From: Candidatus Methylomirabilis limnetica
Lineage (GTDB): Bacteria; Methylomirabilota; Methylomirabilia; Methylomirabilales; Methylomirabilaceae
Length of the DNA: 32,000 bases
Assembly (NCBI RefSeq): GCF_003044035.1
Contig: NZ_NVQC01000024.1
Coordinates: 30,001 to 62,000, forward strand
Reading direction: 5' to 3'
The notes beneath the pieces are model-generated. The model had not been told where the DNA came from. It did no database searches and saw nothing but the letters and a program-made list of their open reading frames with translations. A program made the translations under genes and the position numbers. Numbering within the stretch: the stretch's first letter is position 1; the number at the start of each line of letters is the position of its first letter. Shown piece after piece: positions 1-32,000 of this stretch.

Positions 1-1011
1 ACGCAACGTATCCTGCCAGATGAGAACGCGACCGTGGAAGGAGGGATCGTCGGTCCCGAGCTGGATAATCGCGAAAGTCTGCAGGACCCTATCCGGGTTC
101 AGCCAGAAGGCATACGTCAGTCCCAACGCCACAAACGAGACCAGCATTCCCAATAGCTGCTTGCTGCGTAACCGCCGGGACGAGAACAGGACGGCCATGA
201 AGAGGATGGAACAGAAGAAGCTGAACAGTCCTGCCCGTGATCCGGTCAGCAGCAGGGCCACAGACATGATGAGCCCCCCAAAAAAGGCGAGCAGTGATCG
301 GCTCGCCTGGGGGGTGCCCCAATGAAGTAACCGGCTCCGCCAGTCCCATGTACCATCGGATATCGGCCGTCTGTTCGCCACGATATAGCCGATAGTCAGA
401 GGGATCACCATCTCCATGTAGCCGGCAAAGTGATTGCGATTGACGTATGGGCCAAAGAGGCTGCCTCCCTGGGTGAGCTCCCGAACCCAGTACAGCTTCC
501 CGTTCCCGGCGAAATGCTGAATTATTCCGAAGAGGGCCAACCCGAACCCTGTAGTCATCACGACGCGAACAATTCGATCGACCTGGTCACGGGTCTGCAG
601 GTGGCTCACGGCAACCCAGAAGACGAGCGCTAAGGCCAGCATTCGCACAAGCGCCTGTCGGGTTGCGTACGGCACAAGCGAGAGCGTGTGCCATGAGGCT
701 GCGAGATGGCTGTCAAACTCCATTTGCTGATAGATGGCAGCGGCCTTTGGCGAGATGAGGCGGATCACCTGAAGCGGAAGCGGGATCACCTGAAGCAGCC
801 CAAAGATCAGGACCAAGAGCCAACAGAGGTTCATGGCCGTTCGCTCGATTCGGATTCCGCCATCGCTCAGCATGGCGAGTCCCCACACGAGCGCGATCGT
901 GAAGATCATCACCTCTGCAATGGCAATCGACCAGAGCTCGACGGTCCCGAAGGCCAGTGGCGTGAGGACGATCAGACCATACAATCCGACCTCGACGAAG
1001 CGGTCGGCCAT
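1..1011 (-). CDS. O-antigen ligase / Wzy-like polysaccharide polymerase family membrane protein (first 337 codons; the gene runs off the window start and is absent from the ORF track because it has no in-window stop)
   Basis: My own translation of the minus strand from the ATG at 1011 reaches base 1 in frame without a stop: MADRFVEVGLYGLIVLTPLAFGTVELWSIAIAEVMIFTIALVWG...FGPYVNRNHFAGYMEMVIPLTIGY...LLLTGSRAGLFSFFCSILFMAV... It has many hydrophobic spans. The NRNHFAGY and GSRAG motifs are typical of the Wzy_C/O-antigen ligase family. Confidence 0.55.
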   Translation of the reverse strand, partial: MADRFVEVGLYGLIVLTPLAFGTVELWSIAIAEVMIFTIALVWGLAMLSDGGIRIERTAMNLCWLLVLIFGLLQVIPLPLQVIRLISPKAAAIYQQMEFDSHLAASWHTLSLVPYATRQALVRMLALALVFWVAVSHLQTRDQVDRIVRVVMTTGFGLALFGIIQHFAGNGKLYWVRELTQGGSLFGPYVNRNHFAGYMEMVIPLTIGYIVANRRPISDGTWDWRSRLLHWGTPQASRSLLAFFGGLIMSVALLLTGSRAGLFSFFCSILFMAVLFSSRRLRSKQLLGMLVSFVALGLTYAFWLNPDRVLQTFAIIQLGTDDPSFHGRVLIWQDTLR

Positions 1012-1068
1012 GAGAGCATATCGGAGCTTGATAAGCTTCCATGGTGAAAGGGCAGGGCTATCGATCGA

Positions 1069-1090
1069 GGGGGGAGGGGTGGGGAGGGGG
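1069..1090 (+). other. G-quadruplex-capable motif GGGGGG-A-GGGG-T-GGGG-A-GGGGG
   Basis: Four G-runs of at least 4 separated by single-nt loops, read directly. It lies in the 114-nt spacer between the NusG-paralog stop (1126) and the Wzy-like start (1011), on the template strand for those genes. Confidence 0.5.
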
Positions 1091-1125
1091 TGCAATGTCC
1101 GGGCTTTCATGTCCATGGGCACACG

Positions 1126-1626
1126 TCACACCGCGACCACGTCATCGGCATCGATCTCAACCGATGCGCCTTGGCAAATGAGGCTGATAGCGATGACGAG
1201 ACGCGCTCTGGTGGCCTTCCTAACCAGGAACCCACGGAGGCCATGGAGGGGGCCGCGTCGTACCTCGACCGGCATCCCAGGCTCAAGGAAAGGGTATGGA
1301 TCAACGGGGAGGGTGCTGGTGACCAGGCGTCGCACTCCCTCGATCTCGGCCTCGGCGATAGGCACGTCGTGGCCGCCCACTGCCAGCACCTCTACGACAC
1401 CAGGGGCACTCACTACTCGTACCCGATCCTGCCAGGCGAAGCGTACGAAGCAATAACCGGGGAACAATGGGAATTGGACCTTCACCGTACGGTCTTTCCA
1501 TCGACTCCGCCGATCGATGAGCGGAAGAAACGCTTCGATGCCTTGGCGATCGACCTGAGCCCACACTCGTTTCTCATGCCGGGAGCGGGTACGGAGCGCG
1601 TACCACTGCGGAACCGTCACCATCAT
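1126..1626 (-). CDS. NusG-paralog transcription antiterminator (RfaH/UpxY/LoaP-like: NGN domain plus KOW)
   Basis: WYALRTRSRHEKRV...FPLFPGYCFVRF matches an NGN domain. The C-terminal GMPVEVRRGPLHGLRGFLV is KOW-like. A GGAGG sits at 1628-1632, immediately upstream of the ATG ATG GTG run at 1626/1623/1620, so the true start is downstream of the 1638 GTG used by the track. The gene lies directly upstream of a polysaccharide-type membrane gene. Confidence 0.7.
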   Translation of the reverse strand: MMVTVPQWYALRTRSRHEKRVWAQVDRQGIEAFLPLIDRRSRWKDRTVKVQFPLFPGYCFVRFAWQDRVRVVSAPGVVEVLAVGGHDVPIAEAEIEGVRRLVTSTLPVDPYPFLEPGMPVEVRRGPLHGLRGFLVRKATRARLVIAISLICQGASVEIDADDVVAV

Positions 1627-1746
1627 ACCTCCAGCCACCGCTTCGCCATCTTATTTGCAGGGCACGATCGTTGGGCTAGTCAAAAAATGCTAAATGGCTT
1701 CAACGTTACTGAAATCTATCAGGCTGATCCATTATATTGGCTATAT

Positions 1747-1774
1747 ATTATAATAGGTTACTATCTAGCGTCAA
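1747..1774 (-). promoter_or_regulatory. Candidate sigma70-type promoter for the NusG-paralog operon (TTGACG, 16-nt spacer, TATAAT)
   Basis: The minus strand reads TTGACGctagatagtaacctatTATAAT. It sits inside the only strongly AT-rich stretch of the window (about 1680-1800), roughly 120 nt upstream of the start codon. Confidence 0.4.
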
Positions 1775-1820
1775 ATATAATGTGGAGAGTCAATACCAGA
1801 GATTGACAGCGCAATCCATC

Positions 1821-1866
1821 AATCCCCCCTACCCTATTATCACAGGATGATGAGGGGAGATTTGGT
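1821..1866. repeat. G/C-rich post-stop element, family member e (shares the GAGGGGAGATTTG tail with 9469-9486)
   Basis: The sequence is aatcccccctaccct...gatgaggggagatttgg. The 13-nt tail GAGGGGAGATTTG is identical to the copy after mqnC. It begins about 10 nt after the phosphatase stop codon (1877). Confidence 0.45.
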
Positions 1867-1876
1867 AAGATATGCT

Positions 1877-2527
1877 TCAGACGCCGTATGTGATGGGGGT
1901 GGTGCGGGAGTGCATATCGAGGGGATTCGAAACCTGGATCACTTCACGTGATGGGAGGATCAGGCAGGTCAGCTTGTTGCCATAGACACAGGCCGTATCG
2001 ATGCCGATCCGGTCGTCCTCCATCAGGACTTCTCGCATCGGTGTATGGCCGAACACAACCGTCTTGGGGAACCGACCTGGATACGCGTAGAACTCTTCGC
2101 GAATCCACAGGAGGTCGCTCTCGCCTTGCTCCTGCAGCGGCATCGCGGGCCTGATCCCGGCGTGGACGAAGAGATAGTCCTGCGTCTCATAGTACGGCCT
2201 TTGGCGGTCTAGAAAAGTTAGATGTGTCGCGGGGATCCCGCGGAGCCCACCGTAGCTTTCCAACGTCGCGGTACCGCCGTTATACAGAAATAGGGGCCGC
2301 TGTTGTCCCTGAAGAAAATCAAGAAACATGCGCTCATGATTACCCATGAGGAATGTGTACCGACCCTGCAGGGTCAGCAGGTAATCAATGACCCCCTTTG
2401 AATCCGGTCCCCGATCAATGTAATCTCCCAGGAAGACCACCTCGTCAGCCTCGGACAGACGAAGTTGCGCCATGAGCCGGCGTAGCGGCTCCAAACAGCC
2501 GTGTATATCGCCAATCACGTAGATCAT
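1877..2527 (-). CDS. Metallophosphoesterase of the PPP family (ApaH/PrpA-like Ser/Thr or diadenosine-tetraphosphate phosphatase)
   Basis: Contains IYVIGDIHGC, GDYIDRGPDS and GNHE, plus a later GHT motif. This is the classic calcineurin-like signature order. Confidence 0.75.
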   Translation of the reverse strand: MIYVIGDIHGCLEPLRRLMAQLRLSEADEVVFLGDYIDRGPDSKGVIDYLLTLQGRYTFLMGNHERMFLDFLQGQQRPLFLYNGGTATLESYGGLRGIPATHLTFLDRQRPYYETQDYLFVHAGIRPAMPLQEQGESDLLWIREEFYAYPGRFPKTVVFGHTPMREVLMEDDRIGIDTACVYGNKLTCLILPSREVIQVSNPLDMHSRTTPITYGV

Positions 2528-2581
2528 GTGTAGCTGTAGATAGACTGAAGGCTGATCGCTAACCGCTGACGGCCGTGTGTC

Positions 2582-2827
2582 CTATTTATGGCCGATGGCG
2601 TCCAGAACGCGCGCGATCTCTTCCTTGACATGGGTGTTGATCTTGAGCCGTGCGAGAATATCCGGTTGGTGTTCAGCGAGGTATTGAATGACGGCGGTTC
2701 CATCGAGCGGAGACCCGTGGGGTTGACTATCGAGGATCCAGTCGCTGAGGGCATCCTTAGACGCCCGGTGGGTGCCCGGATCACGATACAAGATATCTAA
2801 GATTTCCTGAGCCAATGACATGCGCAT
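2582..2827 (-). CDS. Hypothetical small acidic protein (81 aa)
   Basis: It is the only frame here with a protein-like, helical-looking composition, and it is co-oriented with its neighbours. I recognise no family. Confidence 0.35.
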   Translation of the reverse strand: MRMSLAQEILDILYRDPGTHRASKDALSDWILDSQPHGSPLDGTAVIQYLAEHQPDILARLKINTHVKEEIARVLDAIGHK

Positions 2828-3109
2828 TGCATCACCCTTATGCTGTGTTATTGACTGAGCGTACTACCTCTTCATCCAATCCACAAGCGAAAAATCTCAC
2901 TGGCGCCACAAGAAAGAATCGTATCGCCTCTACGGCTCACGGGAAGCCTTCCCGCCGTTCAAGAAATTCTCTTGGCCCTTAACCAGTATATCGACACATG
3001 CGGTGAACTCGTGATGAGAAAATCCAGTTGAAGAAACTCGTGCCGTACGCCGAAGGGATCTTCTTGCGCGTAGATTGAAAGGTGTCATTGTAAGCGTAGG
3101 AACCCAATA

Positions 3110-3160
3110 CCCCATTCGCCCACCTTTATCAAAGGGGGAATTGGGGGGATTTAGGGGAGC
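3110..3160. repeat. G/C-rich post-stop hairpin element, family member a
   Basis: The sequence is cccacctttatcaaagggggaattggggggatttagggg. It forms an imperfect CCCNCCTTT/AAAGGGGG stem followed by a GGGGGGATTT tail. It starts about 12 nt after the peptidase stop (3172). Confidence 0.5.
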
Positions 3161-3171
3161 GACACGCGTCA

Positions 3172-4326
3172 TCATTCGATCTCAAACTCGCTGATCTCTT
3201 TTGGGAAGTTGGTCAGATTTCGGCACCCTGCCGCAGTGACGACCACTAGGTCCTCAATCCGAATGGCCCCTGCATCCAGATAGTAGAGCCCAGGCTCAAC
3301 TGTCACCACGTAGCCACTTCTCAGAACCCCACCTGTCTTACCGATACGCGGGGGTTCATGGATATCGAGACCAACCCCGTGACCAGTGCCGTGGAAGAAC
3401 CCTTGCATCCGCCCGCCGAGCATACAGGTGGTAAATCCATCCTTCTCCAACACACCATTCACCTCGGCGTGTATGGCCCTTCCGTCGGCTTCGTCTCTGA
3501 TTAACTCCATCCCGCGCTCCTGGGCGCTGAGCACCGCTCTGTACATAGCTCGAAGCTTCGGAGATGCCTTCCCCTTCACGACGGTCCGGCTCATGTCGGC
3601 ATAGTAACGGCTACGTTCCGACCTCGGAAAGACGTCGATCACAATCGACTCGTTTGCCCTGATGGGCCCATTTCCATGATGGTGCGGATCGACCCCCTGC
3701 AGGCCGGGCGCCACAATCGTATGTTGGGCCACGCACTCGTGTTCCATCAACTTCATGTGCATGATCTTCTTGAGCGCCTCGGCGGTCAATTGCTCACCGT
3801 CGAGGTACAGCAGCCCGTCGCTCTCTATCCTGGCTGCCCGAATTGCCGAGACCGCCGCGCCCATGGCCTCTTCGGTGGCGCGCTGAGTCGCGGCAATCGC
3901 CTCAACCTCTGCGTCGCTCTTCACCAGCCGCGCCTCGAAGAACGGCTCACGTTTCACGGAGAGCGTGTAGCCCCTTGCCCGCAGGCCATCGGCGTACTCG
4001 ACACCGAAGTTGCCAGGGACCAGCAGGTGGCGAGCCCCTCGCTCCTGCAGCACGAGGTCCAGGACATCCAGCAAGGACGGTGCGTCGGCGCCCTTCTGCC
4101 TCGCCATGCGCTCATACGCGCCATAGGAGAGAACCGTATCTACGCTCGATTGACTCTTCGCCCGATCCAGCTCCAGGTCGCTCATCACGGCGATCTTCTC
4201 TGCGCTAGTCTGGACAAAGATAAAGGGGTCCGGCGCCGCGAACCGGGTCGCATAGTACAGGTTCGCATCGATCTCGCTGGCTGAGATCATGACCGTCGCA
4301 TCACAGCCGGACAGCTCTTCCATCAC
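3172..4326 (-). CDS. M24 family Xaa-Pro aminopeptidase/dipeptidase (creatinase-like N domain plus pita-bread fold)
   Basis: Contains HGTGHGVGLDIHEPP, VEPGLY and IRIED metal-ligand motifs. At 384 aa it is a typical length. Confidence 0.8.
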   Translation of the reverse strand: MMEELSGCDATVMISASEIDANLYYATRFAAPDPFIFVQTSAEKIAVMSDLELDRAKSQSSVDTVLSYGAYERMARQKGADAPSLLDVLDLVLQERGARHLLVPGNFGVEYADGLRARGYTLSVKREPFFEARLVKSDAEVEAIAATQRATEEAMGAAVSAIRAARIESDGLLYLDGEQLTAEALKKIMHMKLMEHECVAQHTIVAPGLQGVDPHHHGNGPIRANESIVIDVFPRSERSRYYADMSRTVVKGKASPKLRAMYRAVLSAQERGMELIRDEADGRAIHAEVNGVLEKDGFTTCMLGGRMQGFFHGTGHGVGLDIHEPPRIGKTGGVLRSGYVVTVEPGLYYLDAGAIRIEDLVVVTAAGCRNLTNFPKEISEFEIE

Positions 4327-4429
4327 CCATGCCCCCAGAAGGCAGGACCCTTTGATCTTGCGGCCGTCATGTGAGCAAATACCCCATGCGCCGAAGGTGC
4401 GCCGCAGGTATGAAAGTCGGCACCCCGTT

Positions 4430-4562
4430 CCCCCTCACCTTCATCCTCTCCCTCCCCGCTGGGGGGAGAGGAGATTTTATTATTATCCCTCGCCTCTGGG
4501 TGCGGAGCCGCGTCTTTTTTTACCCCTCGCCCCCCGCTGGGGGAGAGGGTGCGGGTGAGGGG
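4430..4562. repeat. Two inverted copies of a G/C-rich hairpin element flanking an AT-rich core (family member c)
   Basis: Copy 1 (4430-4473) is CCCCCTCACCTTCATCCTCTCCCTCCCCGCTGGGGGGAGAGGAG. The reverse complement of copy 2 (4523-4562) is CCCCTCACCCGCACCCTCTCCCCCAGCGGGGGGCGAGGGG. Each copy also folds on itself. The element abuts the thiC stop (4565). Confidence 0.55.
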
Positions 4563-4564
4563 AA

Positions 4565-5956
<1,392 letters not shown>

Positions 5957-5967
5957 TCAACCTTTTC

Positions 5968-6056
5968 AGGATGCTCCCTACGCTGGCATGACCCAGATCA
6001 GGTCCGACGGTCGACGACGGTTTCTGTCGCCCTCTCAGCCTGCTCCCGCAGACTCC
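5968..6056 (-). promoter_or_regulatory. TPP (THI-box) riboswitch aptamer
   Basis: The minus strand reads ...GCGGGAGCAGGCUGAGAGGGCGACAGAAACCGUCGUCGACCGUCGGACCUGAUCUGGGUCAUGCCAGCGUAGGGAGC. It contains the invariant CUGAGA and ACCUGAUCUGG-N-AUGCCAGCGUAGGGA blocks, directly 5' of thiC. Confidence 0.9.
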
Positions 6057-6124
6057 CGTACCCGCTTCCTATTGTTTTCTAATCTACCCCCAATCAACAG
6101 GGGTGTCAAGAATCCACCAAAAGA

Positions 6125-6307
6125 TGGTCTATCTGGTCTATTTGGTCTGTCTGGTCTGTCTGGTCTATTTGGTCTGGGACGAGAAAGACGGAATAGACCA
6201 GAAGGACGGAATAGACCGAAGATGGTCTATCTGGTCTTTCTGGTCCTTCTGGTCATTTGGTCGGTGACGAGATAGACGAAATAGACGGAACAGACCGAAT
6301 AGACCAA
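6125..6307. repeat. Family A intergenic element, copy A1: two consecutive hairpin units built from 9-nt TGGTCTRTY repeats and their complements
   Basis: The first unit has six phased 9-mers (6125-6178), then GACGAGAAAGACGGAATAGACCAGAAGGACGGAATAGACCG. The second has four or five more 9-mers, the core TTTGGTCGGTGACGAG, then GATAGACGAAATAGACGGAACAGACCGAATAGACCA. The element ends 2 nt from the rmuC stop codon. Confidence 0.85.
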
Positions 6308-6308
6308 T

Positions 6309-7697
6309 TTACTCTGCCTCGTCGATATCGAATGCGGTCAGGCGTCGAGGCGCTTGATCGATCGGCTGCAGTTCCTGGATCTCCTTCTTGCCACCGGCTC
6401 CGAGCGCCTGAAACTTTCGGGCCGTGGGGAAGACGCGGCTCTCAAACGAGGCAACCGCGGCGTTATATGAATCCACGGCCTTGCCAATGGCCCCACCGAC
6501 CTTGAGGAGGTGCTCGGCAAGTATCCCCATCCGGTCGGCGAGTTCCTGGCCCAGGGCACAGATGCGCTGGGCGCTCTCCGCGACGAGTTCCTGTCGCCAC
6601 CCATAGGCGATGGCCCGGAGTAGGGCGATAAAGGTCGAGGGTGTCGCGATGACGACCTTCTTCGAGATTGCCGATTCAACCAGAGCCGGATCCTTCTCGG
6701 CGGCTGCGGCGAGAAAGGAGTCGTTCGGGATGAAGAGTACGACGAACTCTGGAGCGGCCGCGAACTGATCCCAGTACTCTTTCGAGGCCAGCTTCGTGAC
6801 GTGCTGGTTCACCTGTGCCGCATGCTTGAGGAGGGCCACTTCGCGTTCCTCATCCGTTTTGGCTTCCAGCGCCTCGAGGAATCCTCCGAGTGGGACCTTG
6901 GAGTCCACCACTACCTCGCGCCCGGCCGGAAGCTTGACGACCATATCGGGGCGGACACGCCCTTCTTCAGTTGTCACGCTCTCCTGTTCCACAAAATCGC
7001 AGTGGGGCGACATCCCGGCGAGCTCAGCCGTTTTCCGAAGCGCGATCTCCCCCCACCGGCCGCGAACCTGTGGGGATCTCAGGGCGTTGACCAGCTTGGC
7101 GGTCTCACTCTGAAGGGTGGTCTGACTCAGGGCGACTGCACGCAGTTGTTCCCCCACTGTGCTGTACTCTCTGAGCCGTTTCTCTTCGAGCGCTTTTGTC
7201 TCTTGCTGATAAATGGAGAGGGTTTCGCTGAGTGGGTTAATAATAGTCTCGATCGCTTTTCTACGAGCGTCCAAATCGACAGTAGCTTCATCCTTCAGCG
7301 CCTTGAACTTCTCCTCGGCGAGGATGAGGAACCCTGTGTTGTTACCGGCCAGCGCTTCAGCCGCAAGCGACTTGAATGTATCAGTGAGCCGGGTCTTTGC
7401 ATCCTCCAGGAGCGCTTTCTGCTCAGTAAGGTTTTTGTCGGTCTCGACGACTCGAGTTTCGGCGGCAGTCCTGGCTGTCTCAGCCTGTCGTAAATCCTCG
7501 CGCAAGGTGTCGAAGTCCTCCCTGGCCGAGGCGAGCTGGATGCGAATCTCCTCAACCCGCGCCTCTGCGGCCGCGGTTCGCGTCTCCTGATCTCGCAAGA
7601 TGGAGCCCGCTGCTGCCTTGGTCCGGGCCGCGCTTATCACCCATCCAAACCCGGCGCCGATCACGAGCCCCAACAGCAGGATCATCCATTCTGTCAT
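6309..7697 (-). CDS. rmuC: DNA recombination protein RmuC
   Basis: N-terminal TM helix (ILLLGLVIGAGFGWV), a long coiled-coil region of about 200 aa, and a C-terminal RmuC nuclease-like region (PDMVVKLPAGREVVVDSKVPL..., VLFIPNDSFL). Confidence 0.8.
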   Translation of the reverse strand: MTEWMILLLGLVIGAGFGWVISAARTKAAAGSILRDQETRTAAAEARVEEIRIQLASAREDFDTLREDLRQAETARTAAETRVVETDKNLTEQKALLEDAKTRLTDTFKSLAAEALAGNNTGFLILAEEKFKALKDEATVDLDARRKAIETIINPLSETLSIYQQETKALEEKRLREYSTVGEQLRAVALSQTTLQSETAKLVNALRSPQVRGRWGEIALRKTAELAGMSPHCDFVEQESVTTEEGRVRPDMVVKLPAGREVVVDSKVPLGGFLEALEAKTDEEREVALLKHAAQVNQHVTKLASKEYWDQFAAAPEFVVLFIPNDSFLAAAAEKDPALVESAISKKVVIATPSTFIALLRAIAYGWRQELVAESAQRICALGQELADRMGILAEHLLKVGGAIGKAVDSYNAAVASFESRVFPTARKFQALGAGGKKEIQELQPIDQAPRRLTAFDIDEAE

Positions 7698-7733
7698 ATT
7701 GAGTTCCCTAGAAAATGTCTAACTGGTCTATCT

Positions 7734-7874
7734 GGTCATTTGGTCTGTTTGGTCTGTTTGGTCTATTTGGTCTGTTTGGTCGGTGACGGAGTAGACGAAA
7801 TGATCCGCTGTCGATTTGGTCGGTGACGAGATGGACGAGATAGACCAAATAGACCAGATAGACGAAATAGACCC
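7734..7874. repeat. Family A intergenic element, copy A2
   Basis: Seven phased TGGTCNNTY units. The core TTTGGTCGGTGACG is present twice (7786-7799 and 7826-7839). These are followed by GATAGACCAAATAGACCAGATAGACGAAATAGACC. It lies between the rmuC start and the rtcB stop. Confidence 0.85.
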
Positions 7875-7893
7875 AAGCCGGCCCATGCGGTCA

Positions 7894-9336
7894 TCACCCT
7901 TTGATGACGCCCATGGGGCGGAGGCGGGCGACCATCTTAGAGAGGCCGGCACGGTGAACAACCGTCACCACTTGGGTCACATCCTTATACGCCTCGGGCA
8001 TTTCTTCAGCCAACGACTCCTGGCCGGACGCCTTGACAATGATCCCTTGATCCTCAAGCTCCCTGTGTATGGCGCGACCTTTGGCGGCCTTGATGGCGGC
8101 ATGGCGACTCATGACCCTGCCAGCTCCATGGCAGGTACTCCCGAAGGTCTGCTCCATGGCGCCCGTTCCCACCAGCACAAAGGAGGCCCGGCCCATGTCA
8201 CCAGGGATGAGCACAGGTTGGCCGATGGCCTGGTAGTGAGCCGGCAGCTCCGGGTGCCCAGGCGGGAAGGCTCGCGTTGCGCCCTTCCGATGGACCGCCA
8301 GCTTAAGCCGCCTGCCCTCGACCTCGTGCTCCTCTACCTTGACGATGTTGTGGGCTACATCATAGACCGTGGAGAGTCCCAATGTCCTGGGGGAGATGCC
8401 AAAGACCTTCAGGAATACCTCCTTCGCCCAGTGGGCCAGACATTGGCGATTGTTCCAGGCAAAGTTGGCGGCGGCCCGCATGGCGCCAAGGTACTGCGTA
8501 GCCTCTGGCGACTTCCAAGGCGTACAGGCGAGCTGCCTGTCTGGGAGCTCTATCCCATACTTCCTCACTGCCCGCTCCATTTCGACGAGAGAATCTGTGC
8601 AGACTTGGTGCCCCAGGCCTCGAGAACCGGTATGAATCATCACGGTCACTTGGCCCTCGAACAGACCGAGAACCTCGGCGGCATGGGGATCGTAGATCTC
8701 GGCGACGGCTTGGACCTCCAGGAAGTGATTGCCGGAGCCTAACGTTCCGAGCTGGCTACTCCCCCGCTCAAGGGCTTTATGGCTTACGGCATCCGGATCA
8801 GCGTCCGCAAGGCACCCGCCGGATTCGATGCAGGCAAGGTCTGCCGGCTCTCCGTACCCCTGTTTAACAGCCCATGCTGCGCCTTTGAGCAGCGGCGCCT
8901 CCATCTCCTGCCTGCTCAAGCGGATCCGGCCCCGTGAGCCGACGCCGGTTGGGATTTCGCTGAACAGGGCGAGGACCAACTCCTTGAGCTTTGGCCGCAC
9001 CTCCTCTTTTGTCAGCTCCGTACGAAGCAATCGAACCCCACAGTTGATGTCGTACCCGACCGCGCCGGGAGACACGACACCATCGGTGATGTCCGTGGCA
9101 ACCACCCCACCGACCGGAAGACCGTACCCCTGATGGATGTCGGGCATGGCAAAGGAGGCCTTGACGATCCCCGGCAGGAAGGCTCCATTAGCCACCTGCT
9201 CCAAGGAGAGGTCCTTCATGATCGCTTGCATCAGGATGTCATCGGCATAGATGATCCCCGGAACACGCATCCCAGGTTTGTAATCTTGCGGGAGTAGCCA
9301 TCGATAGTCATCGAGCTGTTGTACACCCTTGCTCAC
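7894..9336 (-). CDS. rtcB: RNA ligase RtcB (3'-phosphate/5'-hydroxyl RNA-splicing ligase)
   Basis: Contains GYDINCGVR, GSGNHFLEVQ, MIHTGSRGLGHQV and CHGAGR motifs. An AAGAGG lies 6 nt upstream of the GTG at 9336, so I prefer this start to the TTG at 9342. Confidence 0.9.
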   Translation of the reverse strand: MSKGVQQLDDYRWLLPQDYKPGMRVPGIIYADDILMQAIMKDLSLEQVANGAFLPGIVKASFAMPDIHQGYGLPVGGVVATDITDGVVSPGAVGYDINCGVRLLRTELTKEEVRPKLKELVLALFSEIPTGVGSRGRIRLSRQEMEAPLLKGAAWAVKQGYGEPADLACIESGGCLADADPDAVSHKALERGSSQLGTLGSGNHFLEVQAVAEIYDPHAAEVLGLFEGQVTVMIHTGSRGLGHQVCTDSLVEMERAVRKYGIELPDRQLACTPWKSPEATQYLGAMRAAANFAWNNRQCLAHWAKEVFLKVFGISPRTLGLSTVYDVAHNIVKVEEHEVEGRRLKLAVHRKGATRAFPPGHPELPAHYQAIGQPVLIPGDMGRASFVLVGTGAMEQTFGSTCHGAGRVMSRHAAIKAAKGRAIHRELEDQGIIVKASGQESLAEEMPEAYKDVTQVVTVVHRAGLSKMVARLRPMGVIKG

Positions 9337-9348
9337 GTCCAACCTCTT

Positions 9349-9400
9349 GCGTTCATGGCGTTCATGGCGTGTGGCGTTGATTGCGTCTGTGGCGTGGATT
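9349..9400. repeat. Family F degenerate tandem array (units GCGTTCATG x2, GCGTGTG, GCGTTGATT, GCGTCTGTG, GCGTGGATT)
   Basis: Read directly. Six contiguous units all start with GCGT, with a period of 9 (one unit of 7). The array lies immediately upstream of the rtcB ribosome-binding site. Confidence 0.6.
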
Positions 9401-9425
9401 AGTGCTCAGCGCAGAAAATAGCTTA

Positions 9426-9486
9426 CCCCCTTTCCCGAAGCGAGGATTGACCCCTCTTTGGAAAAGAGGGGCGAGGGGAGATTTGC
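9426..9486. repeat. G/C-rich post-stop hairpin element, family member b
   Basis: CCCCTCTTT-GGA-AAAGAGGGG is a perfect 9-bp stem (9451-9471), followed by the CGAGGGGAGATTTG tail. It abuts the mqnC stop codon (9487). Confidence 0.55.
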
Positions 9487-10560
9487 TCATTCTAAGAGCT
9501 GATATCGTGAGTTTCGACGTTTTGGGACAAAACCTGCGTCGGCAATGTTTCGTCGGATCTCATCGAGAGGCATAAGCTGCGCCGTGACGGCAGTCCTCAC
9601 AACATTCTCCTCAAGAACGGTGCTCCCGAAGTCATTGACGCCGTACTGTAGCGAGAGCTGTCCGATCTTTGGGCCCATCGTCAGCCAGGATGCCTGGATA
9701 TGCTGTACATTGTCCAGCATAATTCTGGACACAGCCACAGTCCGAAGATAGCCGTAGCCACTACCACCGCGCCCTCGGAGCGCGTCGCCATTGGGTTGAT
9801 AGCTCCAGGGGATGAAGGCCGTGAAACCGCCGGTCCGATCCTGCAGCTCTCGAATCCTGATAAGGTGCTCAATGCGCTGGGCCAGCGTCTCTCCCACCCC
9901 GTACATCATCGTGGCCGTGCTGGGTATCCCAAGACCGTGGGCGATCTGCATGAGGTTCAGCCAGTCAGATGCGCTCTCCTTAAGTGGCGAGACCCGCTCT
10001 CTCACCTCATCAACTAACAGTTCAGCCCCAGCTCCTGGGATCGAATCGAGGCCAGCCGCTTTAAGCCGCTTCAACGTGTCCTTGAGGGATAGCCTGGAAC
10101 TATCTGATATATAACTGATTTCTACAGTAGAGAGCGCATGGAGATGGACCGGAAAGCGAGCCTTGATTGAGGTGAGCAGATCCTCATAATAGTCGATCTT
10201 CAGGCCGGGGTTAAGCCCCCCTTGCAGCAGGACCTCCGTCCCACCAAGCTCGATCAGCTCCTGGATCTTATGAAAGATATCCTCCTTGGGCAGGAGATAC
10301 CCTTCGGTAGAGCCCGGGACCCGGTAGAAAGCGCAGAACGAACATTGGACCCAGCAGACGTTGGTATAGTTGATGTTACGGCCAATGACATATGTCACAA
10401 CCGGCTCGGGATGTAATCGCCAGCGCACGCAGTCAGCCATCGCGGATAGTTCCAGTAGTGTCGCGCGTTCGAAGAGTTCAACCCCATCATCGAAGCAGAG
10501 CCGCTCCCCCGCCTCGACCTTCTCTGCTATCGCCTCGATCCTGCCGTTCGACTCAGCCAT
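9487..10560 (-). CDS. mqnC: Radical SAM cyclic dehypoxanthinyl futalosine synthase (MqnC type, futalosine menaquinone pathway)
   Basis: NINYTNVCWVQCSFCAFYR is a CxxxCxxC motif. GAGAELL...PLKES...GETLAQRIEHLIRIRELQDRTGGFTAFIPWSYQP...IQASWLTMGPKIGQLSLQYGVNDFGSTVLEENVV matches the MqnC pattern as I remember it. The MqnC versus MqnE assignment was not verified by a search. Confidence 0.6.
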   Translation of the reverse strand: MAESNGRIEAIAEKVEAGERLCFDDGVELFERATLLELSAMADCVRWRLHPEPVVTYVIGRNINYTNVCWVQCSFCAFYRVPGSTEGYLLPKEDIFHKIQELIELGGTEVLLQGGLNPGLKIDYYEDLLTSIKARFPVHLHALSTVEISYISDSSRLSLKDTLKRLKAAGLDSIPGAGAELLVDEVRERVSPLKESASDWLNLMQIAHGLGIPSTATMMYGVGETLAQRIEHLIRIRELQDRTGGFTAFIPWSYQPNGDALRGRGGSGYGYLRTVAVSRIMLDNVQHIQASWLTMGPKIGQLSLQYGVNDFGSTVLEENVVRTAVTAQLMPLDEIRRNIADAGFVPKRRNSRYQLLE

Positions 10561-10671
10561 GCCTTAGATTCCTCGGTTCCATCCGGCACTCGCTATGGGA
10601 CAGCGATCCTGAAGCAGTTAAACTCATGCACCGTTGTTTTGTCAGTCATCTCAATCGGTCCGCGTCCGGGA

Positions 10672-10992
10672 TCAGCCGGCCTTGGCGGTTACCCGCAGCT
10701 TTACGCGGGCCTTCTTCTGGAGGGCGCTCACGATACCGAAGAAGTTCTCTGTACTCGGGTTGCCGCGCGGCGCCAGCATCCGATGCAGGCTCTTGCTCGG
10801 CTTGTTCAGCTCAGCGGCCAATTCTTCGAACCCGACGGTGGCGTTGACCAGATCGCGCAGGATGGCCTTACCCGCGGCGGTGTCACCCCCGAGATAGGCG
10901 TTGATCGCCTCCGTGAAGAGCATTTCGCGAAAACGCGGGTCGAGCTGCGCGCGCGCCACAACTGTGTCCTTGAAATCCCGTGTGAGTGCCAT
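10672..10992 (-). CDS. HTH-type antitoxin (addiction-module antidote protein, HigA-like)
   Basis: MALTRDFKDTVVARAQLDPRFREMLFTEAINAYL...SLHRMLAPRGNPSTENFFGIVSAL. The start at 10992 has a GGAGG 8 nt upstream and lies 16 nt after the toxin stop. The track extension to 11277 overlaps the toxin and is rejected. Confidence 0.7.
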   Translation of the reverse strand: MALTRDFKDTVVARAQLDPRFREMLFTEAINAYLGGDTAAGKAILRDLVNATVGFEELAAELNKPSKSLHRMLAPRGNPSTENFFGIVSALQKKARVKLRVTAKAG

Positions 10993-11008
10993 AGCGCCTC
11001 CGGTCTGC

Positions 11009-11341
11009 TTATCCCTTGGCCTTGCGGCGGCGATAATCGGCCCAGCGCTCCTTCGCCGCCTCGATCGCCTGTTGCTGGCGTTGCTTGGTGCTGCCGCCGA
11101 GCAAGATGACCACGCGCTCGCCGTCCCTGCCGAAATAGACTCGGTAGCCAGGGCCAAAGTCGATTTTTCGCTCGAACACACCCGAGCCGACCCCCTTGAG
11201 GTTTGAAGAGTTGCCCGCGGCCAGTTGATAGAGCGCAACCGCGACCTTGACTGCGGCGGGCGCGTTGAGCCCCTCAAACCAGGCGGCGTACGGCGAGCGA
11301 CCCTCGGGATCGAGGTACTCCAGAATTCGAATGGCTGCCAT
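11009..11341 (-). CDS. RelE/ParE-superfamily toxin (addiction-module killer protein, HigB-like)
   Basis: 110 aa with the GPGYRVYF...VVILLGGSTKQRQQQAIEAAKE pattern. This is typical of the killer-protein family that sits upstream of its antidote. Confidence 0.7.
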   Translation of the reverse strand: MAAIRILEYLDPEGRSPYAAWFEGLNAPAAVKVAVALYQLAAGNSSNLKGVGSGVFERKIDFGPGYRVYFGRDGERVVILLGGSTKQRQQQAIEAAKERWADYRRRKAKG

Positions 11342-11348
11342 CGTCTAA

Positions 11349-11366
11349 GGTAACATATAGGTTACC
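11349..11366. promoter_or_regulatory. Perfect palindrome GGTAAC-ATATAG-GTTACC, a candidate operator of the toxin-antitoxin pair
   Basis: Read directly, 8 nt upstream of the toxin ATG (11341). The AT-rich TATAT flanks could double as the -10 region. Confidence 0.4.
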
Positions 11367-11509
11367 ATATAAACTCTGTCACAGCAATCACGAAAAGTTT
11401 CACCGTATGGTGAAGGGCAGGGAAATTCAGTTCGATTCCCTTGCCTTACCCGGAGCTCCTTAAACCCCTAGACCCCTGAAACACTGCAGCGCTGGTCAGT
11501 ATAGCAGCT

Positions 11510-12643
11510 CTATCCTCTACCAGACGTGGTGAGAGGAATGGGAGTGATGGCGTTGTAGAGCGCGTCGCGCTCTACTGGCTGGCGGCCGGCCTCGTGGATC
11601 ATGGCGAGAAGTTCGGCGTGAGCGAGCTCCTGATGATGGGAGTTGTCACCCATGGCGTGGGTAATCTCATAATGGCTCACCGTCCCATCGACATCGTCCG
11701 CCCCGTACCAGAGCGCCAACTGCGCCACCGCCGGTGTGGTCATGACCCAGAATGCCTTGATGTGAGGGATATTATCGAGGAGCAGACGGGCGATGGCAAT
11801 CTCACGCAGGTTGGCATACCCGGTAGTGATCGGGAGATGGCTGAGCTCGGTGTTGGTCGGATCGAATGCCAACGGGACGAAACACATGAAGCCGCCCGTT
11901 TCGTCCTGCAAATCACGAATATGGAGCAGGTGCGTGACCTTTTCCTCAACCGTCTCGATGTGGCCATAGAGCATCGTAACGTTTGAACGGACACCGGCCC
12001 GATGTACGGCCTTGGCCACGTCAAACCATTCGTCGTTGTCCAGCTTGGCCCTGAACAGCTCTTCGTGAACGCGGTCACTAAATACCTCTGCTCCGCCGCC
12101 AGGGCAACAATCGAGCCCTGCCGCCTTGAGGTCGGCCAGCACCTCTTCCATCGGCTTGTTGGCCACTCGCTGGATCTGCGCCAGTTCGATCATGGTGAAC
12201 GCCTTGACCTGGACGCCGGGTCTCGCGTCTTTCACAGCTGTGATGAGGTCGAGGTAGTACTGGTACGGGAGTTTCGGATTGATCCCCGCCACTATGTGGA
12301 TTTCACGGAGGGGAACCTCATCGTACTTCCGGATCTGATCCTGGATATCATGGATGCTCAGTACATACCCTCGTGGGTCGGTGGGCGGGGCATAAAATGA
12401 GCAAAACTTGCATCCCTTGTTGCAGATGTTCGTGTAGTTGATGTGCAGGTTGCGGACAAAATAGGCGAGGTTGCCGTTCAGGCGCTCGCGCACCAGGTTG
12501 GCGAGAAACGCCACTGAGGTCAGGTCGCGTGTCTGGTAGAGCGCTAGTCCGTCGCAGAGGTCCATGCGAATGCCATTCAGTATCTTCCGATACAGCGCGT
12601 CTAAGCCTGAGGCAGCGAGCCGAGACTCCATGAGGCGGCTCAT
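11510..12643 (-). CDS. mqnE: Radical SAM aminodeoxyfutalosine synthase (MqnE type)
   Basis: HINYTNICNKGCKFCSFYA cluster motif, REIHIVAGINP, GGGAEVFSDRV, MLYGHIETVEEKVTHLLHIRDLQDETGGF, HIKAFWVM and PVERDALYN. The MqnE versus MqnC assignment is from memory of family patterns. Confidence 0.6.
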   Translation of the reverse strand: MSRLMESRLAASGLDALYRKILNGIRMDLCDGLALYQTRDLTSVAFLANLVRERLNGNLAYFVRNLHINYTNICNKGCKFCSFYAPPTDPRGYVLSIHDIQDQIRKYDEVPLREIHIVAGINPKLPYQYYLDLITAVKDARPGVQVKAFTMIELAQIQRVANKPMEEVLADLKAAGLDCCPGGGAEVFSDRVHEELFRAKLDNDEWFDVAKAVHRAGVRSNVTMLYGHIETVEEKVTHLLHIRDLQDETGGFMCFVPLAFDPTNTELSHLPITTGYANLREIAIARLLLDNIPHIKAFWVMTTPAVAQLALWYGADDVDGTVSHYEITHAMGDNSHHQELAHAELLAMIHEAGRQPVERDALYNAITPIPLTTSGRG

Positions 12644-12975
12644 CGGCGCGGTTTGCCTCTGGACTCAACGTCTCCGCCTGCCTGTTGCGTGCCTATACCG
12701 TCGATCTGTTTGAGGAGAGCAATCGCACTCAGTTCGTAGCTATGGCGCGCCTGCTCATAGTCTTCGAGACTGAGCCTCCCAGCCTGGTAATCGAACTCAA
12801 GCTCCTTGATTGCGGCATATACCATTTGCTTCTCGGCCAGGAGCTCCTGCAACTCGGTCTGTTCTGACCACAGTGGAACTCCATTAGACGATCTGAAGAA
12901 CGGCATGATTACCGGCAAGAGGGCGAGAAGAACTAGCAGGATGATAATTAGTATTAACATTATGGTTGGGTTCAA
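12640..12975 (-). CDS. Membrane-anchored CcmI-like N-terminal domain protein (no TPR region)
   Basis: N-terminal TM helix, then ELQELLAEKQMVYAAIKELEFDYQAGRLSLEDYEQAR. This resembles the CcmI/CycH N-terminal segment (…ELERDLAEG-L-xxEY…). The track start is a TTG at 12975, and an ATG at 12960 is an alternative. Its stop overlaps the mqnE ATG (ATGA). Confidence 0.4.
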   Translation of the reverse strand: MNPTIMLILIIILLVLLALLPVIMPFFRSSNGVPLWSEQTELQELLAEKQMVYAAIKELEFDYQAGRLSLEDYEQARHSYELSAIALLKQIDGIGTQQAGGDVESRGKPRR

Positions 12976-13095
12976 CGTTCAATGTTCAACGTTCAACGTT
13001 GCACCCCGAACATTGCACGTTGAACATTGCACTTTGAACGTTGCACGTTGAACATTGCACTTTGAACGTTGCACGTTGAACATTGAACGTTGAAC
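12970..13095. repeat. Family B element B1: 18 in-phase heptamers (4 x GTTCAAY followed by 14 x NTTGMAC), including a 28-nt higher-order repeat
   Basis: 126 nt equals 18 x 7, read directly. GTTCAAC is the reverse complement of GTTGAAC, so the first four units can pair with any later GTTGAAC unit. GTTGAACATTGCACTTTGAACGTTGCAC occurs at 13019-13046 and again at 13047-13074. Confidence 0.85.
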
Positions 13096-13107
13096 TTTCT
13101 ATGATCA

Positions 13108-13572
13108 TCAGCGTTCCGATTCCTTGAGTTCCGCTTCGAGTCGAGTGGCGTAGCGGGGATCAAGGGGGCGCGATGCATCCCCGTTTGGGCCGTGACCCCT
13201 CCTCATCGCGCGACGGATCTTGAGAACGATGATCCCAGCTCCGCCCAGGATGGCGACGAATGGCAGCAGCCACGCGATCCAGTTAAAACCCTTGCGCGTC
13301 GGCGCAAGCAGAATCCACTCGCCATAGCGACTAACGAAGTAGCCTCGAATCTGCTCCGGGCTCTCACCGTTCTTGAGTTTATCGAGGATGACCTCGCGCA
13401 TCTGGATCGCCATCTCTGAGGGTGAGTCGGCTACCGAGAGGTTCTGACACACCGGGCAGCGCAACCCGGCAGCCAGTAGGTGGGTCTGTTCCTCGATGCT
13501 GCCAGCGAGTATGGCGGATGGCCACGTCCCAAGGACTACCACCATCACCACCAAGGCAACCGTTCTACGCAT
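13108..13572 (-). CDS. ccmH: Cytochrome c-type biogenesis protein CcmH
   Basis: Signal peptide, LRCPVCQNLSVADS (the LRCxxCQ motif), and a C-terminal TM helix. Confidence 0.85.
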   Translation of the reverse strand: MRRTVALVVMVVVLGTWPSAILAGSIEEQTHLLAAGLRCPVCQNLSVADSPSEMAIQMREVILDKLKNGESPEQIRGYFVSRYGEWILLAPTRKGFNWIAWLLPFVAILGGAGIIVLKIRRAMRRGHGPNGDASRPLDPRYATRLEAELKESER

Positions 13573-13611
13573 GTGTCATCTCTTTCTCAGCAAGTTCCAG
13601 AGCTTCCCAAC

Positions 13612-13653
13612 AAGGAACTCTGAACTTTGAACCTTGAACGTTGAACGTTGAAC
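13612..13653. repeat. Family B element B2: six in-phase NNNGAAC heptamers (AAGGAAC TCTGAAC TTTGAAC CTTGAAC GTTGAAC GTTGAAC)
   Basis: Read directly. It has the same unit and orientation as B1 and lies between the ccmH start and the ccmG stop. Confidence 0.7.
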
Positions 13654-13658
13654 GCAGA

Positions 13659-14177
13659 TCAGAGCATCTCATCGATCTTTGCCTTCAGCACCTTCGCGTC
13701 GACGGCTCCGACGTGTTTGTAATGAATCGTGCCGTCCTTCGTAATGAAGAAGGTCTCCGGTACGCCATAGATACCATAGTCAATGGAGATCTTTCCCTGC
13801 GGGTCAGGACCGCTTGGAAAGCTGAGCTTGAGCCGCTCGATGAACGCCTTTGCATCAGCATCCCGATCCTGGATATCCACCCCAATGACCATCACCCCTC
13901 GATCCCGGTAGGTCTGCCAGGCGGCCTCCAGGTGTGGCGCTTCTTCGTAGCAGGCTGGGTAGCACCAGGAGGCCCAAAAGTTCAGGACCACGACCTTCCC
14001 ACGGAGCTGCTCCAGGCTGGTGCTGCTTCCATCAAACATGGAAAGAGCGAACGCGGGCGCCTGGTGTCCCACCAGCGGCGATGGCACCTCCCTCGGGTTG
14101 GTCTTGAAGCCGTAAGCCAGGAGCAGTAGGAGTGGGATAATGCTGAGCAGCAGGCTTAGCTTCTTCCAGGTTGCCAT
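13659..14177 (-). CDS. ccmG: Thiol:disulfide oxidoreductase CcmG/DsbE (thioredoxin fold)
   Basis: N-terminal TM anchor, the FWASWCYPAC CxxC motif, and GVPETFFI. The ATG at 14177 gives a normal N-terminus. The track extension to 14282 lies inside ccmF. Confidence 0.8.
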   Translation of the reverse strand: MATWKKLSLLLSIIPLLLLLAYGFKTNPREVPSPLVGHQAPAFALSMFDGSSTSLEQLRGKVVVLNFWASWCYPACYEEAPHLEAAWQTYRDRGVMVIGVDIQDRDADAKAFIERLKLSFPSGPDPQGKISIDYGIYGVPETFFITKDGTIHYKHVGAVDAKVLKAKIDEML

Positions 14178-16156
14178 GCCATCTGCTCCTCCACCTGGTT
14201 TGCAGCGAGGGCCCGTCTCCGGTCGGGCCAGATCGCGATCAGCGAGCCCAGGACCATCACCCAGCCACCAAGCCAGATCCACATCACCAGCGGGCGAACC
14301 AGCGCCTTCACGGTGGCGGTAGTTCCATCCTGCGCAAACGACGAAAGGACCAGGTAGAGATCCTCCCGTGCCGTAGAGCGGACATCGACGGTGCCGATCG
14401 GCTGTTGCTCGGCCGGATAAAACCGCTTGGCAGGCCGCATCTCGGCTACCTTTTGATTCGAGTTGAAGACCGTAAAGCTCCCTTGCACTACAAAGCGATG
14501 CGGCTCTTGCCAGGCGCTGAGTTCGTCAAATCGAACCTGGTACCTACCAAGCTGGAGCGACTCGCCTTTCTTCAGGGTGACCTCCTGCTCCAGCTTGAAG
14601 ACCGACGAGGCGGTAATACCGACCACGACGAGCGCTACCCCCAGATGGACTATGAGGCCGCCATAGCGCCGTCGGCCCCGGCTGGTGAGTTTCGAGAGCG
14701 CGACCAGATACCCCTCTCCTGTTTTTCGACGTCGCGTTATGGCGCCACTGGCAAACTCCTGAATGACGGTAATGGCGGCAAACAGGCTGAAGGCAAAGGC
14801 CAGGAGCGGGTACAACCCACGAACCCCAAGGAACCAGCAGATACCGGCTCCCGGAATAGTGAGGCACAAGGGTATGGTAAAGGTCCGTCGCAGGCTATCG
14901 AGCGAGGCGTGTCGCCAGGCGATCAGCGGTCCGATGGCCATCAGGAAGATCAGACCCAAGCCGATAGGAACGTTCACCGCGTTAAAGAACGGCTCGCCCA
15001 CGCTAACCTTGACCCCGCGAACCGCCTCGGACAGGAGGGGAAACAGCGTACCAAGGAGGACCGCAAACGCGAATCCCAGCAGTAACAGATTGTTCGTCAG
15101 GAAGGCGCTCTCGCGGGACACCAGTGAATCGATATCGCCTTCCGCCTGTAACTTGTCGCTCCGGTACACCATGAGACCGAAGGAGAAAAACAGGATCAGG
15201 CCGATGAAGACCAGAAACAACGGCCCGACGGTCGAGTCAGAGAACGCGTGAACAGACGAGAGAATACCGCTTCGCGTAAGAAAGGTGCCGAAGATGGTCA
15301 GCGCGAAGGTGATGATGATCAGCGCCACGTTCCAGAACTTCAGCATCTTTAGTCGCTCCTGGATCATGATCGAGTGTAGAAATGCCGTGCCGGTGAGCCA
15401 GGGCAGCAACGAGGCGTTCTCCACTGGGTCCCAGGCCCAGTAACCGCCCCATCCCAATACGTCGTAGGACCACCGCCCCCCGACGATAATGCCGACCGTA
15501 AGGAAGGCCCAGGACGCGAGCGACCAGCGGCGTACGGCCCTGATCCATGCCTCACCGAGCCGACCGGTGATCAGGGCGGCTATGCCGAAGGCATACGGAA
15601 TGGACCAGCCGACATAGCCGGCGTACAGGCCGGGGGGGTGAACCGCCATCAGGGGATGATTTTGCAGAAGCGGATTCGGCCCGCGCCCGTCAAGTGGCAC
15701 TGGGAACATCGTGGTAAAGGGATTGGCCGGAAAGGCCACCAGGATGAGGAAAAAGGTCAAGATGCACAGCAGGACAGCCGTCACGTACGGGATCAATTCA
15801 CGCTGCCGCTTCCTCTCGAACATCACCGTGAGGAGGGTCATCAGGGCCAGCAGCCAGACCCAGAGCAGAATTGAGCCCTCGAGCGCTCCCCACAGTGCAA
15901 TTATCGTGTAGAATAGCGGTGTATCAAGGCTGGCATTCCTGGCAACGTACTGAAGGCTGAAGTCGTGGCCGACCAGCCCAGCCTCCATCAGCAGGATTGC
16001 GAAGGTGCTGAGGCCAAACACCGAGACTACCGCTCCTTGGCCGCTCTCGATCATGGCCGGTTGACGCCGCCGCGCCCCCATGATAGAGACGAACGCGCCG
16101 TAGACCGCGATGGCGAGGGCCAACCAAAGACTGAACCGGCCAAGTGTCGCAATCAT
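14156..16156 (-). CDS. ccmF: Cytochrome c heme lyase subunit CcmF
   Basis: 666-aa polytopic protein with a WGGYWAWDPVENASLLPW tryptophan-rich motif, at the expected position between ccmE and ccmG. Confidence 0.9.
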   Translation of the reverse strand: MIATLGRFSLWLALAIAVYGAFVSIMGARRRQPAMIESGQGAVVSVFGLSTFAILLMEAGLVGHDFSLQYVARNASLDTPLFYTIIALWGALEGSILLWVWLLALMTLLTVMFERKRQRELIPYVTAVLLCILTFFLILVAFPANPFTTMFPVPLDGRGPNPLLQNHPLMAVHPPGLYAGYVGWSIPYAFGIAALITGRLGEAWIRAVRRWSLASWAFLTVGIIVGGRWSYDVLGWGGYWAWDPVENASLLPWLTGTAFLHSIMIQERLKMLKFWNVALIIITFALTIFGTFLTRSGILSSVHAFSDSTVGPLFLVFIGLILFFSFGLMVYRSDKLQAEGDIDSLVSRESAFLTNNLLLLGFAFAVLLGTLFPLLSEAVRGVKVSVGEPFFNAVNVPIGLGLIFLMAIGPLIAWRHASLDSLRRTFTIPLCLTIPGAGICWFLGVRGLYPLLAFAFSLFAAITVIQEFASGAITRRRKTGEGYLVALSKLTSRGRRRYGGLIVHLGVALVVVGITASSVFKLEQEVTLKKGESLQLGRYQVRFDELSAWQEPHRFVVQGSFTVFNSNQKVAEMRPAKRFYPAEQQPIGTVDVRSTAREDLYLVLSSFAQDGTTATVKALVRPLVMWIWLGGWVMVLGSLIAIWPDRRRALAANQVEEQMAWQPGRS

Positions 16157-16602
16157 GGTCGCGTAGCCGGCGGCTTCACCAGCGTTCGGTAGTGATCCTT
16201 CGCCGTGGCCTGACCCTCCTCAGGCGGCCGATACTCTTCAGAATGCTTGGCCAGGATCGTATCTGCCTGAAAGAGGCCGTTCATATACTTCCCCTCCACA
16301 ATCGCGCCAGATCCCTCCTTGAACAGGTCAGGCGGCGAGCCCACGTACTCGACCGCAACCTGCTCTTTCTCGTCGCCCAAGCGGAAGGTCAGCTTCAGTG
16401 TCTGCGGATCCCAACTGCGCGATCCAGCCACCACCATCCCGCCTACGCGAAAGGCTCTATCCGTTGTCGCCGATCCCTTTTGCTTGAGCTCCGTCGGGGT
16501 GATGTAGTAGACGGCGGCCTCTCGGATTCCGCCAACGATCAGATAACCGATGGTCGACGCGATGACGACCGCCCCCAGGAGCAGTTTAGTCTTTTTCTTC
16601 AA
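16153..16602 (-). CDS. ccmE: Heme chaperone CcmE
   Basis: N-terminal anchor, an OB-fold region, and the heme-binding ILAKHSEEY histidine motif. The TTG start overlaps the ccmD stop (TTGA). Confidence 0.85.
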   Translation of the reverse strand: MKKKTKLLLGAVVIASTIGYLIVGGIREAAVYYITPTELKQKGSATTDRAFRVGGMVVAGSRSWDPQTLKLTFRLGDEKEQVAVEYVGSPPDLFKEGSGAIVEGKYMNGLFQADTILAKHSEEYRPPEEGQATAKDHYRTLVKPPATRP

Positions 16603-16745
16603 TTGGCCTTGTCCTTCGTATGGTGCTTGAGCGCCATAACCTGCACCCTCACTGCCTTCATACGCCTCCAGATCGAGACGATATACCAGAGCAGACCCAC
16701 GGCGGACAGCAGATACGCCGCCAGATTATAGGACCACGGATTCAT
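16599..16745 (-). CDS. ccmD: Heme exporter protein CcmD (48 aa; below the ORF-track length cutoff)
   Basis: My own translation: MNPWSYNLAAYLLSAVGLLWYIVSIWRRMKAVRVQVMALKHHTKDKAN. It has a single TM helix followed by a basic tail. Its ATG overlaps the ccmC stop (ATGA) and its stop overlaps the ccmE start. It occupies the canonical slot between ccmC and ccmE. Confidence 0.7.
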   Translation of the reverse strand: MNPWSYNLAAYLLSAVGLLWYIVSIWRRMKAVRVQVMALKHHTKDKAN

Positions 16746-17440
16746 CCGAGTAGCTCCATCCGCAGGTTGAAAAGCTCTTCCCTCGCCCCCTCGAGCCGAA
16801 GTCGCTTAGCCAGGAGATATCCGTACAACAGCACGAAGGCAGCGAGGTTCGTCAGGAGCGCCATCAGCATGTCCGGGGCCACCGTCCATAGACCAGATTT
16901 CAGGAGCGACGCGGGTTGGTGCAGGGTGCGCCACCACACGACGGACATGTGGATGATCGGAATATCGAGGAACCCGATAATCCCAAGGACGGCGCAGAAG
17001 GCGGCCCCTCGCGACTCGTCTTCCATCAGTGCCCGAAGCATCAGATAGCCGAGGAAGATCAGCAGCAGGATAGCGGTCGAGGTCAGTCGCGCATCCCACG
17101 TCCACCAGGCCCCCCACGTCGGTCGCCCCCATATTGAGCCGGTTGCAATCGCCAGGGCGGTGAAGAGCGTGCCGATCTCGGCAGACGAATGCGCGATCGC
17201 ATCGTACTGCCGGCTACGGCGCCCCAGATACAGGATGCTCGTCACGAACACTACAAAAAAGGCCAGGTAGCTGACGAGGATCAAGGGGACGTGCAGGTAC
17301 ATCAACCGCTGCACCTCTCCCTGCACTGCATCGGGCGGCGCATAGATCAAGCCTATGTACAGGCCGATCAGTAATCCAATGGCAGTACACACGCCCAGTA
17401 CCCATTCGATCCGTTGTAAGGTCATCGTCTCATTCCTCAA
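16742..17440 (-). CDS. ccmC: Heme exporter protein CcmC
   Basis: WGRPTWGAWWTWDARL is the WGxxWxWD tryptophan-rich heme-handling motif. The protein is polytopic. Confidence 0.9.
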   Translation of the reverse strand: MRNETMTLQRIEWVLGVCTAIGLLIGLYIGLIYAPPDAVQGEVQRLMYLHVPLILVSYLAFFVVFVTSILYLGRRSRQYDAIAHSSAEIGTLFTALAIATGSIWGRPTWGAWWTWDARLTSTAILLLIFLGYLMLRALMEDESRGAAFCAVLGIIGFLDIPIIHMSVVWWRTLHQPASLLKSGLWTVAPDMLMALLTNLAAFVLLYGYLLAKRLRLEGAREELFNLRMELLG

Positions 17441-18119
17441 CCAGAAACTCGAATGTCAACAACGACCCCACAAGGAACAGCACATCAAACGCCCCCATCA
17501 GCTTGAGCCAGGGCATGGCAAGGTCGAATGACTCGCGCCGCAGCACGACCTCCGTCCCCCTGACGGCAGCCAGGATCAAGGGAATCGTCATAGGAAACAG
17601 GAGGAACGGTAGCATCGCCTCCCGTGCCCTCAGGCCCGCCGTCATGGTAGACAACAGCGTTCCGGCCGCGGCGAATCCGAGCGTCGCCGGTACCGTAATC
17701 ACGAGGAGCTTAGGCAGTTGCGACCAGAGGTCCATATTGTACAGGATCGCAAAAAGGGGAAAGCTTATCAGCTCGACAAGGAGGATCACGCTGAAGTTGC
17801 TCAACAGTTTCCCCAGGTAAATCGCCTCCCGCTCGGCAGGATACAGGAGCAGGCCATCCAAGCAGTCATTCGCCAGTTCGCTCTGAACCGATCGAGCCAG
17901 ACCAAGCACGCCGGTGAATGCAAAGGCCAACCACAACAGGCCGGATGAGGCGCCTCGGATAAGCGTCTGATCCCCGTTGAGCGCGAAGCTGAAGAGGAAC
18001 AAGACCAGGAAAGCGAAAAAACACATGGCGGTGATACTTTCCCGATCGCGCCACTCTGCGATCAGATCCTTCCACGCGATCGCAAGGACCCTTCTGGCAA
18101 AGATCATTCGACCTCCCAC
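17430..18119 (-). CDS. ccmB: Heme exporter permease CcmB
   Basis: Polytopic protein of about 225 aa between ccmA and ccmC, with overlapping gene boundaries on both sides. Confidence 0.8.
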   Translation of the reverse strand: MGGRMIFARRVLAIAWKDLIAEWRDRESITAMCFFAFLVLFLFSFALNGDQTLIRGASSGLLWLAFAFTGVLGLARSVQSELANDCLDGLLLYPAEREAIYLGKLLSNFSVILLVELISFPLFAILYNMDLWSQLPKLLVITVPATLGFAAAGTLLSTMTAGLRAREAMLPFLLFPMTIPLILAAVRGTEVVLRRESFDLAMPWLKLMGAFDVLFLVGSLLTFEFLVEE

Positions 18120-18856
18120 AACTCGCCATGGAGCGCAAAAAGGGAGCGCAACGATTCCAGGCTCACCTCGTCTCGTCTCGCGTCAAAGACCAGCCGCCCC
18201 TGCCGCAAGATGGCCATGTGGTCTGCTATAGCACACCCCATCGTCAGGTTGTGAGTGGCCAACAAGATCGTTGTGCCGGTACTTTTTGAGGCGATGAGAA
18301 ATTCCTCCAGCAGCTTTGTCGCCTGAAGGTCAAGGTTGGTGAACGGCTCGTCAAGAAGCATGACCTTTGGCTCACGCAGCATCAGCTTTGCCATGGAAAG
18401 GCGCCGCTTCATCCCGCTGGAGAAGGTCCTGACACGACCATTTGCTGCCGCCTCCAGTCCAACCTTGACCAGAACCTCCGACACTCGTTCGGCTGAACGA
18501 TCCAGACCCAGCATGGTCGCCGCGAACAGGAGGTTTTCACGCCCGGTCAGAGCCTCATATAGCTGGTGACCGCTGGCAAGAACGCCGATAGCCCGCCTCA
18601 CGCCATCGCCATCCCTACTCACATCAAGCCCGGCGACATGCGCTGATCCGGCGGTCGGTCGCATCAGTCCGGCCAGGATTCTCAGCAGTGTGCTCTTGCC
18701 CGCTCCGTTCGGGCCAAATAGAGCCAGGATCTCCCCCTTGGCAACGCGAAGGTTCACGCCCCGCAGGGCCGGATGCGCGCCAAACCACTTGACCAAACCC
18801 TTGGTCTCAACGGCGGGCGCAACATCAGAGAGCCCCACTACTCCATCAGTCCTCAC
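18104..18856 (-). CDS. ccmA: Heme exporter ATP-binding protein CcmA (ABC ATPase)
   Basis: Walker A GPNGAGKST, signature FSSGMKRRLS, and Walker B VMLLDEP. The GTG start at 18856 is uncertain, and in-frame GTG codons occur a little downstream. Confidence 0.85.
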   Translation of the reverse strand: MRTDGVVGLSDVAPAVETKGLVKWFGAHPALRGVNLRVAKGEILALFGPNGAGKSTLLRILAGLMRPTAGSAHVAGLDVSRDGDGVRRAIGVLASGHQLYEALTGRENLLFAATMLGLDRSAERVSEVLVKVGLEAAANGRVRTFSSGMKRRLSMAKLMLREPKVMLLDEPFTNLDLQATKLLEEFLIASKSTGTTILLATHNLTMGCAIADHMAILRQGRLVFDARRDEVSLESLRSLFALHGELWEVE

Positions 18857-19084
18857 CGTTCGAGATCCTGAGTATGGGAAGCCACAGCGCCCTCAACAGC
18901 CCCGTCACACAAGACGAGGAGCCGCAACTGCTCTGCCAACGTCAGCATTGCCATCATCTGTTTACAGAGAGGAGTGCTACGGGAAGACGTTCCGACGGCA
19001 CATCAAGCATCGTTGACAGGGCGCATGGTCCCAACCGCGGATTCACGCAGATTGCGAAAATAGAGTCGAGTACGCGTTCAAATC

Positions 19085-19115
19085 CTCTGCTAACAACAGA
19101 TTCAGTTTAGCAGAG
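19085..19115 (-). terminator. Weak candidate terminator hairpin downstream of the response-regulator gene
   Basis: The 9-bp stem CTCTGCTAA/TTAGCAGAG has a 13-nt loop. On the minus strand it is followed only by GAUUUGAA, a poor U-tract. Confidence 0.25.
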
Positions 19116-19168
19116 ATTGTATGGAGGAACAACCTAAAAGGAGCCGAACAGGTACCCATCTACAGCCG

Positions 19169-20167
19169 TTAGCGACTCACCTTCTCCAAACCTACCAGGG
19201 TCTCATCAGACTGCAGTAAGCTTATAAACTGCTCTATTAACCTGGGCTCGCATGAACCCTTCTGTGATGCCTGTCGCATGATCGAAAAGACCTGGTGGGT
19301 TTCGAGCGAGGGCTTATATGGGCGGGCCGTCATCAGTGCATCGTAGATATCAACGGTCTGAATGATCCTGGCCGAGATGGGAATCTCCTGTCCATTCAAG
19401 CCATCCGGATACCCGCTGCCGTCCCATCGTTCATGGTGGTGGCGAATGATGGGAAGAACCGATCTCAGCGACTTGAGCGGCCTGCAAATCCGCTCCCCGA
19501 TTATCGGGTGTTCCCGCATGATCCGCCTTTCTTCATCGGTCAATCCCGTCTTTTTATTCAGGATCACCTCCGACACAGCAATCTTCCCGACGTCGTGCAG
19601 GTAGCCTCCACGGTGTAGCGCCCTCAACTGCTCATAGGGAAGGCCAAGACTCCGGCCAAGGGCGACTGAGTAAAGGGACAATCGCTCGCAGTGTCCGTTG
19701 GTGTACTCATCCTTGGCCTCGACGCTCAGGGCCAACGTGAATAGGACGTCCTCCGCGCTTTCTAACTCATCGGTAAACTGCTTGAGCTTCAGCAGGGATC
19801 GAACTCGCGCGCTCAACTCCGCCGAGTGAAAGGGCTTGCTCAAAAAGTCGTCTGCCCCGACCTCGATCCCGCGGATTCTGTCTTGCGGATCGTTCAGAGA
19901 GGTCAGCATCACGATGGGAATAAGCCGGGTTCGTTCATCCTCCTTGAGTCGAGCGCAGACGTCGAATCCGTTCATGCCTGGCATCATGACATCTAGCAGG
20001 ATAAGATCCGGCGGCTGGGCTGCCACCAGTTCGAGGGCCTGCTCCCCATTCGATGCCGCGATAATCGTATAACCCTGTGGGGCCAGGATGGCCTCGACCA
20101 ACGCGATGTTGGCTTCCTGATCGTCGACGACCAAAATCGTCTGGCGGTGTTGGCGTTCCAGGTCCAT
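19169..20167 (-). CDS. Response regulator with receiver domain fused to an HD-GYP domain (RpfG-type putative c-di-GMP phosphodiesterase)
   Basis: The receiver has VVDD, LILLDVMMPG (phospho-acceptor Asp), MLTS and SKP. The output domain has LHDVGK and HHERWDGSGYPDGL. The ATG at 20167 overlaps the lipB stop (TGATG). Confidence 0.85.
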   Translation of the reverse strand: MDLERQHRQTILVVDDQEANIALVEAILAPQGYTIIAASNGEQALELVAAQPPDLILLDVMMPGMNGFDVCARLKEDERTRLIPIVMLTSLNDPQDRIRGIEVGADDFLSKPFHSAELSARVRSLLKLKQFTDELESAEDVLFTLALSVEAKDEYTNGHCERLSLYSVALGRSLGLPYEQLRALHRGGYLHDVGKIAVSEVILNKKTGLTDEERRIMREHPIIGERICRPLKSLRSVLPIIRHHHERWDGSGYPDGLNGQEIPISARIIQTVDIYDALMTARPYKPSLETHQVFSIMRQASQKGSCEPRLIEQFISLLQSDETLVGLEKVSR

Positions 20168-20898
20168 CAACTCGCGCCTCGAACGATAGCTGGTACATCC
20201 CTTTCGATTCTACCCGCCTGGCTCCTCGAACAGAAAAGTTCAGGCAACGACGTAGGCAGAAGAGACACCCCAAACTCAACCTCGAAACGTTCGATAAGAG
20301 CCACCATCACCTCACGAACTGAGATTGGACGAGACAACTCCTGTGTCATGCTTGTCATCTTGGCGCCCTGGATACCGCAAGGAACGATCATCTCAAACGG
20401 CGCCAGATCCATATTGATGTTCAGCGCGAAACCATGACGGGTGACCCACCGGCTGACATGAATGCCTAGCGAGGCAATCTTCTCTTCACCCACCCAGACG
20501 CCCGTCCGACCGAGTGAGCGACCAGCAGCGATCCCGAAGCCCGATAGGGTCATAATCAGCACCTCTTCGAGCTGCCGAAGGTATCGATGCAGGTCACGAC
20601 CATGTTCGGTCAGATTGAGGATCGGGTAGCCTACTAACTGGCCAGGACCGTGATAGGTCATGTCGCCACCACGCTCCACTTCGAAAAACTCGATTCCCAT
20701 CGCGGCCAGGGAAGATTCCGGTACGCGGAGGTGAGCCATCTGCCCGGCTCGCCCGAGGGTAATAACCGGCGGGTGTTCGACGAGGAGCAGGACATCCCCC
20801 AGGCGGTCCTCAGCCAGAAGAGTCGCCAGCCGGCGTTGCAGGGTGAGTGTTTCGGTGTAGGGTATGAGCCCAAGGTCAATCAGGCTACAGGTCGGCAT
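20167..20898 (-). CDS. lipB: Octanoyltransferase LipB
   Basis: Contains HGPGQLVGYPI, KIASLGIHVSRWVTRHGFALN and VPCGI motifs. I prefer the ATG at 20898, because the track extension to 20961 is a translation of the family D repeat array. Confidence 0.85.
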   Translation of the reverse strand: MPTCSLIDLGLIPYTETLTLQRRLATLLAEDRLGDVLLLVEHPPVITLGRAGQMAHLRVPESSLAAMGIEFFEVERGGDMTYHGPGQLVGYPILNLTEHGRDLHRYLRQLEEVLIMTLSGFGIAAGRSLGRTGVWVGEEKIASLGIHVSRWVTRHGFALNINMDLAPFEMIVPCGIQGAKMTSMTQELSRPISVREVMVALIERFEVEFGVSLLPTSLPELFCSRSQAGRIERDVPAIVRGAS

Positions 20899-20899
20899 C

Positions 20900-21024
20900 A
20901 GTAGTACAGGGTAGAGGGTTGAGGGTATAGGGTTTAGAGTGCAGGGAAAGGACGGGAGCACAACTTATTCATACTTCTTTTCTCCTATCTTATCCTCTAC
21001 CCTCTACCCTATAGCCTATACGCT
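20900..21024. repeat. Family D element: 7 in-phase NNAGGGT heptamers, a core of about 35 nt, then about 6 complementary CTACCCT-type heptamers
   Basis: The left arm (20906-20954) is ACAGGGT AGAGGGT TGAGGGT ATAGGGT TTAGAGT GCAGGGA AAGGACG. The right arm (20990-21024) is TTATCCT CTACCCT CTACCCT ATAGCCT ATACGCT. It lies between the lpd stop and the lipB start. Confidence 0.8.
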
Positions 21025-21030
21025 TCTTCT

Positions 21031-22443
21031 TTACAGATGGACCGGCCGGCCAAGTGCGGCAAGGGCGGCTTCCCCCATCGCCTCGGAAAGGGTTGGGTGG
21101 GCATGAATCGACTTGGCAATCTCTTCCGGGGTGGCCTTCAATGCGATCGCCAAGCCGGCCTCGGCGATCAGTTCGGTGGCATGGGCACCCATGATATGCA
21201 CGCCTAGGATCTCTCCATGCGTCGCATCGGCGATCACCTTTACCATCCCCTCAGTCTCGCCGAGGGTAATCGCCATCCCGCTCGCACTGAATGGGAACCG
21301 TCCGACGCGTATCGTATATCCTTCGGCCTTCGCCTTCGCCTCCGTCAAACCGATGCTCGCGACAGCCGGGTGACAGTAGGTGCAGCTCGGGATCCTCCTG
21401 GGGTTCACCGGTGTCACGTCATCCAGCTTGGCCATCTTTTCGATCGCAACGATTCCTTCATGAGAAGCCTTGTGGGCCAAGAGTGGCGCGCCAACAAGAT
21501 CGCCAATGGCGTAGATTCCGGCTACGCTGGACTCCATCCACTCGTTGACCTTGACATATCCATTCTCCATCGCAACGCCCAGCTCTTTCAGGCCGCCCAC
21601 CTCGGAGTTGGCTACCCTGCCTACCGCCACCAGGACCGTCTCGCCATGAAGCTCTTGGCTTCCGCTGCTATTAGATACCCTGACCGTGGCCTTCCCCGCC
21701 TCAACGATTACCTGCTCAACTCGCGTCCCGGTGAGGATCTTGATCCCCTTTTTGGTCAAAGAACGATGCAGTAGCGCCGTAATCTCCTCGTCCTCATAGG
21801 GAAGGATCGTCGGCAGCAGCTCAACGAGTGTTACGGCCGTTCCATAGGCGTGATAGATGTCGGCGAACTCAATGCCGATCGCTCCCGCCCCGATGATAAC
21901 CATGGAGGTAGGGGCTTGGCTACGTAGCATGGCCTCTGTGCTGGTGAGCACGACCTGACCATCGATCGTCAGGTCCGGAAGTAGTCGGGGTCTCGACCCG
22001 GTTGCCAAGAGGATCCGTTCAGCTAGGATCGATCCAGTCGTCTTTCCACCCCTGTCCGCGATCTCGAGTTCCTTAGCCGAGGTGAAGCGGGCTTCGCCCA
22101 TGAAGACGGCGACCTTGTTCTTACGCATCAGGTATTCGATGCCCTTGGACAGCCGCTCGGCCTTCTCGCGGCTCCGCTTCACGGCAATGCCGAAATCTCC
22201 CCGGAGGTTCTCCGCGTGGATCCCGAACTCCTCGGCACGACGTAGGAGGGAAAGTAGATGCGAACTCTGAAGCAATGCCTTCGTCGGAATGCAGCCCCAG
22301 TTGAGACAGACCCCGCCCAATTGATCTCGCTCTACGAGAGCCACCCGCATCCCGAGCTGCGCGGCGCGGATCGCCGCCACGTAGCCTCCAGGGCCCGCCC
22401 CAACTACCGCCAGATCAAATGGTTGCTTGTCCTGTCCCATCAT
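21031..22443 (-). CDS. lpd: Dihydrolipoyl dehydrogenase (E3)
   Basis: FAD-binding site GAGPGGY, redox-active disulfide GGVCLNWGCIPTK, and C-terminal HAHPTLSE. Confidence 0.9.
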   Translation of the reverse strand: MMGQDKQPFDLAVVGAGPGGYVAAIRAAQLGMRVALVERDQLGGVCLNWGCIPTKALLQSSHLLSLLRRAEEFGIHAENLRGDFGIAVKRSREKAERLSKGIEYLMRKNKVAVFMGEARFTSAKELEIADRGGKTTGSILAERILLATGSRPRLLPDLTIDGQVVLTSTEAMLRSQAPTSMVIIGAGAIGIEFADIYHAYGTAVTLVELLPTILPYEDEEITALLHRSLTKKGIKILTGTRVEQVIVEAGKATVRVSNSSGSQELHGETVLVAVGRVANSEVGGLKELGVAMENGYVKVNEWMESSVAGIYAIGDLVGAPLLAHKASHEGIVAIEKMAKLDDVTPVNPRRIPSCTYCHPAVASIGLTEAKAKAEGYTIRVGRFPFSASGMAITLGETEGMVKVIADATHGEILGVHIMGAHATELIAEAGLAIALKATPEEIAKSIHAHPTLSEAMGEAALAALGRPVHL

Positions 22444-22504
22444 GGTTTATCTGATCTATACATAAAGCCATAATCCGAAATAATGGACGTTATTGCCCAG
22501 AAAG

Positions 22505-22600
22505 TCCCCCCCCCCATCCTCACCTTCCCCCTCATGGGGGGGAAGGGACCCCTTACGCGACCTCCTCCCCCCTTGAGGGGGAGGATTGAGGTGGGGGGTA
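22505..22600. repeat. G/C-rich post-stop element, family member d (two hairpins)
   Basis: The first hairpin is CCTTCCCCCTCATGGGGGGGAAGG (22523-22546). The second is CCTCCCCCCTTGAGGGGGAGG (22564-22583), followed by ATTGAGGTGGGGGG. The element lies between the E2 stop (22630) and the lpd start (22443). Confidence 0.55.
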
Positions 22601-22629
22601 ATGGGTAACCAGAAAGGCACTGACCAGCG

Positions 22630-23868
22630 CTACAGAACGAGGTCAAGCGGATGCTCAAGTAGCCGCTTGACCTCTTGAAGGAATATCGCCCCCGTCATGC
22701 CATCTACCGCCCGATGATCGCACGAAAGCGTCATCCGCATTCGTTGGCCGATCTGCACTCCTCCATCTACGATGACCGGCTTGCTCTGGATCCTGCCGAT
22801 TGCCAGAATGGCGGCCTCTGGGGGGTTGATGATGGCGGTGAACTCTTCTATCTCATACATGCCCAGATTCGAAATGGTAAAGGTCGCCCCGGCGTACTCT
22901 TCAGGTCTCAACTTCTGAGCTCTGGCTCGCTCGACCAAGCTCTTCGTCTCTCTGGCGATCTGTGCCAGACTTTTCCGACCACAGTCGCGCAGCACCGGGT
23001 TGATCAATCCCTCTTCAAGGGCCACCGCGATGCCGATATTGGCTTGGGAGTAGACGCGAATCTGTTCTCCCACAAATGATGCATTGACCGCCGGATGCCG
23101 CCCGAGCGCAATGGCCACAGCTTTGATGATGATGTCGGTGAAGGTTACCTTGAGGTCTGACGTCTGCGACTGTATCGACTCACGCAACTCCGTGGCCTTA
23201 TCCATGGCCACCTCGACCGTAAGGTAGAAGTGTGGCACGGTTGCCATACTCTGGGCCACGCGCTTCGCAATCGCCCTACGCATCGGGGAGAGATTCCGGT
23301 CCTCAAACCCTGCCGATGGCGTGGATGCGGCAATCTCTACGGCACGCTCTGCAATCGATGGCGCCTGCTGACCGGCAGCCGAAGCCGATGGTATAAGGAC
23401 AGCCACATCCCGGCGGATCACCCTTCCACCCGGGCCAGACCCGCTCACCATCGACAGATCAATCGCCTGCTCGCGCGCGAACCTCTTTGCCAGCGGTGAA
23501 GCTTTGACGCGTCCAGGAGCGACCGCCTGAAGAGCTGGAGGGGTTGGCGCAGGAGTGCCTGGCTGAGTCGGCGTTGCTGACTCAACGGCTAAGCCTCTAA
23601 CGGGAGGAAGTAGCGTCGAAATGTCCTCATCCGTTTCGGCAATCACCCCGATCATGTGACCGACCGGCGCTGACTCGCCCGCACCGATAAGAATCTTTCG
23701 AAGGGTGCCTGACCCAAAGGCCTCCATCTCAATGTCAGCCTTATCGGTTTGGACCTCGGCGATGATGTCACCCACCTCTACCAGGTCTCCCTCTTTCTTC
23801 AGCCACCGAAGGATCTTCCCCTCCTCCATGGTGTCGCTCAACCGGGGCATGACCACAGAAATGGCCAT
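22630..23868 (-). CDS. pdhC: Dihydrolipoamide acetyltransferase (E2) with a single lipoyl domain
   Basis: Lipoyl-lysine motif EVQTDKADIEME, an Ala/Pro-rich linker, a peripheral subunit-binding domain (ASPLAKRFAREQAIDL), and the catalytic SCDHRAVDG motif. Confidence 0.9.
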   Translation of the reverse strand: MAISVVMPRLSDTMEEGKILRWLKKEGDLVEVGDIIAEVQTDKADIEMEAFGSGTLRKILIGAGESAPVGHMIGVIAETDEDISTLLPPVRGLAVESATPTQPGTPAPTPPALQAVAPGRVKASPLAKRFAREQAIDLSMVSGSGPGGRVIRRDVAVLIPSASAAGQQAPSIAERAVEIAASTPSAGFEDRNLSPMRRAIAKRVAQSMATVPHFYLTVEVAMDKATELRESIQSQTSDLKVTFTDIIIKAVAIALGRHPAVNASFVGEQIRVYSQANIGIAVALEEGLINPVLRDCGRKSLAQIARETKSLVERARAQKLRPEEYAGATFTISNLGMYEIEEFTAIINPPEAAILAIGRIQSKPVIVDGGVQIGQRMRMTLSCDHRAVDGMTGAIFLQEVKRLLEHPLDLVL

Positions 23869-23894
23869 TGTGCGTATGTCTCCTCTTCTTATTT

Positions 23895-24023
23895 TGGTCT
23901 ATTTCGTCTATCTGGTCTATTTCGTCTATCTGGTCTATTTCGTCTATCTGGTCTGTTTGGTCTATCTGGTCTGTTTGGTCTGTGACGAAATAGACTGAAT
24001 AGACGAGAAGGACGGAATAGACC
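23895..24023. repeat. Family A intergenic element, copy A3 (asymmetric: 10 left-arm units and about 4 right-arm units)
   Basis: (TGGTCTATT TCGTCTATC) x3, then TGGTCTGTT TGGTCTATC TGGTCTGTT TGGTCTGTG, then ACGAAATAGACTGAATAGACGAGAAGGACGGAATAGACC. It fills the whole pdhB-E2 spacer, and its right end overlaps the pdhB stop codon. Confidence 0.85.
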
Positions 24024-25000
24024 TAAATAGCCATGACCTTCTTTACCGCCGCGATGACCCGTTCTTTGCTTGGGGCCTTGGCACGCTCAAGGTTCTTCGC
24101 GTATGGCGTCGGGGCGTTGGCGCCGGTGACCCGCTCCACCGGGGCGTCCAGATAATCAAAAGCCTGCTCAGAAATGATGGCCGCGATCACCGTCGCTATC
24201 CCGGCGAATCCGGCGCCGGACTCCATGACTACAGCCCGGTTGGTCTTCTTGACCGACTCGATGATCATGTCAGCATCCAGCGGGCGGAGCGTACGCGGAT
24301 CCACTACCTCCACAGAAATCCCCTCCTTCTCCAGATCCTCTGCCACCTGCAAGGCCAGCAGAAGCATCGTAGAGTAGGCTACGATAGTGACATCGCGTCC
24401 CTCCCGCTTTATTTCGCCGACACCAAGCGGGATGGTGTACTCGCCATCCGGCACCTCGCCCTTGGTCCCGTACAGAAGCTCTGACTCGATGAAGATGACC
24501 GGATCATCGTCACGGATCGCACTTTTAAGAAGTCCCTTTGCATCCTTAGGGGTCCCTGGGCGCACGATCTTGAGACCAGGAACATGATAGAAGTACGACT
24601 CCATGCTCTGCGAGTGCTGAGCCGCCAATTGATGCGCCGGGCCGCCAGGGCCGCGAATGACCAGTGGAACATTATACTGCCCGCCGGACATGTACAGGAT
24701 CTTCGCTGCTTGATTGACGATCTGATCGATCGCCACCAGCGCGAAGTTAAAGGTCATCATCTCCACAATCGGCCGCAAGCCGACCATCGCCGAGCCGATA
24801 CCGACGCCGGTAAACCCGGCCTCACTGATCGGGGTGTCGATGACCCGCTTGGGGCCAAACTCCTCAAGCAGGCCTTGACTGACCTTATAGGCCCCCTGGT
24901 AGAGGGCTACTTCCTCTCCCATAAGAAAAACGCGAGGGTCTCGGCGCATCTCTTCGCGGAGCGCCTGATTTAGAGCCTCTCGATAGGTGATAATTGCCAT
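24023..25000 (-). CDS. pdhB: Pyruvate dehydrogenase E1 component, beta subunit
   Basis: MAIITYREALNQALREEMRRDPRVFLMGEEV...IDTPISEAGFTG, a typical transketolase-like beta subunit. The ATG at 25000 is preceded by GAGGGAGGGA and lies 16 nt after the pdhA stop. Confidence 0.85.
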   Translation of the reverse strand: MAIITYREALNQALREEMRRDPRVFLMGEEVALYQGAYKVSQGLLEEFGPKRVIDTPISEAGFTGVGIGSAMVGLRPIVEMMTFNFALVAIDQIVNQAAKILYMSGGQYNVPLVIRGPGGPAHQLAAQHSQSMESYFYHVPGLKIVRPGTPKDAKGLLKSAIRDDDPVIFIESELLYGTKGEVPDGEYTIPLGVGEIKREGRDVTIVAYSTMLLLALQVAEDLEKEGISVEVVDPRTLRPLDADMIIESVKKTNRAVVMESGAGFAGIATVIAAIISEQAFDYLDAPVERVTGANAPTPYAKNLERAKAPSKERVIAAVKKVMAI

Positions 25001-25016
25001 GCTCTCGTTCCCTCCC

Positions 25017-25988
25017 TCAGCGCTCTGAGACGTAGACGTCGGTGTGCAGCCACTCCACTGGTGGCTCTGGGGAGGCATCGGCGTAGCGAATCGCCTCCTC
25101 CACCGTAGTTTGGACTTCCTTCTCCAGCGCCTTCCAATCCGACTCCTTAATCACCGCCTCGGCCATGAGGTGGGCCCGAAACGTCACGAGGGGGTCCCGT
25201 TGCTTTTCTCGTTCGACCTCCTCTTTCGTTCTGTAGGTACCCGGATCCGCCATCGAGTGCCCCCGGAATCGATATGTCTTGGCCTCGATCAAAGAAGGGA
25301 TGCGTTCTCGTCGGGCCCGTTCTACTGCTAACCCCACACACTCCCGAACGGCCAGGACATCCATCCCGTCTACCGCCTCGCCGGGCATCCCATACGCCTC
25401 GGCCCTTCGGTACAGCTCCTTGACTGGGGTGGCGCGCTCTACAGCAGTCCCCATGCCGTAACGATTGTTCTCGCAGATATAGACGATCGGCAGGTGCCAC
25501 AGGGCCGCGAGATTCAGCGCCTCGTGGAACACGCCCTGGTTGACGGCGGCGTCCCCAAAGAAGCAGAGCGTGACCTGATCCTTCCCCTCGTACTGGCTCG
25601 CGAAGGCGGCGCCAGTTCCGATCGGAATCTGCCCCGCCACGATCGCATGCCCCCCCAGGAAGTTGCGGCTCTTATCAAATAGGTGCATCGAGCCACCCTT
25701 GCCCTTACAGAGGCCATCCGCCCGACCGAACAGCTCCGCCATCATCCTCCGTGGATCGCAGCCCTTGGCTAAGGCATGGCCATGTTCCCGGTAACTGGCA
25801 ATCACATAGTCGTCTGGTCGCAACACAGAAATGGCGCCCGTTGCCACCGCTTCCTGGCCGATATACAGATGCAGGAAGCCGCCGATCTTGCCCATGGAGT
25901 ACATCTCCGCGCACTTCTCCTCGAACCGGCGCATCAGGAGCATCTGTCGGAGGAGATCTACCAGCTCCTTCTGCTCTAACTTCTGCAT
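25017..25988 (-). CDS. pdhA: Pyruvate dehydrogenase E1 component, alpha subunit (ThDP-binding)
   Basis: [13 protein letters not shown], and ThDP motif GDAAVNQG...[10 protein letters not shown]. At 323 aa it matches the heterotetrameric E1 type. Confidence 0.85.
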
Positions 25989-26920
25989 AGCTCAGTCCTC
26001 TCGCTCTCACGCTTCCGGCTGACTTCCTCAGCCTGGCCGCGGGCATGGTACGAACTCCGGACCAGGGGCCCGGACTCTACGTACTTAAACCCCATCCCTT
26101 CCCCGATCGCCTTCAACTCACTAAACTCCTTTGGAGTATAGTATTTCATAATCGGCAGGTGCGCGCGGCTTGGCCGCAGGTACTGTCCCAGCGTCAGAAT
26201 ATCGCAATCGACAGCCCTGAGGTCAGCCATCGTCTGGAGCAATTCCTGCCATGCCTCCCCGAATCCCACAATGATCCCTGACTTCGTGACTAACTCCGGC
26301 GCCAATCGTCGCGCCATAGCCAGAAGATCGAGTGACCGCTCATAGTGCGATCCCGGACGGACCTCTCGATACAACCGGGGAATAGTTTCCACGTTGTGGT
26401 TCAGGATAGCGGGTCCGGCCTCGACCACCGTTCTCAGGGCGGCCTTGCTACCACGAAAATCAGGAATCAGCACCTCAACGCTACAGCCAGGGGCAAGCCC
26501 CCTCACCCTGCGAATCACGGCCGCAAAGATACTCGCCCCCCCGTCGGGCAAGTCATCGCGATTGGCGGAGGTCACCACAGCATGGGCCAGCCCCAGCGCG
26601 CTAATCGCCTTGGCCACCCGCTCCGGCTCGGTCCGATCGAGTTCTGTCGGCTTGCCCTGTTTGACCGCACAGAAGCTGCAATTACGGGTGCAGGTATCGC
26701 CCAGGATGAGGAAGGTTGCGGTAAGCTCCTCCCAGCATTCGCCGATGTTGGGACAATGGGCCTCTTCGCAGATGGTCTGAAGCTGCTGCTCTTGAAGGAG
26801 CCGTTTCAGCCGAAGGTAGTTGGGTGCGCCTGGCGCCTTGACCTTCAGCCAGGGTGGCTTGGGTGAGCCAAAAATCTCGGGAAGCGAAATCAGCGGCGTT
26901 ACCTTAACCGGTTGGAGCAC
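25976..26920 (-). CDS. lipA: Lipoyl synthase LipA (radical SAM)
   Basis: Auxiliary cluster motif [12 protein letters not shown], radical SAM motif [10 protein letters not shown], and C-terminal RSSY. The 3' end overlaps the pdhA start by 13 nt. Confidence 0.9.
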
Positions 26921-27158
26921 AAATGCCTCATTTGAGCCCGTATAAGTGATCAGTCAGGCCGCCGTTTGGGAAGGCGGCACACAGGCCTACTCGCCAATTC
27001 TTCTACCATAGTCTTGACCCGATTGTCAACCTGAGAAGGACGCAGTTCACCTGATCTGGACGATCACCCGCCGCTCACGTGGACCGTCAAACTCCACGAG
27101 CATCAGGCTCTGTCAGGTTCCCAGCACCAGTCTCCTGCCGTCTTGACGAAGAACTCTT

Positions 27159-28058
27159 TCATCTGTTGACCTGTCCCGCCTGGTCGCGAGGAATACGACT
27201 ACCCTCTTCACCCTTACAGCCGGACGCGGTAGTGCGGGAGGCAGATACGGCGGCGAGCAACTGTTCGAACTTTGCCTCTGGCACTGCTGACCTGCCAAGC
27301 CCGTCTGATCGGAGCCCAGGAGTGCCATGGTAGTCAGATCCGCCGACTGCCAATAGACCGTATCTCAGGCACGCTCGCTCGTAACGGAATAGCGATTCGG
27401 TATCGTGTTCCAGGTGATACACCTCCAGTCCCATAAGCCCATGCTGCACGAGAGATGGAATAATCTCGTCGTGACCGTACTGCCCAGGATGCGCAAGGGA
27501 TGGCACGCCTCCAGCTTCCTTGATGGTACGGATCACTCCGGTCGCAGGAATTCTGGAGCGTTCCACGTAGCCTGGCTTGCCCGTAGTCAGGTATCGGTCA
27601 AACGCCTCCTTCATCGACGTCACATATCCGCGCCTGATCATCGCCTGTGCCACATGGGGACGCCCAACCGAGGAGCCTAGCGCCATACTCAAGACCTCAT
27701 CAGCGTCCAGCGGGAGACCAAGAGCCCAGAGCTTCGCGATCATCCGATGGGCCCTCTCGATTCGGTCGTTACGGGAGGAGGCAAGGAATGCGGCAAGTTG
27801 GTTATCGTCCGGATCGATGAAATGCCCCAGAATGTGAATCTCCAGGTCCCCCACGTGCGCGGTAATCTCGACGCCTGCCACGACCTGCAGGCCCACCTGC
27901 GAGGCCTCCGCCACCGCCGCTGGAAGACCCTCCAGGGTGTCATGATCGGTAACGGCCAGGACTGAGATATTGCAGTCCTTGGCGAAGCGAACCAATTGTT
28001 GCGGAGAGAGGACGCCGTCAGAAGCAGTCGTGTGGGTGTGCAGATCGATAAGGCGCAT
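27159..28058 (-). CDS. PHP-domain metal-dependent phosphoesterase (TrpH/YciV-like)
   Basis: N-terminal IDLHTHTTASDG, followed by VLAVTDHD, SLAHP and GGSDYHG motifs. Confidence 0.75.
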   Translation of the reverse strand: MRLIDLHTHTTASDGVLSPQQLVRFAKDCNISVLAVTDHDTLEGLPAAVAEASQVGLQVVAGVEITAHVGDLEIHILGHFIDPDDNQLAAFLASSRNDRIERAHRMIAKLWALGLPLDADEVLSMALGSSVGRPHVAQAMIRRGYVTSMKEAFDRYLTTGKPGYVERSRIPATGVIRTIKEAGGVPSLAHPGQYGHDEIIPSLVQHGLMGLEVYHLEHDTESLFRYERACLRYGLLAVGGSDYHGTPGLRSDGLGRSAVPEAKFEQLLAAVSASRTTASGCKGEEGSRIPRDQAGQVNR

Positions 28059-28064
28059 CGCGTG

Positions 28065-28092
28065 AGCTATTAGCTATTAGCTATTAGCTGCT
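28065..28092. repeat. Family E heptamer array AGCTATT x3 plus AGCTGCT, overlapping the fdhD stop codon
   Basis: Read directly. The array encodes the last residues (QQLIANS) and the stop of fdhD, and ends 7 nt from the PHP start codon. Confidence 0.6.
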
Positions 28093-28897
28093 GGATATGG
28101 GACAGGCGGCTGGTCGCCACCCGCTGTGGAAGCAGACGCTCGGGGTGGCTATAGACATTAAATCCTTCGCCCCGGCAGTAGCCGATCACGGTGATGCCGA
28201 AGCGCTTGGCCGCGGCAATGGCGAGGCTGGTGGGTGAGGTTCGAGAGATGACAATTGGGGTCCGCATGTGGGCCCCCTTACGAAGCATCTCAGACGAGAT
28301 GCGACCGGTGGAGAGGAGGATATTGCCGGCAGTCGTAATCCCCTGCTGAAGTGCTTCGCCGTGGATCTTATCCAGAGCGTTATGTCGGCCGACGTCCTCG
28401 GCGACAAGCAGCAGGCTCTTGCCGTCGCTCAGGGCGGCGGCGTGAATGCCACGCGACTCCCGATAGAGATGCGCCGCGGCATACAACTGTTTCATGAGAT
28501 CGAACGGTTGCTCCGGGCGCAGGATCGCCTCCTCTGGGAATGCTTTAAACCCCTCCATCGGCATGCCGAATGTGATACCTCCGGTGCACCCGGATGTCAG
28601 GATTCGGTGACTCGGGGGGGTGAATGCCTTGGTCAGTCTGACGTCTGCCACCGCCTCCTCTGTGAAGACCTCCAGCGAGTTAACCTCATCGAGCTCCTGG
28701 ATGATCCCCTCAAAACTCAAAAAACCCAGGACCAGGCAATCGAGCTTCACCGGCGTACACATCAACGTCGCCAGCTCACGACCGTTGACAAAGATCGTGA
28801 GGGGATGCTCCCCCACCACTGGAATCTCTACCGTCTCGTACGATCCACCGCGGTACCGAACGATTCGATGTATGGACATACTAGTCCCAGAGGGCAC
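28070..28897 (-). CDS. fdhD: FdhD-family sulfurtransferase (formate dehydrogenase accessory protein)
   Basis: Contains EDVGRHNALDK and a C-terminal SGRISSEMLRKGA...ISRTSPTSLAI pattern. The start is either the GTG at 28897 or the ATG at 28879. Confidence 0.75.
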   Translation of the reverse strand: MPSGTSMSIHRIVRYRGGSYETVEIPVVGEHPLTIFVNGRELATLMCTPVKLDCLVLGFLSFEGIIQELDEVNSLEVFTEEAVADVRLTKAFTPPSHRILTSGCTGGITFGMPMEGFKAFPEEAILRPEQPFDLMKQLYAAAHLYRESRGIHAAALSDGKSLLLVAEDVGRHNALDKIHGEALQQGITTAGNILLSTGRISSEMLRKGAHMRTPIVISRTSPTSLAIAAAKRFGITVIGYCRGEGFNVYSHPERLLPQRVATSRLSHIQQLIANS

Positions 28898-28955
28898 TGA
28901 TGAAGTGCCCTACGCCATACCATGCAACCGTGACCAATAGCCCGATCGCCATCAT
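28881..28955 (-). CDS. Candidate 24-aa hydrophobic micro-protein (MMAIGLLVTVAWYGVGHFISALWD)
   Basis: My own translation. GAGG lies 5 nt upstream of the ATG ATG at 28955/28952. There is a single predicted TM helix. The TAG stop lies 1 nt before the fdhD ATG at 28879. I recognise no homology. Confidence 0.2.
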   Translation of the reverse strand: MMAIGLLVTVAWYGVGHFISALWD

Positions 28956-29125
28956 CTCGACCTCATCTTCCGAAAAGCCCTTGCTCCGGTAGATCTAGCG
29001 CATAAAGACGACCTCGCGAACGGCTCGTCCCTTCGGAGAATGCCAACTCTCCTCGATTGCAGCACTCCCGGCGCTAGCCTCGTTCATTGCCGCGCCACTC
29101 GGGAGGGGTCCGCACGCCAAACCTC

Positions 29126-29554
29126 TTATTCGCCCATTACCTGGAGTTGGATCTGCCGGTCTCTTGGCCCGTCCAGCTCGGCGAAGATAATCGACTCAAA
29201 GGTGCCGAGACTCATCTCCCCGTCCACCACAGGAATCGAAAGCTGTCGGCCAAGCAGGAGGGAGCGAAGGTGCGAGTCGGCGTTGCTTCGATCACAATCA
29301 GAGTAATTTGGATCGTTGTGGCGATAGCCGTCATGCTCATTGATCAGGCGGTCCAGCAGGAGCTGGATGTCATGAAGTAGAGCCTCCTGCCACTCATTGA
29401 TGAACAATGCAGTCGTCGTGTGAAGGGAACTGAGGGTGAGCAACCCCTGTTTGATCTCATGCCGCTGAAGAAGATCTCGCACACGCTTTGTCAGATCCGT
29501 GAACTGGAGTCGCTCCTCCGTAGTCACCGTAAAGGTTTCGTGCCTGATCACCAT
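29126..29554 (-). CDS. yjbQ: YjbQ/UPF0047 family protein (annotated in databases as secondary thiamine-phosphate synthase enzyme)
   Basis: SSLHTTTALFINE and NADSHLRSLLLG motifs, 142 aa. The ATG at 29554 is preceded by GGAGGGAGG, and the track extension to 29629 is rejected. Confidence 0.75.
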   Translation of the reverse strand: MVIRHETFTVTTEERLQFTDLTKRVRDLLQRHEIKQGLLTLSSLHTTTALFINEWQEALLHDIQLLLDRLINEHDGYRHNDPNYSDCDRSNADSHLRSLLLGRQLSIPVVDGEMSLGTFESIIFAELDGPRDRQIQLQVMGE

Positions 29555-29704
29555 GCCTCCCTCCGTTGATTTGCCGAACTCTTCACAGAGATGCCTACCG
29601 CCAAAGACAGCAACATCCCCACCCCTCAAACCCAGACTTATACCACTCTCGGCTATAAACGCGATCCCTCCATACTGACTTCACGCCCGCTCGCCTTGAG
29701 TCAG

Positions 29705-30166
29705 CTACCAGTCAGCGTGGAGGTCAGGCCGCTGCTTCAGCGCCTCCGCTAGTGGCGTCATCAGGCGATCCTTTCCGTACACGAAGCCGCCCCTGTTGTA
29801 GGAGGCAAGCTCGTACTGTTTCCCCAGCACAATCGCCTCCTCCGGGCAGGCCTCCTCACAGTAGCCGCAAAAGATGCAGCGCAGCATATGGATCTTGTAC
29901 ACCTTCGCGTAGCGCTCACCCCTGGAGTGACGCTCTTGCTCGGTGTTCTCGGCTGCCTCAACATAGATCGCATCGGCAGGACAGGCGACGGCGCACAGTT
30001 CACAGCCCACACACCGCTCCATCCCGTCCTCTCCCACCACGAGCATGTGCAGACCACGGTAGCGAGGCGCAAGCGGTAGCCGCTCTTCCGGATAGGAGAC
30101 CGTCACCGGCTTCCGGAAGATATGCTTGAATGTCGTCGCCAGCCCCTTGAGAATCTCGCCAATCAT
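29705..30166 (-). CDS. nuoI: NADH-quinone oxidoreductase subunit I-like 2x[4Fe-4S] ferredoxin
   Basis: N-terminus MIGEILKGLATTFKHIFRKPVTVSYPEE, plus CVGCELCAVACP and CIFCGYCEEACP. I prefer the ATG at 30166, because the track extension runs into repeat element C1. Confidence 0.8.
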   Translation of the reverse strand: MIGEILKGLATTFKHIFRKPVTVSYPEERLPLAPRYRGLHMLVVGEDGMERCVGCELCAVACPADAIYVEAAENTEQERHSRGERYAKVYKIHMLRCIFCGYCEEACPEEAIVLGKQYELASYNRGGFVYGKDRLMTPLAEALKQRPDLHADW

Positions 30167-30184
30167 CGTCGCCACCCTTGACGC

Positions 30185-30347
30185 GTAACTACTCAGGTGT
30201 TTAGACTGAAGGCTGAAGACTGAAGGTTCTAAATTGCCTCGCAAGGCACGAGTCGAGCCATTCAAGACCTTTTCGGAGTTTTATATGATCACGCATGACT
30301 TACCCCTAAAAGCCTTCAGCCTTCAGCCTATCTACCTGAGTAGCTAC
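30185..30347. mobile_element. Family C MITE-like element C1: imperfect terminal inverted repeats of about 40 bp containing CTGAAGR heptamers, an 85-bp core, flanked by the 8-bp direct repeat CTTGACGC
   Basis: The left end is GTAACTACTCAGGTGTTTAGACTGAAGGCTGAAGACTGAAGG. The reverse complement of the right end is GTAGCTACTCAGGTAGATAGGCTGAAGGCTGAAGGC, matching about 31 of the first 37 positions. CTTGACGC occurs at 30177-30184 and again at 30348-30355, immediately outside both ends. Confidence 0.65.
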
Positions 30348-30371
30348 CTTGACGCAACACGCGCGACTTCC

Positions 30372-30917
30372 CTATGCCGTCCTTCGCCAAGGGAGGTGGA
30401 AGAGGCCCTGGCTGCTCGGCCGTTCCTTGGCGATCTTTTCCTGCAACAGCATGATCCCATGGATCAGCTGCTCCGGCCTGGGCGGGCAGCCGGGAACATA
30501 GACATCCACCGGAACAACCTGATCCACACCCTGAACGATGGTATAGGTGTTGAAGATTCCGCCGCAGGAGGCACACGCGCCCATGGCGATCACCCACTTT
30601 GGCTCAGGCATCTGATCGTAGATCCGTCTCAGGACTGGGGCCATCTTGCGGCTCACGCGGCCGGCCACAATCATCAGGTCGGACTGACGTGGCGACCCAC
30701 GAAAGACCTCCGCCCCGAATCTGGCAAGATCGAAACGCGACGCGCCCGTTGCCATCATCTCAATAGCACAGCAGGCAAGCCCGAAGCTCGCCGGCCAGAT
30801 CGACGACTTCCTCGCCCAATTGATCAGGCTATCCAGGGTTGTGAGGAGGAGGCCCCGCTCAAATTCCTCCGCTTCGGCCTTGGAGGGCAGGATGTCGTTC
30901 TCCGTCAACTGAAGCAT
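30372..30917 (-). CDS. nuoB: NADH-quinone oxidoreductase subunit B-like (N2 cluster subunit)
   Basis: [20 protein letters not shown] and VPGCPPRPE supply all four cluster cysteines. The protein is 181 aa. Confidence 0.85.
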
Positions 30918-30930
30918 ACGATGTATCCTC

Positions 30931-31078
30931 GTAACTACTTAGGTGTTCAGGCTGAAGGTTGAAGGTGATGCATTATCTCGCACAGCACAAATCAAATGCC
31001 AGAAGTTTTTTGCGATCACTGCTTTATACCTAACAGCCTTCAGTCTTCAGCCTTCAGTCTATCTACCTGAATTGTGAC
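30931..31078. repeat. Family C element C2 (more diverged copy, same orientation as C1, no flanking duplication seen)
   Basis: The left end is GTAACTACTTAGGTGTTCAGGCTGAAGGTTGAAGG. The reverse complement of the right end is GTCACAATTCAGGTAGATAGACTGAAGGCTGAAGACTGAAGG. The core is unrelated to the C1 core. Confidence 0.6.
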
Positions 31079-31080
31079 AA

Positions 31081-31383
31081 TCAGCAACCACAGTCCGCCT
31101 TCGGGTTGGGGTTCTTCAGGCTGAAGCCGGCCCCCTGTAAGCCGTCGATATAGTCGATCTCGGAGCCGGCCAGGTAGGTGTAGCTCTGCGGGTCCACCAG
31201 GACCTTGACACCGTTCGTCTCGAAGACTTGATCGGCCGCCTGGGGGTGGTCGAACTCCATCTCGTAGGAGAGGCCGGAGCAGCCACCGCCGATGACGCGG
31301 ACGCGCAAGCCTTCTTCAGAATTCTCCTGCGTCTTGAGCAAATCAGCCACTTTCGTTGCAGCCGACTCGGTAAGGGTAATCAT
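31081..31383 (-). CDS. erpA: Iron-sulfur cluster insertion protein of the A-type carrier family (IscA/ErpA/HesB)
   Basis: MITLTESAATKV..., GGGCSGLSY, and the C-terminal CGC motif. The ATG at 31383 is preceded by AAGGAGG. Confidence 0.8.
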   Translation of the reverse strand: MITLTESAATKVADLLKTQENSEEGLRVRVIGGGCSGLSYEMEFDHPQAADQVFETNGVKVLVDPQSYTYLAGSEIDYIDGLQGAGFSLKNPNPKADCGC

Positions 31384-31482
31384 TGGGACCTCCTTATTAT
31401 TGAGAGCTTTTGGTCGACGCCTCGGCTCCTCGCGAAGAGCTCGTGCCGTTAGCTCACACGAACTATGGCACACCTTCGACAC

Positions 31483-32000
31483 CTACATCGTGCTGATAAA
31501 CTGCCCGCTACTTAATCCCTGCACAAGCTTGTAATAATGGTAGTGAATGATACAGTTTACGATGTATCCGCTTACAAAACTTGGCAGGGTTTCTACCTTT
31601 AATGCCCGCCATAGTCGTTGGCAATACTCGCGTCGTAAATCCTTCTCCTTAACGCTCTTGATAAGCCGGTACATTAACACTACCGCAACAGCGGCATTCA
31701 TGACCTCATACTTCACTCGCAGCCATGGATGCCGTTTCAAGTACTTCACGCCGCCTAACTGTCCCTGTCCCAAATACCCCCTAAGATACAGTGCCTCTAA
31801 ACGGTAAAAGTACGCATTGACATCATACACCGATTGCATGGTACTGATATAGCCATCCAGCAGTTGCCGACGGCTTAGGTTCTGCGGAATGACATTTGTC
31901 CCAAATTCTGTGATATCAGACGGATCGAGACGACCTTCCTTGTTTAATCGGTCATACAAGGGTGTTTTAGGGGTGGCATAGAGTAACCCGATCATCGCGT
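31483..32000 (-). CDS. C-terminal part of a B12-binding/radical SAM protein with a DUF4070-type tail (5' end outside the window)
   Basis: The frame is open to the window edge. GLLYATPKTPLYDRLNKEGRL...NAYFYRLEALYL resembles the DUF4070 C-terminal domain. By hand count of two 60-nt blocks, GC is about 42-47% here, versus about 62% in a typical block elsewhere. Confidence 0.5.
   Translation of the reverse strand, partial: AMIGLLYATPKTPLYDRLNKEGRLDPSDITEFGTNVIPQNLSRRQLLDGYISTMQSVYDVNAYFYRLEALYLRGYLGQGQLGGVKYLKRHPWLRVKYEVMNAAVAVVLMYRLIKSVKEKDLRREYCQRLWRALKVETLPSFVSGYIVNCIIHYHYYKLVQGLSSGQFISTM

Follow-up and report, generated by a model that had tools for sequence, protein, structure and literature searches.

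The spacers between the genes of a 32,000-nt stretch of DNA from Candidatus Methylomirabilis (NC10), here called the window, carry tandem arrays of 7- and 9-nt units, most of them paired with their own reverse complement. The question was whether these arrays are conserved elements acting through their structure, as an earlier note on this DNA had considered, or repeat DNA that arises and disappears in the free part of the spacers. The arrays were not conserved in relatives, and in our best reading their behaviour is closer to that of selfish or mutational DNA than to that of conserved regulators.

Repeats were surveyed at 6125-31078. The gene map was drawn from Pfam, with 30 window proteins scanned, and tandem arrays were called with Tandem Repeats Finder (TRF), which recovered all arrays listed earlier. 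Turnover was compared in the orthologous spacers of about 15 relatives, and enrichment in 15 Methylomirabilota loci versus 68 loci from other phyla. The region was 100% identical across five independent assemblies of the strain; therefore, the arrays were not an assembly artefact.

Placement and folding of the arrays

TRF found period 7 at six loci of the window and period 9 at four. Of the 18 spacers in 6125-31078 that were 10 nt or longer, 10 carried a period-7 or period-9 array, in agreement with the earlier estimate of about half. All 15 non-overlapping arrays with at least three copies lay in spacers, although spacers account for no more than about 11% of the window. The fdhD stop codon was straddled by one array, and gene bodies held only two trivial period-7/9 matches of 2.1-2.4 copies. 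The intergenic position described before was thus upheld, the arrays not being equally frequent in the window genes. Arrays started 0-21 nt past the stop codon of the preceding gene, whereas conservation across relatives was seen in the last 25 nt ahead of the E2 start codon, which include the Shine-Dalgarno sequence. Several copies were located inside operons, as had been noted. Nearly all genes were co-directional and operonic, so the elements are transcribed and place hairpins between cistrons; this non-coding placement between operon genes was confirmed to be as in the STRR heptamers of cyanobacteria.

Arrays of the 9-nt unit TGGTCTATC were called at 6125-6305 (two adjoining palindromic arrays), 7724-7872 and 23893-24022. 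The array at 6125..6221 consisted of 5.7 copies of TGGTCTRTY followed by 5 copies of GACSRRAWA with a 3-nt centre, and its site was the interval from the rmuC stop codon to the thiC promoter. It contained a 40-nt inverted repeat (I9) with 73% complementarity, and its RNA fold was estimated at -33 kcal/mol (z -5.9). The palindromic array adjoining it (6223..6305) started 3 nt past the rmuC stop codon and had a fold of -28.9 kcal/mol (z -3.8). The resulting double hairpin at 6125-6305 lay precisely in the interval that separates the rmuC stop codon from the thiC promoter, with CUUUU after the last stem. In the rtcB/rmuC spacer, the palindromic array at 7724..7872 had the TTTGGTCGGTGACGRAG motif duplicated in its centre and contained the inverted repeats I1 and I3 (z -5.8). 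The array at 23893..24022, with 10 + 5 units, took up all of the E1-beta/E2 spacer between the stop codon and the ribosome-binding site, and its inverted repeats I2, I4, I6, I8, I11 and I24 represented six registers (z -9.9). The fourth locus, at 9349..9395 upstream of rtcB, was a one-arm array on the minus strand that read GCGTTCATG on the plus strand and CATGAACGC in the mRNA sense; it was weak, with 73-100% matches, and its unit type was that of the arrays in L211 and L212.

Among the heptamer arrays, the palindromic one at 12970..13095 in the spacer between ccmH and the next gene consisted of 4 GTTCAAC and then 14 GTTGMAC units (18.0 copies by TRF; z -6.2). A one-arm array of 4.9 GTTCAAC copies in the mRNA sense (13621..13654, minus strand) started 4 nt past the ccmG stop codon. 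In the E3/lipB spacer, the element at 20900..21025 (z -4.2) had GGGTAGA-type heptamers at 20904-20934 and their complement at 20994-21021 as arms on either side of a roughly 60-nt core; the GGGTAGA arm also displayed a G3N4 (G-quadruplex-type) pattern. The AGCTATT array (28065..28089, minus strand, 3.6 copies) overlapped the 3' end of fdhD, stop codon included, and ended 7 nt before the next gene. CTGAAGG heptamers and their complement were found at 30206-30329 and 30950-31060.

Eight elements folded better than 200 dinucleotide shuffles each, with z from -2.3 to -9.9, while array-free spacers folded as controls gave z from -2.5 to +0.9. The proposed layout of forward array, core and inverted array therefore applied to these eight, but not to the one-arm arrays at 9349, 13621 and 28065, which were without a partner arm and had z of +1.6, -0.5 and -2.4. 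Pairing in several registers, also proposed before, was found for arm 12970-13000 (nine registers, 83-97% complementary) and arm 23984-24023 (six registers). Beyond the common unit composition, a permutation test showed no clear position-by-position mirroring of the arms (z 1.9), and arm lengths were very unequal (4 versus 14 and 5 versus 10 units).

A scan for terminator-like sites (GC-rich stem and U tract) gave 18 sites versus 14.7 expected, with one match within an array. With no overall enrichment and a single array-internal match, the identification of the arrays as intrinsic terminators was rejected. In the Rfam search, the TPP riboswitch alone passed the gathering threshold; the arrays had sub-threshold matches to miRNA-precursor hairpins and were not members of any Rfam family. 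The window also held a separate family of GC-rich hairpins (e.g., 4431-4562 and 22510-22598), which was more REP-like than the arrays.

The CTGAAGG elements as MITEs

The nuoB/nuoI spacer contained a MITE of 163 bp (30185-30347; 30177..30355 with the duplication). Its 37-nt terminal repeats (TIRs; 30185-30221 and 30311-30347) were 84% complementary (I5) and held two or three CTGAAGG heptamers each, and a perfect direct duplication of 8 bp, CTTGACGC, stood on either side of the element at 30177-30184 and 30348-30355. Alignment showed that the site was empty in L012, L014 and L019, with one CTTGACGC copy, and that the spacer measured 19-29 nt there, compared with some 180 nt in the window. The 163-bp element (fold z -4.4) is demonstrably a recent transposition-type insertion. 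An older copy of the family, of 148 bp, was located in the iscA/nuoB spacer (30931..31078; z -2.3) and shared 67% identity with 30185-30347 and 85% with the orthologous copy in L012. In L114, a different locus held another copy, into which a nested insertion had gone. Orthologous MITE copies differed in their number of CTGAAGG heptamers, with 3 in the window versus 2 in L012.

Like bacterial MITEs such as the Correia elements and the cyanobacterial Nezha, the CTGAAGG element was small, non-coding, multicopy and intergenic, with TIRs and a target-site duplication. Unlike in those MITEs, the TIRs held tandem heptamers whose number varied between orthologous copies, and the resemblance extended to just one of the window families. 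The combination of TIRs, target-site duplication with empty site, small size, non-coding content and several copies was found in the CTGAAGG family only; at the core-less 9-mer and GTTGAAC arrays, no target-site duplication was found. The families are thus not all of one kind. The Pfam scan of the 30 window proteins revealed no transposase, RAYT included.

Turnover in relatives and distribution among lineages

Comparison of orthologous spacers showed that, at the same sites in close relatives, the elements were absent, replaced or resized. At the rtcB/rmuC and rmuC/thiC sites, relatives with 94%, 91% and 88% RmuC identity had AACGCAATN, GCTGAHN or nothing. The site of 6223..6305 was empty in L006, L008, L213 and L214 and had AACGCAATN 9-mers instead in L211 and L212; the site orthologous to 7724..7872 held a one-arm array of four CAATAGACC copies in L006, AACGCAATN in L212 and GCTGAHN heptamers in L211. 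The L006 array was a mix of AACGCAATA and GACCCAATA units, which bridges the two 9-mer types of the window and points to a continuum with drift in place. The units were unrelated between families in general, though alike in layout, as stated earlier, but the two 9-nt "families" were evolutionary relatives.

The spacer after ccmH was 147 nt in the window, while L008 and L010 had only the 4 nt "cgac". In L006 it measured 70 nt and contained a less extended hairpin from the GTTGAAC-type heptamer family, and such a hairpin was also found in L016. The spacer corresponding to 13621..13654 contained GGGTRTA heptamers in L006, L008 and L010. Overall, L008 (RmuC 82% identical) was almost array-free, with none counted over 21 kb and spacers of 4-58 nt. 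For the E3/lipB spacer, an orthologous element was found in L012, a single arm in L014 and other content in L016, L017 and L019, and the fdhD-end site carried related CAGCTNT arrays in L012 and L019. In the E1-beta/E2 spacer, L012, L013, L017 and L019 had GGGTATA-armed elements and L015 had a 9-mer hairpin. One orthologous arm had 4 units in L013, whereas in L012 it had 5. Copy number at orthologous elements thus differed between species, in line with the comparison proposed earlier, and did not differ among the five identical assemblies of the strain. This turnover makes a conserved structure-level function, the other suggestion of the earlier note, unlikely.

Some junctions were occupied repeatedly. 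Of 11 Methylomirabilota loci, 9 had a period-7 or period-9 element in the E1-beta/E2 spacer; four or more different units were involved, and distant lineages with 47-55% E2 identity were among these loci. The ccmG/ccmH spacer was occupied in all 5 loci. In the other phyla sampled, the gap from the upstream ORF to the E2 match had a median of 30 nt, which is a rough value. Period-7/9 arrays reached 21.3 per 100 kb in the 15 Methylomirabilota loci versus 2.6 in the 68 loci of other phyla, an enrichment of about 8-fold, and arrays of other periods were equally frequent (4.2 versus 4.6 per 100 kb). A common generating mechanism, as proposed earlier, is supported in part by this enrichment, which was specific to periods 7 and 9.

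The two-arm TGGTCTRTY layout was also found in Nitrospirota. In two-arm 9-mer elements, the TGGTCT arm came first in the metagenome loci (17:0) and in 6 more in the window, and the purer arm was antisense to the flanking genes in a ratio of 38:12. In viral contigs, 9-mer direct arrays were no more frequent than permuted-unit controls.

Known repeats and the origin of the arrays

The STRR heptamers, whose sequences have been known since 1990, include CCCCAGT, TTGGTCA and CAACAGT. The window heptamers GTTGAAC, GGGTAGA, CTGAAGG and AGCTATT are presumably different from these, and the 9-mer shares TTGGTC with STRR2. STRR and REP/BIME, the analogues named in the earlier note, proved to be good ones. 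As in STRR, tandem 7-nt units (six loci, the other four having period 9) lay in non-coding DNA, often in operons, with a forward array followed by its complement and a variable copy number. In contrast to STRR, the host belonged to NC10, the units were others, the 9-nt period was equally prominent, several unrelated units occurred within 25 kb, and there was a link to MITEs. The arrays were therefore rejected as STRR proper; the host, Candidatus Methylomirabilis, is not a cyanobacterium, as the earlier note had judged. In filamentous cyanobacteria, STRR heptamers form the hupS-hupL intergenic hairpin, for which a role in transcript stability was proposed (PMC2670836), and they also make up stem P6b in the tRNA-Leu intron of Nostoc (PMC3488679).

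According to Mrazek 2007, as relayed in PMC4679880, no other long simple repeats are as common in bacteria as heptamers, which are put down to polymerase slippage. In Xanthomonas and Nostoc, 89-93% of the GGGNATC repeats are intergenic, and they occur between the same gene pairs in related species with varying length (PMC4692102). The window arrays fell within the range of long simple sequence repeats (5-11 nt), with up to 18 copies and the enrichment given above. They resembled these and the GGGNATC repeats in the excess of heptamers, the intergenic position (about 90% there) nearer the 3' end of the upstream gene, the recurrence at the same gene pairs in related species, and the variable length and sequence, for which slippage was proposed (PMC4692102; PMC4679880). 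Those repeats are mostly one-arm with one dominant unit, whereas the window arrays were mostly two-arm palindromes of many units. The TAACTGA heptamers of marine Beggiatoaceae, cyanobacteria and Bacteroidetes are direct repeats a few nt before start codons in operons (PMC4679880). Like the arrays, they are short heptamer arrays in operons and common to distant phyla; unlike them, they have a single unit with 169 direct sets versus 1 indirect, while the window arrays abutted the upstream stop codon and were mostly palindromic.

REP/BIME sequences are intergenic, often at 3' ends in operons, and form hairpins from inverted pairs; their origin is selfish, with secondary effects on mRNA. The arrays were like REP/BIME/REPIN in being intergenic and hairpin-forming, with a presence that differs between related genomes. 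However, REPs are unique palindromes of 20-40 nt mobilised by RAYT, and the window arms were tandem 7-9-nt units without fixed boundaries; on this ground, the arrays were rejected as REP/BIME/REPIN proper (REPIN concept: PMC3116915).

We consider it probable that the spacers hold non-essential, fast-turnover repeat DNA, made up of slippage arrays of the STRR or long-simple-repeat type together with MITEs. The 7- or 9-nt arrays would arise and change in place through replication slippage or unequal exchange, with shifts in copy number and with units that drift and are then homogenised. Many arrays would gain an inverted second arm, likely by template switching or inverted duplication. MITEs whose TIRs contain such heptamers would spread by transposition. 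Purifying selection would limit both to the dispensable part of the spacer, which begins after the stop codon and ends at the ribosome-binding site or promoter; the elements often take up all of this part. Once transcribed, they would put long imperfect multi-register hairpins between cistrons, and effects on mRNA (3'-end protection, processing or pausing) may be a by-product of the REP/BIME kind that some sites have co-opted. Against slippage and MITEs as the whole account, the five identical assemblies mean that slippage itself was not observed within the strain, the missing target-site duplications at core-less arrays leave their spread between loci without an account, and the preference for periods 7 and 9 over 8 does not follow from it. 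The 38:12 ratio and the fixed arm polarity also argue against pure slippage, which predicts no transcription-related polarity.

The recurrent occupancy of the E1-beta/E2 (9/11) and ccmG/ccmH (5/5) junctions by different units could reflect hairpin selection and not mere tolerance. Intercistronic stem-loops would then set the abundance of operon segments, like REP/BIME or the hupS-hupL hairpin, possibly through a block to 3' exonucleases, RNase III sites, or RNA polymerase pausing or partial termination, and selection would act on structure alone, leaving the units free to change. Such selection agrees with the strong folds (z down to -9.9), the polarity of 38:12 and the double hairpin, followed by CUUUU, in the rmuC-thiC spacer. 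For STRR hairpins, a role in stabilising transcripts or in translational coupling was proposed (PMC2670836). We regard it as unlikely, however, as the same junctions were empty in L008, L016, L021 and L213/L214, the E2 gap of other phyla was roughly 30 nt (median), mirror-order complementarity was unclear with very unequal arms, three arrays had no partner arm at all, terminator-like sites were not enriched, and one element was demonstrably a recent insertion.

A joint reading, quite unlikely as a whole, takes the arrays as a transcription-oriented class of register-shiftable hairpins of Methylomirabilota and Nitrospirota that is not merely tolerated. The downstream-side arm, A/C-rich in the mRNA, would be primary and actively homogenised, with the inverted arm added upstream. 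The structure, or a protein reading the units, would set expression ratios at certain operon junctions such as E1-beta/E2 and ccmG/ccmH, and the arrays would be raw material for the terminal repeats of MITEs.

The omega repressor of plasmid pSM19035 binds contiguous 7-bp heptads, direct or inverted, and MetJ binds tandem 8-bp boxes. By analogy, the contiguous short direct or inverted units might be DNA tracks for small dimeric proteins binding cooperatively, one dimer per unit, or sites of a mobilising transposase, with a role in regulation, nucleoid organisation or mobilisation. The fixed arm polarity within each family, the heptamers in the MITE TIRs and the two-arm 9-mer layout in Nitrospirota are compatible with this. 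It is nevertheless very unlikely: at least five unrelated units within 25 kb of the window would need many binding proteins, most arrays lay within operons at a distance from promoters, the units varied freely in number and sequence among close relatives, the 30 window proteins included no candidate unit-binding protein or transposase, and the viral-contig arrays did not exceed their controls.

That all elements, core-less arrays included, are REPIN-like or MITE-like mobile hairpins with the units as end structure and a transposase elsewhere is highly improbable, since core-less arrays had neither conserved termini nor target-site duplications, one-arm arrays exist, gradual unit drift at orthologous sites indicates evolution in place and not replacement, and the window encoded no RAYT or other transposase, although units were shared between loci (TGGTCTRTY at 3, GTTGAAC at 2, CTGAAGG at 2), some sites were cleanly empty in relatives, arm polarity was fixed, one family had target-site duplication and TIRs, and L114 had a nested insertion.

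With slippage arrays and MITEs as the favoured reading, the same operon junctions sampled across about 15 species form a dense comparative series, in which repeats appear, units drift, a second arm is gained and one MITE moves. The elements also break short-read assemblies (e.g., the N run at the array in the L016 record) and make the intergenic DNA look more novel than it is in MAGs of bacteria that cycle methane and nitrite. The series supports a selfish or mutational origin confined to the free part of the spacers, and it adds NC10 and Nitrospirota to the lineages, and the 9-nt period to the unit lengths, in which such repeats occur.

Period-7 and period-9 arrays in the gene spacers

Tandem Repeats Finder recovered every one of the 7- and 9-nt arrays that the earlier note had listed, each at the place named for it. 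An array was present in 10 of the 18 spacers located from 6125 to 31078, in agreement with the estimate of about half. Non-overlapping arrays with a 7- or 9-nt period and three or more copies numbered 15, and every one was in a spacer (spacers: about 11% of the window), so the claimed intergenic position held; one array straddled the fdhD stop codon. When folded as the mRNA strand, eight elements were far better than dinucleotide shuffles (z -2.3 to -9.9), while eight array-free spacers gave z -2.5 to +0.9 in the same test. Each of the 25 longest inverted repeats of the whole window belonged either to an array spacer or to one of two GC-rich hairpin elements. One arm could fit the other in up to nine registers with 83-97% complementarity; the partner arm was missing for three arrays (9349-9395, 13621-13654, and 28065-28089). 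The position in spacers, the folding and the multi-register arms together confirmed the original observation, including its multi-register property.

The RmuC protein (gene 6309-7697) had an exact match in five public assemblies, whose DNA was 100% identical to the window, and an assembly artefact was therefore rejected. Among named RmuC homologues, the nearest belonged to Candidatus Methylomirabilis [Methylomirabilis sp.: 88%; M. lanthanidiphila: 83%]. The window had a G+C content of 57.9%, and Pfam scans showed that nearly all of its genes were on the minus strand. The gene map consisted of thiC, rmuC, rtcB, and two futalosine-pathway radical-SAM genes; ccmHGFECBA, a response regulator, and lipB; the E3, E2, E1-beta, and E1-alpha genes of a 2-oxoacid dehydrogenase, then lipA; and a PHP protein, fdhD, a UPF0047 protein, a nuoI-like gene, nuoB, and iscA.

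Rfam searches with the gathering threshold and by E-value revealed no family for the arrays, and terminator-like sites were not enriched in a terminator scan. DnaA boxes, CRISPR, iterons, rut (Rho-loading) sites, and CsrA sites were dropped on sequence grounds, as the units mismatched or only some families fitted. A phase-variation switch was considered unlikely because the arrays lay between stop codon and ribosome-binding site within operons and were invariant in the five assemblies.

The last codons of fdhD ran into a CAGCTNT/AGCTATT array in the window (28070-28095) and in L012 (5491-5525) and L019 (3405-3431), two of the comparison loci (L-numbers) fetched from relatives or metagenomes; the array thus encodes a short, species-variable C-terminal tail and provides the stop codon. 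The gene of a 106-aa membrane protein downstream of ccmH started 9 nt past the 18-unit array (cccaaccataATG; 12961-12975), with no recognisable Shine-Dalgarno sequence before the start; in L008 and L010 it started 4 nt past the ccmH stop codon. The lipB ORF reached 20961, and its start was probably downstream of the array, near 20880. The GGGTAGA/GGGTATA arrays had the pattern G3N4 at least four times [20904-20934 (plus strand); L006 3713-3747; L010 2523-2554]. This is a canonical motif for G-quadruplexes, comparable to that of the GGGNATC repeats studied in Xanthomonas and Nostoc. In L016 (14365-14465), the public record had a run of N exactly at the onset of the ccmG|ccmH heptamer array, and several short-read contigs terminated near arrays; the arrays appear to break or gap assemblies.

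The thiC leader (5927-6109, minus strand) comprised a promoter-like site (TTGACA-17-TAGATT, 6081-6109), a TPP riboswitch found with Rfam (5958-6069), and, at 5927-5950, a terminator-like stem plus U tract. The riboswitch was apparently missing in L006 and L008, where the rmuC-thiC spacer was 41 and 15 nt. Long palindromic arrays were found on both flanks of rmuC (6309-7697), probably by coincidence; in E. coli, rmuC reportedly restricts inversion at short inverted repeats.

Turnover at orthologous spacers and the CTGAAGG MITE

Orthologous regions of Methylomirabilis were fetched via RmuC homologues. An E2-protein scan of a genome collection found seven close loci of Methylomirabilis type plus about 70 from other lineages, of which three or four were distant Methylomirabilota. 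Within the genus, gene order was kept but the spacers were not. L008 (RmuC 82% identical) had no arrays over 21 kb, with spacers of 4-58 nt. Between ccmH and the next gene lay 4 nt in L008 and L010; L006 had 70 nt there, including a short GTTCAAC hairpin, and the window had 147 nt, including the 18 units. The ccmG|ccmH spacer carried heptamers in five of five genomes: GGGTRTA units in L006, L008, and L010, GTTCAAC units in L016 and the window. Nine of 11 Methylomirabilota loci had an occupied E1-beta|E2 spacer, with four or more unit types among them [9-mer: window, L015; GGGTATA-type arms: L012, L013, L014, L017, L019; GATGTCA/TCCGACA: L018; AACCGAC: L023], and about 25 nt before the start codon, including the Shine-Dalgarno sequence, were conserved. 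In relatives with 94%, 91%, and 88% RmuC identity, the rtcB|rmuC and rmuC|thiC spacers held AACGCAATN 9-mers, GCTGAHN heptamers, or nothing.

One array in L006 mixed AACGCAATA and GACCCAATA units and, read on the mRNA strand, bridged the GCGTTCATG-type and TGGTCTRTY-type 9-mers of the window. The two 9-mer families are thus stages of one drifting array type, and the claim that the unit families are unrelated failed for these two 9-nt types.

The nuoB|nuoI spacer was 19-29 nt in L012, L014, and L019 versus about 180 nt in the window. Alignment with relatives and the exact coordinates identified 30185-30347 as an insertion of 163 bp. It has inverted repeats at its ends, GTAACTACTCAGGT... and ...ACCTGAGTAGCTAC, which were 37 nt long and 84% complementary and each contained two or three CTGAAGG heptamers. 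The insertion was flanked by a perfect 8-bp direct duplication, CTTGACGC, which was present as a single copy at the empty sites. Inverted repeats, duplication, and empty sites together mark it as a MITE. An older copy (30931-31078) was orthologous to that of L012, which had one heptamer fewer, and the metagenome contig L114 carried a further copy with a nested GC-rich hairpin insertion. For the core-less 9-mer and GTTGAAC arrays, comparison of filled with empty sites (ccmH|next gene; L015 E2|E3) showed neither a target-site duplication nor fixed termini. The longest ORF of the nuoI-like gene (29705-30265) extended into the MITE; judging by the alignment with relatives, its true start is the ATG at 30164-30166, at a distance of 10 nt from the target-site duplication.

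The window also had a second repeat family, unrelated to the arrays, of GC-rich near-perfect hairpins, AAATCCCCC...CCCCTTT-loop-AAAGGGG...GGGGGATTT, at 4431-4562, 9415-9486, 22510-22598, and possibly 1807-1876. These filled other spacers (M24|thiC, mqn|rtcB, and E3|E2) and were also found in L010 (11440-11490), L211 (about 960-1010), L101, L163, and, nested in a MITE copy, L114 (1200-1250). They look more REP/REPIN-like than the arrays.

Distribution of the arrays among lineages

Among arrays with three or more copies, those of periods 7 and 9 reached 21.3 per 100 kb over 216 kb of Methylomirabilota sequence (15 loci) and 2.6 per 100 kb over 1.04 Mb from other phyla (68 loci), whereas arrays of other periods were equally frequent (4.2 versus 4.6 per 100 kb). 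The excess was therefore specific to both periods and to the lineage.

A metagenome scan with three TGGTCTNTN units first suggested a huge 9-mer family across phyla. This was rejected, since in a control on viral contigs the real unit had 15 matches and three permuted units had 6, 51, and 34; direct T/G-rich 9-mer arrays elsewhere are thus background, partly coding repeats. Strict TGGTCTRTY arrays were found at no fewer than 80 metagenome loci, and an inverted arm at 17-22 of these or more. Among the matches listed, the TGGTCT arm was always 5' of the AGACCA arm (17:0; L091-L210), and the same order was seen in six elements of the window and L015 (in the window, 6125-6305, 7724-7872, and 23893-24022). 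Flanking proteins of six two-arm loci and of the one-arm locus L133 clustered with Nitrospirota proteins, and one further one-arm locus belonged to Syntrophorhabdaceae, again among the matches listed. Only the two-arm intergenic form is counted as common to Methylomirabilis and Nitrospirota. Oriented by the purer TGGTCT arm, the flanking genes were antisense in 38 cases and sense in 12 among the matches listed; the homogeneous arm in the mRNA is thus the A/C-rich one adjoining the downstream gene.

Origin of the arrays and relation to known repeats

The arrays [for instance (TGGTCTATC)n and (GGGTATA)n] are rather likely to be non-essential selfish or mutational repeat DNA that is generated and remodelled fast. 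Such DNA would be tolerated only from the upstream stop codon to the promoter or ribosome-binding site of the gene downstream. Slippage or unequal exchange would change copy number and let units drift and homogenise, transposition accounts for at least the CTGAAGG elements, and the second arm probably arose by inverted duplication via template switching. As the genes are co-directional, the elements would be transcribed, placing long multi-register hairpins between cistrons; by analogy, REP/BIME-type effects on mRNA stability, processing, or pausing are plausible by-products.

The main rival, selection for a hairpin at particular junctions, appears unlikely. It is kept alive by the repeated occupation of E1-beta|E2 and ccmG|ccmH and by the polarity of the arrays relative to transcription; simple slippage leaves the TGGTCT-first order and the 38:12 polarity unexplained. 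To see whether a hairpin is generally required there, the spacer upstream of E2 was examined in other phyla, with rough detection of ORF ends; the result is indicative only. Permutation of the unit order in one arm hardly reduced its match to the other (summed z 1.9; the observed value was reached in 16 of 500 permutations), and selected pairing is not claimed on so weak a mirror order. The arms match because both are arrays of one unit, not through complementarity kept position by position, and their lengths were very unequal (4 versus 14 units; 5 versus 10). The permutation result, the unequal arms, the unenriched terminators, and the absence of an Rfam match argue against a finely selected structure.

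The closest described analogue was the STRR heptamers of filamentous cyanobacteria, which the earlier note had named beside REP/BIME elements; their hairpins lie in the hupS-hupL spacer and the trnL intron, with no established function (PMC2670836; PMC3488679). Heptamers dominate bacterial long simple sequence repeats in the summary of Mrazek (2007) given in PMC4679880. Related heptamer systems are the TAACTGA repeats of Beggiatoaceae (PMC4679880), the heptanucleotide multicopy elements of Geobacter metallireducens (PMC2700814), and the GGGNATC repeats of Xanthomonas and Nostoc, which are intergenic, variable in length, and located between the same pairs of genes across related species (PMC4692102). 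No paper containing the 9-mer sequence turned up in a full-text literature search; searches on repeats in Methylomirabilis or Nitrospira yielded nothing of relevance, and the literature searched did not mention the present units or such repeats in NC10 or Nitrospira. Compared with these systems, what is new is the phylum, the prominent 9-nt period, the resolved turnover series, the link to a MITE, and the predominance of two-arm elements, with several units next to one another.

What the first reader, a model, noticed from the sequence alone, without database searches (positions are those of the whole stretch)
30177..30355. Element C1 has terminal inverted repeats and an 8-bp flanking direct duplication: MITE-like insertion between nuoB and nuoI
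CTTGACGC occurs immediately outside both ends of the element, at 30177-30184 and 30348-30355. The ends themselves are inverted repeats (GTARCTACTCAGGT...CTGAAGGCTGAAG). This is the classic footprint of transposase-mediated insertion with target-site duplication, and no transposase is encoded here.

It links the hairpin-array architecture to mobility. The other families may therefore be older, decayed insertions whose arms have since expanded by slippage.
Basis: seen in the sequence. Interest (0 to 1): 0.65.

Follow-up and report, generated by a model that had tools for sequence, protein, structure and literature searches.

The report
Active MITE derived from rRNA-IVS-type cassette
The 163-bp hairpin between nuoB and nuoI is a real, recently inserted miniature transposon: a gutted copy of a roughly 445-bp cassette that carries the "23S rRNA intervening-sequence" four-helix-bundle gene and has the ends of ISBst12-type (IS66-family) insertion sequences, which suggests how those long-puzzling cassettes move.

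Summary
CTTGACGC occurs only twice in the window, abutting both ends of a 163-bp element (30185-30347) with 14-nt terminal inverted repeats.

- **Empty sites exist.** Four contigs from near-identical strains, and a sister species (Ca. Methylomirabilis bin48, about 92% identity), carry the 8-mer once with no element.
- **Other copies carry duplications.** I found 45 copies with perfect 8-bp duplications across several phyla, against 0 in a shifted-flank control. One is a fresh nested insertion inside the neighbouring copy C2.
- **Insertion sequences share the termini.** Single-ORF ISBst12-group (IS66-family) elements have ends GTAACTACTCAGGT (14/14 match) and 8-bp duplications.

New here: C1 is an internal-deletion derivative of a roughly 445-bp cassette. 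That cassette consists of inverted repeats, tandem heptamer stems and a 126-aa PF05635 gene (23S rRNA-IVS protein, Avd-like). Cassettes that keep the gene also have 8-bp duplications and are almost always co-oriented with host genes.

No transposase lies near about 200 copies, so mobilisation in trans is inferred, not shown.

The parts
30177..30184 (.). Target-site duplication, nuoI-proximal copy (CTTGACGC; GCGTCAAG on the gene strand), 10 nt upstream of the nuoI ATG
   Evidence: Present once in the empty alleles.
30185..30347 (-). Element C1, a 163-bp non-coding MITE. The sense orientation, defined by the ORF stubs and the IRL/IRR end types, is the minus strand, the same as nuoB and nuoI
30334..30347 (-). 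IRL-type terminal inverted repeat (GTAGCTACTCAGGT on the minus strand), followed inward by AGATAG
30185..30198 (+). IRR-type terminal inverted repeat (GTAACTACTCAGGT), followed inward by GTTTAG. It is identical 14/14 to the left ends of the ISBst12-type insertion sequences in L247/L248 and L250
30206..30226 (+). Tandem heptamers (CTGAAGG-type, 3 units) forming one arm of the inner stem
30311..30329 (+). Complementary tandem heptamers (CCTTCAG-type) forming the other arm
30276..30296 (-). Stub of the N-terminus of the PF05635 four-helix-bundle ORF (ATGCGTGATCATATAAAACTC = MRDHIKL)
30229..30275 (-). Stub of the C-terminal coding end of the same ORF (CGAAAAGGTCTTGAATGGCTCGACTCGTGCCTTGCGAGG...). 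It is out of frame with the N-terminal stub, so C1 is non-coding
   Evidence: alignment A1; L097, L088.
30348..30355 (.). Target-site duplication, nuoB-proximal copy, 16 nt after the nuoB stop
30372..30917 (-). nuoB-like gene (PF01058) upstream of the insertion
29705..30166 (-). nuoI-like 2x[4Fe-4S] ferredoxin gene downstream of the insertion. Its ribosome-binding region is kept intact by the duplication
30931..31078 (-). Element C2, an older sister copy (148 bp) with one decayed end and no duplication. It is present in all strains and in sister species bin48, and it is the target of the nested insertion seen in L003
2530..2555 (+). Truncated remnant of a third copy (GTAGCT..GTAGATAGACTGAAGGCTGA) directly after GATCATGT. 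It is orthologous to a 246-bp copy with duplication GATCATGT in bin48 (L088 4213-4458)

Best explanation
C1 is a non-autonomous DNA transposon (MITE) in a Candidatus Methylomirabilis genome.

**Origin.** It arose by internal deletion from a roughly 445-bp cassette. That cassette consists of 14-nt terminal inverted repeats (consensus GTAACTAYTCAGGT), subterminal tandem heptamers that pair into a long stem, and one small gene for a PF05635/TIGR02436 four-helix-bundle protein. This is the family first found inside 23S rRNA intervening sequences and is distantly related to DGR Avd.

**Mobility (inferred).** The ends are those of ISBst12-group (IS66-family, single-ORF DDE) insertion sequences, which make 8-bp target duplications. 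The most likely mechanism is therefore that an ISBst12-type transposase encoded elsewhere binds the two repeats, cuts the target with an 8-bp stagger and inserts the element.

**This copy (shown).** Insertion occurred 16 nt after the nuoB stop and 18 nt before the nuoI start codon, duplicating GCGTCAAG and leaving the nuoI ribosome-binding region intact. The event postdates the split from the sister species, and the site is still polymorphic among near-identical strains.

**RNA-level effect (inferred).** C1 lies in the sense orientation inside an apparent operon, so it should be co-transcribed. Its RNA would form a 14-bp helix, a 3x3 internal loop and a 20-bp helix. By analogy with rRNA intervening sequences, this is a plausible RNase III or mRNA-stability site.
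For: **Shown by tool results**
- Filled versus empty alleles differ by exactly element + 8 bp. The 900 nt of flank are identical between them. The sister species is empty.
- A second independent insertion, nested in C2 with duplication AAGCAGTG, occurs in one strain only.
- More than 120 genome stretches in Desulfobacterales, Nitrospirota, Methylomirabilis, Nitrospinota, anammox and other MAGs carry the ends.
- 45 copies have perfect 8-bp duplications, against 0 in the control. No element with a perfect duplication exceeds 483 bp.
- Every oriented copy that could be typed at both ends (17 of 45) has one IRL-type and one IRR-type end; no copy has two ends of the same type.
- The full cassette encodes a PF05635 protein (E = 7.5e-31) that also matches TIGR02436.
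- Gene-bearing cassettes L143, L166, L172 and L181 have perfect 8-bp duplications.
- Alignment A1 shows that C1, C2, the nested copy, L088 and L031 keep both ORF ends but have different deletion breakpoints (stubs by tblastn).
- ISBst12-type insertion sequences share the ends and the duplication length:
  - pHTA426 element: ends GTAWCTATTCAGCCC, duplication GACGAGTT, single 485-aa DDE_Tnp_IS66 transposase.
  - Environmental elements: 10-12 of 14 matches and 8-bp duplications.
  - L250: 1633 bp, left end GTAACTACTCAGGT (14/14), duplication CTGGTAAA.
  - L247/L248: left end 14/14, flanked by GTTTCATC.
- Canonical IS66 ends match only 3-4 of 14.

**From the literature**
- ISDge4 (ISBst12 group) has ends GTGACTACTCAGCA / GTAACTGCTCAGCA and an 8-bp direct repeat, with transposition observed (PMC12898284).

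**For the RNA inference**
- Hairpin stability.
- Gene-bearing cassettes are co-oriented with both neighbours in 31 cases and opposed to both in none.
- The Coxiella intervening sequence has tandem heptamers before the S23p ATG and is excised by RNase III (PMC4990558).
Against: - No ISBst12-type transposase was found in the window or in 1.26 Mb around about 200 copies. None has been tied to Methylomirabilis.
- The two insertion sequences with 14/14 ends come from unidentified soil and sediment organisms. Their right ends differ slightly (GTAACTGCTCAGGC, GTATCTACTCAGGC), and their subterminal sequence lacks the heptamer arrays.
- Trans-mobilisation is therefore inferred from the ends and the duplication length only.
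- Filled alleles occur on two haplotypes and empty alleles on two haplotypes. Some empty sites may thus be precise losses or recombinants rather than ancestral.
- The RNA-processing step is untested:
  - The G·U strand-bias test was weak (163 versus 130, p = 0.06).
  - The sense-versus-antisense folding difference is confounded by coding composition.
  - ORF-less copies show no clear orientation bias.
Confidence: 0.82

Rival explanations
1. The cassette family moves by a mechanism of its own that depends on the four-helix-bundle (Avd-like) protein. One example would be an RNA intermediate released by RNase III and copied by a host reverse transcriptase. On this view the ISBst12-like ends are convergent or borrowed.
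For: - The largest unit with a perfect duplication is the roughly 445-bp cassette itself. No transposase lies near about 200 copies.
- The same passenger gene is kept across phyla.
- Gene-bearing copies are strictly co-oriented with host transcription.
- Ralph and McClelland proposed that the intervening-sequence ORF encodes a mobility component (as cited in PMC4990558).
- The protein matches bAvd and DGR Avd weakly.
Against: - Terminal inverted repeats plus a fixed 8-bp duplication are the signature of DDE transposition.
- The ends match a known transposase family up to 14/14 with the same duplication length.
- ORF-less derivatives, which far outnumber gene-bearing copies, still insert. They could, however, be served in trans.
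- No reverse transcriptase gene was seen next to the cassettes.
Confidence: 0.07
2. C1 is an old, now immobile element. The presence/absence polymorphism reflects only host-mediated precise deletion between the 8-bp repeats, promoted by the hairpin, and not recent transposition.
For: - Filled and empty alleles each occur on two haplotypes.
- Long palindromes flanked by short direct repeats are known deletion hot spots (established knowledge).
- C2 and the remnant at 2530-2555 show that copies do decay in this lineage.
Against: - The sister species at about 92% identity has the empty site while sharing the older C2. C1 was therefore gained after the split.
- A different family member is newly inserted in one strain only, with its own 8-bp duplication.
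- C1's repeats are nearly perfect, and its flanks are identical to those of the empty alleles over 900 nt.
Confidence: 0.07
3. The element is mobilised by a transposase of another family that also makes 8-bp duplications (ISL3, IS256, IS1595, IS6 or IS1).
For: Several families make 8-bp duplications (established knowledge of insertion-sequence families). The actual partner in this genome was not found.
Against: The ends of those families begin with GG or GA motifs (recalled from ISfinder-type summaries, not tested here). The C1 ends match ISBst12-type insertion sequences at 10-14 of 14 positions.
Confidence: 0.03
4. The 8-bp flanking match is coincidence, and the hairpin is a locally evolved regulatory or REP-like structure.
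For: The hairpin sits in an operon spacer, like REP/BIME elements, and has no coding capacity.
Against: Exact empty sites, the nested insertion, 45 duplications against 0 in the control, and cross-phylum copies with variable cores and conserved ends.
Confidence: 0.01

Closest known systems
ISBst12-group insertion sequences of the IS66 family (ISBst12, ISDge4, the ISGka4-family element on pHTA426, and environmental relatives P0063, P0198 and P0218)
   Same: Terminal inverted repeats of the form GTWWCTRYTCAGG, matching C1 at 10-14 of 14 bases, and an 8-bp target-site duplication (PMC12898284).
   Different: These insertion sequences are 1.57-1.67 kb and encode one 485-506-aa DDE_Tnp_IS66 transposase. 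C1 is 163 bp with no transposase. Its interior consists of heptamer stems plus stubs of an unrelated small gene.
23S rRNA intervening sequences that carry an S23p ORF (Coxiella burnetii, Leptospira and others)
   Same: The parent cassette has the same gene family (PF05635). It has flanking inverted repeats that form a stem, and tandem heptamers between the stem and the ATG. It behaves as a selfish element with a patchy distribution (PMC4990558).
   Different: C1 and all roughly 200 copies examined lie between protein-coding genes, and none lies in rRNA. C1 has lost the ORF. Whether rRNA intervening sequences have GTAACTAYTCAGG ends and 8-bp duplications could not be tested. RNase III excision is shown for Coxiella only.
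Bacterial MITEs and mobile insertion cassettes (for example MITEAba12, MIC231, Correia/NEMIS)
   Same: Small, with terminal inverted repeats and a duplication, no transposase, multicopy, intergenic, able to fold into hairpins, and presumably dependent on a related insertion sequence. The gene-bearing parent fits the mobile-insertion-cassette definition (repeats plus a passenger gene).
   Different: The parent is not an insertion sequence that lost its transposase gene, so far as the data show. It is a cassette with a constant passenger gene. The stems are built of tandem heptamers. The family spans several phyla. Correia elements duplicate TA, not 8 bp.
Avd, the accessory protein of diversity-generating retroelements
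   Same: The passenger protein is a distant homologue (bAvd E = 1.8e-4, DivGenRetAVD E = 3.7e-6; both below the curated cut-offs).
   Different: There is no reverse transcriptase and no template or variable repeats next to the cassettes.
REP/BIME and REPIN elements
   Same: Intergenic hairpins inside operons.
   Different: REP elements have no terminal inverted repeats of this kind and no target duplication, and they depend on Y1 (RAYT) transposases. C1 has an 8-bp duplication and DDE-type ends.

Membership tests
MITE (miniature inverted-repeat transposable element) | Short (under about 500 bp) and without a transposase gene | tested here: met
   163 bp. The only ORF content is two out-of-frame stubs of a 126-aa gene.
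MITE (miniature inverted-repeat transposable element) | Terminal inverted repeats | tested here: met
   14-nt repeats matching 13/14, and arms of 37 nt at 84% complementarity.
MITE (miniature inverted-repeat transposable element) | Target-site duplication of fixed length, with empty sites elsewhere | tested here: met
   8 bp. Four strains and the sister species have empty sites. 45 of 45 perfect duplications are 8 bp, against 0 in the control.
MITE (miniature inverted-repeat transposable element) | Multiple copies | tested here: met
MITE (miniature inverted-repeat transposable element) | An autonomous element with the same ends in the same genome | tested here: inconclusive
   Insertion sequences with 14/14 identical ends exist in other metagenomes. 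None was found in Methylomirabilis sequence or near any copy. MAGs usually lose insertion sequences.
IS66 family, ISBst12 group (as a non-autonomous derivative) | Ends of the GTAA... type characteristic of the family or group | tested here: met
   10-14 of 14 matches to seven ISBst12-type elements, against 3-4 of 14 to a canonical IS66 end (GTAAGCG...). ISDge4 ends are given in PMC12898284.
IS66 family, ISBst12 group (as a non-autonomous derivative) | 8-bp direct target repeats | tested here: met
   for the MITEs. for the insertion sequences.
IS66 family, ISBst12 group (as a non-autonomous derivative) | Transposition catalysed by a DDE_Tnp_IS66 transposase | not testable with these tools
   This needs a transposition assay or a complete host genome.
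23S rRNA intervening sequence (S23p-type) | Carries a PF05635 (S23p / four-helix-bundle) ORF | tested here: not met
   C1 keeps only 21 nt of the 5' end and about 47 nt of the 3' end of the ORF. The parent cassette does carry the ORF.
23S rRNA intervening sequence (S23p-type) | Inserted in 23S rRNA (helix 25 or 45) and removed from the rRNA | tested here: not met
   C1 lies between nuoB and nuoI. No 23S rRNA signature was found in any locus, and Rfam reports only a TPP riboswitch in the window.
23S rRNA intervening sequence (S23p-type) | Flanking inverted repeats forming a stem, with tandem heptamers before the ORF | tested here: met
   The Coxiella description is in PMC4990558.
23S rRNA intervening sequence (S23p-type) | Excision of the stem by RNase III | not testable with these tools
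   This needs RNA mapping or an in-vitro cleavage assay.
Mobile insertion cassette (applies to the parent cassette) | Insertion-sequence-type inverted repeats and a duplication around a passenger gene, with no transposase | tested here: met
   L143, L166, L172 and L181: 444-463 bp, a PF05635 gene and perfect 8-bp duplications.
REP/REPIN | No target duplication, with an associated RAYT | tested here: not met
   An 8-bp duplication is present. No RAYT-like gene was seen in the flanks examined.

The most novel reading that the evidence does not exclude
The S23p-type 'intervening sequences' of 23S rRNA may be the same thing as these cassettes. Their origin and mobility have been open since about 1990. 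On this reading they are non-autonomous transposons with ISBst12/IS66-type ends that insert with 8-bp duplications into any transcribed DNA. The heptamer-array stem and the Avd-like four-helix-bundle gene would form a conserved module that lives off host transcripts. rRNA intervening sequences would then be simply the copies that landed in tolerant rRNA loops. The other tandem-repeat hairpins in this genome could be ORF-less relatives from sister lineages.
Probability: 0.4. Interest if true: 0.8.

Novelty: new variant of a known kind. Interest (0 to 1): 0.62.

Why it matters
- **Activity in an uncultured methanotroph.** This is clean population-level proof of an active MITE family in an uncultured nitrite-dependent methane oxidiser. 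Three kinds of evidence agree: filled and empty alleles, a nested insertion, and an outgroup with the empty site.
- **A link between three separate topics.** The element connects a widespread but poorly studied transposase group (ISBst12, IS66 family), the large and enigmatic PF05635 "23S rRNA-IVS / four-helix-bundle" protein family related to DGR Avd, and the unexplained tandem-repeat hairpins seen in many environmental genomes.
- **A testable answer to an old question.** If the link holds for true rRNA intervening sequences, it answers how they arose and spread. The test is simple: look for the ends and 8-bp duplications in Leptospira and Coxiella intervening sequences.
- **Practical uses.** These insertions mark strain-level variation and break short-read assemblies. 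They also place long hairpins inside operons such as nuoB-nuoI, where they may affect mRNA processing.

Tried and rejected
- **Transposase beside the copies.** I looked for a transposase next to the elements by clustering ORFs from about 200 loci, running Pfam on the recurrent clusters, scanning for IS66 motifs, and running tblastn with an ISBst12 transposase. Only housekeeping genes turned up.
- **Longer elements with a duplication.** A duplication-guided search for elements up to 6 kb found nothing above 483 bp.
- **Viral contigs.** No copies of the ends.
- **Known RNA families and signals.** Rfam reports only a TPP riboswitch elsewhere in the window, and there is no intrinsic terminator in the element.
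- **Literature.** The terminal sequence appears in no paper. No paper links PF05635 cassettes to MITEs or IS66. Ralph and McClelland 1993 and Afseth 1995 are not held.
- **Deinococcus geothermalis plasmids.** These were the intended source of ISDge4, but they are not in the plasmid collection. The supplement holds no sequence.
- **Canonical IS66 elements (Leptospira, Enterococcus).** Their ends are GTAAGCG..., which is not the C1 type.
- **rRNA context.** No locus contains 23S rRNA, so the link to true intervening sequences could not be tested.
- **RNA-level selection.** The G·U versus A·C strand bias is weak, and the sense-versus-antisense folding difference is confounded by coding composition.
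- **Other hairpin-array families.** They have no duplication and no polymorphism.
Full report
**1. Observation**

CTTGACGC occurs at 30177-30184 and 30348-30355 and nowhere else in the window. Between the two copies lies a 163-bp element. It begins GTAACTACTCAGGT and ends with the reverse complement of GTAGCTACTCAGGT. The inverted repeat continues through CTGAAGG/CCTTCAG heptamers to 37 nt at 84% complementarity.

On the minus strand the order is: nuoB stop, 16 nt, GCGTCAAG, element, GCGTCAAG, 10 nt, nuoI ATG. As RNA on that strand the element folds into a 14-bp helix, a 3x3 internal loop and a 20-bp helix. The free energy is -81.6 kcal/mol, with z = -6.65. A sister copy, C2 (30931-31078), lies between an iscA-like gene and nuoB. 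It has one decayed end and no flanking repeat.

**2. Empty sites and recent activity**

Looking up contigs that encode exactly the same NuoB returned eight contigs:
- Three contigs (L001, L003, L005) have the 205-nt nuoB-nuoI spacer seen in the window.
- Four contigs (L002, L004, L006, L008) have a 34-nt spacer that reads ...GTGTTGCGTCAAGGGTGGCGACGATG, with the 8-mer once and no element.
- The length difference is 171 = 163 + 8.

Filled and empty alleles are identical over the 900 nt flanking the site. L004 (empty) is 99.93% identical to the window over 6.2 kb.

In L003 a second family member (168 bp) sits inside C2, flanked by AAGCAGTG on both sides. All other contigs and the window have the uninterrupted C2. 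This fixes the duplication at 8 bp and shows that the family is active in this population.

The window is a Candidatus Methylomirabilis genome. It is collinear at about 92% identity with a contig of MAG 'Ca. Methylomirabilis sp. bin48' (L037). That contig has the empty nuoB-nuoI site but shares C2. C2 is therefore old, and C1 was gained after the species split. Conversely, a 246-bp copy in bin48 (L088, duplication GATCATGT) is represented in the window only by a truncated remnant at 2530-2555.

Filled alleles occur on two local haplotypes, and so do empty alleles. Recombination, or precise loss between the 8-bp repeats, must also occur.

**3. The family**

The hosts were MAGs of Desulfobacterales and other Thermodesulfobacteriota, Nitrospirota, Methylomirabilis, Nitrospinota, anammox Planctomycetota, Desantisbacteria and others.
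- Pairing the ends gave 93 elements of 83-320 bp, with a mode near 170 bp.
- A duplication-guided search over all loci found 45 elements with perfect 8-bp duplications. The same search on a shifted flank found none. No element with a duplication exceeded 483 bp.
- Duplications are AT-rich (69%), with a weak G-A-T...A-T-T tendency.
- The cores differ between lineages, whereas the outer roughly 28 nt are conserved.
- The ends are consistently asymmetric. One end reads ...AGGT(G/A)GATAG and the other ...AGGTGTTTAG, and no element has two ends of the same type.

**4. The parent is a small gene cassette**

Many ends are followed by ...ATGCGAGATCACACAAAGCTCAGAGCATTTGAA. In L062 this opens a 126-aa ORF that runs into the opposite stem. 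The protein matches PF05635, '23S rRNA-intervening sequence protein' (E = 7.5e-31), and TIGR02436, 'four helix bundle protein'. It matches bAvd and DGR Avd only weakly.

A metagenome scan with this protein returned 80 loci. Cassettes of 444-463 bp with the same ends and perfect 8-bp duplications occur in L143, L166, L172 and L181. L097 is a cassette interrupted by a small nested hairpin element.

Alignment A1 shows that C1, C2, the nested L003 copy, L088 and L031 all retain the two stems, the first 20-50 nt of the ORF and its last 20-50 nt. Each has a different internal breakpoint (stubs detected by tblastn in about 25 loci). C1 is therefore an internal-deletion derivative. Its two stubs are out of frame, so it is non-coding.

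Nearly all 80 four-helix-bundle genes are bracketed by complementary tandem heptamer arrays (CTGAAGG, CTGTAGG, CTATAGG), even where the outer repeat has decayed. Cyanobacterial plasmid homologues are bracketed by GCTAAAA/GCCAAAA arrays; one of these lies between cas6 and cas4. The Coxiella burnetii 23S intervening sequence is described the same way, with tandem GACAGAT heptamers before the S23p ATG, a flanking stem, RNase III excision and variable repeat number. Its origin is called unclear, and transposition is only hypothesised (PMC4990558).

None of my loci contains 23S rRNA. Gene-bearing cassettes are co-oriented with their neighbours:
- The upstream gene is on the same strand in 47 cases and the opposite strand in 12.
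- The downstream gene is on the same strand in 52 cases and the opposite strand in 11.
- Both neighbours are on the same strand in 31 cases, and both opposite in 0.

ORF-less copies show no clear orientation bias in a small sample.

**5. Which enzyme**

No transposase lies in or near any copy. The literature gave the lead. ISDge4 of Deinococcus geothermalis belongs to the ISBst12 group of the IS66 family. It has one 449-aa transposase, ends GTGACTACTCAGCA / GTAACTGCTCAGCA and an 8-bp direct repeat, and it was seen to transpose (PMC12898284; copy data in PMC8369957).

I then checked real sequences:

| Element (source) | Length | Ends | Duplication |
|---|---|---|---|
| ISBst12-type element on Geobacillus kaustophilus pHTA426 (single 485-aa 'IS66-like ... 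transposase') | not determined | GTATCTATTCAGCCC / GTAACTATTCAGCCC | GACGAGTT |
| Environmental relative P0027 | not determined | GTAACTATTCAG.. | ATAAAAAG |
| Environmental relative P0067 | not determined | GTAACTGCTCAGCC | not determined |
| Environmental relative P0063 | 1571 bp | GTATCTACTCAGGC / GTTACTACTCAGGC | CTTTTTTC |
| Environmental relative P0079 | not determined | GTAACTATTCAGGC | not determined |
| P0218 (L250) | 1633 bp | left end GTAACTACTCAGGT, identical 14/14 to C1 | CTGGTAAA |
| P0198 (L247/L248) | not determined | same 14/14 left end | flanked by GTTTCATC |

The environmental relatives were found with the pHTA426 transposase and carry PF03050, PF13005 and PF20042. The left end of P0063 matches C1 at 21 of 30 bases. 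A canonical IS66 end (GTAAGCGTGTCA...) matches only 3-4 of 14.

The ends and the duplication length therefore place the cassette and its MITEs with the ISBst12 group. Trans-mobilisation by such a transposase is the best-supported mechanism. It is inferred and not shown, and the partner in Methylomirabilis is unidentified.

**6. How C1 most likely works in place**

- **Shown:** C1 sits in the sense orientation inside what looks like one transcription unit (iscA-like, nuoB, nuoI). It keeps the nuoI ribosome-binding region intact, has no terminator-like T-run, and would form a very stable hairpin in the transcript.
- **Inferred:** the hairpin probably affects the mRNA, through RNase III cleavage or 3'-end protection. 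This rests on analogy with rRNA intervening sequences (PMC4990558) and on the co-orientation of gene-bearing cassettes.
- **Why this stays inferred:** tests for RNA-level selection were weak or confounded.

**7. Comparison and novelty**

C1 meets every structural criterion of a MITE. The parent meets the definition of a mobile insertion cassette. Both carry ISBst12-type ends. C1 is not an rRNA intervening sequence, because it has no ORF and does not lie in rRNA. The parent shares the gene, the stem and the heptamer architecture of S23p-type intervening sequences.

I found no paper that describes PF05635 cassettes as elements with inverted repeats and target duplications, or that links them to IS66/ISBst12. 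This is within the limits of the held library.

The families in question are the 9-mers at 6125-6306, 7717-7876 and 23893-24022, and the 7-mers at 12970-13098 and 20905-21013. They show no such inverted repeat, no duplication and no polymorphism. However, tandem-repeat stems are clearly a hallmark of this cassette superfamily.

**8. Verdict**

The added result is that the MITE descends from an intervening-sequence-type four-helix-bundle cassette with ISBst12-type ends. That makes the finding more interesting than an ordinary MITE and gives a direct test for the origin of S23p-type rRNA intervening sequences.

Noticed in passing
window 5958-6069 (-): A TPP riboswitch (RF00059, 56 bits) lies upstream of a ThiC gene (4565-5941). 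A double tandem-repeat hairpin lies immediately upstream of it.
   Followed up: partly
window 6125-6306, 7717-7876, 23893-24022: These hairpins have arms that are tandem 9-mers (TGGTCTATY / GACSRRATA). They lie in spacers around rtcB, rmuC and thiC and after an E2-type gene. They have no C1-type repeat and no flanking duplication. The two around rmuC are invariant in three other contigs, and short-read contigs break inside the third.
   Followed up: partly
window 12970-13098, 13621-13654, 20905-21013: Further hairpin arrays are built of 7-mers (GTTCAAC/GTTGAAC; GGGTAGA/TCTACCC). Their origin is unknown.
   Followed up: no
window 4431-4562 and 22510-22598: Another inverted-repeat family is rich in C-runs and G-runs (CCCCTCACC...GGGGAGAGG), with arms of about 32 nt at 76-78% complementarity.
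   Followed up: no
window 2530-2555: This is a truncated remnant of a C1-type element. It is orthologous to an intact 246-bp copy with duplication GATCATGT in Ca. Methylomirabilis bin48 (L088 4213-4458). The window lineage deleted most of the element plus about 50 nt of flank.
   Followed up: yes
L003 4815-4982: A 168-bp sister element is nested inside C2 in the reverse orientation, with duplication AAGCAGTG. It occurs in one strain only. Its closest relatives (92-95% identity) are in L108 and in Methylomirabilis bin48 (L056).
   Followed up: yes
window 27136/27137 and 28960-29004: Compared with bin48 (L037), the window lacks 277 nt and about 515 nt of apparently coding sequence. These may be lineage-specific deletions or gene decay.
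   Followed up: no
window 29705-31482: The nuoB-like and nuoI-like genes stand alone behind an iscA/HesB-like gene and a B12/radical-SAM gene. No other nuo genes are nearby, which is an unusual arrangement for complex I subunits.
   Followed up: no
L233 (Pseudanabaena galeata plasmid pPg_01, record 46268-46627): A four-helix-bundle gene sits between cas6 and cas4 in the same orientation. It is flanked by about 15 GCTAAAA repeats upstream and about 10 GCCAAAA repeats downstream.
   Followed up: partly
L184 about 4860-5500; L086 1-154: These loci show extreme expansions of the stem repeats. L184 has about 8 units of 14-16 nt on each side of a four-helix-bundle gene, and L086 has at least 7 consecutive CTGAAGG units. 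Both are consistent with slippage in the arms.
   Followed up: no
L067 6290-6477: One element-like pair of ends lies in a MAG labelled 'archaeon'. It has no duplication. This may be a binning error or a cross-domain copy.
   Followed up: no
L237-L241: Contigs carrying the same 1571-bp ISBst12-type insertion sequence show shuffled left and right flanks (CTTTTTTC, AACCATTC, AAATACAC). This is typical of multicopy insertion sequences that are chimerically joined by assemblers.
   Followed up: no
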